DNA of 64,000 nt from Adineta vaga (GCA_021613535.1 CP075493.1:124001-188000); one strand, 5' to 3'; shown: positions 1-64,000, counted from the first letter of the stretch. A program made the numbers and translations. The notes: a model not told the origin generated them from the sequence alone.

Positions 1-305
1 AGGATTTTAAAAACTATCTCATACATATGGACCCGAACCAGGTTACATCCATATAAGTTACCGTTTGATATAACTTAATTCAATCCGTTAATGAGAGAAT
101 CTGTCACGGTGCTGCCCTTCAAGTTCTAGGATATTCTCGTATGGATAACATATGATGTCGTAGTAAAAAGTCCAGAAGAATTAGAGTCGAGGTATCAGTT
201 TTCCAAGAGTGTCTGACATGTCAACGCATTTCAAACGTTTTCAATATCTACAAAATCATTTTGACGAGTTTGGCCACGCAGTTTGTGCTTCAGGGTGTTC
301 TGGAA

Positions 306-1342
306 CTTTTACAGTATAAGAACCACTGAGCGAAAAGAACTACTGATTTCTCTATATAGCTTCTCAATCAGCAATCATACATTTAGCTGAAAGTTAATCA
401 ATCTTGTGTGGAATGTTATTGAGGTCTAAATTCAAATTTACAACCCTACAATTTGAAATTTGATCGAGATACGAAAGAGAGATTGAACGCACCCGAAATA
501 CCATTTTTCTTCTATTTTGATTGTCTTGGACGGTTGTCCATTAGCAATATTTTAGCGATATCTCTTCACCGGAGTGTGACAGAGTTCTAAAATTTTAACT
601 AGGAATGCATTTCAACATGGGGAATACAACCGTTTTATTAAAGAGATATGTTATGATTGTAATCAGATAGGTTGATAGAGAGATATCGTAACAATATTGA
701 TGACAGACGACCATCCAAAACAATCAAAATAAAAGAAAAGGGTATTTTGGGTGCGTTCAATCAGTTTTTCGTATCTCAGTCAAATTTCAAGTTATACGGT
801 TGTAAATTTCGATTTAGATCTCAATAATATTGCTCACAAAATCGATTAACTCTCAGCTAAATCTATGATTGCTGATTGAGCAAGTATATTGAGAAATCAC
901 ACTCTAAATAAAAAAGGTAAGGTGACCGAATCCATCAAAAGGGTTTCATAGGTTTCAAAGGTTTCAGAATGGGTTGACAAATCGAAAGAAATGGTTTTCA
1001 AAACCTACGAAACCTAAAAAGGATCTGACTGTGGGTACACGCTTCGAACCATCATCTACGAAACCTTTTTGAGTTTTGTACAGCGAAACAAAGGTTCCGT
1101 CAGGAAGTACGAAACCTCGTGGTTCAGCACTGTGGTTTTATACGAAAGCATTAAGGTTTCGTGAGCAGATACGAAACCTTTTTAGGTTTCGTAGATTTTG
1201 AAAACCATTTCCTTCGATTTATCACCACATTCTGAAGCTTTTGAAATCTACCAAACGCTTTTGATGGGTTTGGTAACACACCATTTTTATTTAGAGTGCA
1301 GTTATTCGTCTCGCCTCGTGGCTTTTGCGAACGTTGTGAAAA
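306..1342. mobile_element. Palindromic MITE (imperfect long inverted arms), interrupted by a CACTC-ended MITE
   Basis: ctgatttctc...tcaatcagcaatcata (from ~343) is the imperfect reverse complement of tatgattgctgattga...gagaaatca (ending ~899). Outer limits approximate. Confidence 0.6.
900..1298. mobile_element. EnSpm/CMC-type MITE
   Basis: TIR cactctaaataaaaa / tttttatttagagtg, 2-bp TSD CA, GAAACC-rich subterminal repeats, internally palindromic. Confidence 0.8.
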
Positions 1343-1350
1343 TTAAACTA

Positions 1351-4028
1351 CTGTCTGTTTAAAGAAAGACTGCCCGTGCATATTTTTACAATAGCTCAAG
1401 AATGGAAAGGGCTAGAGACCTGAAATTTTCAGCAACATACTTGGCACTCTATTGGGTATAGAATCGTGCCAAATTTGATTGGTCCAAGAGCTAATCCATC
1501 AGGTCGTTTCTTGATAACAATAATAGGAATATGATTTCGGGTGACATGTTTTTAATTGTCTATATGGTAGAGCTAGGTGTACCCTTTCAATCTACGGGAG
1601 AATACTTCCTATTCTCAAAATTTACACATTCCTGCACAGTCTTGCCACCCGAAATCGAGTACCAGCAAATCCGGAATACATAAAAACATCATTTACGGCA
1701 TATACTAGCCACTACCAGGAAATCCTGCACCGACGCACCATCTATCTCCATTCCATCACACGCACCTTCTGGTTATTCCTGCCTCTTCCGGAAACCGAAA
1801 CCCATGCGAGATAAGAAAATCATTGTTCTGAACAATTCTTTCGATTCCGTATCGGAATTCCGGAATTTGTGCACATCCGGAATCACTGGGAAATGTAGGA
1901 ATTCCTGATCATTCCTGTCTATTCCGGAATTTGTTGCATTTTCTGAATAATGGAATAATAGTTCTGAAAGGTGAAGTCTTTGATTGGTTGGATTTCGTGA
2001 AGAGCGAAATTAATAGCAATCAAAACCGAGTTTGATACATTTCGAAGATTTTGTATGTACGGATGAATGTGGGCCACTGATAGCAAGCGGCTGTTAAGAA
2101 GTAATATGGCTCGTACGGGCGATTGGAATTGCATTTTTCTTTACGTGATGATGTTGTATGATGCCGGTCGCGAACTGGAAATAGAAAACGGCATTGTTCA
2201 AAACGTCATTTTGTGCAATGCGTTAGTTTAGTATGCTAGGATAGTTCCTTTGCCACTTGCTAGCATGGTCGGACGATGTGAGTTTCAAATTCAGTAGACC
2301 ATGGTGTCTTTTAACGGAGATATGCAGTTCTGGGTGTGCACACTGATCGAGCCTTCGGCACACCCTCACTACTGTTCTTCCCGACCGACCGAGCTTTCCA
2401 CACATCAGAGATGGGCACGGTTCGCATTTTTCAAACTTTAAACCGAACCGAAACCGAGATCTTGAAAAAATTTAAAACACTGAACCGAACCGTAACCGAA
2501 ATATTTTTTTTCAATCCGAACCGAAACCGATGAAAATTTTAAGAAGAAAATCTGAACCGAACCCATCCGAACCGAATCACATATGTTTGAAAAATTCGCT
2601 TAGTAAAAACTAAGATTTGTTAATGTTATTTGCAGTTCATTCGCTATTATTCGTATAAAAAGTTACTTATGAGAATATATTAATTAAAAGCGCGTAGTTT
2701 TATCCATTCTAAATCTAACACTTCTCACCTAAATAAAAATCTATCGAATAATAGGAATTCTAAAATCAGAATTAGTAGAACAATGACAAATGACTATCCT
2801 GGGGCATGGGTGACTTTGTTAATTAATCACATAATTTACGCCTTTTCCTCAATGAGATGCGAATTTCTTAAAACTTTCGACATATGTTTAAGAATACTTC
2901 AAAATATGGTGGGAAATCTCAAGTAATTTTGAAAAATCATAGAGAGTTTCAAAAAAGTATTCGTAACGCATTTGAAGAATTAAAAAGGTTTTCTTTCAAA
3001 AAGTGAAGTATTGTACTGCTCTCTCGATATATTCTACATCAAGACACATTTATATAAAGACACACAGTATAAACTTCCGAGTTTCTATAAACGAAGTTCT
3101 AATCTATAATCAAAATTTGTTAGGTTTGGCGGCGCGGCTTTTGGTTGACATGATACTTATAAAAACATTGACGTTATTTTGCGACTGAACACCAATTTCA
3201 TATAAACACATGCTTTACTTTCGGAAGGGAAAAACATAAATTCCTGATCATTGCATATTACTGTAATTCCGGAATTGCCAAACGGAATTGTATATCCATT
3301 TTCATGTTAATTCTTACACAAATCTCAATAAATGAAGCAATTCCGGAATATGTAACTTTCGGGAATAGGATGACTGCTCATCTACGGACGGCCGATCTCT
3401 CTATCTTGTACTCTTGCTGAGATATAATGGCTCCATGAGACTCCCGTTTTCAACCAATACACGCAAGAATAATTAGTAATATACCGCAACAGAGGTAACT
3501 CATCAAGCTGATTCGAATAATGATATCCGTTTTTAATTTTAACCGATCCATAGTATTGGTTATAGGGCAAAACCTACCCTATCCACCATATACAAAAACA
3601 TAGACTGTATTCAGCATCTGAAATCCATTAAAATTAAAAACGGATATCATCATTCGAATCAGCTTGATAAGTTTCCTCTGTTGCGGTATATTACTAATTA
3701 TTATTACGTGTATTGGTTGAAAACGGGGGTCTCATGGAGCCCTTATATCTCAGGAACAGTACAAGACAGAGAGATCAGCCTTCCGTAGATCGAAAGGGTA
3801 CACCTAGCTCTACCATATAGACAATTAAAAACATGTCATCCGAAATCATATTCCTATTATTGTTATCAAGAAACGACCTGATTGGTTAGCTCTTGGACCA
3901 ATCAAATTTGGCACGATTCTATACCCGATAGAGTGCCAAGTATGTTGCTGAAAATTTCAGGTCTCCAGCCCTTTCCATTTTTGAGCTATTGTAAAAATAT
4001 GCACGGCCAGTCTTTTTTAAACTGACAG
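1351..4028. mobile_element. Large foldback MITE with nested insertions
   Basis: ~240-bp arms 1351..1590 and ~3790..4028 are near-perfect reverse complements, flanked by TA. Related sequence recurs at 60160..60920. Confidence 0.8.
1598..3379. mobile_element. Non-autonomous TIR element (GGAAT-rich) nested in the 1351..4028 MITE
   Basis: 8-bp TSD atctacgg at 1590..1597 and 3380..3387; imperfect TIR gagaatacttcctattc / gaataggatgactgctc. Confidence 0.7.
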
Positions 4029-4274
4029 TAGTTGGATGCAGTCGTGTTTTTCAAAGTATTTTATCTTTGAAAAAATACACCGAATACTATATAAACTAAT
4101 CGGTTTCGGCAGTCAAGCATGATGTTTCAAATGATGAATGGCAAGACTCAAGTCCAAATGATGATTAAAATTTTAAATTAATCAGATTTGTGCTAAGAAC
4201 ACTTATTTTTGAATGCTGCTTCTATAAAGCTCACAATTATTGTATAAAGACATTTGTATCGTTTGATATTTCAG

Positions 4275-4975
4275 GTTCACTCACAAAACTCAGTCAATCT
4301 GAATGGATTTCCATCGTAAATAGCCTAGCATTCCTACCAAAATTACGTTTACTCTTATCTGTTAGCGATTTATCAAGTTATAATTTTCTTCTGAATTATA
4401 CTCAAACAATAGCTGTCTCGCCACATCGTATACTTCTCCGTCAATGGCTCAATCAGAATCTTGTACTTCAACATTCTCGAGTCAAGTTTTTCGTGAATCA
4501 TGGAGGAATTAATAGTATCGGTGAAGGTGTGTATGCATGTAAACCGATGTTGGTAATGCCTGGTTTTGCTGATCAACAAGCAAATGCTGCGAAAGCTTTG
4601 GAGCTGCAGATTGGTTTAATTTTACATCGTGATAAACTATCATCAGAAACTTTAGTTGAAAAACTTAAAGAATTAATAGCGAAGGAAGAGCTGATGAAAG
4701 AAAAATTATTTAAGTTACATCAGATATCGGAATTAGAAGGTGGTGCAAAAATGACAGCAAAATTAATCAATCATTGGCTTCTGATTGGTTATAAACATGT
4801 AGATACAACTGAAAATTATCTCTCAGTTGTAATTTACTATGAGTTAGACATGATAGCTACATTTGGGCTCATTGCGGTTGTTGTTTTAGTCGTCGTTATA
4901 AAAATTATAAAAAAACTATTTTCGGCAAAGCGAGTTATGAGTTCAGGCGACAAGATCCAAAAAAAGAAACTTTAA
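4275..4975 (+). CDS. UDP-glycosyltransferase (GT1, animal membrane-anchored type), last exon; upstream exons probably lie before the window
   Basis: Acceptor tttcag at 4274. UGT signature WLNQNLVLQHSRVKFFVNHGGINSIGEGVYACKPMLVMPGFADQQANA, C-terminal TM helix (MIATFGLIAVVVLVVVI) and lysine-rich KKKL tail. Confidence 0.9.
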
Positions 4976-5802
4976 CCAATACGACAAATATATTAAATGC
5001 TAATATAAAAAACTGGTAAATATTAGCAAGATTAAACTGTAAAGAAACATTTTTATATGTTATATAAGCGGACCACATATTACTTTTTTTAAACCTGGAA
5101 CATTATTTTATTTTCTCCAGCGTATTTATCCATATTGAAAAAAAAACGGAAAATGAGACACCCTAAATAATGGGTTACGAAGCTCACGCCGCAAGGAAAG
5201 TTTCTCAGCTTAACAATTGCTTTCCACTTGAAACGTAATTGAATATAAACAATCAATCATGCTGAATTTGAATAACAAAGTCTGTACGGCTAATTAAACC
5301 ATTAATATCTTAGTTTTGTAGAAATCAGCTGTTCATAAAAAGTCTCCCCGTTGTAAAATGATTTCCTGAGGTTCTCAGATCAGAGAGCACATTCAATTGA
5401 ATATAAGAACGTATTTTTGTTGATTTTTACCGACTACTAATATCTATCAAACATAAAACTTCACGTGTGTCAATAGCTTTTCCATTCCTAATAATTTTTC
5501 GAAATTACTTTTTCGATGTATTTCCTAAACTAGTAATTATCATAGGATTGTTATGACAAAATGCTGGTAATTTTATTATTTATATCAGCTGTGACATCTA
5601 TTAGTTCATGTGACATCTTTTGAATATTGCTACAATGCACAAATGCAAATTTGTATCATGCGATGGTAATATCCAATTCCCAGGAAATTCAAATAAAACA
5701 TGATCATAGTTAGTATCTTGGAAATTCATTTAACTCAATATCAATAATGGACATAGTCTAACATTTATATTTAATATAGAAAAAAAGTTTAGAGTATCGA
5801 CT

Positions 5803-5891
5803 GGGTTGGGTTGGGTTAGCATGGGTTGAGGGTGGCTAGGGTGTGGGTGTGGGTTGGTTAAGCGTATAGCCTGCCCCACACCCACACCCTC
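5803..5891. repeat. Inverted telomere-like repeat cassette (GGGTGT.../...ACACCC)
   Basis: G-strand repeats followed by cccacacccacaccc after a short spacer. Confidence 0.6.
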
Positions 5892-6639
5892 GGTCTGGCT
5901 GCAAGGTTCCTTTTGAATGAATGCGTTACCATGGCTTTTCGAAGCTCTAAAACTGTGGTAGTGCAATCAAATAAAGGGAAGTTTTCAACAAACGTAGGTC
6001 GTCCAGGTATCTGGAGAACGTATACGTTTCAGCTCTGTAGCAACTATGGCTCTTGAGTTAGAACTACTACAAAGCGAAAAATGCTGAGTGCGTTACTTGT
6101 GGACAAGCTCCATATGAAATAAATTACCTGGCTTATGCATATACCACCTATTTTCATCTTGTCTGTTACCATAAAACTTTACATAGGTCAACTTCTTGTC
6201 TTTAGTATTGTCCCAACACTTTATGGACGTTTCTGTAGACCGAGGAAAGCACCTGAGAAACTATGGTGACGTTATCTACGTGGAACATCTTGACTGACAC
6301 TTCATCCAGGTTAACCTAGCCCACATCGTCATCCACGCTCCTCCCTCATGTTCCAACAAGTTCTCGACGTTATTTCGCGCCTAGGAAACCACCATATAAA
6401 GTTTGGAGATTTTACCCATCATAAAACCATCTGGGTGAAATTTCACCCAGATCACTTATATCACCCACGTTCACTCGCAGGACTTGAGGACCTATGGGTA
6501 CTCCTATAATGAAGAACTTGAGGACACGAGGGTAATGCACATGAAGCCCAGCAGACTGATATATCCTGTGAAAATGACGAAAAAAGAACTTTGGCAAAAA
6601 ATCCCTGTACTCCTCCTCCAGGATGGTCTGGCCAGTTTT

Positions 6640-6850
6640 CAGTATTTTTACGAGAACTCAAGCAATTCTTGACCGATTGGTCTCATCTTCGAACTCGACT
6701 GAGATATTAATGAGGCTAAACTGTGTGGAAAATTTCAGCTCAATCGGACTCTCCTTTCGAAAGTTATCGGGTAAACGGACAGATAGACGGACGGCCGGGC
6801 GGACATACTGACCGATTTTAGTAGTGTATTCACTTTTTGAGTACACAAAG
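6640..6850 (-). mobile_element. Dispersed repeat, possibly Helentron-associated (DINE-1/HINE-like); second copy on + at ~9943..10140
   Basis: The two copies are homologous (tttgtatactcaaaaag..gaatcggtcagt..gtccg..; tcaatatctcagtcga.ttcgaagatga) and carry a GTCC/GTCT-type microsatellite. Family call is inference. Confidence 0.5.
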
Positions 6851-9800
6851 AAAATTTTTCGTTCAGAAATCGCCGTACTCCCCCCCCCCGGCATGATTTT
6901 TTTATTCTACTTCCTGTGGTCCCCTAAGGCGATTTCTGAACGAAAAATTCTTTTTTCGATAAAAATAGGTAATCTGATACAGTTTTTCGCGCTGATTTCG
7001 AATATACTATTCATTTCTCACAGAAATCAAATTTAGATGCTAAAATCCATCAAAACCCCTTTTCCCTACATAAAATGTAGGAAAAATCAGTATTTATGCT
7101 ATGTCTCGGGGAAAATACCATTAAACTTGCATTAATTTGTGATCAAAATGATCAGCATAATTAGCTCTACAATCTCTTGTGAAATAAGACTCAATCACAT
7201 GTTCGAAACGTGGCCGAATTCACCGAAAGTGATACAGAAATTCCAAGAAAACGTATTGTTGGTACTTTTCTCGGTTAAGGATACAGTTGGCGAGCGAAAA
7301 AAATAGTGCATTTTGTAGAGCAACTTCTGCTCTACAAAACAGTATATATGACAAATCTGAGTCATTCCATTTTTCTGGTCAAATTTTTGGCGGGCAGTAA
7401 TTCACTTTGTGAGTCAAGGGACGGGAAAAAAATTCGCGAAACTGATCTTAATTCTTGAAGATTCTGATGCAGCGTCTCACGAAGATTCAGAATATGCCAT
7501 TGGTTTCTTGATTTGACCGAATTAGGGCACAGTTTCATCGATTTTTCGGTTGCTTTGACTACTTTTTCTTCGCAAAAATAATCATGGGCAAAAACAGTAT
7601 TCGCACTATATCTTAGTGAAAAAGAGGTCTAATCGAATAACGTGTTTTGGCAAAATGATCAGCTCAAAAAGCTCTACAAACCCTGAAAATTTCGTTGAAA
7701 TCGGAGAAGGTTGCTGGATGGACCTGGCGAACTCCCATGGATATACCCATATAAGTGTTTATCTTTTTGAGACAGCTTTAAGCGCAATCCCTATGGAATT
7801 GAAAGTGTGGAACATGATAATACTAAAAGCCTTGTAAATCCGATATAAATAGTTTTATAACTAATGGTTACCAAGCGCTTTATTCGATCGTGATCTCTGA
7901 TAGTCTTTAGGCCTTTTATCTGTCAAAGCCTTGGTGGCAAATGAGAAGGATTCAGGAAATAGGCTTTTAACAGTCGCTACAAATGGAAGGAGAAGTTCAG
8001 GCGGAGCTCTGACGTTCACGATTTCGGGGCGCGGGAGTTCACGAAACGTTGCTTTACCTGTTACTGTCTGTGATGTCATTTTTTACCCTTTTCTGTAACG
8101 GTCTGGGGGGATGGGTGATAGTTTCTGCCCTAAAATACTTCAACGCTCTCTTTCAGATTATGTTTCACAAAAGCACAGTAATAAAACAGAACTTTAAGGT
8201 AAACCATGCGTTAAATGCAAGGTGGGAAAATCTCATTCCGGTATTTTCGTGCAGTCCGAATTATTACAATACTAGGAGAGGTATCTGATGTTGGTCCAGA
8301 ACGTTCCAGACTGAAAACTTCATATATCAGAAAACAACAGGGGATGTAGAGAGGGTTGTGCTTGAAATTTTTCATCTACCACCACAGCATATATCGCCTT
8401 GCATATGTGAGATAGAACAAGTCAAACTATGTAGCACTCCAAACCCACCCGTTTTCTTATAGCTACAGCTACAAAATCTATCCCCTTTCTTGCAGTTTCC
8501 GCTGCAAAATCTATTCCTTTTTTTACAAATCCTATTGTGAAAGCCAGCCCTTTTCTTACAGCTCTCACTTTAAATAAATATCTCCACTTCAGTTCGGACC
8601 TAAAAGACATTAGACTTTTCGTTAAAGTTTTGATCTGTCACGAATACACTCAAGTCCATGATAAAGCACGTTAGTCCAGCAAATATTGTTTGTGGATGAG
8701 CATCGTAATTCTCGTTCCTTCTCATTTCCGGAGTGCCTGATCTTTTATACTTCAGATTGGGTTTTGGAAAAAAGTCAACCTTTTCATTTGTATTTAGAGC
8801 GGGGATTAAGGAGACTTACAAGGGTGTGGGTGTGGGTGTTTAAATACTAATGCACTCACACCCATTCTCAAGATGGGGTTGGGAGATCGATCCCCCTCCC
8901 TCCGCCCCGGGATCGAAAGATTTGACCTCTGTATGGTAGCATAGACCAAAAGTTTTTTTTCTGTCAAGTGAAATAATATTTTGTTTTAAAGTTTGGAGGT
9001 AATCTTCGAGTTGTCGAAAAGCTTTTAGGAACCTTCCAAAACACTTTTTTCACAAAATTTCGAAAAAAATCCTTAAAAATGTAAACATTTTTTAATAAAT
9101 TTTTAAAAATCTTTCGAAAATCTCTGAAAATTTTAAAATTTTTTCGTAAAATTTTCAAAAAGCTATCGATGTTGCTAGCATTTTTCGGCTCTCAAAGTAT
9201 CGCTATAGTCAATCCCCCCCCCAAAAAAAATTTTGGCTACATGCCTGGCTGTTACAGAGCCTAAATCCATTGACAAATAACAAAAAAGTTATAAGATTTT
9301 CCACAGGCCAAGTGAAATCGGATTACAGGAAAACGTCGAAGAAAGAAAAAGAAAATACCCATATATGTAAGTTTTCTTTTTCTTTTTTCGACGTTTTCCT
9401 ATTCGGCATTTCCCTCTAATCCCCACAGCGAACAGACAAACAAACATTCTTCTTTATATATATAGATATATATAGATACAATATCCAAAAACTATTTCTA
9501 ATTAGCGTATCGAAATTGAAAATCCGTAATTGCTTCTGAGCTAATTATTTCCTTATTCGACGGATGTTAATGTAAGACGTAAAATTGCATTTCAAAATTT
9601 GGTACTCCGATGCATTCTTCTGCGTTCGGAATGCTCCGAAATGAGATTTTTTCCCTTGGTTAAATGTCATGCTATAGGATGTCGTTGCGAAATAACAGCT
9701 GATAAAGGAAAACATTTTTTTCGTCAAGCGCGTTGAAAAATCGGTAAAACAGCGTTTTTACGGTCACAAGCCATTAGAACGCTTATTTTTTTCAAATATT

Positions 9801-10497
9801 TGCCTGTTTGAGATACGGAACTCCACTGCGTTTTCTGTATCAAAAAGGCTTTGTATGGTTATTACTGAACTTTTCCTATATTGCCAAACCTAAATTTGCT
9901 CGACGTAGTAGTACTGGACTTTTCAAGTTCGGTGAAGTGCTCTTTTTTGTATACTCAAAAAGGGAGTACACTACTAGAATCGGTCAGTGTGTCCGCTCGA
10001 CCGTTTACATGACAGTTTTCGAAACGAGAGTCAGATTGTGGTGAATTTTTCTACACAGTTTACTCCTATCAATATCTCAGTCGAATTCGAAGATGAACTT
10101 GATCGGACGAGTCACTCTTGAGCTATTGGAAAAATACGTATATTTCCCGATATTTTCTAATACACTTTTAGTAGTACATATAACTCTCGGAAAAAAACCT
10201 AAAGTTTCCGGATTTATTTAGGATGAAGATTTACAGAGATAAAACTTATTATGTGAAACTATATTCTGAATTAACTTTGACTAGTTTGATGAATGTGAAC
10301 TAGAAGCAGTACTGACTCAGTACGAAAAGACGAAAGGACATTTTAGCTCATGTTTCCCGTAATCGATTTACCGATATCAATTTAACGGCGTCGGATATTA
10401 ACTTTTTTTTTCTAGACAGTGTGTTTCTATTCGCAACTTCTGTACGGTACGGTTAAATATTCGCAGTAAAGACAACGTTAGCACGACAAATTCCATT

Positions 10498-13400
10498 ATG
10501 CAACTGTTTGTCTTTGGAGATCAGACTGAAATGTCGCGTGATCAGCTCTATGACCTCTTACGCTCTGCAAAAGTCTTAAGATCACTTGCAGATTTCTTTA
10601 CACAATCCTGTAATGCTCTCAAATATGAGATCTCGTTATTGAATAGGCTGGACCGCAATCAATTTCCTGTATTTAACACACTCAGTGAACTCATCGATAA
10701 TTATTATCAATTTTGTGCTCATAATGATACTATTAATGGTGTACTCATCTGTCTGGCTCAACTTGGATGTTTTATCAGGTATGTACATACATTCCGCCAA
10801 GATAACTCTGTTGAATTATCACGCATTCCGACCACCTCCATTAATTGCAGATTTATGGAAACAACGTCTTCCTCGTATCCATCGTCCGATTCCATTTATG
10901 TCGGTCTTTGCACTGGTCTTCTATCAGCTGCAGCTATTGCAACATCAAAATCTCTCACTCACTTGATGACAACAGCTATAGACATCGTACGTATTTGCTT
11001 CAAAATAGGACTAGTGGCAAAACGTCGTGCTAAACAGTTAGAGCCGGAAAACTGCATTAAGAATACTTGGTCAATGTTGGTCACAAATCTTTGTTCCAGT
11101 GAAGCGCAATCAATGATTGACATCTCGCAGAAAGAACAGGTAAGTGTGAATGTAGCAACTGAATGTAAAGATCTAACTATCGTATGGAAAAACATAGAAC
11201 TAACAAACTAAAGAAAACATTGTTTTCTTCTTCTCTAGAATATTGTTCCTAATAAGCAAGCATATGTTAGTGCCGAATCGATTTCTTCAATAACTATAAG
11301 TGGGCCACCGTCAACATTGAAAATTTTATTTGCAAAGGATCAGCCACTTGCAGCTTTCAATCACATTCCCATTCCAATCAAGGCAGCATATCATGCTAGT
11401 CATTTGGGATTTGTGGATGCTAAGAACATTATGGAGAGTCGATCTGAACTTAGTACTCAGCTTGTAGATGGGCGAATTCATTCCACTCGAGATGGCAAAT
11501 GTTTCCGTGCTTCAAATCTTCGAGATCTGTTGACAGAAATCATTGATGATATTTTGGTCAAGCCACTAAAATGGAATTGTGTTGTTGCAGAACTCATTGC
11601 AATAATTAAATCAAATAAATGTGATGATATCAATGTTTTTTCATTTGCATCACCTATGGCATGCAAACATTTGGCTGAAAGACTGCGTGAAACTGGAGTA
11701 GCAGTCCATATAAAAAATACTGATAAAGATATATCGGCAACATCTCATTATCACAGAAGTGGTGACGTAGCGATTGTTGGAATGAGTGGTCGATTTCCTG
11801 ATGGTGAAGATCTGGAAGAATTTTGGAAAACTTTGATAGATGGGCTTGACCTCCATGGACAAGTATGTTGTTTTCAATCGCTCTTCATAAAAAATCTTCA
11901 TTTTCATCAATACTTTTTACAGATACCAAGTGATCGCTTCGATGTAAAAACTCATTACGATCCCACAGGGGCAGTTAGGAACTCGACCTTAACACAGTAT
12001 GGATGTTTTATTGATCAACCTGGACTCTTTGACATCATCCTATTCAACATGTCTCCACGAGAAGCGGCTCAGACAGATCCTCAACAACGTCTTGCTCTCA
12101 TGACCACATATGAAGCTTTAGAAATAGCTGGCTATGTTCCTAATAGGACACCGTCGACCAACACGCGTAGAATTGGGAGTTTTTTTGGACAAACAGACGA
12201 CGACTGGCGTGAAGTGAATGCGTCTCAAAATATTGACATATATTTCATTACTGGCGGTACTCGTGCCTTTGGACCTGGTCGTATCAACTACTACTTTAAA
12301 TGGGAGGGTCCATCGTACAGCATTGATACCGCATGCTCTTCGAGTGCTGCATCTGTCCAGCTTGCATATTCCGCTTTAGTGAATCGAGAGTGTGATACTG
12401 CCGTGGCTGGTGGTACGAATATTTTAACATCACCCGATCCCTTTGCTGGATTGAGCCGTGCGCACTTTCTCTCTCGAACGGGATCTTGTAAAACGTTCGA
12501 TGACGATGCGGACGGCTATTGTCGTTCAGATGCTGTTGCGTGCATTATAATGAAGAGACTCGATGATGCTATCGCTGATCACGATAACATTCTATGTGTG
12601 ATGACCGGAGCTGTGACTAATCATTCCGCAGACGCTGTATCCATCACACATCCTCATATAGAAACTCAGCAGCGATTATATCGTATGCTGTTGAATAATG
12701 CTAATGTTCATCCAAATGATGTTGACTATATCGAGATGCACGGCACGGGAACTCAAGCTGGAGATACGTGTGAGATGCGCTCTGTTGTCGACGTTTTCGG
12801 AAACAGTCGCGACTCTAACTCACCGTTATTCATCGGATCTGTAAAAGCAAATGTCGGTCATTCTGAATCTGTAAGTACTATATATTTCAAAAAGAAATGT
12901 AGATACTGCGAGCTACATCCATCACTTCGACGTGGTAAAAAGACTAGTTTACATTCCGAACCCAAATAAATACATATAGTTTTTAGAAAAGTTTTTTTCT
13001 CTAAAGGAAGAATGATGATGTAGACTAGTGTAGAAATGGATGTGATTATGAAGTAAAGGAATTATTCGCATTCCAATATATTGAAAAAGGATACAATAGT
13101 AGCAGATTTTTATGTAACTAAACTAAAACCACAATCGATTCAGACTGTATAATTCAACTTATCATAATTTAAAATGATTATTTTCGATTTCTCACAGTAA
13201 AATCTATTGAAACATAACCTCTAACTAATTATTTATGTGTCACCCGTTACATAAATAAATAGTAGTATATTTATCAGCAAGGGTGTCAGCGTTCCCCGTT
13301 CCCAAGCGTTCCATTCCCAGGAACGGAACGGATTTCAAAATACACTTTAAGACATTTTTTCGAATACAATAAAGTTGTTAACGTGTAGTTATCCACATAT

Positions 13401-16400
13401 TAAGCGAAAATATGATCCGTTCTCAGAACGGGGAACGCCACTTGCATTCTCCGTTCCCTTTTCCCCGTTCTTAGAACGGGAATGCCGACTCCGTTCAGTG
13501 ATTGGACGAATACAAGTACAAATACTTGGTACTTAGCTAACTGTACTATGGACTTGTACTCAGTACTTTAGTACAATGTACTAACGAGGGGAGATTCCCA
13601 ACTGTGCAATCGATTTTGAGTTGATATTTTGGCTATAGGCTGCGAGGTGGGGATCACAAGTCCAGAATAATTCTAAAGAGAACTGGGCCGCTAGACCTTT
13701 GGGGTCGAGTTATGGGATTTTTAGGAACTTTTTGACTATTTATTCAATATCGATGAAAAAGTAGTGTCCTGCGGGAACGAACATTTTCCCTAATTTTCCC
13801 ATTCCCATTTAGATTTAGAGAATGGGAACTAGGGAATGGGAATGATGATTTATATTTAGGGAATGGGAAGGAATCAGAAAAATAAACGTTCCCTAAATTC
13901 TTTCCATCTGATATATGTTTATTTTTTTTTGATAATTTTCCTTATTCACATATAATTAACAAAAATGCGTAAGAGCAAAACTAGACTATTGCTTTATTAT
14001 TAATAATGTCGTAATTCAATCATTGATCACATAACTTTCTTCCTCATAATTGCCATCTAAATTATCATCATCAAGATTATATTGTAATTCAAGATCCGCA
14101 TCATCTTCTTGTGACATTCGATTAATCCCATGTTCCAATGACACATCATCAATATAATCTTCTTCAGCTGCATCCATATCATCATATTCTTGTGATAAAT
14201 CAATAGCAACATGTTTATCTATTGAATATTTTCTTTTTTTCATCGGTGTAGCTGATGTACTACTATTTGTTCTCTTTTTCACTTGTTCAATAGATGGTGG
14301 AAATAATTCTCTTAATAATGATATATTTCGACGAATGAATAATAATTGGTTTACTTTAGTTGTTTGTAAACGTGTACGACGATTTGTAATGGTATTTCCA
14401 CTATCTGAAAAAAGCCTTTCGATTGACGTGTTTGTTGCTGGTATTGATAAAACACGCTTTGCTATTTGATATAAACTTGGATATAATAATTTGTTATCAT
14501 TCCAATAAATTAAAACATTTATATTTTTAGGAATTTTTGTTTTATCTTTTAAATATCTGTCAAGTTCTGAGGATTCTGGTTCATCTGATAATTCATCAGA
14601 TGAAGTAGGCAAATCAAAGATATCATCTAATGATGATAATAATTTTGAATTTTTCTGATGGTGGATCGGTTTTCTTTTGTTGTTGTCATTTGATGATGGT
14701 GGTGGAGGATGAGAATCTTGATATTTTTCAAATTCTAATTGTAATAATGTTTCTGCATGATATCGTTGTTGTGGTGTATGATTAAAGCTTTTAAGATTTG
14801 GATGCAACATTGTTGCAATATAATGAATATCTTGAACAATCCAATAGTCAGGTAATTCTTTAGCAATATATTTCTTCAAAGGTATCAATAATTCATTTTC
14901 ATTATCACCAACCGCAGAAAGATTAATCAAACATTGTTTATAAGGAACAACGAGATGTATTGTTGGTTCTTTTTCACTGCTGAGTTTTTCAACAACCTTG
15001 TAAAACTCTTTTAAATATTCGCATAATGATTCTAGACCATCACGATCTACTTTCAAATAATTCTTCTTTTGTTCATCATTGAGAATAGGCGGTAAATCAT
15101 AATAAACTTTTAAGAAAGAATTAAACATCAAATATGTTCCATTAAAACGTGTGTCAGAATAATTAACTGGACATATTGGTAAAAGAGATTGTTTATGAGA
15201 TTGACGAATGTGACTGATAATTGCTCGAACTAATTTAAATACCAATTGAGTACGATCACATTTTGTATTATTGTTAAGAAATGCATGTTGAAGGATTTTA
15301 TTCAAATAATGTGCACTACAACCAACACGTATACAATCGTCTTTGAAAGCACATTTCATTTTATTTTCATTGTCCGATACAACAAAAACTTTCTCATTCA
15401 GAAAAAGACCATATTCTTCTAAGATTTTATTAACAAATGAACGTAAATTAATTGAATGTTGAGTTTCAAAGTCATATGCTTGACATGCTAATGTAAAGAC
15501 ACGAAGTTGAGATTGCTCATCAACATAATGAAGACTGACACCACCATAATGAACACCTTCAACATAAAAAACAAATAAGATAGATGAATTGTCATCTCAA
15601 TAAGAAAAATAGATTTACCAGTTAGTTTTGCTGTCCAGAAGTCCGTAGTAACACTAAAGCTTTTCAAAGATACACATAGAGAGATCAATTGCTTTTTCAA
15701 GTTTAAATAAGTATGTTCGACACTATGACTAATCTATAAAAATGAATTAATATATTAATGAAATCCTATATAGAATATAAGATAAGTACTCACAGTAGTT
15801 GGATTAGGTAATAACTTGTTGATATTGACAGATGTGCCTAAAGTTGCTCCAGCATAGACTAATTGTTTAGCTAAATTTCTAAATCCAACACCACGTATGC
15901 TTTCGAAAGAACGTCAATCAATTGCACAATTGTAAGGACAAACTGGTTGAGTAGCGAACCGTTGCTCACGGTGTAGATGTTTATTGAGCTACTTCACATA
16001 CCCAGAGTGTAACCACTCTACAATACAATGCACGCTTATAGAGAGAGAGGAAGAGAGAAAAGAACAAGAGGATACGCATGATTGGGAGAGATGATCATAT
16101 ATTGATATCACCACATGGGGTGATATCTTTATCGTTACAACAATATTCAACACACGCTTCAGTAATACGTTTTTGAATCAATGGACATTCTTTTAATGTT
16201 GAAGGTTGTGTACAATAAGAAGAAATAGATCGTTATCGAGTTGGAGTTGTTGTTGTCGATGAGGGTGATGATAACAATTTACTTTTTGAACAGTTATGAT
16301 GAGTCATTACTCGTGTACCATGATCTTTTAACCACTTTAATAGACATTTACATTGTAAACACACAATATAATCTTGTGGAATATTAGAAAAAAACTTGAG

Positions 16401-19400
16401 AATAGTTTGTCCAACATTCACTTCGTTTATTTATTGGCTTTTTAAATGAAATCAAATGATCATCAGATGTTACCAAGGATTGTAGATCAGTTTTTGACAA
16501 TACCGATATCGATTTTTCAGAATTACTTGTAGACATTGTTCAGGATAAATAGACTGAAGAAGAACGAATTTTGTTTATGTTAAGAGAATAAATGTTAGTA
16601 GAACGTACAATTTACTTTTTCTCCAATCACAACATAGTTATAATTTATTTAACAACACGTCGCATTCTCATAGAACGTGATGCCGCTAGAATATGATACA
16701 TATATACGTCATTGATATTTTTTCAAGGATAAATAGCGGTATCTATTACTTAGGGAAAAATGGGAATGCGAATGAGAAACGAAAAAAAATTAGGGAATGG
16801 GAAACAAAAATAAATTTTTAGGAAAAGGGAATAGGGAATGGGAATGAAAAAAAGTTGTTCCCGCAGGACACTATGAAAAAGTCAAATAACGGAGTTTTGA
16901 TCTGAAGTTTTGTCCTTAGATGGGTCTATTCATCATCAAAATATTCTGAAAGCTTCAGCTAAAAAAATGATTTTTGTCGAGGTACTGTATTACTAAAACA
17001 TAATCGCTTATCGCCGACTAGTCGCAAAATTCCAGTTTACTTGAAAACTCAATACCTCGACAGAGGAGCATTTCTTGGCAGAAACTTTCAGAATATTTTG
17101 ATGATGAATAGACCCATCTAAGGACAAAACTTCAGATCAAAACTCCGTTATTTGACTTTTTCATCGATATTGAATAAATAGTTAAAGAGTTCCTAAAAAT
17201 CTCATAACTCGACCCCAAAGGTCTAGCGGCCCAATTCTTTTTAGAATTTTTCTGGACTTGTGATCCCCACCTCGCAGCCTATAGCCAAAATATCAACTCA
17301 AAATCGATTGCACAGTTGGGAATCTTCCCTCGTTAGTACATGTACTATAGTGCAATATGCAGGACAACATGGTATCTACTATATGTACTTGTACTGCATA
17401 AATGTACTACGTACTGAGGTTTGTTGAGTACAAAGTACGAAAAGTACTAAGTCCTGTGCTAAGTGTCCAATAATTGACTCCGTTCCCATTCTTCAGAACG
17501 AAACGCAAAAGTGGCTCCTGTTTATCAGTCTTCTCCGTCTATGTAAGAGAAAATTATTGGATATTCGTTAAATAATACTAATCGTTTCTCACAGTCTAAA
17601 GACATTTCAACGTTTGTTTAGTTACTCTTTCATTTTTAAGTCCCCATGAATTATGCTTTTCTCCATTAGTTTTAAATTTATTCTAACATCTACAATATAC
17701 CTAGTCTACGAGTTGAACTTTACAGGCTGCAGGTATTACTTCTATTATCAAAGCTATCATGATGTTACAGCATGATATCATTCCGCCACATATTGGTATC
17801 AAAAAGCGTATAAATTCAAAATTTCCTCCATTGGATACTTCAAATATTTATATTGCCAAATGTCCTATGGAGTTCAAACGTCGTGCGAACAAGCAGAAAC
17901 GAACCATCGTTGTCAATAACTTTGATGCCGCTGTTAGTATTTTTCCTAACGCTTATTGCTTATTTTAAATATTTTTATTAACAGGGCGGAAACACTGCAA
18001 TACTTATTGAAGATGCGCCAGTTTTTTCTACGAAAGGAACCGATCCTCGAACTGTTCACGTGGTTACTGTTTCGGCAAAAACACCGTTTTCCTTCAGAGA
18101 AAATGCCAAACGTCTTCTAGCATATATTACGAAACATCCCGAGTCATCCATTGGGGATATTTCCTACACCACTACTGCTCGTAGAATGCACCACATGTTT
18201 CGTGCAGCGTTTGCAGTCAGTACTACTGCTGAGCTACAAGCTTCTTTAAAAGATTTAGTCACCTCAACTGATGCACCAATCAGGACTTCATCAGTGGATG
18301 TAGTATTCGTCTTCGCTGGCCAAGGCAGTCATTATTTTAAAATGGGCAAAGAACTGTTTGACAACTGCTCTACCTTTCGTAGAGATATTCTAGATTATGA
18401 CAATATTTGTCAGACACAGAATCTTCCTAGTTTCAAAGCTTTGATCGATGGTACAGCAGAAAGCCTCGAAACATTGTCTCATATTCAAATTCAATTGGCA
18501 CTCATTGCTCTTGAGCTCGCATTGGCAAATCTATGGTTATATTTTGGTATTAAGCCTGCTCTTGTCATTGGTCATAGTCTTGGAGAATATGCTGCATTAT
18601 GTGTTGCTGGCGTCTTATCTGTCAATGATTTATTTTATCTTGTTGGAAAGAGAGCATCTTTGATAACTAATTTGTGCAGTCAAGATACACATGCTATGCT
18701 TACTGTTATGCTCGATGCAGTAACGGTTAAAAAAGACCTGTTACAGAATAATACTTCTTGTGAAATTGTCTGTTTCAATAGTCTACAGTCTACTACGATT
18801 GGTGGAGGCACTTCCGAAATCTCCTTTTTGAAGACATTTTACGAGTCAAACGGTGTCAAAGCAACAAAATTGGAAACATCTTTTGCTTTCCATTCGTCAC
18901 AAATAGATTCAATTTTAGTAGATTTTCGAATCGTTGCAAAGGGTGTGTCGTTTTCTAAACCCATTATTCCTGTTGCATCCACTCTGCTCGGAAGTATCGT
19001 GCAGCAGGAAGGTGTCTTCACAGCAGAATATCTTTGTCGTCATGCTCGCGATCCTGTGAAATTTTCCGATACACTCGAAACGTGCAAGACAACTGGTATA
19101 GCGGATGAGCAAACTCTCTGGCTAGAAATTGGTCCGAGCGCTGTTTGTTTAAGTATGATAAAATCGGTTCTAAATGTATCAGAGCCTTTTATTGTACGAA
19201 CTCTGAAAAAGGAGGAATCAAATTTGGTCTCGATTGCTAAGAGCATTGCTAAAATTTACGTAAGTGGTGTTGACGTTAACTGGACGGCATATCACCAGGA
19301 ATATGAATTAAGCCATCAACTAATGATGTTACCGACGTATGCTTTTGATTTACAAAACTATTGGATTCAATATGAAGGAAATTGGTGTCTTCAGAAGAAT

Positions 19401-22056
19401 ATGACTCCTAATGTTCAACTTATTGAGAAATCAACAGTATCTTTTTTCGGCACGACCACTCTGCAGCAAATCCAGAATGAAGACTTTGACTCGAGTGACA
19501 TCAGCGTGACTTTTGTCTCGGATATTGCTGATTCCAAACTTCGAAATGTTATTCAAGGACATTTAGTGAATAAAGTCGCAGTATGTCCGGGTTCTGTTTA
19601 TTCGGATATGGCCTTGACTGCAGCAAAGTATATTCATAACCGTCGCAAGCGATCAAACTCGCCTATTTCAATGGATATTGTGAATATGAAAATAATACAG
19701 CCTTTAATTCTGACGGGCAATTTTGAAAAACAATATATCTATGTTTTGGCTACATGCAGGGCAAATTCGGATATTGTCGAGTTAATATTTGCATCGGAAG
19801 AGGTAGAAAATGTTGGAAAGAATTTAATTTGATTTTTTTCCTTGACTATTGAAATGTGATACTGATATTTATTTTAGGGATCCATAAGGAAACAGCATGG
19901 TAGTTGTGTTGTTCAATATGGTGATGGCGTAGAATGGATGACTGAATGGGCTAGACAAGCTTATCTCATACAAACTCGTATGAACTGCCTCGTTGAAGCA
20001 GCTGAACATGGCAAGGCACATCAATTACTTCGAGGTATTGTCTACAAGCTTTTTTCTGTTTTTGTTCAATATTCTGAGAAGTATCGTGGAATGGAAGAGG
20101 TATGGATGGATTGCAATATGCTTGAAGCCACGTCAAATATTAAATTTCAAACTACACCAGAAGATGGTTCATTCGAATATAGTCCTTACTGGCTCGACAG
20201 TCTCTATCATTTGTCTGGTTTTGTGCTGCATGGTACAGATACTATGAATGATGATTTCGTCTATATTGCAGATAGTTGGAAAGGCATGCGTATTGTCGGT
20301 CAACTTTCGACCAATAAAACGTATAAGAATTATGTCCGCATGCAACCGATTGACAACGGTCAAAAGATGATTGGCGATGTTTATGTATTTGAAGAAAATA
20401 GAATCATTGCAGTTTGTACTGGTATTCAGTTTCAACAGATACGTCGATGTGTTTTGGAGCATATCTTATCATTGAATGCTGACAAAATTGTAGTGCAAAA
20501 AACACAGGTAGTTTCGGAGAACAAAGGTTCTTGTTTACCTGATGTTAGTATTCCATTGGCAGCTAGCTCTAACACATTTCTCTTCGATGAAATTTTGGAG
20601 ATGATTGCAAACGAAGTCGGAGTAAAAAAATCAAAACTTGATGATAGTACAAACTTGATCGATATTGGAGTTGATTCGTTGCTCACCATTTCAATCTTAA
20701 CACGGCTTCATCAATTAACAGGTCTTGATATTCCAAGTTCACTGCTCTACACTCATTCTTCCATTGGAGATCTTAAGAAGTTGGTTGGTGTCGATCAATC
20801 AAAAGAAATTGGAAATTCAAACAGACATAACGAGTCATCCAAACCTGCATACTTGTTATCTTCTACTACATTAAAAAGTACTTCAGACATCTTGGACCAT
20901 CGTTCAAGTGACGAAGTAGTTAGTGTTATACGTTCTATCATTGCTTGTGAGATAGGTTGTCGTGAAGACAAAATTCTTCCATCGACTGTGCTGGCTGACT
21001 TAGAAATTGATAACCAAACGCGCTCATCCATCAGAGGTATCATTCAAGCAAAATTTGGAGTGAATTTATCAGAGAGTTTCTTCCAGAATCGAATTACCTT
21101 TCTGGAAATCGTTAATCAGCTAGGATTTACTTTTGAAGGATGCACGCTAGGATTAATACAGGGTCTCAATGAGCGAATCACTGTTTTGACAAAGCAAAGC
21201 ACATCTGTTCTCCTTCACCGTACATCAACCAGCCGATCGCCATTGTTCTTATTTCCAGAAGGGTCCGGGTCAGCTAGTTCCTACATGTCACTGCCTTTAT
21301 TTGACAATAATATGACCGTTTATGCACTCAATAGCCCGTTCCTTGATTGTCCATGTGAATTCACCTGCACAATGGAAGAAGTTGCTGCGATATATCTAGC
21401 TGAAATTCGAAAGAGACAACCTTTAGGGCCATATATATTGGGTGGATGGTCTTCTGGAGGTATAGTGGCCTACGAAGCTGCAACTCAATTAATTGCTTAT
21501 GGAGAGAAAGTATTGGGATTGATTCTTATAGATTCTCCATGTCCTTTAACATTTCCACCGTTATCGGTCGAATCTATCGATATTTTCGAATCTATCGGCA
21601 TTGCCGACAACATTTGCAAAGGTGCTGGCAAGATTCCAAAATCATTGAAGCAGCATTTTATTGCAACGCTCAAAACTTTGGAAAACTACACGCCTAAGTC
21701 AATGGATTCAGCAAGAGCACCTAAAAGCTTCATCGTCTGGGCGAACGAAGGTATTTTAGAGTCTACCAAATATGATCATATCGAAATTCTCAGAGATGTG
21801 AGTTTTAATAAGACAATGGTTTGGCTACTAGACCAAAAGAAAGATTACAATCCTAAAGGTTGGGAAGAATTGATTTCTAGTGTTGAATGCGTAGTCATTC
21901 CTGGAAATCATTTTACAATCATGAAACACCCTCAGGTTAGCAATCATGTTTTGTATAAATACTATACATTAATGTATTCTTTTATCTAAATTACTTTAGG
22001 TCACCGCTTTGATGAAAGAAATTGAGAAGGCTGTGGCAAAATTCACCAAGATTTGA
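10498..22056 (+). CDS. Fungal-type iterative non-reducing polyketide synthase, SAT-KS-MAT-PT-ACP-ACP(degenerate)-TE; 8 exons, 2093 aa
   Basis: Exons 10498-10778, 10851-11139, 11239-11862, 11923-12870, 17726-17932, 17985-19802, 19878-21935, 22000-22056. All introns are GT..AG and the joined 6282 nt read without a stop. Motifs: SAT GLCTG and ISGPPS; KS DTACSS, EMHGTGT, KANVGHSES|AAG, NNFDAA|GGNT; MAT GHSLGEY and FAFHS; PT dyad GHLVN..CPGS and WLDSLYHLSGF; ACP GVDSL; TE GWSSGG, LIDSP, GNHF. AATAAA at 22133. Confidence 0.95.
14016..16540 (-). pseudogene. hAT transposase (BED zinc finger, DDE core, hATC dimerization domain), disrupted
   Basis: CLQCK..HHNC BED finger, SVTTDFWT, VSDNENKM, CSAHYLN, DTRFN, PATNTSIERLFS. 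N-terminal exons are broken by a solo LTR, a stop and frameshifts. Confidence 0.88.
15931..16139 (-). mobile_element. Solo LTR
   Basis: TGTAAGGA...TCGTTACA termini, 5-bp TSD acaat on both sides, TATAA and AATAAA on the minus strand; 209 bp. Confidence 0.8.
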
Positions 22057-22635
22057 TAAGTTGGGAGCATCTCTCGTTTATGAACATGAACAGAATACAG
22101 TATAACAGTGATAAAGTTGTTCTCAGTTGCTGAATAAATATAAAATTGATGAACATATAGACCTTATTCAAGACATGAAATTTGTGGAACGGATTCTAAA
22201 AAAATTTGATCATGGGTGGGGATGGCATTTTAACTAGAGGGGAAAAATGATTGCAGTCAAAACAATCTCTAATAATCAAAAAGGAATAGAATCCATCGAG
22301 TCCAAGAATTTTTAAAACAGGACTCCAATTTTAAGTAAAAACATGATATTATCACCTTTTTGTGTAGCCCCCACAGAATAAAAGCCCAGCCTGACTGAGC
22401 TCAGTAAAATATAGACAATGCACTGAATTGGGTAAATCAAATATTTATTCTCTCATTTTCTCATAGTTGCGGAGGTTGATATGGCTGCTTTATCCAGTGT
22501 AATAGATAATTTTCTACCGGCAGACATGCGTATTTTTCTCATCAACTGAGACTTTCACTCATAAAAGTTGTAAAATAAGGACGAGGGTGGGTAAGGTCGT
22601 TTTTCGGCCCACGTTTGAATCAATTTATTTATATC

Positions 22636-22735
22636 TTGAGGGTGTGGGTGTGGGTGGGTGGGTGTGTTAGATAGATGTAATACTCGCACTCTCACCCGCA
22701 CCCACACTGACACCGACACCGACACCCACACCCAG
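22636..22735. repeat. Inverted telomere-like repeat cassette
   Basis: atcttgagggtgtgggtgtggg, then a spacer, then cacccacac...cacccacaccc. Confidence 0.7.
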
Positions 22736-22871
22736 CATAAGAGCTACTTTGTAGGCATGCAACGGTGATGGTGAACCACCAGTTTCACCGGCCACTGGTC
22801 CACCGATTCATCAGATTATTTATGCCATATTATCAGTCGGTAACCAATGCTTTGAATCCTACATTTAATAT

Positions 22872-23802
22872 GGGAACTCGGAATTTCGGTCCAGGGACGA
22901 AAAATCAACGGAATTTCGGTCCAATTCTTAATTAAATTAGATTTAATTAATTATCAATTAGTAACTTCATAGTGCTGAGCAACATCAATTTCAAAATTCA
23001 TAGTGCTAAGCAAGTTGACATAGTGCCGAGCAATATGAATATCAAGAGAATCATCTTGCTAAGCAGTATGATACAAAGTTCTTCAAGAATTGGAAGTTTT
23101 ACTGATATAATTATTATTAGAAATGCTTGAGTAATTTTAAAATTCTTTCGTATTTATACTGGATAAATCGATGAAAAAATGATATAAAGCTTAATAAAAC
23201 GAATGCATTTTTATCATACACAAGTATTGTTCGTTGTGGGTTTTGTTTTCTTGAATAAAATATATGTACATATGGTTTAATTGTTTGATAGAGAAACTAC
23301 TTTGTGGAATTAAGTAAATAAATGTCAATTTTAGCATAGATGATTATCTATATCTTTCTACGATATTGTTGAAACCTAGTAACTGAAAAGGAAGGTATGC
23401 TCGGCACTATGTCAACTTGCTTAGCAGTATGAATTTTGAAATTGATGTTGCTCAGCTCTATGAATTTTGAAATTGATGTTGCTCAGCTCTATGAATTTTG
23501 AAATTGATGTTGCTCAGCTCTATGAATTTTGAAATTGATGTTGCTCAGCTCTATGAATTTTGAAATTGATGTTGCTCAGCTCTATGAATTTTGAAATTGA
23601 TGTTGCTCAGCTCTATGAATTTTGAAATTGATGTTGCTCAGCACTATGAAGTTACTAATTGATAATTAATTAAATCTAATTTAATTAAGAATTGGACCGA
23701 AATTCCGTTGATTTTTCGTCCCTGGTCCGAAATGTCACCGGAATTTCGGACTGGGCCGAAAGTTTGGGACGAAAAATTTCTGGACCGAAATTCATGTAAC
23801 CC
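22872..23802. mobile_element. TIR element (GGG..CCC ends, Merlin/MULE-like) containing a minisatellite
   Basis: 8-bp TSD tttaatat; long inverted arms (22890..23030 mirror ~23400..23730). Confidence 0.75.
23428..23644. repeat. 31-bp minisatellite, 7 copies
   Basis: Unit tatgaattttgaaattgatgttgctcagctc repeated head to tail with no spacers. Confidence 0.95.
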
Positions 23803-24883
23803 TTTAATATGGACTGGAGTGTCTAACAAAATCTTGTTTATCCGAAGACATGGGCATATTAAAAGACCCCTCATATTGGAAGACCTCCCCATAATAGAAG
23901 ATTATTCTGAATAAATTATGTAAAAGACACATTAGAAGACCCCCATTGTTTTTCCACGCATAGCAATTAATTCTTTACCCCTTCCGTAAATACATTTTCA
24001 AAGTTTTAGCAAAGAATATATTTCTCTTGCCGTTAAAATGGTCGATACTCATAATGTATTTGTCTGTTCTTACTAACGTTTATGGTCCTATACACTTAAA
24101 ATATGGCACTAATGAAATTCATCGCTATCTGCACACAAAAATAGGATTTTTTAGCAACATATTGGAAGACCTCCTTTAGAAGTTAGTGGCAATTTATTGC
24201 CTATAAAATCACCGATCTCACCGGCCTATGGGTCCACTTGTCAATGCAGTGGGCCGGTAAACGGTACACCGTCATCGTTGCATGCCTACTACTTTGTACC
24301 ATAATAGAGAGCTAGCATGATGCGTTTTATTGGCAACTCATTACTTGATCAAACATTGACGAAAAAAAGACGCCCATATATATTGCTCTAATGAAGCGTA
24401 ATCGCAAGCATAAATCAATATAAATAGCCGTACATTCAGGTCTTACTAAGACACTAATATGAATGATAAACAGCAACCAATCCTTTCACCACTAATTGTC
24501 AATGGTGTAGATAAGTTTTTATCGTTTATGTACCATCGCCGAATCGAACCGCGCTATATGGATGTTTGCAGAACTAAACGTTGCTGATCAACTGGCAACT
24601 ATGGGTCCAAGTAATGCTAAAGAGATCTGCATGAAAACAGGTTGGAAGGATATAGACAGACTGCATCGGCTCCTACGTGTCAATGTAGTGGCAGGACTCG
24701 TCGAAATGCAAGATGATAATCGATTTATACTAACTGAGACTGGCCGTCTTCTCACCTCTGATCATCCGTCACATGCTAGATGTTTTGTAATTACAAGTAA
24801 GTCAATATATTATTTAAATTTTCTTTTTTTCTTGATACAAGATACATCCTCGAATAGGTATACAACGGTGAGGATAACCGTAC

Positions 24884-25625
24884 CAGACTTGGAACCAGAC
24901 CGGTCGGTCCGGTCTGACTTCTCAGACCAGCAAAGACCGGTGTAAACCGATTTTATTCAAATTTTCTGATTTTCATGAATTCTAAATAGAATGGTGAAAA
25001 ATATTTTCTAGTTATTGTAAATGTTATGTCAACTAATAGTCTTTTCTGATTGTGCAAATCCACAAATATAATTGGGTGGTTCCACCGTATCTCTGACACT
25101 TTATACACGACTTTCTCCAAATTGATCTTGAAGGCCATATTCATGTAGAACATAGTCGATAACCTATGTTTGGTCACAAAAGTTTCCGTCAATAGTCAAA
25201 CAGTAAAGAGAACAGCTATCATTAATGCTGATGCGAAAATAGCAAAAACATCGAAAAATGACTGAAATCCTTTTTGGATTTTCACGCCAAAATTGATGAC
25301 CCCTGTTCTCTTTACTACTTGACTATTGAGCGGAACTTTTATGACCAGGCATGGGTTATCGACTATGCTCTACACGAATATGGCCTCCAAAATCAATTTG
25401 GAGAAGGTCACTGTAAACATGTCAGCGATACGGTGGAATCACCCAATTATTAAAAGCTGGAATGTGACATTTATCATAGAAACCGATATTTTGGGCTTAT
25501 TTTGAGTACCTAGTTTTTCGAGACTGAGTTTTACTACTAGACCGGCCGTTTTTTGCCGGTATTTATCGGTTTAACCAAGAATCTAGACCAACCGGTCCGG
25601 AAAAGTTAGACCGGTTCCAAGTCTG
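24884..25625. mobile_element. hAT-type MITE nested in 24855..26481, itself holding a palindromic MITE at ~25070..25452
   Basis: TIR cagacttggaacc / ggttccaagtctg; 8-bp TSD aaccgtac. Confidence 0.85.
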
Positions 25626-25820
25626 AACCGTACCACCCGGTGACGGGTTCACCGATAACCGGTTTATTTGTATACTGATTTATATTGGTGGAGCTTTTGC
25701 TCGATAACGAACATACTCATAACTCATCGTACTCGTATCTAGAAGAAATACTTGAAGCACTCTATTTCAGGATCAGATGGAGAACGAACAATGTGGATTT
25801 CCTTTATGGTTTTCTATTAA

Positions 25821-26158
25821 AGGCCCCCCTCAGAAAATATTTTCCATACCCCGGGTCCTTTCGGGCTGAAATTTACACGGAGGAGTGGTCCTGGTGAGAA
25901 AGGCTTCTAGTAAAATTTTCAGTTCTATAGGTCTTACCAGACCGGATTTTGAGCGGTTTTAAGGTAATTTTTGGCCTTCGGAAAAACCAAAATAACTTTT
26001 TTTCTACAATATATATATAGTTCGGAATGGATTCAAATTATAGCCACAAGCAGTGCGCAACTTTTTATCTACCAGAATATGGAAATTCCGTTTTGTTCAA
26101 TTTTTATCACTAAATTACAATTTTTTTCGAAAAAAAATGATTTTTTGAGGGGACCCCC
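25821..26158. mobile_element. TTAA-flanked MITE (Kolobok-like)
   Basis: ttaa|aggcccccctcagaaaa ... ttttttgaggggaccccc|ttaa; imperfect TIR. Confidence 0.5.
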
Positions 26159-29100
26159 TTAAACATTTTGGTTTTGTATAAAATGATAGTGCTGAACAAT
26201 GAGGTTTAATAGAAAACCATTTTGTCAAGCATGGCGATGTATGTGGCAACTTTTAAACTCATACGAAACCTTTTTGATTAGTTACGAATATAAAACTTCA
26301 CAAGTATTAGCTATTTTGCGATGCATTGAACTTAAGAATTGTTGAGTACTCTTTGTACAATTTGTGGTAATGTATAAATGAGTATACAAATGGAACGGCA
26401 ACCGGTTGAACTGGTTACCGGTTAGAACGTCTACTGATTCATACGGTGAACCGGTGACTGATCGTCACCATTGCATCCCTATCCTCGAATTATTCTGGCG
26501 AATAAAATGGATATCTGTTAAGTCCATGATGAAGAGTAGATAGCAAGATAACAGATAAAGATCATCTTCTTAACAGCGTTTGTACTAAGAGGGAAAATTC
26601 TCATTCGCAGCCATTCGAATGTCTGCGAATGTCACAGAATGGAAGCAAATGTCTGAGAATATTTGAATAGAGTTTCCCTCTTGGTATGCTTTCAATGTAC
26701 TGAAATTTTTTCGGTAATGATTAGGAATAAATTGAAGACCAATAACGTCGTATTATAGAAAACTCTATCGACTGCAGTTATTTTTTGCAGGGGTATATAT
26801 GTGCTATATACCCATTAAATAACCAGTTAAATATCAAAATTGTTTAATTCTAAGAAAAAAATCTCTAGTGTATGAAATGATGAGCATCAATAACAGACTA
26901 TATCTTTATGTAAGGTAAAGTCTGGTCGTAGTGAGGAATGTATGGATAGTTCGGGATTTATTGTAGTCAAACCTATGTAAAAGGTTCAATACCGGAAGTT
27001 CAACTGTCTATGCGCCATTTTCATTTATTGTATATATTTTCTACCAATTTCTGTCTGTGAGATTTACTCGCCTATTGTATATGCAAGTGTTACAGACATG
27101 TACATACACATGCCTTCACATACTCCTATTCATCTGTTTCTGTTATCTTCTATATACATTCGTTATTACATGATTCTCGAATAAACAGATTGAGATTCGT
27201 CTCTCGAGTGAAGACATCGCTAATAGCAAGGCACTAGAGATAGGTCAGCCTTTATCATACATTTCTCCCAAGGGGTAGAGAGTGCAATTCGAGAATCCTG
27301 GAATCTAAAAATGTTTATGAAATCCTCGGGAACGTATCAGACGTTTTTGGAATCCAAAAATCGTAGATCCGGCATAAAATTTTTAGAAATTTACGAGAAA
27401 TTCTTCCAAAAAAATCGATGATTTTTGGATTATTTTGATAAAATCTTTTGACATTACATTATGTGGATTTACCGTTCGGAATGTTGAATTTGGAAAGATG
27501 TTTGCAAACAGCACTTGTTTTCATATATTATTAGAAAATATTCAAGAGACTTGAATTGGAAGGTGTGGGTATGATCAGGGTAAACATATGACATCCGCAT
27601 CCACCCAACAGCCACTAAAAAACGCGATGTGTTCAAATAAATTCATATATTATCCTTTTTGCAGAGCCCGATGAGTTGTGTTTATTGCAAAAGAAATTTT
27701 GACTCTTCATTATCTCTCTCGAGACATATACTTTCCATAAGGCACAATGGGTACCAAATGTTCTAAGGACTATATTTCTTGAAATAAATAATGGAGACTC
27801 AAGATTTCTTTTACTATAGGCACAGCTCACCGGGCTCTACAAAATGGATAATAGATGAATTGATTCGAACATCTCGTGTTTTTTAGTAGCTGTGGTCCCC
27901 TACGGTAGTTTTATCGTATCCACTAATATTCTTAGCTTGCGACCCTGTTGCCACTTTTCCCCTAACTTTTGAGATAGCCACTGGATAGAGCTTGAAAAAT
28001 TACGCTTACGGTCAAATTTTGATGTTGCGCCAAACTCTTCTTCATAAAAAAGTGTAACAATGAATATGTGTGCACTAAATAAAGGGTCTACTTCGACCCC
28101 AAATGTACCCTTTTTCGCTCAGACTATTTTTGCAGGATAAAAACTACATATTCGTAGAGAACTTGACATTCCGCGCTAGGCAAAATAATTGTTAGTAGGT
28201 ATAATCAGGTATCTAATTAGTTGTAGGCCATCACAATGAAAAATGGAGTGAATAAGGTGGTCAAAGCTAAATAAAAAATAAAGATGTTTTCAAAGGTCTG
28301 ATTATGATATTTGCGTTGAGTACGCCTGGCCCTACATATATGCTTAGTTTTCACTCAAGAAAACAGAAATTCTTTTTCTGAGGATACTTGGGGATATTCT
28401 AAGGGCCAAATAGTCAATATTGTTATTCGCGAAATAAATTTGAAAAAAGTAATCAGATAAATCCATGATTCGAGTCAAATATAAATACATAATTTCTAAT
28501 GTGGAACGTAAAACGGTCTAAGCCGTCCTTCTCCGTTCAAGTCAGGCTTACTGGTGTAAAAGAGATATTAAATAAGCAAGAACCCAAAGATAGTCATAAG
28601 ATTTTCTGAGAATCTTCAAGAATCTATGGGAATCAAATGGAACCCATTGGATCCCGTTGGAGTCCATTGAAGCCATTTGGAATCATTGGAAACCTTAGGA
28701 GTCATTAGAATCGAAAATGAGCGGATTCCGGTCTTTCCCCCTTGATTTATTCCTATCTGATATTAAGGGTATCAGCGTTCTCCGTTCACAAACGTTCCGC
28801 TCCAGAGATGGTCAACTCCACCTCTAGAGTTGAAGTGGAGTGTAGTTGGACTTGGAGTAGCCTAGCCCCGGAGTTACCCATCTCTATTCTGTTCTTTGAA
28901 AACAACATATCTGAATAGGGAGAATGCTATTATCTGTCATTCTTAATATCTTATACCAATGAGACTGACTCATCATGAACATTATTCCCACGTATTTTTA
29001 TATTGCTATGCATTGAATCGATAATTACGTTCCCCATCATGCAAAGGAGAATAGTGCCTATGTTCCCATTCTCGAGAACGGAATGCAAAAGTAACATCCC

Positions 29101-30193
29101 TATCTGACATGTAGGAGCTTATACTAGAACTCCCAGAAAGGCAGAATGCTATTATAAATAAAACTAGAAGTATTTTTCTGAACGGTAATGTGAGCCTAAC
29201 TTTTCTGTAAAGATAATCAAATATTTCTCTATCAAGTTCTTTCTCCATCGAAAATCCATAAATATCTGTCATTTTCTACATTAGTGCTCAAATCTGAAGA
29301 GAAACAATCACTAGAATTAATCCGAAACGAACACAGTTTAAAGACACGCGATGTTCAATCTACGTCTGATTTTTATTCAGAGTTCTCGACCGAGATGACG
29401 ATAAACTTTGCCAATTGTATGACAACATCATGTTTTGCTGCAGGATCAATTATTGCAAACATAGTGGATGCCTTTTCCCGCTGCAATACATTGGTTGATG
29501 TTGGAGGAAGTTGTGGAACTCTTCTGGCTTATATTCTTGCACGTAATACAGGCATTGTTAATGGGATTGTCTTTGATGTACCTGAAATAATCGACTACGC
29601 ATTATCATCCACTGCAAGCAATCATTTTTCACGGTTAAACGTGGCGTCTTCGCGCTACCGTTTCGTTGCCGGTGACATGTTTGATTACAATACTATTCCT
29701 CAAGCTGATGCCTATCTACTGAAATCTATAGTACATAATAATAGTGATGAAAAAGCTGTAGCTATAATGAAATCTTTATACAAAGCAGCTCATAAGCCTG
29801 CTACACTGTTTATTGTAGAGTATATTGTTGAGGAACCAAAATCATCAAATGTCGATCGTCGTCAATGGCCAATATATGCTATAGATTACACTATGCTTGA
29901 ATATTTTGATGGACGCGAAAGAACATTGAACGAATACATCGCACTGCTTGAGAAAGCGGGACTAGTTTTCTTCAAACTTTATGAGACAGGTATTTACGAA
30001 CGCATGATTGAGGCACATATCAAGTAAACCTATCTAATGCGCTCTTCAACTTATTTACATGACGATACATTTCCAACATGAAACATTTATTATAATGTTG
30101 TTAATAAAAGTTTACGCCATGTACCAAAGTATCTTGAGGATGTGTGTGGTTGTAAATCAATAACTGAAAATATAAGTTCAGTCTACACTATCT

Positions 30194-30259
30194 TGAGGGT
30201 GTGGGTGTGGGTGTGGGTGTGGGTGTGGGTGTGGGTGTGGGTGTGGGTGTGGGTGTGGG
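30194..30259 (+). repeat. Interstitial telomeric-type tract TGAGGG(TGTGGG)10
   Basis: Perfect hexamer array between the two convergent OMT genes. Confidence 0.9.
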
Positions 30260-30686
30260 TGTGATAACCTCATAGCTATTCTTTGGAAGAACTCTCTTCG
30301 TAAGGGTTTTGTAGAGAATTTCATGGGCTATCTTTTGAAAAAAACTAAAGTATATACGTCACAATTTGAGAGAGATAATTGCAAAATACTGAGAGGTCCA
30401 TTCATTTTGTGACACCCGTTATGATTTGATACATATGTTCATCAGATAAGAATAACATATAGATAATATGATGTATCAAGGGATGATAAGCGCGAGAGAA
30501 AAGCGGCGGAAGAGAGGGAAAGATGAAGGGAGAAAGAAATGTAAGCCATGGACAAATGTCATAGTACATAAAAAGAAAGAAATAAGGAAGTGTTGAATCT
30601 TTTCAGAGGGTCACAGTGAGTTTTATGTTTTGTCTATCATAAAGTACGCCAGGCTGTTTTGATTAAATAATGTCATAGTGTTTCAA

Positions 30687-31844
30687 CTAAGTGCAGATTT
30701 CAGTCATTGTGGTGGCTTCAATAACAGATATTTCAGTGTTTGTTTTGTATAATTGATTGAATTCGTAACCACTTTTCTTCAGTATACTAATGTACTCAGA
30801 CAAAGTCCTCTCTTTGGATCCTGCTGTTAACACTGCTAGATCCACAGCATGTGCTTCCCAGTTCTCGTTGCCATTTGAGAAAATGACCATTTCCGCAATA
30901 AACACTGTAACATTTCTTTGCATAAGAGCTTTGTTAGCAGAACGAATTGATTTAAGTATTTCAATAGACTTTTCATCGTTCCAATCATGAAGAACGTGTT
31001 TTAAGATATAAGCATCGGCTATCGGTATGGTCTCTGGATCGAACATATTACCAGCAACAAATTCGTAACGATTTGGTTCAATGTATTTTCGCTGAAATTC
31101 ATTTAGATTCATCGTTTTAGCGCTTTCAATAACATGCGCTAAATCGAAGAGAATTCCGTGTATATTTGGATTTGCCTCCAGAATTGATGATAGCAATGTT
31201 CCCAAACCACCAGCAGTATCAACTAATTTGCTGAAACGAGTAAAGTCAATGGCTGCAACTAGCGGCGCGACGACGTGATGTGAATAAGCAACCATAGAAT
31301 TATTGAATGCACTTGCGAATTCTTTGTTTTCTTCCTTTGTCATGTATTCGAACACACTGCAACCAAATGCTTGCTCCCAACAGTCGTAACTTGAAGAATT
31401 AGATTTTATTAAAGAAGGAAAATGTGACATAACCTGTGTCCACGTCGGATGTAAGCTTGCTCGAATCAAATCGCGTGCTTTTGAGAAATGATCGCTCGTC
31501 AAGAGTAACCCATCATCTGTTAACTGGAAACGAACCGTTTCCTCTTGACAACTATTCATGCTTGGGACGTTACTACCAGTATCGATTTCATTTATTATAT
31601 CAGCATCAGCAATTACGCGCAACAGCCTATATAGAAACTTAGCATTCCAATTATTTTCGCCGAATTGACTCAACTCCAATGCCGTTACTGGTTTTTGATA
31701 TTGAGCCATAAGATCAGCGATATTCAATTCACAGAATGCCCATATAGCTCTCTCGATACCTGCAAGTAAGGTTAGAGATACGTATTTCGAAAGACCTTTG
31801 CGTTTTGTTTGAGATTGGAAAATATCATCTTTGTGTTCGGCCAT
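30687..31844 (-). CDS. SAM-dependent O-methyltransferase (Methyltransf_2 with dimerization domain), intact, ~385 aa
   Basis: Likely start MAEHK at 31844, after a splice acceptor at 31862. Motifs LYRLLR, AFNNSM, LVDTAGGLG, GNMFD, catalytic KHVLHDWND, KERTLSEY. Confidence 0.93.
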   Translation of the reverse strand: MAEHKDDIFQSQTKRKGLSKYVSLTLLAGIERAIWAFCELNIADLMAQYQKPVTALELSQFGENNWNAKFLYRLLRVIADADIINEIDTGSNVPSMNSCQEETVRFQLTDDGLLLTSDHFSKARDLIRASLHPTWTQVMSHFPSLIKSNSSSYDCWEQAFGCSVFEYMTKEENKEFASAFNNSMVAYSHHVVAPLVAAIDFTRFSKLVDTAGGLGTLLSSILEANPNIHGILFDLAHVIESAKTMNLNEFQRKYIEPNRYEFVAGNMFDPETIPIADAYILKHVLHDWNDEKSIEILKSIRSANKALMQRNVTVFIAEMVIFSNGNENWEAHAVDLAVLTAGSKERTLSEYISILKKSGYEFNQLYKTNTEISVIEATTMTEICT

Positions 31845-32815
31845 TGTGGTTAATATAGAATCTGTAAAGTAATAGGCACAGAATGGAAAATGACTGATAT
31901 TATCATTCACTATTTTTTTTTCATTAATTTGTTTATCACATAAACAAAATATATCAATTTGTCCAAGCATGACGAAATCACATGTTTTCCCTTTCTCTCT
32001 TCAATATCTCAGCTCATTGAAGTCGGTTATATTGATTACCCTCATAAGATATACAAGTAGGCCTGCCCTACCCAGACAGACAAGCGCCCCAAAAAAAACT
32101 GTAAAAACGTTAACATTTTAACGGAGATAAAATCGAGAAAAGCGCACAATTTAAGGCGTTATAACGCGTTCAGTTTTTGGAAATTAACGACTGATACTCC
32201 GCTAATCCTTACAAAATAACTCGTTATTACGAAGAAAAGTTGAATACAGTAAAATGTATTAAAACATTTATGCGTAAAAACGCCATTATTTTTTAGTGAC
32301 TGTAGGATGGGTATGAGTGTCATATATTTACCCACACCCTCCAATTCAAGTCTCTTGAGTGTTTTCTTATGATATATGAAAACAGGTGCTGTTTGCAAAC
32401 ATCTTTCCAAATTCAACTTTCGAAACGGTAAATCTACATAATGTAATCTCAAAAGATTTTATCAAAATAATCCAAAAATCATAGATTTTGGGGTGTGGGT
32501 GTGGGTTTACTTCAGTCTAGAGTCTTCACCCACACCCACACCCTAAACGTCAAGAATACTATTTTTCAAGCCTTATAGCGCATCTTTTGAAAATTTGAGT
32601 CAACTCCGGAAGTAAAAGCATACTTTAACGTTCGAAGTCCAAGATTTGCATAGTTTTCACGCCGTAAAAGTGAAGGTTTATTATGAGAAAACACGAAACA
32701 TGCTAAAAACAACGTTTTTATTTTGAGTGTTAATGAATCACAATCACGGTTCTCGATTGAGAGTTTAAATGCGTTTTTTTATATTCTTGCCTGCTGATGT
32801 ATTTGTCTAATAGAA

Positions 32816-33865
32816 TTATTGATGTTCTAATATTTTCTGTAATTTAGCAAATTGAAACATCAAATCTTCAATTGTTTTCTCGAAAGAAATATATGTAACA
32901 CCTAACTCCTTTTGTGATTTAGAACTATCGATACGATAATGTTCAGGTAACTGTTGACCTTTTATCCCGATTGGTGTTGTGTCTTTAATTATTTTTGGAA
33001 TAACAACACTTTCATGAATGATATCAGCTGTTCTCTGCATACTCCAAGCTTCTGCTGCGATAAGGTATCGTTCATTTGTACCATTTACTCGTTCCAAAGC
33101 TGCAATTTGTGTATAAGCTACATCTCTTACATCAATTTCGATAGGAATATGTGATTCAGGAATTTGTGCATGTTTACCACTAGTAACTAGAGACCATAGT
33201 AAAATATTTGTGGAGGATATATCATCTACAGATTTTAAGTCACTAGCAGATGGACCAAAAACGAATGGTTCACATATTGTTGCAATGGTAAACGAAGGTT
33301 TTTCTTTTTCTATAAATTTCCATACAGCACGCTCAGCAAATACTTTGGATACACAATAAGCTTTATGTGGCTCATCTTTTGCAGCAACACCTTGTTCATA
33401 TGTTAATGGACACCAATCTTGTTCTGTATAAGAATAACCAGGACGTGATCCTCTAGTTGGATCGAAAACTGCAACAAATGATGATGTAACAACTATTCGT
33501 TTAATTTGATGTTGATGATTTTGATTATATTGATGAGCTGACTGTAAAATTCCTTTAGTTCCATTGATTGCTGGTTGAAGAAAATCTTTTTCTGGATTTA
33601 CTAATTTGAAATTTATTGGTGATGCAATATGCATAACACCATCAACACCTTGAACAGCTTCATCAAATGAATCAGTGCTAATATCATTAATATATACGAA
33701 TGATATTCGATTTTGATAATCTTTTTGAATACTATCAAGTACTTGTTGTGCTTTCGTTTCAGATCGAACTGTTCCACGAATATGATATCCTTTTTCCAGA
33801 AGATATTTTATAATCCATCCAGCAATAAAAGAATTAGCACCTGTAACAAGAATAGTTTTCGACAT
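32816..33865 (-). CDS. Extended SDR, NADPH-dependent aldehyde/ketoreductase of the GRE2/aldehyde reductase II/DFR-like family
   Basis: LVTGANSFIA Rossmann motif, HIASP, PAINGT, VVTSS, YCVSK (YxxxK), IDVRDVA; uninterrupted 349-aa ORF. Confidence 0.92.
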   Translation of the reverse strand: MSKTILVTGANSFIAGWIIKYLLEKGYHIRGTVRSETKAQQVLDSIQKDYQNRISFVYINDISTDSFDEAVQGVDGVMHIASPINFKLVNPEKDFLQPAINGTKGILQSAHQYNQNHQHQIKRIVVTSSFVAVFDPTRGSRPGYSYTEQDWCPLTYEQGVAAKDEPHKAYCVSKVFAERAVWKFIEKEKPSFTIATICEPFVFGPSASDLKSVDDISSTNILLWSLVTSGKHAQIPESHIPIEIDVRDVAYTQIAALERVNGTNERYLIAAEAWSMQRTADIIHESVVIPKIIKDTTPIGIKGQQLPEHYRIDSSKSQKELGVTYISFEKTIEDLMFQFAKLQKILEHQ

Positions 33866-34090
33866 GCTATTCGAAATCTATGAAATAAAAAGACGAATAT
33901 ATTCTGTTATTATGTAAAGAATAGAAAAAAAACGATTTATTCTTTTGTATAGTTTTTTCTGTAATATAAAAATAATCGAGTATTCAATACACGTGCTTCG
34001 AAGAAAAAATCTATTGGTTGAATAACAGGTTTATTTTTCTTCGCTTGCTTGTTCCTTAAGAGAGGGTCCATGAGAAAATCAAGGATTTTA

Positions 34091-35497
34091 GGGTGCAGGA
34101 AATGCAAAATTACAGTGGATTTTTTTCCTCGTTTGTTTATATATGGGTTCATATAGAATGACACGCTGATCACGAATATATATAAATTGTTTCGATCTGA
34201 TCGCTGTTTGACTGAGAAAAACGCGAAATACCTTCAATGACTAAAAATGTCATATATCTTGCTTCCTTTACAGAAACTGTTCAACTATGAGAACAATTAT
34301 CACTTTAAATATTTTTAAATATCATATTCTGAATCAGCATGAAAAACTGAATCAGAGAATGCTATTTGATCAGATTCAAAACCAAAACAATTTAAAAAAT
34401 TCTGTGCAACATTCATACCCTCATATGCGAAAAAAGTACATATCCGTGACAAATCGTATAAGTCTATCTAGTTTTTTTCTTTTAAGAGGTAGAATCAACT
34501 GTCATATCTCAATCGAACCGCCAGAACGTGGGCTACAAAAGTACTTATTTAGTTTTTTTAAATTTTGTTTTATTGTTGACAAAATTGAATTTTTTCTTCT
34601 GTTGAATACTAATATTAACCAAATCCATGAAAAATGAGTTTGTTTTAAACAGTTTTTATAACTATAATTCATTTGACAGCAAAATGAATTTCATATTCGG
34701 AATCACCATAAAAAACTACATTGAATAACATACCTTTTAGTAAAAACTGTTTCTGACCCAAAATTCATCCGTGGCCCACGTCACGTTTTTTTTGTAAAAT
34801 TTTGCCTGTGGTCCCCCAGGGTCGATTTTTCATAGGAAATAAAAACTAATGAAATCTATATTATTCGATATAGTTTTTTATGGTGATTCCGAATATGAAA
34901 TTCATTTTGCTGTCAAATGAATTATAGTTATAAAAACTGTTTAAAACAAACTCATTTTTCATGGATTTGGTTAATATTAGTATTCAACAGAAGAAAAAAT
35001 TCAATTTTGTCAACAATAAAACAAAATTTAAAAAAACTAAATAAGTACTTTTGTAGCCCACGTTCTGGCGGTTCGAATGAGATATGACAGTTGATTCTAC
35101 CTCTTAAAAGAAAAAAACTAGATAGACTTATACGATTTGTCACGGATATGTACTTTTTTCGCATATGAGGGTATGAATGTTGCACAGAATTTTTTAAATT
35201 GTTTTGGTTTTGAATCTGATCAAATAGCATTCTCTGATTCAGTTTTTCATGCTGATTCAGAATATGATATTTAAAAATATTTAAAGTGATAATTGTTCTC
35301 ATAGTTGAACAGTTTCTGTAAAGGAAGCAAGATATATGACATTTTTAGTCATTGAAGGTATTTCGCGTTTTTCTCAGTCAAACAGCGATCAGATCGAAAC
35401 AATTTATATATATTCGTGATCAGCGTGTCATTCTATATGAACCCATATATAAACAAACGAGGAAAAAAATCCACTGTAATTTTGCATTTCCTGCACC
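34091..35497. mobile_element. Near-perfect 1.4-kb foldback MITE (PIF/Harbinger-like)
   Basis: ~640-bp arms that are almost identical reverse complements (ggtgcaggaaatgc / gcatttcctgcacc), flanked by TTA. Confidence 0.9.
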
Positions 35498-36647
35498 TTA
35501 TATCACTCTGGAAGTAAGGTCAATGGTCACTAGATAGGGTCGTCTACAGTGTGGTCCCTGCTAACTTGTCTCTCCAGTTTTCTATTACTTTTTGAAGTAC
35601 ACATAACTCTCGGATTTAAATCCGAGGTTTACACATTTATTTTTTCTTGGCTCAGCATGGATATTTTCCATTGTTGTATGTTCGTTGTCGACTTTAACCA
35701 GGGCTACACGAAGCAGGAAAGAGTGCTGGATGCCGTCTCTTCCAATAATCGAAAAATATCAGTTATAATCAAATTTGAAATTTCCGAGCATAATCCAAAG
35801 AGATTGGTTAATGGTCGGATTCAACGTCGAAGCGAGATATTTTTCGAGAGAAAATCGCGGCGAAATTGCAAAAAGCTTTTGCGGCGCGATGATTTTCTTA
35901 AGCATTCGTCCAATATACTGTCGAAAATTGCACGAAATTTGGATTGTGCAAAGGTTTTTCAGGAAAACCCGAATTTCTGTTAAGGAGTAGCTGCTCAAAC
36001 TAACGCGAGAAAGTTGGACTTTCGCGAAGTTTTGCTCATGAAAGCACAAAGTTCCCCATCATTGCGTCAAAAAATTAGGATTCTCGCCAATTTTTGCGCG
36101 AAAATGTCGAATTTTTTTATGAAGAAGCGTCTGAATGAGAAAAAAATGCTACCAGTCACAGAAAAAATGTTGATCGCCTTCTCGCACAATCGTAAGTTCT
36201 AAAGGAATAGTTCATGCTTCCACATTTTTTTTCTGATGCTGCTCTTTTAATAGAATGAAGAATATGACAGGAGCATTTTCTTACCGAGAATGGATTTATG
36301 AGCAAAGAGCCCCTTCTCTTTTGCAGTGCGAACTGCTTGGCTAGCTCGTCAGATGATGTTAAAGAATCTTGGTCTACTCGTCTTCGTCTATTTAGCAGGT
36401 GATCTACGACGACACTACTTTCATACAGGCGAAAGCGTAGGTAATATGACCATGTTTGATAATAATAAAAAAGAAGAAAAAACATTGAATTATCATTACA
36501 TTGTGTACATAATGTCTTCTATTGAGCTATGAAAATCATGGCCGTCTAAAAAAAACCACTTGAACTGAAATCAAAGAGTTCCGTTTCTATTTCATGTTCG
36601 AAACTGATCATAGTGTCGGAATCTCGTTTTTTAGACTAGATTTTGAG

Positions 36648-37496
36648 ATGACCACGCTGCCTCATTTGGACGAACGAAGTATATTTTCATATCCGCCTCC
36701 CACTTATAACCCATCAGCGAAAGAAATTGCGGCAAAGTCTCGTGGCAAAGACATTGCTAAGGATGACAGCAACGAAATTTCCGATGTCATTGATTGTCCA
36801 ACGGAAATTCATTGTACCTTACCAGATGGCCTCAAAGTAAAAAATCATCCAACTTCAGATGGTAAAGCAAATTGGGCACTGTATGCTACAAAATTCATTC
36901 CAAAACATTCAATTCTTTATACTGTACCATTTATGGGTTATGTACGCGGGACAGATGCCATGTTCAACTTAATCGTTGACCCAGAAGGTAATGGATATTT
37001 CGATATCATTTTTCAGCCCGTCTTATTGAAAGATGATCTTGTCACTACATCTTGTTACTTACAGGTACAGTAGTGCCAATGAGCGTCTCTTGCCATTTAG
37101 CTCCTTGTGCAAAGGATGTATATTATCTGACAACATATCCAGCATTATTGAATCACAGCTGTGATCCAAGCACTTGTTACAGAACCCCAGACCTGAAAGA
37201 AGGTCATGTTACGGCTATTACATTAAGAGATTTATATCCGGATGACGAAATTACAATTGATATTTGTTTGGCATCATATAAGATTCCAGGTATGATATAT
37301 TTGTTTTTCCGATAAAAATCTGAACAGTATTTGGTTCTTTTAAGAGGATTATATTCCAAGCTGTCGCTGTAAAATGCCGTCGTGTCGTGGAAGAATACTT
37401 GGATTTCAAGCTCTCAGTGATACTGAAAAAGAGAAACTTTTACCATATGCAAGATTTGATCTACAAGTGGCGTATTGGATGGGCAAGCATATGTAA
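36648..37496 (+). CDS. Small SET + post-SET domain protein, 3 coding exons, ~238 aa
   Basis: Exons 36648-36987, 37065-37289, 37345-37496 join in frame via GT..AG introns. Motifs WALYATKFIP, LLNHSCDPS, RDLYPDDEITID, post-SET CRCKMPSCRG. Confidence 0.85.
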
Positions 37497-37937
37497 TTGT
37501 TAGTGTCAATGGTCCCACAGCTTTTGTCGTTAACTTTTAGTGACGGCTAGACGTTCTTTTTCTTTTCTGTTTTCTTTCCATTATGACTCATGTCACGCAT
37601 CAGTAGAGTCACTTCATAGTTTTTCATTGCTCAATGATTCGTATTTTATCGCGGATTATACATTTCCATCCATCTATTTTTGTGGTTAATTTTCTCTTCC
37701 CTTCTCAGTTGTTCTCCTCTTCTCCACTCTCGTGATGGATGCATTCATCATTTCCACTGTCTTCTCATCAGCCCCATGCTCTTGTTAGTCATTCCCACAT
37801 TTTCTTCAATAAAAACTGAACATCATCCTTTATCTTCGATCATTGATCACGCATGATCGGTGACGGAGCCTTTACTTTTACCATTTTCCTTTTCTCTTGC
37901 AGATCAAAACTCATTGAAGAGTAGTCTTTCGATCTAA

Positions 37938-40680
37938 CGAGGGAAGGCCACCAACTGCCCCCTCGCTTTTGAGCTAAAACTCGGTTGTCAATAGGTAATC
38001 GAACATGCTGATTCCGAATATCAAAATGGTTTTTGCCCGGTCTCGATTTAAAGACCAGTTTTTCAAAGATCTTGGATTTTCACCCGAAAAACCATTTTTA
38101 CTAAAAAAAATTTTCGACCTGTGCAAATGATAGAGCACCTCACCAAACCTACAGAAAACAATTTTCAAGGTTCTAATCGAGGTTTTGAGCAAGTTTTCTG
38201 CATCTAAAACTTAAAAAAAGAGAGAAAAATCGCTTATATTCTTATGCAGTTTATGAAAGAAAAACAGTAGTTTTTCTTTCTGTTCTGTTTTTTACTTATC
38301 AACAACATTCAAAAGTGGAGGACTGCATGCATGTGTTAGACGTGATATACATCTTGATACATTCCAATTTCATAAGAATTGGGCAAAAAGTAAAAACTGA
38401 CAACAGATAGCAGCTATAGAAAAATTTTCAAAGCATATGAGATGCATAATTCAGTGCAAAGAACAGAGAACAGAAGAGAAATATTTATAACAGCAGCAAT
38501 CTATAAAAAATATATGTAATTTTAACACTCGTATCGCAGCGTTAGAGTTATATAACGTTTGATACCACGTTTTTACTCAAACTCGAAAAGTATCTGTCCA
38601 TTGCGGCAGATTTCGTCATCTTTTTCCCGTAAACCAAAATGAATGTACAGAACATCGTTTCGGCTTTGAGTGATTTAATTGCAAATAATTTGACCGTTAC
38701 ACAACAGTCTCCGATTACATCATACGAGCGACAAATGGCCGAACATCTAGCTGACACTGTTAAATTGATAGGCAGTGGACAAAAAGTTGATTACGTTGAA
38801 GAAACAACTTTGGATTTCGGTCGTTATACCGACGATGAAGAAAGTGAAGAGGAGGAAGAATCCATGCTGGGTGAGAAAGAAAGTGAAGAAATGGATGAAG
38901 ATTGGAAGGACAAAGAATTAGCTTTTCAAAAATATAATTTAAGAAGCTTTTCAGAAGATTTTATGCGTCAAGTTATCGATTTTGTTGATCATGCAGGTCC
39001 GGAAAGTAGACATGGTAGATCCTGGAAAGCCATTCATCACCGATTTCGAACAATCCCAAGCAGAAGTTATATTCGACGTTTTCGAAAATATTTGGAGCAT
39101 CATGGAACAAAGCGACAGAAGACTCAAGATGTGGATAGTTTAGTTTACAAAAAGTTAGTTGATGCAAGAGAAAAGAATCTCGTTGTTCATGATTTGGATA
39201 TTCAGCGATGGGGTTTAAAAATAGCTAAAGAAATAAAGCTCACCGATTTTCATGCTTCTCATGGTTGGTTGGAGAATTTTAAAAATCGTCATAGATTAAC
39301 TTCTCTGAAAATTACAAACTTTGTTTCACATCATCAAGTCGAAAACCGGGAAACTATAGAAAAATCAAAGCAAAATTTTATTTTGGAGTTTAATAAAGTA
39401 TCATCTCACTTTAAACTATCTGAAATTTTTAATACAGACCAAACAGGTGTCCAAAAAGAATTACACTCCAATCGTACTATATCTTTCGTTGGTGAGAAAA
39501 GGACTTTTGCAGCTGTGCAGTCGAAAAATGCTACTACTCACACTTACACTTTACAGCCAACTATCTCATTAGACGGACGACTCTTGGAAACGATTTATTT
39601 ATGTTTGCAAGAGCAGGGAGGTGAGTTAAACGTCAGTCGAACCGTTTTAAACCACTATCGTTAGTTTTTGTTCTGTAGGAAAAATGGGAGAGCAAGTTAA
39701 GCGACGCTTGTTTCAGCCGAAAAATGTCGTTATAACCTGTTCGACGTCGGGAAAACTTACCACTTCACTCATACAATACTGGAGAGATAACTGTTTTCTT
39801 CCATTGGTTGGTGCTAAATGTTTGCTGCTATCCGATAGTTACCCAGGGCAAAATCGCGAAGAACTCTATCAACCGGAAAACTGTGGTGGTAAAAAGGTCA
39901 CACGTTTACAAATACCACAAAATACAACTAACGAGCTACAGCCACCGGACTGTTATTTCAATAGACAGATTAAAAATTTCCTCAAAGCATGTTATCATCG
40001 TGTAGCGTTGGATGAACTAGATATACACTTACACGAACGAAATAACATCATACGCTTAGTCAGTCTAATGCATAATCAATTGAGCGCAGATTTATTTACA
40101 CCAATGATTGAATACTCTTGGTTCTCTAGCGGCTTAATACGTGAAGATCCTTCTCCATTTGTCAGCGTTAATCAAGTTTGCTTTGCGAGTTCAGAAACTC
40201 ACATACACTGTGAAGAAAAACACTGCAATGAGTCTGTTTTTATAACTTGTGCTCGGTGTTCGAACAAATTATGTTTTCAACACTTTTTCACCAGTTATCA
40301 TTTCCATTAAGAACACAGCAAATACTTTTATGAATCGCGGTTCTATGGAACTGTTTTTCTTTCATAAACTGCATAAGAATATAAGCGATTTTTCTCTCTT
40401 TTTTTAAGTTTTAGATGCAGAAAACTTGCTCAAAACCTCGATTAGAACCTTGAAAATTGTTTTCTGTAGGTTTGGTGAGGTGCTCTATCATTTGCACAGG
40501 TCGAAAATTTTTTTTAGTAAAAATGGTTTTTCGGGTGAAAATCCAAGATCTTTGAAAAACTGGTCTTTAAATCGAGACCGGGCAAAAACCATTGTGATAT
40601 TCGGAATCAGCATGTTCGATTACCTATTGACAACCGAGTTTCAGCTCAAAAGCGAGGGGGCAGTTGGTGGCCTTCCCTCG
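37938..40680 (+). mobile_element. Full-length Tc5/pogo-like DNA transposon
   Basis: ~330-bp near-perfect TIRs starting cgagggaaggccacc; target ctaag with TAA duplicated (CTNAG type). Confidence 0.93.
38639..40310 (+). CDS. Tc5/pogo transposase (CENP-B-type HTH, DDE_1, C-terminal Cys/His finger), 2 exons, 537 aa
   Basis: Intron 39621..39678 joins the two ORFs in frame. Motifs FHASHGWLENFKNRH, FNTDQTG, LLSDSY, LQPPD, CARCSNKLCFQH. Confidence 0.9.
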
Positions 40681-41069
40681 TAAGTGACGTGCGTGGACAG
40701 ATGTTGCAGGCCAATGCCCATTGAAAAAAAGGCGCGTGGATATTTTTCAAATAACTTTGCACCCCGATTATCTATGGACTTCGGCTCGGTGTCGTTTCAA
40801 AGAAGCTTTCCCAGCATATAAAATTGTTAGAGTGCAGTTCATGAATAAATAATGACTCATAGTAATCTTGAAAGAGCAGACTGTTGACTCGTGAAAATTA
40901 AATGACTTCTACCGACTGACGCTGTACAAATCTATGCAAGGTCGAAATTTTTATCTAACTTCCTTTACAAGTTATAAGCATTATACTAAGGGTATTTGAC
41001 CGAGTTTCCATCCATTTTACCTTGCACATAACATTTTTCATATTATCGTTATTTATGTTTTTGATCATC

Positions 41070-41263
41070 TTGAGGGTGTGGTGTGGGTGTGGGTGAGGGT
41101 GGGGGTGGGTGGGGGTGTGGGTGTGGGTGTGGGTGTGGGTGAGGGTGTGGGTGGGTGTGGGTGTGGGTGTGGGTGAGGGCGTGGGTGTGGGTGTGGGTGG
41201 GTCTGGGTCTGGGTGGGTGTACTTTCTTCTCTCATCCATGCCCACACTCAACCCACACCGACC
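41070..41263. repeat. Telomere-like array mixing TGTGGG/TGAGGG/TCTGGG, followed by a short inverted C-strand part
   Basis: ~150 bp of hexamer repeats preceded by atcttga and followed by cccacac repeats. Confidence 0.85.
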
Positions 41264-42042
41264 CCTTTATAGAGATCTAAATATGTTTTCTTAATATTCA
41301 GTCAGTATTATCTGCCCATGTCGAAAGTATCGGACCGTAAACGGCCGCACACGGATAAAAGACGGTATCTATACCGATATCCAACTTTTGTTGTATACTG
41401 GCATCAGTTTAACGGTATATATACGGATACTTTTCGGAACATTAACGGCCCGTATTACGGAGCATCGAATTCTATCCGATAACTGTACACAGATTACGCC
41501 CCGTTTTTAGACGTTTTTTTTTAAACCCATTAGTTAAGGCTGCAGATCCCAGTATATGACTGTCTGTATAATTATTATAATTTTTTATGAAAAGGTAAAC
41601 AATTTTATAAAAAGAAATTGAAAAATGTAACAAAAGTAGATATACTAGATTATGCATATTGTGGCGCCATCTATATAAAAATTTAGATACATACAATGAA
41701 TCACATGATCTAACATTCGAATACATATATGTAAATTAATAATAGGAATTTTAATAAATGTTATATATATTAAAGTCCCTTTCAATTTCCACGGACGATC
41801 TTCATATCTATATACACTCACATCCGACTAGACCGATAGAACTAAAGGTATAAAAGAGTATCTATAGAAATGCAATGTAATTAGCATTCGTTGTTTTTAG
41901 GAAGAAGCTGTATTATGTTCCCTCATTTTCTCGTTCATGTATGTTTCGAGATCTACTATTTAATCTGCCTTATCACTGATTATATTAATTGATTAGTTAG
42001 CTGACAAAATTTGTCTCGTTTGTGTATTTTTAGAGGAAATAA

Positions 42043-45002
42043 ATGTACTCGATTGATATTGGATTTGAACAGAAATTTGGTCAACAACAAAGGAAACAAA
42101 GGTATAATAAACATAATATTTCTCGTAGAAGAAAAAGATTGATTACAAAGAAATTATGCTATGTTAATCAACGGATATCAGTCCAACAGGATCCAGCTGT
42201 TTTTCAACAAGATCTGCAGACATTTCCGCAAAATGATAACTTTTCTTTTTGTGATGCCAATCCATCAAATTATGATGATCGTGATAAATGTTTTTCAATA
42301 GAATCGATGTCAATAAAATCACATGAAGATTGTATTGATGAAGTAATCCACAATGATGATGATTATACTGATGATCAACAAATTACAACAACTGAAGTTG
42401 ATACTTATACTGATGACGAACAAGTAATATCAGTTGAACTTGATGATGATGAACATGATGATGATGGATGTATCACTTCACTTAAGATACCTTTGCACAA
42501 ATATACGATTCATTCAACTCTAGATTATTGTGAAGCATTTGTTAGAGCAGCACGTCAAGCAAATTTATCGAAATTAAGTACAAATAACTTTTTGTCTTTA
42601 ATTAAATCCGTTCTTCCTGTTCCAAACAATTTACCTGTTGCTGAAGAAGAACTTTTAACACTATTGAATGTAATCAACTTGTTTACCAAACGAACAATCT
42701 GCTTATTATGTAAAGAAGAGTTTGCCAATAGAGAAAAGTTCTGTCCATTATGTTGTTCAACTGATAAGCGATCAATTGCTTTCATGTAAGTACTTGCTTT
42801 ATGATTATTAAATTGTTTACTTGATAAACGTCTAGTTTCATTAAAATCTCTATCTTTTAGATATGATAGCAATGTTGAACTAATACTCAAACAAATTGTC
42901 AATAGATTATCATTCGATATTGATGAATACAAACAGTACATTAATAACAACGATGATCATGAACAAACAAAAGATATACCATTTGGAAATGTTTATCAAA
43001 ATCTCTTGAAAAAAAATGATTATCGAAATCTTATAAGTTTATTATTACACGTTGATGGTATAGGTATTACAAGTTCAACTAAATTGAAAATGTGGATGTT
43101 TAGTGGTTCAGTCGTCGAGTTACCGCCAAAACTTCGTTCTCAACGATCCAACATGGTGATTATCTCCATTTGGATAGCTTATGTTCAACCACCACCAAAA
43201 CTATGGTTAAGTCATTGCATTGATAATCTAGATGCAATAAAAATAAAAGGTAATAATTTGTATTATTCGACACATTGCTTTAGAACAATATACTCAATAA
43301 AACATATCCGTGTATGTGACTTTTCGCAGTACATCTTTTTACTCATAAAATAGCTAATTGTCTCGAAGCATGCTTTATTAATTTATTTGCATCAATTACG
43401 AAGACGTAAAGATGAAAACTAAAACTTTAGATATAACAATAAGTTTCTTCACTTTTTTTCACTTATTTACATTCATTCATAAATAACATTTTATATTTTT
43501 AAATTATCTTTAGGTATTCGTATTTCAGACAAATATTATAAATTGTTAATCTTTGGAATAACTGGTGATTGTCGTGCTTTAAGTTTGATTACAAATTTTA
43601 TTAATCACAATGGATATTTCAGTTGTTGGTTTTGTTTTATAGAAGGACAACATATGGAAAGAAAAATGCAATTTCATTATGAATTAATTCATTTACGTTC
43701 TGTTGAAGCATATTCAAAATTATCAAATAAATCTGAAAAAACTAATTCAGATATTTATGGACATCGTGGTGAAAGTATTCTTATTAAAATATTAGATGTT
43801 GAACTACCTCATGCAATTGTATTAGATTATCTACACATATCCTTATTGGGTCATGGTAAATTGATCATTTCATCAATTTATGATCGATTAAAACCATAAC
43901 AACGTGAAGACTTGAATATTCAGATCAACAATCAACACTTTCCAAGTAAGTGGTTTTCATTTAATTTTAAATATTAGAGTATTTATTTTTGCAATATTTG
44001 TTTCATTATTGTATTTTATTTTTATATTTAGATTTCTTTAATAGAAAGTTACGATCATTTGACAATTTTGCTTTTGTTAAAGCAACTGAAATTCGAAATA
44101 TGTTATTCTATGGTCTACTGCCACATTTTAATTCAATTATGCATATTGAGCAATATTCACATTTTACGTTGTATGTATGTGCATTACGTCTTTTACATAG
44201 TGGCCATATTTTTGGTGATAAAACAAGTACAATTGCACATCAACTATTCATTGAATTTTACAAAGATCACGAGTTGTTTTACGCACATTTACAACATTTT
44301 AAATTGCATTTACATATACATTTATCTTCTTTATATGATACCCATGGCTCCCTATGCAATTTAGGATGTTTTGGTCAAGAATCTTTGATTGGTTTTGTCA
44401 GTGCTAATCATCATGGTACTCAATATCATGGCGATTCCATTGTCCATTTTTACAATATTGACTTTGCAATTCAAAACAAAAAAGAAAAAGAATCAATTGT
44501 TAATGGACCATATGATTTGCTATCTGTACCAGCAAATAACTATCATTACTTAAAAGAATTTCATACATTAACATGTACTTGTAATGATTTAGATTTATGC
44601 TGTAAAATTTATCGTCGATTTATTGTGAAAAACAAAATGTTTCACTCTTTGATTTATAATAAACGTGGTAATTCTGTTAATTATTTTGTTCAATATATTT
44701 TTGATGACAATGGTAAGAAATATCGCTTTGGTATTATAGATATATTTTTCACATGTGATAAAAAAAGTTATGCTGTTCTTAAACATCATCCTGTCAAATG
44801 CTTATTCAGTGAAACTTTCAAAATGTCTAGTTATTATTATTTACTTAAAAAACCAGTTGATAAATTATATTTCGTTCTAGAATATTTTTATTCTCAATTC
44901 GATATTATTCCTGTTTGTCAAATATTAAATCACTGTATTGTCGTCGATAAAAATGATTATTTGTTTGTAACAAACGTTTTATCGTATAATGAACATGACT
45001 AA
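42043..45002 (+). pseudogene. EnSpm/CMC-type transposase, multi-exon, with a premature stop at 43897
   Basis: CLLC..CPLC, LLHVDG, TGDCRA..NHNGYFSCWFC, VLDYLH, KATEIRN, KLHLHIHL, FGQES. Reading continues past cca TAA caa cgt to the donor near 43946. Confidence 0.82.
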
Positions 45003-45222
45003 GCGATAAACTTTAGATCTCCTTATTTTAGCTCTTATTTTCCTATGATCGAAATTTTGTTTTTGTTTAAAAACAACTCTTGTTAAAGATAAAATAATGT
45101 ATCTATGGTGTTATTGATATTTGTTTAGTATTATCGTATATTGTTCATTTAACGTATTGTTGACTATTAATTTGAAATTTTTTGTATTTTCTTCAGATTC
45201 TGACTATACTTCAACTTAACAA

Positions 45223-46889
45223 ATGGCAAGTAGTATCACACAACAAGTTACTAAGAGATTGGCAAAACCAAAAGAACAATTTTCACCTTCGAATCCACCT
45301 GGTACAACAAAATATCATTTAATTGTTTATGATGATAATGGACTTATGATGATTGTTGGTAATTCCAGTGTAAAGAGATTTGAAAATGATGGATCGGTGT
45401 CAATGAACGGTGGTCGAACAGCAAAATTAATAACATCAGGTAAATTTTCTAGTACGAGCAATGTATAACTGATTATAAAACTCGAAAGTTTAATAATTTA
45501 GGAACAAAAGATATATGTATCAATCACTGGAACAAACAGACACATTCGTCAAAAGGTAAAGTTCCATTATACCTCATAGTTTTAAATATTATTTTATATA
45601 TTTAAGATAATAGTAATACCGGGCAAATACCTAATGACGACGAAGATGATGATGAGGAGGAGAATACATCAGCTGATTTAATGGAACAAACATTACAAAT
45701 ACCAACAAATTCGTTTTCAACACGTATGTATTATATTCCAAATATGTATGATTGCATACAAATAAATAATATTATAGCTGCACCATATCGACGTCAAAAA
45801 ACTTTGGTACGTCGACCTAGTTCTTCTGATTTGACATCTGTTAGTATGTAATCATTTGTAGCGTGTAATTTATATGAATATATTCTCTTGATACTATAAT
45901 TTTTAGTTGTTTCATCAAAACGATTTGCACCAAATAATCGTTCAAATCGTTCAACCAATCAACGTTCACATAATTCACATGCTACAAATCATACTGATTC
46001 GCGTGCTGGTGGTAATAGTTATTCATGATGAAACTTTCATTAGACTTTATATTGTTTATTTCGTTCAATAGTTGCTTATCCGGTATTATCTTCATCAGAT
46101 GATGAAGCAGATGCTGATCATGATGTTTCAATGAAACATATACTTGAAGAACTAAAAAATGTTCAAGCATATGTACGTGAGGTTCGTACTGATAGTCGTG
46201 ATACTCAACAACAATTATCAAGTATATCAAAAAAGATGTCACATTTTCGTTCACTGATGTCATCGGTAATACATCTTACTTTTCTAAAAAGAACTATGTT
46301 GTTATTATTTTCTTAGAATAATGAACACATTCTCGATCGTTATCGTGATAGCGTTGTTAATGAAGAATTTAAAACAGAAATCGTAAAATTATTTTTAATA
46401 CTGATATTTTTATAGAATGTTTTTCATCTTTTTATATTTAGTTGTATCAAGGTGAAAACTTACTTGAAGTTGCAGCAAGTAATGCTGCTGAATATGGTAG
46501 AAATTTATTAAGAAAATTATTTACTGAACATGAATCAGAAACGTCATTGTTACCATCTCAACAAACTCAACGATACTCAAAACCTGCATTAGATCATGAA
46601 CGATTTAATCTATTGAATAGTAAGAAATTTTATATTATTTTAAATGCACATATCCATTATATGTAAAGAAATTTATTAAGATTGGATTTCTTTTTACCAT
46701 GTTTCAGAAGCTATTCGTCATCGTTATCGAATAGGAAAACATCATTATAATATCTTTTATAAAGAACGAATACAAGAATCATTAGCAGGATGTTTGTACA
46801 ATGAAGGTACAAGAAAACCACGAAAGAAAGCAATGCAACAACAATCTCATGATATTCCATTACCCTCTCCAAGTAATAGTCAATTATAG
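45223..46889 (+). CDS. Transposon accessory gene, multi-exon, acidic region plus coiled coil plus BEN-like domain
   Basis: Short exons with GT..AG introns; AAEYGRNLLRKLFTEHE...KPALDHERFNLL resembles a BEN domain. Exon structure only partly resolved. Confidence 0.6.
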
Positions 46890-47619
46890 TTATAGAAGAT
46901 TGAAAACAAACATTTTTAAATCAAATGGTTTAAATATTGAAGTAAACAAGTAATGTATATAAACCTTTATGAAGACATGAATTTATGAATACAATTTGCG
47001 ATGAACAAAAACCATTTATTTCCTCAAGTTTTATCTCTATGTTTATGAAACATATTTATTGTTACATATTGTTTTTTTGTTATCTTTTTACATAGAAACT
47101 TGATAAAAAATCTAACTATAGATGAAAGTGAACTCATAGAGCTATTTCTAAATCAAATAAATGATGTAGGATCAAAGAATTATCGAAATAATATATTTTG
47201 ACTCGTGCAAACGATTATAAATCGGTTTGTTTTCAGCTAAAAAACGGTCTCAATACTGAATAAAACACACTGTTTCATCATATCCGATAGCTCCCAGAAA
47301 ACCACCAAATACGGAAAGTTTACTGAACGGGCATATTACGGATCGTAATTCTGTGCCCGATAATACGGTTCGATACGGGCCAAAAACGGTCCGAATAGAT
47401 ACCGTATCATACTGTAACTACACCGTTTTTAAAACGTTTACGGTACGTTTTCATACCGTAAACGTGGCCGTTTTCATTCACCTGGGTGCACGCTGATTTT
47501 TTAATTTGCTTTACATTTCCGTACTGAACAATCATTGTGCTGATCATTCCTTGTGCTGAACATTCTCGTGGTGAATGTTCTGTGCTGAAAATTCCCGTGC
47601 TGAACGTTCACCAACCCAG

Positions 47620-48790
47620 AATATCGTCTTCAGTCGACACAATCGCACTCAACATCAAATTCAGTCCATGATATGATAGACGATATCAATGCAAATCTGA
47701 ACAAATTAAATGAAACTCTCCGAAACTCTCCAACGATCCAGTCATTATCGGGTGAAATTGAAAAAATCCAAACTTTAAAGAACAATATCATTCATCAAGC
47801 TATTTTAACTAGTCGCAATAAAATTGCTAATCAGACCACTGTCATACAAACTGAACAGAATAAATTTCTAGTAAACAATAGATATATGGAATCAACATCA
47901 GAATGGCAAAAATTGGTGTTTGATGCTATCGAAAGTCGTCGGCTACATATGATTGAACGTGCAAGTTATATTAAACAAGATCGGTTGACAACATGATCCA
48001 AAACAAATAATAACCTACAGAAACCAAGAGACTCTAGTGCATGATTTAAGAAACAGAAGATAAATACTTATTTCATAAATTTCATTTTTGTTCTTCATTT
48101 GAAAAAATTTCTTCGATAACAAAATAATTCTTATATTGTGTCTTCGAATTCTTCAGTCAATTGTTTTCGTTTATATAATATTGAAAAAATAAACTAATAT
48201 ATTTTTGATCTATTCTACACGTTTCATTAAACATGAACTATGTAACTTGATGCATACACAACGCCTTATATATTTTGATCTTACCTCTCCAATCCCGTCA
48301 TAACATTTCTAAACATATTCATTTCATCACGAAACACAACAATGTAATATACGCCTACCCAACAGACATGAATACTAACACAATATCTTAGATTCATCAT
48401 AAATTCCCAATTCCATCACACACGCTAATGCACAGTACAAATCAACGTCGACAGTTCACCATGAGTATAAATACCGATATTATTTTCTTTCAGATTCACA
48501 TCACACAATATTAAATATACAAGTGAGTATTATTTATATTCGTTCACATATAACCCATAAGACTATGAAATTCATCATCATTATCACTTATACTACCTTA
48601 CTTCCATCGTAATCCAACTTATAACAAAGACAACAATATCGAGTAGGTCTCGTAACTCATACAAACAGTTTTTTCAGCATATTTTGAACTTTGGATTAAA
48701 TTATCGTCTGAAGAGAATAGTGATATGTTCGAAATGCGTTATAGTAATTAGCAACTCACAACCTTACTCCCACCCACTCACCCTCACCCT
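47620..48790 (+). mobile_element. Athena/Terminon-like (Penelope-like) retroelement 3' remnant
   Basis: Coiled-coil ORF fragment 47673..47996 (..AIESRRLHMIERA..), AT-rich trailer, hammerhead motif, then C-strand telomeric repeats cccacccactcaccctcaccc. Confidence 0.55.
48699..48749 (+). ncRNA. Minimal type I hammerhead ribozyme motif
   Basis: CUGAAGA, stem II GAAUA/UGUUC, GAAA, palindromic AUGCGU stem III, GUU site; stem I aattatcgt/atagtaatt with one mismatch and two G-U pairs. Confidence 0.65.
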
Positions 48791-48800
48791 TTCACTATAT

Positions 48801-49199
48801 AACTTCTGCTTGAAAAAGAAGCAAAATCCCATGCGATTAGTTTTCGCCGTCATAAAAGAATCATTTTTTGTCACACGAACGAAAAGGACGAGCGTATATA
48901 ACACCGCCAATCGGCCCATCCCCAAATGAATGTAAAAAATACATAAAACGATGCAAAATGAGACGGCGAATCATTCTTTAACAAATTCAACTTATTTCGG
49001 AAACAAATAAAAGGTTTCTGATAAGAAAGATTCGCCGTCTCATTTTGCATCGTTTTATGTATTTTTTACATTCATTTGGGGATGGGCCGATTGGCGGTGT
49101 TATATACGCTCGTCCTTTTCGTTCGTGTGACAAAAAATGATTCTTTTATGACGGCGAAAACTAATTGCATGGGACTTTGCTTCTTTTCAATCAGAAGCT
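48801..49199. mobile_element. Palindromic MITE
   Basis: ~175-bp arms are near-perfect reverse complements (aagaagcaaaatcccatgc / gcatgggactttgcttctt). Confidence 0.8.
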
Positions 49200-49515
49200 A
49201 TTTAATGAAAATACGCTTTAATCTGTAGATTTTAGAGCTTTTCAAGCTGCATCTTGTGGTATATTTGGTTTTCTTCTCATATAGAAGAAAGATGGAACGC
49301 AAGAGTGGCCCATTCTTTAAGGGCCAACCGTTATTTTTGCATTGAAAAAAAAATTTACTAGAATGTTAGCTTATATATCTACCTTATAACGGGGGATAGA
49401 GATATGAGACTTTGGGGGTAATCTTTGCCTACTTACAAGGGTGAAGATACCAGAGTTTGAGCATGTTGTACTTTACTATAAGGGGAGAACGAGCAATTTT
49501 TCTAAGAACGACTAA

Positions 49516-50487
49516 CGAGGGAAGGCCACCAACTGCCCCCTCGCTTTTGAGCTAAGACTCGGTTAACAATAGGTAATCGAACATGCTGGTCCCGAATATC
49601 ACAATGGTTTTTGCCCGGTCTCGATTTAACGACCAGTTTTTTAAAGATCTTGGTTTTTCACCCGAAAAACAATTTTCACTAAAAAGTTTTTTGACCTGTG
49701 CAAATGATAGAGCACGTCGCCAAACCTACAGAAAACAATTTTCAAGGTTCTAATCGAGGTTTTGAGCGAGTTTTCTGCATCTAATACCTAAAAAAAGAGA
49801 GAAAAACCGCTTATATTCTTATGCAATTTATGAAAGAAAAACTACTGTTTTTCTTTCTGTTCTGTTTTTTACTTATCAACAACATTCAAAAGTGGAGGAC
49901 TGCATGCATGTGTTAGACGTGATATACATCTTGATACATTCCAATTTCATAAGAATTCGGTAAAAAGGAAAAATTGACAACAGATAGCAGCTATAGAAAA
50001 AATTTCAAAGCATGTGAGACGCATATTTCAGTGCAAAGAACGGAGAACAGAGGAGAAATATTTATAACAGCAGCAATCTATAAAAATATATGTAATTTTA
50101 TCACTCGTATCGCAGCGTTAGAGTTATTTGTTGCTAATAACATATGTGAAAAAACTACTGTTTTTCTGTCATAAACTGCATAAGAATATAAGTGGTTTTT
50201 CTCTCTCTTTTTTTAAGTTTTAGATGCAGAAAACTCGCTCGAAACCTCGATTAAAACCTTGAAAATTGTTTTCTGTAGGTTTGGCGACGTGCTCTATCAT
50301 TTGCACAGGTCAAAAAAGGTTTTAGTGAAAATGGTTTTTCGGGTGAAAATCCAAGATCTTTAAAAAACTGGTCTTTAAATCGAGACCGAGCAAAAACCAT
50401 TGTGATATTCGGAACCAGCATGTTCGATTACCTATTGTCAACCGAGTTTCAGCTCAGAAGCGAGGGGCAGTTGGGGGCCTTCCCTCG
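49516..50487 (+). mobile_element. Internally deleted derivative (MITE) of the Tc5-like element at 37938
   Basis: Same TIRs. The first ~610 bp match 37938..38550, then the sequence joins the right TIR; ctaa|...|tcag context. Confidence 0.9.
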
Positions 50488-50617
50488 TCAGGTTGAAACG
50501 TAGTTGGGGATGCACTGAATTGTCAAATGTTCTAGAGTAGATATGATGTGTTGAACAAATATTAGAAAGTAATTTAGTATTATTGTGAATACATTTATCT
50601 TACTTTTTTAGTTAATT

Positions 50618-51037
50618 ATGTCAGCTAATAATGATACAGAAGCAATAGCCGGATATGGTGTGAAAGGCGATCGTATCAACGCTTCCTTTGAATCGGTGTG
50701 GAAAGCAATGCTTGATAGTATTTATCATCCAGAAAAATACATTCCCGTAAAAAATGTGAAGATTATAGATAATGATGATCATATTTACCGAGAAATGTTA
50801 CATGAAGATGGATTTCTGCATAAAGAAAAAATTTTTTGTGACAGGGAGAAAGGTGAGTTTACATTCATTGATCCTGGCGATTTCGTGCATAAAAATAAAT
50901 ATTACAAAGATGAACAAGTGTTAGAATACTGGCTGGAAAATTATCAAGGTGAAAGAATATCGTGGAAAGAACCTAAAGTATTGATATTGTCAGCAATTAA
51001 GAAAACACAAGAATTAGCTGAAGAACAAGAGGAATAA
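50618..51037 (+). CDS. AtaL-like (DUF1857) SRPBCC/START-fold protein, 139 aa
   Basis: INASFESVWKAMLDSIYHPEKYIP-VKNVKII...IYREM...KEKI pattern and C-terminal helix (AIKKTQELAE); acceptor 6 nt before ATG; AATAAA downstream. Family recognised from pattern only. Confidence 0.7.
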   Translation: MSANNDTEAIAGYGVKGDRINASFESVWKAMLDSIYHPEKYIPVKNVKIIDNDDHIYREMLHEDGFLHKEKIFCDREKGEFTFIDPGDFVHKNKYYKDEQVLEYWLENYQGERISWKEPKVLILSAIKKTQELAEEQEE

Positions 51038-51587
51038 TAATAATTACATATGACGTTATGATGTAATCTTCATAATAAAACAAACTTGAACGCTTTGCAA
51101 ATTTCAGACAAAAAATTTCAAATAACCTAATTAGCTTAGTTGTGGATCACTTTCATTTTATTTGCATGAATAAATATAACTGAATATTATAAATCGTATT
51201 GTTTAACAATACTTAGACGCTATATTTCCTCAATCAAAGTTAGTTGCGAGCCGGTTGTAACAGAATTTCGAAAGAGTGGATTACTCCGTTGTCATAGTGA
51301 AGGTTGTTTTATTTGTTATTTACTGACGAATTTGAATAACGTTACCACCGTCATCGGTATAGGTAGGTGTGGGTCACTTAACTTAATTCTACTTAATAAA
51401 GTCACTTAATTAAGTGTTCTCACTTAACGCTTGATACTAAGCATTAAAGTTTTTCGTTCAAAATCAAAACTTCATATTATGTGTTAAGTGAAATGACTTA
51501 ATAAAGTGAAATTAAAGTTTTTCCTCTTAAGCTCAATTTCACCTAATCGAGCTTCTTCATCAAGTTTTTCCACTGAATGCTTGGTGT

Positions 51588-51681
51588 TAGGTGTGGGAGG
51601 GTGGGTTTGGGTGTGCGTCGATTTGATACCCGCAACCACAACCGCACCCACACCACACCCATACCCACACCCACACCCTCA
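51588..51681. repeat. Inverted telomere-like repeat cassette
   Basis: ggtgtgggagggtgggtttgggtgtg ... cccacaccacacccatacccacacccacaccctca. Confidence 0.65.
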
Positions 51682-51709
51682 CTATAGTATAACTCATCAC
51701 TTCTACTAA

Positions 51710-52664
51710 CGAGAAAGGGCTACCAACTGATAAATCGCTTTACACCTAAAACATAGTGTACCATTGGTAACCGATGATGCTGAATCCGAATGTCAGGGTC
51801 TTTACTGCTGATGCAATCTCCAAGACCCTGGTTTTCCATGAAATTTGTTTTTTTCCAGAATCATTTTTTGATTGTTCCAGATAATACAGGATATAAAATT
51901 ATCCATAAAAAAACTTTTTAAGACCATTTTAGCAATGAATGAAGCTGTTATGAGATGAAAAAGATAATGTATTCGAATGGTTTTAGTCTTTCATTCACAT
52001 TTTTTTCTTTCAATATGTCAATAATGTATGTTTGTTGCTGTATCTTGAAGATTATTTCAAAAATAGACTTATCTCTCCTATATCTTTCTTAATCAAAACT
52101 TTGTTTATAATAAAAAACTAGAAAAACAAGAAGAACGGAAATGCGAAACATATATATAATCGAAAAAGATTTCTAAAACTTTGGACATAGTTCTATCTTA
52201 TAGTCCGTTTTTTATAACTTGTTATGTTGAAAGATTGATGTAACGAAGTAGATAAAAGTTGACGTCTGCAATTACGAAAATGCATTATAAAATCCTATTT
52301 TAGTATTTTTTGGAATATGAAATCCTTACTTCGTGATAGCTAACCATGGAAGTGATATGAAATTAAAAAAATGTTGGAAGCATAGCTTCTCTCCACATTG
52401 TGCACATGTGATAAACACACTTTCTCCACATGTTTGCAAGTGACATACTTCATGAGATCGTATTGGTGGAAAACATATCTCATTGACAGTGGAGAAAGGA
52501 GCGGGATCTTTTCTTAACAAGCCAGCTGCATGCAAACTGTACTTAATCAGTGGTTGAAAAACAGGCGCCGAAAGCTGATCATGCATAAGCGAAACAATTT
52601 TAATAATGTTGTTTCGCTCATACAGATGAATATCAATTTTATCCAAAGCCACACGATTATACAC
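51710..52664 (-). pseudogene. Truncated Tc5-like element with the transposase C-terminus
   Basis: YNRVALDKIDIHLYERNNII...CAQCGEKLCFQH is clearly homologous to the 39684..40310 exon; ctaa|cgag terminus at 51710. Confidence 0.8.
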
Positions 52665-53173
52665 CTTTTTGAGAAAGCAATTACAGATTCTGATAGAGCA
52701 TGAAATTCTCTATCATCCTGTATATTTACTTATTTACTTATATTCATTTATTGAAAAGAAAATTTGAGTACAATGAAAACATTTTCAATCGACAAGTACA
52801 AAAATGCGGTGTGTTGAATGTTTTTCAAACTACAGGTACCAAGGAAATAATTTTAAAAAAAAGTAATTCCATATTCTGGTAGAGCTTCAAATTCTCTATC
52901 ATCCTATATATTTTGGTCTTATCTTATATTTGTATGCTGAATAATAATTTGAGTAATATTTGAAAACAACCTCATTGATCAGGTCTTGATTGGACGGAAA
53001 AAATAAAAAAGAAGTATAAGAAAGATGCGAATTTTTTGTACTTGTCGATTGAAAATGTTTTCATTGTACTCAAATTTTCTTTTCAATAAATGAATATAAG
53101 TAAATAAGTAAATATACAGGATGATAGAGAATTTCATGCTCTATCAGAATCTGTAATTGCTTTTTCAAAAAGG
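52664..53173. mobile_element. Palindromic MITE
   Basis: cctttttgagaaagcaattacag...ctgtaattgctttttcaaaaagg; ~140-bp arms. Confidence 0.8.
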
Positions 53174-53437
53174 CAGTTGTATAGTGATGAAAAATTTAAA
53201 AAACCAATTTTGATGACAGTCAAAAAATCATGTCTGTGGGAATCTGGACATGAGGGTGTCTTCATTGTACTCAAATTATTTTGGCAATACATAAATGAAA
53301 ATTAAAACATAAATATACAGGAAGATAGGAAACTCCACGGGCTTTCAGAATATGGTATTTATTATTTCATTTTAAATGTTTTTATAGTGACGATATACTC
53401 AAAATACAGAGTACAGCTATTTTTTTCAGGGGAATAT

Positions 53438-53540
53438 ATAAGTTAGACCAATCTGACGAGACTTTGAAATAAGTCAAAACCAGTCACGCCAGCTTGTCAC
53501 TCCCTCACCCTCATCTCCACTCTCACCCTCATTCTCACCG
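53438..53540 (+). ncRNA. Degenerate hammerhead motif followed by (CCCTCA)-like telomeric repeats
   Basis: CUGACGA, perfect stem II GACUU/AAGUC, AAAAC in place of GAAAC, CAGUC site; then tccctcaccctcatctccactctcaccctc. Confidence 0.55.
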
Positions 53541-54921
53541 TTAATATTCTAGTTCCTTATATTTCATTTTTAAATTTGAATCGTTTATATTCAGCAGACG
53601 AAACTTGGTTTACAATGGAGTTTTAATTTAGTGTATTGGCCGATTTATCTCAGCACACTTAGTTCCCTTTGGATTCAACTTCTATTCTTCCTTTCTGTGA
53701 TTTCATTTAAATATTTTAACTCGTATTTCAATTTCAATGTCACCATTATTAATCTGATTGTCTCCTTCTGTTTTTCATTTCGTAATTGCGATTTCAGCTA
53801 ATTACTATTTGTGCTTAAATGCAGTGCCTTGTAGAATGTGTCGATTTTAAAATAAAGTAACATTAAACGCGTGGAAACTCTGCATTTTACATTAGATTAT
53901 TTTCAAGCACATTCATTTATTAGATTTTGTCGAGTTAGATCGATTGCTGAAAAGCAAGCGCTGAGTATAGGAGATAGAATTTATATTTTCTTCAAGGATA
54001 TGTCGATCTATTTTCAATTGATTATAGAAGTTACATTGACATACTAGTCATATAAAAAATGCCACCACCTTAAAATAATTCAATGATCAAGCAAAGTTAG
54101 AGAGAGAGAGTATGCGACGTCTATCGTCGCAACCATGTCGCCAAAGGTCGCAGATCACGATCAGCTGGTATGGCTTTATCACCGAAAAGACGCTCAAGCA
54201 CCGCGTGAAATCGAAAAGCCAGGGTTTCCTACAAATAAAAAGCTGAATATTAACAACCCTTGTGTAAAAAGCTGACGTTTTCTCTTCACTTCATATTGTG
54301 AGACACCCTACAGCGTTTCAATTTACTATTGAGAAAGATAAAACGGGGTTTAAAGTGTTCACGATTGAAGAGAAAATTTCTTGTCAGTGAGGAGAAGTGA
54401 GATAACTGGTGATTAAGACCCAATTATCTTTAAGGTTTCTTTACTGTCTGAAGTCCAAGCTTAATAGCCCACTATGGTTTCTAATGTTCCAGTGAATGTT
54501 TTAGCTATAATACATCCTGATAGAAGTGCGAATCTTCTTCAACAGCTAATATAAACTTAATCTTCCTTGCATCTTTTAGAACGCTACATTCGACCGACCT
54601 CTTGAAATCTTGTTCTAGATTGATTGTAAACATGCAGGGTGTTAAAAAACCTTTACGCACCCTTCCTTAGCGACATAATGAATCAATGATATAGTCAACT
54701 ATTCATACCAAATTAAAGCCCGTCAAAAGCTGCATCTAAGGACCTAATTAAAGTCAACAGTAGATAGGCAATTATCAAAATATATTGGACACATGAAAAT
54801 GTCGCATACTATAAAGGGTGTCCCAGAAGTTCTGGGGGAATTTTTGAAATTCATCGTTCACAACTTCAGTAAAAGCAAACTCTTTGAAACTTTCATAGAT
54901 TATTTTACATAGTTAATACTA

Positions 54922-56585
54922 CAGTAGTGGCCAAAATTATAAGACCACCTTATTTCGATCTATTTTTTCGAATTTGTTTTTGCCCAGAACATGATATTTT
55001 TTTCTCAAATTTATCGAACTATGTAGAATTCAATATGCTCTTTCAGAATTTGATGAAAAAATTTTATTAGTTCGAGTAGTTTTTATAACAAAATTTTCAA
55101 AAAAAATATCTATATTTTTCTGGCCGAAATTATAAGACCACTACTAGGATTTTCTAATTTCGGCCGCCGAACTGCGAACGATTGGTTCATAAAATATTAC
55201 GTAAATAAAGCTACACTCTTTATGAACTATTTTCACTTCTTTCAGATATTCCCTGTCAGATATTTTTTACAATTACTACACTTCATTTTGCAACTGGTGG
55301 TAGTGGGTCGGTCAAAGGTATCTTTGAACAAGAAAATCGAAATTAAAGCTTTATTAGAAGAAGGTTTTACTTAACAATACGTTGCTAACAAACTTGGCGT
55401 TTCAAAAACGTGTCTTAAATCTAGCAAAAAAAATTTTAAAAAAATTACCATTGTCACATTCACCTGGCCAAGGGCGACCAAAAGCATCGACAGCAACTGA
55501 AGATCGAAATTTGTTACGTTTATGCAAGAAAGATCGAACAAAATCTAGCAAACAATAATCATCTGAACTCCTTCTTTCAAATGGTTAACAATTAAGTCCA
55601 CGAAAAGCCCGTCGTCGACTCCTCGATATGGGGTATAAAAGCTACACAGTGAAGAGAAAACCGGTTCGAAAACCTGCTCAAAAACAAGCACGACTTTCCT
55701 TTGCCGGAGAACATCAATATTGGTCAAACGAATGGAATAACATCATCTGGAGTGACGAATATCATTTTGAAGTACTTAATCGAAAGAATCGTACAGTAGT
55801 TCGACCTCTTTCAAAAGAAGCCGATGAACCATTTAATTTCGTGCCAAGAGTACAAGGAGGTGGTGGTAGTGTGAGCGTATGGGGCTGCATGTCAGGAGGT
55901 GCTCGAGGTTCATTAGTTATGTATTCTGGTAATCTTAATGATAGAGCATATATTCAATTAATTGAGGAAGCTTTAACTATGTTTATTGAAGATACTTTTG
56001 ATTCATCAAACAAAGAATGGCTGTTCATGCAAGACAACGCACCCGCACATCGATCAGCTTATTCAATTAATTGGTTTAAAACTAACAAAATTACTCTTCT
56101 AAAATGGCCTGCTACTTCACCTGACCTTAATCCAATTGAAAGTTTGTGAGATTACATCGTTAAGGAATTACAAAAAATGAAGCCAACGAACGTTATACAA
56201 TTACAGGAAATGATTCAAGATATTTGGCGTGGTATAACTCCTATGCGTTGTCAGAAGTTAGTGGATTCTATGCCACGTCGTATTAAACAATGTCTTAAAT
56301 CCAAAGGTGGAACATTCAATAAATATCAATAAGAATGTCCAGAACAAAATTAGAAAATCCTAGTAGTGGTCTTATAATTTCGGCCAGAAAAATATAGATA
56401 TTTTTTTTGAAAATTTTTTTATAAAAACTACTCGAACTAATAAAATTTTTTCATCAAATTCCGAAAGAGCATATTGAATTCTACATAGTTCGATAAATTT
56501 GAGAAAAAAATATCATGTTCTGGGCAAAAACAAATTCGAAAAAATAGATCGAAATAAGGTGGTCTTATAATTTTGGCCACTACTG
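54922..56585 (+). mobile_element. Tc1-family transposon with IR/DR-type TIRs
   Basis: TA TSD; ~240-bp TIRs each with two ggcc(a/g)aaattataagacca direct repeats. Confidence 0.9.
55303..56332 (+). pseudogene. Tc1 DD34E-type transposase, inactivated
   Basis: GRP linker, IIWSDE, VSVWGCM, FMQDNAPAH, SPDLNPIE. Stops at ~55372 and 56147 plus a frameshift. Confidence 0.9.
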
Positions 56586-57206
56586 TAGTATTAACTATGT
56601 AAAATAATCTATGAAAGTTTCAAAGAGTTTGCTTTTACTGAAGTTGTGAACGATGAATTTCAAAAATTCCCCCAGAACTTCTGGGACACCCTTTATAGTA
56701 TGCGACATTTTCATGTGTCCAATATATTTTGATAATTGCCTATCTACTGTTGACTTTAATTAGGTCCTTAGATGCAGCTTTTGACGGGCTTTAATTTGGT
56801 ATGAATAGTTGACTATATCATTGATTCATTAGGTCGCTAAGGAAGGGTGCGTAAAGGTTTTTTAACACTCTGTATTACTCTGTTGGTTCGAAAGACTAAA
56901 CTTTGTTTGACTTATTAACAAATCTAGGTACGATGGTTAGTATTCTTACCGTAACATTCGTTCAAAGATATACACTCCTTCATGGAGAATCGTCGTCACC
57001 GCTATAAGTCCAAAAAATCGGGTCTTCAGAGTCGACAGAATAAAAAGTAAATACGAGTGCTACACGGAATATAGAGAAACATATTATCACTCATGTTGGC
57101 TTCTCAACGTAGTCTGCTCACATTTATGCCTGGCCATAACCCGGCGTTACAGAGGATCAACTTTGATTTGAGTTAATAGATGCTCTTTAATTGGATGCGG
57201 TCCTAC

Positions 57207-57659
57207 GCTCTAAAAACATAGGTGCTCTACTAAACCCCCCAAAAAGGTTTCCTCGTTAAGAAAAAATCTGTAAACATGCGCAGCGTTTGACAAATACAAT
57301 AAAAAATTCTACGAAAGCATTAAAGGATCGTCCCGTGTACCGGCGAGGAAAACCTTCTGCTACGAAACTTTTAGAGTTTCATATTAAACTCCACAAGAAT
57401 ATTGTAGTTTAGTATGAAAATATTTGGTTTTCATCTGAAACTCTAAACACTTCGTGTTCTACTAAACCTCTTTATGTTGTCCTGCACTTTAGAAAAATTT
57501 CGTCTGAGAAGGTTCTTTCCGCCGGTATACGGGACGATCTTTTAATGGTTTCGTAGAATCTTTTTGTTGTGTTCTCCAGACGGTGAACATGTTTAGAGAC
57601 TTTTCCTAACGAGAAAATCTTTTTGGGGGTTCAGTAGAGCACTAATTTTTATTAGAGTG
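57207..57659. mobile_element. CACTC-type palindromic MITE
   Basis: ta|cgctctaaaaa...ttattagagtg|ta with internal inverted arms; similar in style to 900..1298. Confidence 0.65.
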
Positions 57660-57755
57660 TATAAAACATTTCATATATGTATAATTTCTTCAAGACTATA
57701 TTTAAGCATGTCATGTACTACTTCCTGAGAAATTATCGCCAAGTTTCAGAAACTG

Positions 57756-58524
57756 TCAAATAGAAGTTTTTTTGCTCAGATAATGCGATATTTCTCTTTC
57801 CAATGTATGAATGAGTGCCTGCAGGATACAATCTAGACTTACTGCAGTAGCACGCTTGAAAAGTGTTGTAGGAAAAATAGGGATACAGCCCAGTTCTTTA
57901 GCTTCTGGATTATAATAAAACTGCGTAATCCAACAATCATTAGTTGCTACGCGCCACCATGCATCTTGTAAAAACCCGTCAGATTCATTTCGAACGATGT
58001 CAAGTTTTGCATGATCTGCTCCTTCATCGAGAATGACATGATTGATATCTTCTAAGTCGAATTGTACAACAACACATGGACACATTTCTTGAGGCAGTGA
58101 AGTTGATGATGTCGAGGATGATGATAATTGATCGTGAGCCCTGATCTCAAGAGGATTGTACATCGCTCTCACATGTTCGAGACCTGAAATGACGACAGAC
58201 CTCACCCAGTGAACAAATTCTTGGAATGTGGTGTGTGGACCATTTTCAAGATGCATCCGTAGAAGTTGATAATACATAAACGGACCAACCAGTTCGGCCG
58301 CTTCCGGTTCTACAGGGCGACTGGCCATCGTGTATGCGATGCCAATATCGTCTACCCAACAGTTCACCAGCTCATAAAGAAAAGTACAAAAGCTTGCTAG
58401 ACAGATAGTTGCCAGCGTTGTGCTGCATTCATCCGCATATTGAAGCATCGCACATAAGATGCTTTTGTCCACTATTGATGGTACCGTAAAAGCCGGCACC
58501 ACTGATGGTAAGTGTAATGTCCAT
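57756..58524 (-). CDS. Divergent C-terminal half of an NRPS condensation domain; probable terminal exon or gene fragment
   Basis: STTLATICLASFCTFLYEL..DDIGIAYTMASRP..EAAELVGPF..QLLRM....TTFQEFVHWVRSVVISGLEH parallels the C-domain consensus TLF..LLAAF..LL...DIVIG...ANR...LIGFF.N.L.LR...PTF.ELL..VR..L.A..H. Ends ..PTTLFKRATA. Acceptor at 58525. No HHxxxDG seen. Confidence 0.65.
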
Positions 58525-60160
58525 CTATACAAAGTTTTCGTTAGGAAAATCATTCAAAAAAGAAACGGTTTTGTCTGATTTTTCGAGAACACGGGAACCA
58601 GCTTTCTTGTATCTTTTCAGGTACGTTCAGGAAACTCACTAATATGAAATGTGCATGAGTTCAAATTCACAACTACCGCTTCTTATTCCAACATGTTGCC
58701 ATGCTCAACTATATGATGACCCAATTTGCTTTCTCTCTATATCAGTTAAAAAACCTAAGGATATTCAGGCCGAACTATCACCCACATCGCTAAACTACTA
58801 AATTTAAAATGTCATCTGCTAGTGGCTGTCCTATATGAAACTATTTAGTCCCTTAAAAACGATAAGACACAGTTTCAGAGACTGATTAATTTCATATACA
58901 ACAAACGCCAGCAGCTTAAATTTTAAATTTACTAGTTTAATGATAACCCTTCCGGGATCGGTGATGCTTTAAAGCGTCACCGGTCCCGGAAGGGTTAACG
59001 AAGGTATTCTTTGCCCAAAACACTAATACTCTGATGGCTTTGACAAGATGACATATCACCAGACTATATCAGGCACAAGCAGAGGCATTGTATATAAAAC
59101 GGATAGCAAAGGAAAACTATCGAACACTGGCGTTGAGCGGTGCTGAAATCGATATACCTAATTTTGTTGGAAAAATTATTCGTTAAGTAAATCTCTGATA
59201 ACTCAATTTCTCGATAGCGTACATGGCTATATTCTGATTTTCAGAATAGCAAAAGCAGTTCTTTTTCGGCTGATATCTGATTGTATAAAAAGCAGCTAAC
59301 CGATGTCTAATGAGCAATGTAACAATAATATTAGACTTAATTTAGAGTGACTTTTTTCTAGATTCTATTCTACCATTCTATGTTTTTTTTGCTATTTCTG
59401 CCAATTCATCGTAAAATGGCAGTTGATTCTGCTCAATTCTGGGACAAAAATGACCTCCAGTCAGGAAAAATCAAATACTATTTGGTTACTCTTGTCGAAG
59501 GACTTCAACTTATTCCTTGTGCAAAACCTTTGGGATTTATCTGTTCTTTCAATTTCTAGGGACAAAAATGAAGTGTACAAAAAAATGCCTTTTTGATTCC
59601 TTTCTCTGCCAATAGGTTTATTTTTTGGCGATAATTCAGCCAATACCTTAGAATACAAATAGAGCTATTCAAAAAATTACTGATGGCAGTTCTGATGCAA
59701 AATTTTAATATAATTTCTTTATCAGGTTGAAACTATAGCTGAAACTCACATACAGCAGTCGAGAGAAGGCTCCGCCCTCTTTTACTTCGACTTCTACAGA
59801 TACTCGAGATCTGAAAGTTTGTGTGCATATACAGTCACCTGAGGTAATCCGGATCAAAGACTAAAAAATACATATTGTTTTGTTCGTTCTCATTCATTGT
59901 ACGTCCTATGAAAGTGATTCTTTTATCATAACCAGATCCAAGTGTGTTCTATTAATTGACAAAAAAACACTGAAAAAGCACGTGTTAAAAAAAATAATAG
60001 TAAAACGGTCGTGAAGGAGTATGCGCTGATCCAAATTATCCGAATTGGGGTAATTCATATCAATCAATCGATCTAGATGGGGTAACTGGAATCACTCCAG
60101 CTATTTTAGCTGGAGAACACTTGCGAGACCTCTACCACTTTTACAGTAGAACTACGACTA

Positions 60161-60918
60161 AGGTCTGTCCAGTAAAAAGATGGCCGTTGGTATTTTTGCA
60201 ATCGCTCACGAACGGAAAGAGGTAGAGACCTGCAGTTTTCATCGATAGGCTTCAGCTTGCATTAGACATAGAGCCGTGTCAAATTTGATTGTTCCATAAG
60301 CTGACCAATCAGATCGTTTCTTGATAACAATAATAGGAACACCACTTTGGACAACATGTTCTATTCAATTTTATATTTTTATCTACTTGTTTGGAAGGGA
60401 TAGGTGTAGCCTATCTATCTGCAGAAGGCTGGCCCCTATATCACCTGTCGCTGTTGAGATACAGGGACGATCGAGACCCACGTTTTCGGCCAACACACGG
60501 GAGAGGAATAAGAAATGTACCGTGAAAGAGGCAATTAATCACGTTGATTCCAATGTGCTAGCTGCTTTTAATTTTAACGGCTCGACAGTATTGTTTATAG
60601 AGTATCACCCTCGCCTATATCTCAACAGCGACAGGTGATATAGAAGCCAGCCTTCTGCAGATAGAAAAGCTACACCTATCCCTTCCAAACAAGTAGATAA
60701 AAATATAAAATTGAATAGAACATGTTGTCCAAAGTGGTGTTCCTATTATTGTTATCAAGAAACGATCTGATTGGTCAGCTTATGGAACAATCAAATTTGA
60801 CACGGTTCTATGTCTAATGCAAGCTGAAGCCTATCGATGAAAACTGCAGGTCTCTACCTCTTTCCGTTCGTAAGCGATTGCAAAAATACCAACGGCCATC
60901 TTTTTACTGGAAAGCCCT
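60161..60918. mobile_element. Foldback MITE related to the 1351..4028 family
   Basis: ~300-bp near-perfect inverted arms (ccagtaaaaagatggccg / cggccatctttttactgg). Confidence 0.85.
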
Positions 60919-61021
60919 TAGTATAGGGGTGCACCAGTCCTAGTTTTAACTGCTGAACTGGTTCTCAAACTATTTGAACTTCTTGCTATTAACTTATCGG
61001 CACGTCCTTGTTTTCTGGCCT

Positions 61022-62052
61022 ATATACATAATGTCTATATATGGATGTAATGTTAAATATGTGCTTTTCAGTTTGTTTGTGTCAGGTCAGAGATGGGCAA
61101 CTCCGGCTTTTTTCATGCAGATCTATGGGTGTTAAAGAAGGTAGATGAGATGAAGAGTGGAGTTACCATGTTGCATATGAGTGAGGATCATGACGCCCAG
61201 TTGTCACGATGATGGTTGCTACGGAGTTGTACATAAATTCTCTCGTTGCTAGGGGAGTTAACTCCGGAGTTGCCCATCTCTGCTGTCAGGTGAAAGATTG
61301 AAGGTCAAATGTCACAGATTCCAGAATTCTCTATAACATTCGAGAATCAGGTTACCTAGACTGAAGTTTTTAGATACGTCTAGAACATTCTCAGAAATGT
61401 TTTGAAAAGCTCTAGAGTTCAAAAGTCAACGGTCGAAAGTAGATGGTACTCATCGACCTCTGCGAACGTTCTAAAGAAAGGTTCTTCAGGATCTATCACT
61501 ATTCTTATAACACAGCCCTGATGAATCCGTGAGTAATCTCGTAGTACATCTGTTGAATCCCACATGAATGCCAACATCCCTTCTTCAAATCTTCTTATTG
61601 TGACGATTTTTGATGGAAAAGATGTATGCGCTGATGGAACTACGCCTTGATCTATTTCTTCCTCTTAAATCGCATCTTTTATAGATAGAAACACGCATTT
61701 ATATATGTACAACCAACAGAAAGAAAACGAAGAGAACAAATGTATAAGAGAGCCATAGGTGACAGAAAGAGAAGAACCAAGAAAAGCGGATAGAACGATA
61801 TCGTCATAGATATCGTTACACTTATACCATCATCTTCTTTCGATCTTTACCGTTCGACCTTCGAACTCTAGAGCTTTTCAAAACATTTCGGAGACTGTTC
61901 TAGACGTATCTAGATCAGTCTCGGTTACCTAATTCTAGAATGTTATAGAGAATTCTAGAATCTGTGACCTTTGACCTTCAATCTTTCACCTGACACAAAC
62001 AAACTGAAAAGCACATATTTAACACTACATCCATATATAGACATTATGCATA
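61022..62052. mobile_element. Palindromic MITE with a nested hAT MITE (61088..61282) and an LTR-like insert (~61506..61820)
   Basis: Arms atgtgcttttcagtttgtttgtgtcaggt / acctgacacaaacaaactgaaaagcacat; inner TIR cagagatgggcaactcc / ggagttgcccatctctg with tgtcaggt repeated on both sides. Confidence 0.7.
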
Positions 62053-64000
62053 TGGGAATTCCGAAGTTAGCCAATTGTGACTTTCGCCAATTATTGGCGA
62101 AATTCCATACAATATATTGGCGAATTTCTATAGGACATATTGGCGAGAGTCGAGTAAATTGTTATTCATTTAAATAGGACAATCGCAAACTGTGAGTGCA
62201 TGGAAGTTATGTTTTACATTACATGCATGTATGAGAAGCTGCTTAGATAGAACGTCTGTCACCTCACCATTTATGAACAATAACTCTATCATTCTTTGAT
62301 CACCAACTACTAGAAGTATTTATTGGCATAATTCCAATGGAAATTCGTCAATTGGCGAATGTCATGAGGGTGAATTGGCGAAAGTATAATGGATATTCGC
62401 CAATTGGCGAATGGGCACTAGGACAATTCGTCGCATATATATTATAATTAATTGACAAAGCTACATATGTAATTCAATTAATAGGATAACTACACTATCA
62501 CAACAGTCGTGTTAGTAACACCAAGTGCAACCTAATATTCTAGTGGTATTGCGAACAAGAAGATACGGATTCACTTGAAAACTACATACAAAATGTTTCG
62601 AAAGTACCAAAAAAGAAAACACAGAATATGAATAGTAAAAAAACTTATAAGAAAGTCTTAAGAGGAGAACGTTATTCAGTTAACTGTCAGACAAAAAATT
62701 TATTTCGTTTGAAATGTTAGGTTGTATTTCAACGTTATGAATCAAACAGATTCAAGCAAACTTCTACTATAGAAAAACATTCTACAACTTAGCGAATGAT
62801 TTTTATCATAGTTCATTTAGTGGATATTTCATTTTTTAGGATGTTTATTTTAGTTAGTGAAAATACAAAGATTTCTTTTATGAAATACACATTAGCTCAC
62901 AACAGTGATCGCTATGTAAAATGAGTATTACCTCCAAATTGAGATTCTCGATAAAATACGGTTCAAGTTAGTACCGCTCCTTTACAGTATACATAATAAA
63001 TTATCAAGAATATCTATTCATAATTATGAAGCCTTAAAAATCCCTTATAGAATCCATCTTCCGTAAACAAAACAATCCAGGTACTGTTTTTTTCAGAAGT
63101 GTAAAGTTTTGAGTTGATTTCTGTTAAGTTTGTTTCGTTACGTATTGTACATTTTTTTAAAATTATTGTTTCTTTTTGCAACGTAATAACCCTTATACAA
63201 TGTTTATCTCGCTCTCTCTCTCTCTACCTTTATATTATGTTAATCTTGTTACAATTAACGAATTATACGACGAATCGTCCGACGACGAATTGTCTGCGAC
63301 GAATTGTCCAGTCACCGGCGAATGTCCCGCAGGGCTCGAAACGGGCCTCATTTTCGTGACCCGACCCGGCCCAAAATGGCCCGTGTGTTTTCTATGCCCG
63401 CCCGAGCTCAATAAAATTTGGCTCAGCCCGGACCGCCGTATTTATCATGCCCACCCGGCCCGGCCCGAGACCGAAGGATAGTTTATTATAAACATTTGCT
63501 CTTTTTATTAGGAGTAAAGGATTCTTTTAGTGATAAGCAATGTTTCCAAAAAGCAAATAGCTAGCATTATGATGTGTCCGGTGGACTTAAATTAAGTGAA
63601 TAAAACTCTACCACTAGAAAATTGTCTGAGTTAAACATGAGTGAACTTAATAAGATGGTATTTCAAAGCATATTTTGATGTGCTGGTCGTAATCAGACAT
63701 AACTCATTGTAATATGTCTCTGAATTTTTGGTAAAATAAGCCTGAACGAAGTGTATCATGTATGTAGATTATATCGTCTTACACTGTAATCGGTTAATGA
63801 AGTAGGACTCAATGAACATTTGTGCAGATGCATGATCAAAAAATGTGGATAACCATTTTTTATAGGTTAACTTTAGTCCACTATAGAAACGTATGATTTT
63901 TAGATCGCTTTGGCAATGAGCAGTAAAATTTTCTTATTGCATGCGGGCTACTTTCATAAATGAGCTAGCTTTTCATATTATTAAAGTACAAGTATTTTAG

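Follow-up and report, generated by a model that had tools for sequence, protein, structure and literature searches.

Introduction

Fungal-type non-reducing polyketide synthases (NR-PKSs) produce pigments, toxins and antibiotics, and animals, to our knowledge, are considered to lack them. The FAS-like polyketide synthases (PKSs) that animals are known for, such as SpPks1 of sea urchins, the AFPKs of sacoglossans and PKS-1 of nematodes, are type I enzymes whose polyketide products serve as pigments or in defence; they derive from animal fatty-acid synthase and have neither SAT nor PT domains. A subtelomeric stretch of the genome of the bdelloid rotifer Adineta vaga (Av20, Chrom_1:124,001-188,000; 64,000 nucleotides, hereafter the window, in which all positions are given) raises an unusual question. 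A sequence-only reading proposed that it holds a functional aromatic-polyketide gene cluster, composed of a UDP-glycosyltransferase (UGT), an NR-PKS, two O-methyltransferases (OMTs), an SDR reductase and several more distant genes. Its guess of a bdelloid rotifer as host was right, and the KS coordinates agree with those published. Is there such an enzyme in this animal and, if so, is it surrounded by a pathway or just by other foreign genes?

NRPS and PKS-NRPS clusters that bdelloids gained by horizontal transfer have been published before (Nowell et al., 2024; PMC11258130). These are NRPSs or modular hybrids, mostly bacterial-like, and were found via their A and C domains. The locus described here shares with them the genome, the subtelomeric setting, a foreign origin and domestication with introns, but it has no A or C domain, and that study includes it neither among its 40 listed Av20 regions nor in its listed Chrom_1 tBLASTn rows. 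Inventories centred on A and C domains thus miss stand-alone PKSs in the A. vaga genome. In other soil invertebrates, namely springtails and Plectus, the beta-lactam gene clusters are a case of fungal or bacterial secondary-metabolite genes at work (cited in PMC10531068). For the enzyme class at issue, the fungal-type aromatic PKSs, our literature search found no report from animals.

A complete fungal-type NR-PKS

The NR-PKS gene spans positions 10498-21989 on the plus strand and consists of six exons, separated by five GT..AG introns, which together encode 2,116 amino acids with every codon open. Its domain order, as given by Pfam, is SAT-KS-MAT-PT-ACP-TE, while KR, ER, dehydrating DH and methylating domains are absent from the Pfam matches on all exons. 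The SAT match is the sole one in the 100.8-Mb A. vaga genome.

Exon 1 (10498..11139; donor GTAAGT at 11140) encodes the N-terminal part of the SAT domain (Pfam SAT, 3.1e-44), in which the active-site motif GXCXG takes the form GLCTG, aligned to GVCTG of CTB1. Exon 2 (11239..11862) contributes the end of SAT (profile positions 188-239), a linker and the start of KS; the in-frame intron that follows (11863-11922, 60 nt) appears as an insertion when compared with PksA. The KS core lies on exon 3 (11923..12870; Pfam ketoacyl-synt, 1.1e-71), where the alignment with PksA identifies the Cys-His-His residues in DTACSSS, HGTGT and GHSE. After a long intron (12871..17725), KS ends on exon 4 (17726..17932), which was delimited by sequence reading and splice joints and is 78% identical in the orthologue L007. 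Exon 5 (17985..19802) comprises the KS-AT linker, the MAT domain (Pfam Acyl_transf_1, 1.4e-37) with its GHSxG motif (GHSLGE) and AFHS, and the start of PT with the catalytic histidine in GHLV (Pfam PKS_DH_N). Finally, exon 6 (19878..21989; Pfam PS-DH, PP-binding and Thioesterase) carries the PT aspartate in YWLDS, the ACP serine in GVDSL and, before the stop codon, a TE of the Claisen-cyclase type, whose Ser-Asp-His residues fall in GWSSGG, IDSP and NHF in the alignment with the PksA TE. GHLV and YWLDS align with the His/Asp dyad positions of PksA, with a one-residue uncertainty in the index mapping. Every catalytic motif is kept and, judged by these residues, the enzyme looks catalytically competent.

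PksA (norsolorinic acid synthase) and CTB1, fungal NR-PKSs with a TE/Claisen-cyclase end, top the PDB matches of each exon (to PksA, 432 bits for KS, 358 bits for MAT and 122-128 bits for TE) and agree with the rotifer enzyme in domain order and catalytic residues. However, identity outside the KS is only about 25-50%, and the rotifer gene differs in its animal host, in its five introns, of which fungal-type relatives lack at least three, and in the lack of fungal-style cluster partners of common origin. In Atlas, its top-ranking cluster is that of Ascomycota (score 0.99), and its KS is 68-71% identical to those of two fungal-type contigs (L009 and L028), which are intron-poor and GC-rich and run contiguously, without introns, across the rotifer intron sites. 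The SAT- and PT-containing fungal-type NR-PKS that the sequence-only reading had seen in this bdelloid subtelomere is therefore real, as attested by its Pfam domains and PDB matches, and it is of the fungal aromatic type, in contrast to the FAS-derived SpPks1, AFPKs and PKS-1, which are likewise encoded in animal genomes.

The adjacent methyltransferases and reductase

Next to the PKS lies OMT1 on the plus strand. Its exon A (24459..24796; Pfam Dimerisation, tblastn) encodes a dimerisation domain and its exon B (29237..30027; Pfam Methyltransf_2, 3e-28) a SAM-binding methyltransferase domain; they are separated by a putative intron of 4,440 nt (24797..29236) with phase-compatible GT..AG borders, which is filled with repeat-rich inserted DNA containing inverted repeats. 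The start codon is cut off from the remainder of the gene by a frameshift of 1 nt, which lies in a T5 run near 24511-24517. VDVGGSCG and the catalytic histidine are kept, whereas HDW is changed to HNN, and exon B is about 40% identical to every member of its family.

OMT2 (30687..31844, minus strand) is an intact, single-exon class I OMT of about 385 residues (Pfam Methyltransf_2, 6.8e-40), with an open frame that continues upstream to 31970. It is collinear with 386-residue homologues from Rotaria (63%), and both its SAM-binding motif VDTAGGLG and LHDW, with the catalytic histidine, are present. Its best PDB matches are AlpH, 6c5b and CalO6; the nearest solved relatives (AlpH, CalO6 and MmcR) are bacterial and belong to aromatic-polyketide pathways. 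Pfam, tblastn and the translations thus bear out the earlier description of one frameshifted and one further OMT.

The reductase (32816..33865, minus strand) is an intact extended SDR of the GRE2/ketoreductase type with 349 residues (Pfam Epimerase/3Beta_HSD), and its PDB matches, CpKR and yeast GRE2 (E about 1e-49), agree with its earlier identification. The catalytic serine (VVTSS) and the YxxxK motif (YCVSK) are present; in the Rossmann motif (TGANSFIAG), the second glycine of TGxxGxxA is replaced by serine. From a chemical point of view, OMT2 and this GRE2-type reductase would make plausible partners of the PKS, the one methylating phenolic oxygens and the other reducing carbonyl groups.

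Outlying features of the window

The gene list of the sequence-only reading holds for the PKS, the two OMTs, the reductase and a SET gene, but less so for its remaining members. The proposed UGT, 5.5 kb upstream of the PKS, is partial: what is present is the C-terminal, UDP-sugar-binding half (4169..4975, plus strand; Pfam UDPGT positions 325-495 of 499, E 6.6e-20), while Pfam and tblastx found no N-terminal acceptor half in the upstream frames. This piece is of the animal type, with human UGT2B17, 2B15 and 2B7 as best PDB matches and 39% identity to the C-terminal exon of a different UGT from A. vaga.

Downstream of the reductase, an inverted repeat (34089..35500; 654 nt, 99% complementary, 104-nt spacer) lies outside any pathway. 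It is followed, at some distance from the core, by the multi-exon SET gene (35534..37312, plus strand), whose last open frame (37037-37312) matches Pfam SET above the cut-off (3.7e-6) and whose upstream frames match no Pfam family. Pfam further detects a Tc5/pogo-type transposase (38639..40310, plus strand; HTH_Tnp_Tc5, DDE_1 and Transp_Tc5_C), a second Tc5/pogo element (52329-52709) and a DDE_3 transposon (55589-56149).

Also distant from the core, the divergent AtaL-like (SRPBCC) ORF (50618..51037, plus strand; 139 residues) retains its proposed affinity through Atlas, a language-model similarity (0.94; 188 shared features; 27 of 30 matches in the AtaL set), and BLASTP (38% over 68 residues, E 5e-12, to the Pfam-positive C4 AtaL of A. 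vaga), but not through Pfam: PF08982 gives neither an hmmscan match at E<=5 nor a genome-wide profile match at the site. Its single-sequence fold is unusable (pLDDT 44). The proposed NRPS condensation fragment, a 265-residue ORF (57756..58553, minus strand), is not upheld; it scores 22.6 bits against a PF00668 cut-off of 30.6, covers only the middle of the profile (positions 233-335) and has no PDB match at E<=1. The UGT fragment, the SET gene, the AtaL-like ORF and the condensation-domain scrap are not part of any demonstrable unit.

Is the core a cluster?

The core proposed earlier, 10498..33865, was correctly delimited: PKS, OMT1, OMT2 and reductase are consecutive and physically adjacent, with only transposon-filled introns intervening. 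Of the claim that they form a functional cluster, an intact-looking, transcribed NR-PKS followed by two OMT genes and a reductase remains; against it, these genes represent separate families with different outgroups and without conserved linkage. The two OMTs are members of an old family that occurs throughout bdelloids, and the reductase, also from a bdelloid-wide family, falls into a bdelloid clade (100/100) that is sister to Ascomycota.

The synteny with related bdelloids that a cluster would lead one to expect was not found, as ten OMT or SDR loci from Rotaria, A. ricciae, A. steineri and other assemblies, homologues rather than assigned orthologues, all lack a PKS within 10 kb. The linkage comparison rests on these OMT and SDR loci, the PKS orthologue contigs ending within 0.9 kb of the gene. 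Likewise, the nearest fungal-type PKS contigs (L009 and L028) contain no OMT or SDR of these types, and the 60 kb around the closest SDR paralogue have nothing else in common with the window. Because the OMTs and the reductase stem from distinct families found throughout bdelloids and the ten loci lack a PKS, the core, on these sequence comparisons, is not a fungal cluster transferred as a block. This sets it apart from the springtail and Plectus beta-lactam genes, which appear to have been co-transferred, whereas the neighbours of the rotifer PKS have independent histories.

Since the neighbour families were separately acquired and are widespread in bdelloids, their adjacency most likely arose as foreign genes piled up in the subtelomere and were shuffled there. 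Our preferred reading, to which we assign a probability of roughly 60%, is that the locus centres on a single domesticated gene of foreign origin, an iterative non-reducing type I PKS of the fungal type, with separately acquired tailoring-type neighbours that were most likely brought together by subtelomeric shuffling.

Four consecutive genes of cluster type are improbable by pure chance, which speaks against shuffling. Given that 100 Mb of A. vaga sequence hold one SAT locus, about ten OMT loci and three copies of the SDR, a cluster assembled within the rotifer is for this reason a live, if doubtful, option. The PKS, OMT2, perhaps OMT1 and the reductase would then be held together by selection and act in one pathway to yield a phenolic polyketide that is O-methylated and reduced in part. 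The intact state of OMT2 and the reductase, the expression of the PKS and the selection on it (see below), and the role of AlpH, CalO6 and MmcR in bacterial aromatic-polyketide pathways are in line with this. However, apart from the absence of linkage at all ten loci, the outgroups differ (bacterial-type for OMT2, Ascomycota for the reductase), OMT1 is frameshifted and fast-evolving, and members of the GRE2 family are general carbonyl reductases, not specific to secondary metabolism. Furthermore, Pfam found no pathway regulator and no transporter or exporter in the about 70 frames scanned, and the improbability of the arrangement is inflated by the selection of 'tailoring-like' families in hindsight, as most foreign genes in the region are enzymes.

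Any pathway link would have been assembled in the rotifer rather than inherited as a fungal cluster, and we estimate a probability of about one in three that one or more of the neighbours act on what the PKS makes. Less probable is a more specific scenario, in which bdelloids recruited a bacterial-type OMT and a fungal ketoreductase, through separate transfers, beside the fungal NR-PKS, and co-express them to produce a methylated phenolic compound, perhaps in response to attack by fungi; we consider this unlikely.

Transcription, selection and integrity of the PKS

The third PKS intron (4,855 nt, GT..AG) houses a hAT transposase ORF (14016-15359, minus strand; Pfam) and 187-nt subterminal inverted repeats (13576-13762 and 17155-17341). 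A PKS broken by this hAT element was considered and rejected: contigs from sequencing run X1 join 12870 to 17726 and 17932 to 17985, both across GT..AG introns, and skip the 4,855 nt exactly. The PKS is not disrupted, because splicing removes the intron in which the element lies. Runs were taken as RNA by inference from their spliced contigs; X1, X3 and X4 show exon-only coverage of the gene, and 47-81% of its exon words are present in four runs, all from one study. The NR-PKS is thus transcribed and correctly spliced across its transposon-bearing intron.

Two rotifer-like orthologues, L007 (66-78% identical) and L008 (53-57%), have three intron positions in common with it, including the last ones. 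With a dN/dS of 0.20-0.25 against these two, the NR-PKS has evolved under purifying selection.

These observations bear on whether the locus could be a decaying, transposon-riddled relic, with a PKS that is transcribed at noise level and yields no product in A. vaga. The large transposon-bearing introns of the PKS and OMT1, the frameshift in OMT1 and the partial UGT would fit such a remnant, as would the low depth of the PKS contigs (2-5), the absence of PKS words from six other RNA-like runs and an extra T after 18021 in one contig. Yet this T is missing from X3 and X4, all 2,116 codons are open with their catalytic motifs kept, the dN/dS values are low and the long intron is excised precisely; we therefore find a relic improbable. 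Fungal contamination or mis-assembly, which the fungal-type closest non-rotifer relatives might suggest, is refuted by the placement of the locus within an 18-Mb chromosome-scale contig, by its GC content (35-39%, matching the flanks), by short GT..AG introns that these relatives lack, by transposons in the introns that are related to copies elsewhere in the A. vaga genome, by locus DNA in runs of four studies, and by orthologues with the same introns in two other samples.

Proposed chemistry and implications

The domain content suggests the following route. One of the two phosphopantetheinyl transferases (PPTases) encoded in the A. vaga genome (loci on C2 and C5) would load phosphopantetheine onto the ACP, and the SAT domain would supply the starter acyl unit. 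Chain extension with malonyl-CoA by KS and MAT would follow, without reduction; the PT domain would fold the resulting poly-beta-keto chain by aldol cyclisation, and the TE, which resembles the PksA Claisen-cyclase, may shut the last ring and release a phenolic, probably bi- or tricyclic polyketide. A methylated, reduced and glucosylated product with a role in defence or UV protection, as envisaged earlier, is speculation.

The genome of A. vaga contains a complete aromatic-polyketide synthase of the fungal type, which is transcribed and has been conserved. The enzyme is encoded by one tractable gene, and heterologous expression can reveal its product. If the neighbours turn out to work with it, the locus would offer a rare opportunity to follow the assembly of metabolic clusters in an animal genome; if they were indeed recruited through separate transfers and are co-expressed with the PKS, it would represent the first metazoan NR-PKS pathway and a cluster assembled de novo from foreign parts. 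In any case, the foreign biosynthetic repertoire of bdelloids, so far described as NRPSs and modular hybrids, now gains aromatic polyketides.

A complete non-reducing polyketide synthase

The gene at the centre of this analysis lies in a subtelomeric stretch (Chrom_1:124,001-188,000) of a genome of 100,824,805 bases in six contigs. KS matches on contigs 3 and 6 coincide with positions published for Chrom_3 and Chrom_6 of Adineta vaga Av20 (PMC11258130), so the bdelloid host supposed in the sequence-only reading is correct. It encodes a predicted fungal-type non-reducing polyketide synthase (NR-PKS), for which Pfam outlines, all on one strand at 10498-21989, a SAT domain, a ketoacyl synthase, an acyltransferase, a PKS dehydratase-like (product-template) domain, a phosphopantetheine site and a thioesterase; no reducing or methyltransferase domain was found in it. 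Exon boundaries, set by reading the DNA where frames break, yield six forward-strand exons (10498-11139, 11239-11862, 11923-12870, 17726-17932, 17985-19802 and 19878-21986), which sum to 2,116 stop-free codons and are separated by introns with GT..AG ends in all five cases.

Homology searches were run separately per exon rather than with the joined protein, and for all exons the closest solved structures are PksA and CTB1. In alignments of the exons to solved structures, the catalytic motifs are complete in every domain: GLCTG in SAT; DTACSSS, HGTGT and GHSE in KS; GHSLGE and AFHS in MAT; the His of GHLV and the Asp of YWLDS in PT; DSL in ACP; and GWSSGG, IDSP and NHF in TE. Genome-wide, SAT matches only this gene, while PPTase loci number two, on chromosomes C2 and C5. 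When the KS exon was searched against a representative library, the best 150 matches were giant multi-KS modular synthases together with the window's own partial gene model of 735 aa, an exact look-up of which returned no record; these matches did not help to place the enzyme.

Transcription across a transposon-bearing intron

Of the words sampled from exons 5-6 (17985-21986), 47-81% are present in four sequencing runs of one 2024 study and none in six other RNA-like A. vaga runs. Runs from two other studies of the species lack them as well; expression of the PKS may be condition-dependent. Compared with 12301-18300, the contigs of the four word-positive runs are confined to exons, except for 37 nt that belong to a multi-copy repeat. 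One contig of run X1 carries the joint 12870->17726 and a second the joint 17932->17985, both GT..AG and exactly at the splice sites placed from the sequence. The runs thus contain spliced RNA: the NR-PKS is transcribed, and its transposon-bearing intron is removed. Contig depth is low (2-5). An extra T after 18021, in a T run of exon 5, appears in one X1 contig (depth 4.5) and is absent from runs X3 and X4. A genuine insertion here would cause a frameshift, but an assembly error is the probable source.

The intron in question (12871-17725, 4,855 nt) contains a hAT transposase frame at 14016-15359 on the reverse strand, within an element that bears subterminal inverted repeats of 187 nt; one further genome copy of the transposase region was found, at 79% identity. 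The idea that this element disrupts the PKS was rejected on the splice joint that spans the intron in a run contig. Inside the hAT element, at about 15930-16139, lies a repeat of ~210 bp, of which every one of the six chromosomes has many copies (85-93% identity). Since it is touched by contigs of X1-X4, at least one copy must be transcribed. On the Logan contig L007, which carries a rotifer-like orthologue of the NR-PKS (66-78% identical), the intron matching the hAT-bearing one occupies positions 1-941 and measures at least 940 nt, as the contig stops within it. Great length, or repeats, may already have marked the hAT-bearing intron when the element inserted.

Origin and constraint

A search with exon 6 returned one protein at 66% and two at 53% identity; no remaining match exceeds 39%. 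Two of the three reside on L007 and a second Logan contig, L008, which have a GC content of about 40-42% and share exon boundaries with the window gene; composition and shared introns suggest that their sources are bdelloids. Relative to these two, dN/dS is 0.20-0.25 over 606-693 codons. The next-closest relatives, on five further contigs (L009 and L028-L031), show a KS identity of 58-71% and a GC content of 49-58%, and are contiguous across the rotifer intron sites, that is, without introns there. In the Atlas, a language-model similarity search, the top cluster for exon 6 is Ascomycota (score 0.99), and two metagenome scans recovered fungal-type or distant PKSs only and no further rotifer orthologue. 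Introns, transposons and the gene's place within a chromosome speak against contamination, which was rejected. In our reading of these sequences, a bdelloid ancestor of these lineages would have received the gene from a fungus in a single transfer; introns would then have been gained, and purifying selection would have acted over the long term.

That bdelloids carry horizontally acquired NRPS and PKS genes has been described before (PMC11258130, PMC10531068). For A. vaga, the inventory in print draws on A and C domains as well as on antiSMASH and tBLASTn; after 1-40,179, the next region it gives for Chrom_1 begins at 865,834, and its Chrom_1 match rows include none of the start coordinates within the NR-PKS that were searched for (PMC11258130). 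A full-text search, in which subscription journals were not covered, found no paper that describes a non-reducing PKS from rotifers or from any other animal.

A gene cluster or a stand-alone synthase?

The sequence-only reading had placed the NR-PKS in a functional aromatic-polyketide cluster with a UGT, O-methyltransferases (OMTs), a reductase (SDR) and further genes. In favour of a true cluster assembled within rotifers, the PKS, two OMTs and the SDR do follow one another, are of the right chemical kinds and include a transcribed PKS, in a genome where SAT has a single locus, OMTs have about ten and this SDR occurs in three copies.

However, these genes have independent histories, and the first OMT appears damaged. 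In OMT1 (24459-30027, forward strand), the remainder of exon A lies one frame on from the start codon, the shift falling at a T5 run near 24511-24517; either genuine decay or a homopolymer error could account for it. Splicing from a clean GTAAGT donor at 24797 to an in-phase acceptor at 29236 would give the 17 residues expected between conserved blocks; the SAM motif and catalytic His are retained, and identity to each other family member is only about 40%. OMT2 (30690-31844, reverse strand) is intact, and homologues of 386 aa are collinear with it. The family comprises members from Rotaria, Didymodactylos, A. ricciae and other A. vaga loci (44-63% identity), relatives outside rotifers do not exceed 35%, and the closest solved structures are the bacterial AlpH, 6c5b and CalO6. 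A further member, 57% identical to OMT2, is also subtelomeric (C4:14815922-14816569), and ~17 kb separate it from region 4.2 (14832988-14874043), a published NRPS region.

The reductase (32816-33865, reverse strand) is a GRE2/ketoreductase-type extended SDR and belongs to a generalist family. In its tree, the bdelloid homologues form one clade (support 100/100), sister to Ascomycota sequences, and the window copy groups with a paralogue on chromosome C6 and with A. ricciae (100/99); the 60 kb around that paralogue have nothing but the SDR in common with the window.

Linkage is not conserved at any locus examined. In other bdelloid assemblies, neither gene calls nor tblastn placed a PKS within 10 kb of any of six OMT and four SDR loci, ten in all. 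The PKS-bearing contigs L007 and L008 extend less than 0.9 kb beyond the gene, and the available flanks of fungal-type PKS contigs lack a homologous OMT or SDR.

The outer genes were confirmed in part. The UGT is present as an animal-type donor-binding half (4169-4975; best PDB matches are human UGT2B enzymes), and its N-terminal half was searched for and not found. The SET-domain exon is real. The frame at 50618-51037 scores 0.94 as AtaL-like in the Atlas and shares 38% identity over 68 residues with the genome's sole Pfam-positive AtaL protein; it has no Pfam match itself, Pfam AtaL being absent from the window, and its single-sequence AlphaFold model reaches a pLDDT of 44. With moderate confidence, we regard it as a divergent AtaL-like protein. 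The condensation fragment falls short of the Pfam cut-off, and no PDB entry matches it.

The remainder of 34-58 kb consists of transposases, a 654-nt palindrome and frames without assignment. The palindrome (34089-34742 / 34847-35500; arms 99% complementary, 104-nt spacer) directly adjoins the start of the reductase gene, and each arm contains a 130-aa open frame. At 42043-44999 (forward strand, 28% GC), four consecutive open frames of 248, 182, 138 and 343 aa match no Pfam family, DUF1258 and Pox_P21 appearing below threshold only; they may represent an unclassified mobile element.

No regulator or exporter was seen, and picking 'tailoring-like' families post hoc in subtelomeres rich in foreign enzymes overstates the rarity of the arrangement. 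We thus consider a rotifer-assembled cluster rather unlikely. Given the points on both sides, we commit to a stand-alone NR-PKS, predicted from its sequence to be functional, as the established core of the finding.

Follow-up and report, generated by a model that had tools for sequence, protein, structure and literature searches.

A gene near one end of chromosome 1 of the bdelloid rotifer Adineta vaga encodes what its sequence indicates to be an iterative non-reducing polyketide synthase (NR-PKS), and is likely a working rotifer gene, acquired as genomic DNA from a filamentous ascomycete (Pezizomycotina) and kept in at least four rotifer-like lineages. The animal may produce aromatic polyketides of a type usually attributed to fungi. 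The window, as the whole stretch of 64 kb analyzed here is termed (G000:C1:124001-188000), belongs to an Adineta vaga genome of 100.8 Mb in six contigs, and lies in a subtelomeric position on its 18.1-Mb chromosome 1, 134 kb from the chromosome end.

Gene structure, intron 4 and splicing

The gene occupies positions 10498-22056 of the window on the forward strand (Table 1). Its eight exons total 6282 nt, equivalent to 2093 codons and a single terminal stop, and its seven introns (72, 99, 60, 4855, 52, 75 and 64 nt) are all bounded by GT..AG, so that the unbroken 2093-aa protein proposed in a preliminary description of this DNA is borne out by both reading frame and splice sites. The product of exons 1-4 has been deposited as Adineta vaga UJR12997.1 (735 aa) on the 18.1-Mb chromosome, in agreement with the animal host that had been proposed. 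This public model starts at 10531, missing the FGDQT-type conserved N-terminus encoded in exon 1, and runs into intron 4, where it meets a stop at 12966.

Table 1. Exons of the NR-PKS gene, selected introns and the contents of intron 4, in window coordinates.
Feature	Position	Strand	Description
Exon 1	10498..10778	+	Start codon and N-terminal part of SAT; Pfam SAT profile begins at ORF residue 4
Intron 1	10779..10850	+	72 nt, GT..AG, phase 2
Exon 2	10851..11139	+	SAT, active-site motif GLCTG
Exon 3	11239..11862	+	SAT end, linker, KS start
Exon 4	11923..12870	+	KS core with DTACSSS (Cys), HGTGT (His) and NVGH (His)
Intron 4	12871..17725	+	4855 nt, GT..AG
Transposon in intron 4	13565..17351	.	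198-nt inverted repeats 13565-13762 and 17155-17351, 95% identical; carries hAT-type ORF
447-aa ORF	14016..15359	-	hAT C-terminal dimerisation domain; transposase remnant or gene
Exon 5	17726..17932	+	End of KS C-terminal domain; last residues NNFDAA
Exon 6	17985..19802	+	KS-AT linker, MAT (GHSLG), PT N-terminal half with catalytic His (GHLV)
Exon 7	19878..21935	+	PT C-terminal half with catalytic Asp, one ACP (GVDSLL), TE Ser/Asp/His
Exon 8	22000..22056	+	Final 18 codons and stop; kept in three orthologous loci (L016, L017, L018)

The repeats bounding the transposon in intron 4 belong to a family that also occurs outside the window, at G000:C1:7470-8082. The proposal that MITE families of the intron recur in other parts of the window held weakly, through two matches of 31-34 nt (13279-13312 and 17482-17512 against 28765-29092); the repeats of the main element recur on the same chromosome beyond the window. 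Decay of the nearby transposases, judged by Pfam alone, is suggested by a pogo/Tc5 gene split into two ORFs and by a mariner fragment of 173 aa. For the hAT-type ORF, the C-terminal dimerisation domain is the only Pfam match.

Splicing was assessed between 12300 and 18299 by comparison with contigs assembled from sequencing runs of tentative type ('?' or 'RNA?'), the RNA-like ones at a depth of 1-5. The joint 12870->17726 (GT..AG), which the preliminary description had singled out for verification, is exact in apparently-RNA contigs from two studies, X9 (29+179 nt) and X10 (140+30 nt), with a shorter side of 29-30 nt that falls slightly below the 31-nt bridging rule. The joint 17932->17985 is present in X9, X10 and X11, from three studies, and the unique parts of intron 4 are not covered by these three RNA-like runs. 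By these apparently-RNA contigs, the gene is transcribed and introns 4 and 5 are spliced out; introns 1-3, 6 and 7 rest on the public model, conservation and colinearity. In one X10 contig a T is inserted after 18021; it would be a frameshift if real, and is absent from the three other runs.

Domain architecture and expected chemistry

Pfam searches of the individual exons identified SAT, the N- and C-terminal KS domains, the KS-AT linker, AT, both PT/DH halves, one PP-binding domain and a thioesterase, in the order SAT-KS-MAT-PT-ACP-TE. PksA, the norsolorinic acid synthase of Aspergillus parasiticus (PDB 8cg4; PT, 3hrq; TE/CLC, 3ils), has its six domains in this order too, likewise with one ACP, and gave the best solved-structure match for each exon examined (E 5e-131 for the KS piece, 7e-111 for linker-AT and 1e-54 for PT-ACP-TE). 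The catalytic residues, previously described as intact in all six domains, were all recovered as motifs in this alignment. The SAT domain (PF16073, E 3e-44), the second half of which lies at 11239-11394, presents the active-site Cys of GXCXG as GLCTG. The Cys-His-His triad of the KS (DTACSSS, HGTGT, NVGH) aligns with that of PksA, and the Ser-bearing GHSLG of the MAT (PF00698, E 1e-37) with GHSLGE of both PksA and CTB1. The PT region matches PF21089 and PF14765 and is predicted from sequence to be a double hot-dog domain, with the His of GHLV and the Asp of YWLDSLYH each aligned to the corresponding His or Asp region of the PksA PT. The single ACP bears GVDSLL, and the Ser/Asp/His triad of the TE (GGWSSGG, IDSP, NHFT) aligns with 3ils (E 1e-35). 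The strings FKWEGP and NNFDAA followed by GGN, which had earlier been loosely likened to orsellinate/resorcylate/isocoumarin-type synthases, are present in the KS region.

No KR, ER, reducing DH or C-MT domain was detected by Pfam in any exon, as had been claimed for KR, ER and C-MT, and the ACP-TE linker of roughly 130 aa could not accommodate a C-MT domain. By these sequence features the gene encodes a fungal-type iterative type I NR-PKS, and, because reductive and C-MT domains are lacking, its product is expected to be aromatic and unreduced. PksA is nevertheless a distant paralogue and not an orthologue of the rotifer protein, and its chain length and cyclisation register are not transferable. 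PksA is moreover fungal, whereas the rotifer gene resides in an animal host and has seven introns. The hexanoyl starter of PksA is supplied by a dedicated, adjacently encoded FAS, a partner that has no counterpart near the rotifer gene.

Type I synthases encoded by animals include the FAS-like PKSs of sea urchins, sacoglossans and bird pigmentation and the nematode PKS-NRPS, which make pigments or defensive polyketides; the FAS-like enzymes descend from animal fatty acid synthase and are without SAT or PT. Membership in this FAS-like group, marked by a FAS-derived KS-AT-DH-ER-KR-ACP order, was ruled out by the presence of SAT and PT, and the KS piece matches animal FAS at E ~1e-52 to 1e-53, against the far stronger match to PksA given above. 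Both groups have been referred to in previous work (PMC11258130, PMC10531068).

Fungal ancestry and retention in rotifer-like lineages

All named close relatives outside the rotifers are ascomycete NR-PKSs, with identities of 45-55% over SAT-KS and 62-72% over the KS core, and the nearest among them are Pezizomycotina NR-PKSs from Xylaria, Penicillium and a lichen fungus. Phylogenies of the KS and of exon 7 (PT-ACP-TE) were inferred with FastTree under midpoint rooting from sets without characterised NR-PKSs. In the KS tree, the gene groups with Xylaria, Penicillium cosmopolitanum, Caloplaca and the fungal contig L015 (SH-like support 99). It lies outside both the clade of Aureobasidium and Cryomyces sequences, interpreted here as melanin-type, and the one that includes a sequence labelled 'naphtho-gamma-pyrone' by JGI. 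The exon-7 tree unites four rotifer-like sequences in a single clade with a support of 100, and their nearest fungal neighbours include L015 and the Xylaria cluster. Together, the ascomycete-only relatives and the two trees bear out the fungal origin advanced earlier. Members of the Pezizomycotina clade (X. telfairii KAI0442207.1, X. multiplex, Penicillium cosmopolitanum N7509_013151, cf. Caloplaca Q9220_006217 and L015) have the same architecture as the rotifer gene, with a single ACP and a TE, and exons 2-7 are colinear with X. telfairii KAI0442207.1, with zero gaps at exon junctions and exon-wise identities of 32-69%. Unlike the rotifer gene, these fungal genes have a GC content above 0.5, are without introns at rotifer sites 2-6, and adjoin fungal Zn-cluster regulators, MFS transporters and P450s. 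No reported product was found for the Xylaria/Penicillium/Caloplaca/L015 clade.

Intron positions provide a further record of the transfer. Intron 1, before which the exon ends after a conserved Ile and 2 nt, shares codon and phase with L015 and with L022 and L025, two fungal homologues at a greater distance, and because of this coincidence in three fungal loci it is, on positional grounds, a retained fungal intron. Sites 2-6 are uninterrupted in the same three loci where they can be compared. One shared intron and otherwise empty sites argue that fungal genomic DNA was transferred, and that six introns were probably gained after the transfer.

Orthologues were identified in three other AT-rich public assemblies (L016, L017 and L018; GC 0.40-0.42). 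They contain no stops, carry introns 5, 6 and 7 at the same sites with GT..AG borders, and all three retain exon 8; their composition and shared introns suggest that they belong to other bdelloids. Over exon 7 the identities are 53-65%, with the topology ((window, L016),(L017, L018)). The comparison of the window with L016 yields a dN/dS of 0.10-0.31 at dS 0.66-1.07, and that of L017 with L018 a dN/dS of 0.28. With values of about 0.1-0.3, well below 1, and an open frame over more than 2 kb of exon sequence in each of the four diverged lineages, the claim of an old transfer under purifying selection stands.

Since the protein is purely fungal in type and subtelomeres are difficult to assemble (Nowell et al. 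2024, PMC11258130), the gene could in principle be that of a culture fungus stitched into rotifer sequence. Such contamination or chimeric assembly is strongly disfavoured, with a probability close to nil. The coding sequence has a GC content of 0.398 (GC3 0.328), AT-rich like its flanks, as had been noted (window GC 0.352), and unlike the fungal homologue loci at 0.51-0.54; six of the seven introns have no counterpart in the fungal homologues wherever a comparison was possible, and AT-rich orthologues in three other assemblies share introns with the gene. The repeat family of the intron 4 transposon recurs on the same chromosome. In an independent DNA-like run from 2013 (X6, ~32x), all 30 bins are covered and the whole of intron 4 is tiled, at the depth of the flanks, by contigs that run from exon 4 into the intron and from the intron into exons 5-6. 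Finally, the exons are present in 20 runs from seven studies under the same organism label.

An acquisition that is recent and specific to A. vaga is likewise very improbable. It would accord with the lack of any named rotifer protein in the PKS protein searches, the length filter of which would, however, hide full-length models. Against it, the composition is fully host-adjusted (GC3 0.33), six introns were probably gained, three further lineages share the gained introns 5-7 and form a clade with the window at the exon-7 identities reported above, and dS between lineages ranges from 0.7 to more than 1. Within the A. vaga genome the PKS is single-copy: the next-best KS is 39% identical, and SAT occurs at this locus only.

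Activation, proposed biosynthesis and genomic neighbours

The preliminary description had reported no PPTase in the window and proposed activation of the ACP in trans. No PPTase was found within the 64-kb window, and activation in trans is plausible because two candidate AASDHPPT-like PPTase genes exist elsewhere in the genome, on contigs 2 and 5. The human enzyme of the AASDHPPT family has broad carrier-protein specificity. By analogy with the enzymology of PksA and CTB1, a host AASDHPPT-type transferase would put the phosphopantetheine arm on the single ACP. The SAT would load a starter acyl unit, probably acetyl, since no partner FAS or HR-PKS lies nearby, and the MAT would load malonyl units, with which the KS would extend the chain repeatedly and without reduction. 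The PT would then fold and aromatise the poly-beta-keto chain through its His/Asp dyad, and Claisen cyclisation or hydrolysis/lactonisation by the TE would free the aromatic product.

The gene might instead be a transcribed relic, spliced and open yet yielding no product, whether because the enzyme is dead, is never phosphopantetheinylated or finds no substrate. The low contig depth (1-5) in the apparently-RNA runs, the lack of a dedicated Sfp/NpgA-type PPTase or pathway regulator within the window and the weak basal expression reported for NRP/PKS genes in bdelloids (PMC11258130) are consistent with a relic. We nonetheless regard it as improbable, given intact catalytic residues in all six domains, exons kept open under dN/dS of 0.1-0.3 in four diverged lineages, and the two AASDHPPT-like genes.

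If the gene is a working synthase, its product could be tailored by neighbouring enzymes, namely one or more O-methyltransferases (OMTs), a GRE2-like ketoreductase and a UDP-glycosyltransferase (UGT), in a mosaic cluster built in the rotifer. An intact OMT (30693-31844, reverse strand), two OMT fragments (24550-24789 and 29407-30015) and an intact GRE2-like reductase (32816-33865, reverse strand), at most 12 kb downstream, are present, together with a UGT exon 5.5 kb upstream; this OMT fold acts on phenolic polyketides, and its top PDB matches are AlpH and CalO6. The orthologous contigs L016-L018 end less than 1 kb from the gene. A cluster of this kind is nevertheless unlikely. The OMT family is multi-copy across bdelloids and its non-rotifer relatives are at most 35% identical, so the OMT did not arrive with the PKS, and the fungal PKS relatives adjoin P450, MFS and Zn-cluster genes, not OMT or GRE2. 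Bdelloid subtelomeres are, moreover, dense in foreign metabolic genes (PMC11258130), and adjacency is therefore expected by chance.

Horizontally acquired NRPS/PKS clusters of bdelloids have been surveyed by Nowell et al. 2024 (PMC11258130), where Gladyshev et al. 2008 is cited on bdelloid foreign NRPS/PKS genes. The interval 134498-146056, which contains the NR-PKS gene, falls in no Chrom_1 region of the Av20 table of that survey, lying between the end of region1.1 (40179) and the start of region1.2 (865834); the coordinates of the survey were confirmed to refer to the same assembly. The surveyed clusters were screened by A+T+C domains and are mostly modular bacterial-type NRPS or NRPS-PKS, in contrast to the iterative fungal NR-PKS described here, in which Pfam detects no A or C domain. 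Like the NR-PKS gene, they consist of foreign megasynthase genes that lie in bdelloid subtelomeres, contain introns and are transcribed; they are shared among bdelloids, as the NR-PKS gene may also be.

Gene model, domain content and predicted chemistry

The + strand between 10498 and 22056 carries five long open stretches, in which Pfam identified a SAT domain, the N- and C-terminal KS domains, a KS-AT linker followed by an acyltransferase and the first half of a PT/DH domain, and, in the last stretch, the second PT half, a single PP-binding domain and a thioesterase. Splice junctions were read directly and then checked with a local script. The eight exons obtained in this way (see table) sum to 6282 nt, corresponding to 2093 codons and one terminal stop, and the seven introns (72, 99, 60, 4855, 52, 75 and 64 nt, from first to last) all present GT..AG ends. 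Database searches were performed exon by exon, and the exons were concatenated only locally, for the assessment of frame, length and motif positions. Exons 2-7 are colinear with a 2016-aa Xylaria telfairii protein, the alignment being free of gaps at junctions 630/631, 700/701 and 1306/1307, and this fungal protein therefore provides an independent validation of the splice model.

The encoded protein contains the motifs GLCTG in SAT, DTACSSS, HGTGT and NVGH in KS, GHSLG in MAT, GVDSLL in its one ACP and GGWSSGG in TE. In HMMER searches of solved structures, the top match for every piece searched was PksA, the norsolorinic acid synthase of aflatoxin biosynthesis (8cg4). It was followed by CTB1, another fungal NR-PKS, in the case of the KS and linker-AT pieces, except that for KS an unnamed 'putative polyketide synthase' entry (7zma) scored between the two. 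In PT, the histidine (GHLV, exon 6) and the aspartate (YWLDSLYH, exon 7) align to the PT dyad region of PksA, and the TE serine, aspartate (IDSP) and histidine (NHFT) to its TE/CLC triad. The eight-exon, 2093-aa model of the preliminary description was thus reproduced exactly; the catalytic residues it had listed for SAT, KS, MAT, PT, ACP and TE were found as motifs and agree with the PksA alignments, and its statement that KR, ER and C-MT domains are missing was borne out, since none had a Pfam match in the stretches of this gene.

Coordinates (in the window) of the PKS exons and of neighboring enzyme genes
Feature	Coordinates	Strand	Basis
PKS exon 1	10498-10778	+	Junction reading and script
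PKS exon 2	10851-11139	+	Junction reading and script
PKS exon 3	11239-11862	+	Junction reading and script
PKS exon 4	11923-12870	+	Junction reading and script
PKS exon 5	17726-17932	+	Junction reading and script
PKS exon 6	17985-19802	+	Junction reading and script
PKS exon 7	19878-21935	+	Junction reading and script
PKS exon 8	22000-22056	+	Junction reading and script
UDP-glycosyltransferase, C-terminal exon	4190-4972	+	Best solved structure human UGT2B, E 1e-11
Diverged second O-methyltransferase, two fragments	24550-24789, 29407-30015	+	35-39% identity to residues 32-127 and 180-378 of a Rotaria O-methyltransferase
O-methyltransferase (PF00891), intact	30693-31844	-	Pfam
GRE2-like NADPH ketoreductase, intact, 349 aa	32816-33865	-	Best solved structures yeast ketoreductases, E about 1e-49

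By analogy with established NR-PKS enzymology, a phosphopantetheinyl transferase would prime the ACP, SAT would load the starter and MAT the malonyl units, KS would iterate without reduction, PT would cyclize and aromatize the chain, and TE would release the product. Contigs 2 and 5 of the genome encode two AASDHPPT-like transferases. No partner of the FAS or HR-PKS type was found near the PKS gene, and an acetyl starter is for this reason our default guess.

In the public annotation of this genome (100.8 Mb in six contigs, the window being G000:C1:124001-188000), exons 1-4 correspond to a 735-aa entry named 'hypothetical protein I4U23_000023 [Adineta vaga]' (UJR12997.1), whose contig measures 18,146,847 bp. 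This model spans 10531-12966 of the window, begins at the second ATG (10531) and shares introns 1-3, departs from the eight-exon model at its own residue 704, runs into intron 4 and stops there. The gene is therefore truncated in GenBank, and the MAT-PT-ACP-TE half lies outside the public model. Located 134 kb from the chromosome end, the gene is single-copy in the assembly, where no other SAT domain was found and the next-best KS, from a modular PKS, is 39% identical. On another contig, a single intronless open frame of 7164 aa (G000:C3:6806492-6822121) holds at least four KS domains and represents a large bacterial-type modular PKS.

Fungal relatives, mode of transfer and conservation

An exhaustive search of representative proteins with the KS ORF was dominated by giant multi-KS bacterial PKSs, owing to the summing of scores, and gave only the gene's own product (P0002). 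In a protein search that does not reach sequences of about 2000 aa from exon-sized queries, named matches to the SAT-KS part were exclusively ascomycete NR-PKSs, with 45-55% identity over the aligned part, and include sequences of cf. Caloplaca, Cadophora, Xylaria, Monilinia and Penicillium; against the best 40 of these matches, the KS core encoded by exon 4 is 62-72% identical. Trees were inferred for KS and for exon 7 (PT-ACP-TE) with FastTree and midpoint rooting, from rows that comprise no characterized NR-PKS. In the KS tree, the rotifer PKS groups with Xylaria multiplex, X. telfairii, Penicillium cosmopolitanum, Caloplaca and the fungal locus L015 (SH-like support 99), apart from a clade of Aureobasidium and Cryomyces sequences, which we take to be melanin-type, and from a clade containing a sequence labelled 'naphtho-gamma-pyrone' by JGI. 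The exon-7 tree agrees, placing as nearest fungal neighbors L015, a cluster with X. telfairii KAI0442207.1 and X. polymorpha, and two further fungal-type sequences. Two protein matches with KS 71-72% identical to that of the rotifer (P0160 and P0174) were considered as distant rotifer orthologs and rejected, because their contigs are fungal, with GC of 0.53-0.54 and, on the contig L022, a Fungal_trans neighbor as well; these contigs were kept as fungal comparators.

Three fungal homolog loci (L015, L022 and L025, with GC of 0.51, 0.53 and 0.54, respectively) were compared with the rotifer gene at its intron sites. All three are uninterrupted at sites 2-6, and all three have an intron at site 1 that agrees with the rotifer intron in codon and phase: in each fungal locus, the exon ends with a conserved Ile codon and two bases followed by a GTA(A/C)GT donor, and the next exon restarts at a Y/F-L/M-E/D motif. 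Since intron 1 is common to the fungi, the simplest reading is that the gene was transferred as genomic fungal DNA rather than as processed mRNA, and that the animal continues to splice out this fungal intron. The remaining six were probably gained in the animal lineage after the transfer, the fungal comparison covering sites 2-6. The coding sequence has drifted toward the composition of the host, with a GC of 0.398 (GC3 0.328) versus 0.352 for the window.

Searching with exon 7 returned three Logan assemblies at 65%, 53% and 53% identity; the best fungal match is 38% identical. The corresponding contigs (L016, L017 and L018, from SRR23617308, SRR33465424 and SRR18649409) are AT-rich (GC 0.40-0.42), share the positions of introns 5-7, all with GT..AG ends, include exon 8 and are free of stops across coding stretches of up to 4 kb. 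In the exon-7 tree they form with the window a clade ((window, L016),(L017, L018)) with support 100, and we infer that they come from other bdelloids. Between the window and L016, dN/dS is 0.10-0.16 for exon 5, 0.20-0.25 for exon 6 and 0.24-0.31 for exon 7, with dS of 0.66-1.07, and between L017 and L018 it is 0.28; deeper pairs are saturated. These values support an old transfer maintained by purifying selection. The fungal origin put forward in the preliminary description thus finds backing in both trees and in the ascomycete-only named matches, its old transfer under purifying selection in three stop-free orthologs sharing introns 5-7 and in dN/dS of 0.10-0.31, and its AT-rich coding sequence resembling the flanks in the GC values of gene and window.

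Splicing, chromosomal integration and intron 4

Twenty runs, drawn from seven studies and all bearing the same organism label, contain the exons. Assembled contigs from four runs were examined over 12300-18299, an interval covering introns 4 and 5. Runs X9 and X10, from two studies, each provide one contig in which 12870 is followed directly by 17726, the intron ends being GT..AG; this is the junction that the preliminary description had singled out for checking. The two sides of this joint measure 29 and 179 nt in X9 and 140 and 30 nt in X10; the shorter sides fall one or two letters below the 31-nt bridging rule applied, but the two contigs make up for each other's short sides. The joint from 17932 to 17985 was seen in X9, X10 and X11, representing three studies. 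Over the unique parts of intron 4 the depth of these three runs is zero, and they hence behave as RNA, the run type being a guess. Run X6 (2013, about 32x), which resembles DNA, covers all 30 bins of the interval and lacks both joints; its contigs instead connect exon 4 to 13307 within intron 4, and 17296 to exon 6. Fungal contamination or a chimeric assembly, either of which would detach the gene from the rotifer chromosome, is very unlikely in view of the spliced contigs and the X6 coverage. We conclude that the PKS gene is real, expressed and conserved. In exon 6, an additional T follows 18021 in one RNA-like X10 contig of depth 4.5, with no counterpart in X9, X11 or the DNA run; it is probably an assembly error, although a real insertion here would cause a frameshift.

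Intron 4 contains 198-nt inverted repeats (13565-13762 and 17155-17351, 95% identical) flanking a 447-aa ORF with a hAT dimerization domain. Near the chromosome end, a short inverted pair of the same repeat family (G000:C1:7470-8082) looks like a MITE-like derivative. The preliminary description had reported that the intron shares MITEs with the rest of the window. This was upheld only in part: when the remainder of the window was searched with intron 4 by BLASTN, no match reached E<1e-8, and the sole support comes from relaxed settings, under which 13279-13312 and 17482-17512, located just outside the 198-nt-repeat element, weakly match the two ends of a stretch of about 330 bp at 28765-29092. 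The ortholog contig L016 presents at least 941 nt of non-coding sequence ahead of exon 5, so that its intron 4 is also long.

One X6 contig (depth 65 vs about 32 in the flanks) skips 3039 nt within the intron-4 transposon (13808/16848) and could derive from a copy with an internal deletion, located at another genomic site or on the other haplotype. X6 depth peaks at about 125x over 14700-14899 and about 630x over 15900-16099, which are repeated segments. Elsewhere in the window, a pogo/Tc5-type transposase split into two adjacent ORFs (38639-40310, +) and a 173-aa Tc1/mariner DDE fragment (55628-56149, +) look decayed. A very AT-rich block (42043-45002, +; GC 0.28) holds several ORFs of 115-337 aa without Pfam matches, and may be an unclassified transposon; its 337-aa ORF resembles clusters of 'hypothetical proteins', mostly from arthropods, as well as one cluster with DUF4218.

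Neighboring genes and previous records

Bdelloid rotifers harbor many foreign biosynthetic genes, the described ones being mainly bacterial-type NRPS and NRPS-PKS (PMC11258130). About 40 NRP/PKS clusters, screened mainly by A+T+C domains, have been reported for the A. vaga assembly Av20 (Nowell et al. 2024, PMC11258130), and the tabulated Chrom_1 regions run from 1..40179 to, next, 865834..900430. The CDS coordinates of that study match ORFs in our chromosome 1 contig, indicating that the assembly is the same and that the PKS locus is absent from the Av20 table; the supplement mentions 12 annotated PKSs in the assembly Av13 without detail. No description of a fungal SAT/PT-type NR-PKS encoded by a rotifer or any animal was found in the literature searched, which was incomplete, and the gene is probably previously undescribed. 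It belongs with the horizontally acquired biosynthetic genes of bdelloids and is notable among them for its retained fungal intron. The mode of transfer being legible from the gene itself, it offers a clean case, useful for the study of post-transfer intron gain. With the corrected full-length model, which is ready for heterologous expression, one can ask directly whether a fungal enzyme enables an animal to produce aromatic polyketides, in combination with the animal's own AASDHPPT-type transferase.

Several enzyme genes lie close to the PKS (see table). The intact O-methyltransferase belongs to a multi-copy family that occurs in Rotaria spp., Didymodactylos and Adineta (A. ricciae, and a second A. 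vaga copy at 57%), with 44-63% identity; its non-rotifer relatives, the named ones including a Nocardia sequence and plants, are at most 35% identical, indicating that it did not arrive with the PKS. The two fragments of the diverged second O-methyltransferase are 4.6 kb apart, with the MITE-like stretch at 28765-29092 in between, and represent a decayed copy or else a single gene interrupted by a large insertion. The nearest Atlas clusters of the GRE2-like ketoreductase are all fungal, and it is probably another fungal-derived gene, judging by these similarities. A mosaic cluster in which the PKS works with the neighboring O-methyltransferase, ketoreductase and UDP-glycosyltransferase is possible but unsupported, and we regard it as unlikely. 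It is more doubtful still that the animal produces a fungal-style aromatic polyketide of its own, be it a pigment, a sunscreen or an antifungal, through a pathway put together in its subtelomere from genes that differ in origin, which would comprise the NR-PKS with its fungal intron, the bdelloid-family O-methyltransferase, the fungal-like GRE2 ketoreductase and the animal-type UDP-glycosyltransferase; if true, a biosynthetic gene cluster would have formed de novo in a metazoan. Farther along the window, a 265-aa ORF (57756-58553, -) has a weak match to an NRPS condensation domain (E 5e-5, below the Pfam cut-off) and may be an NRPS fragment.
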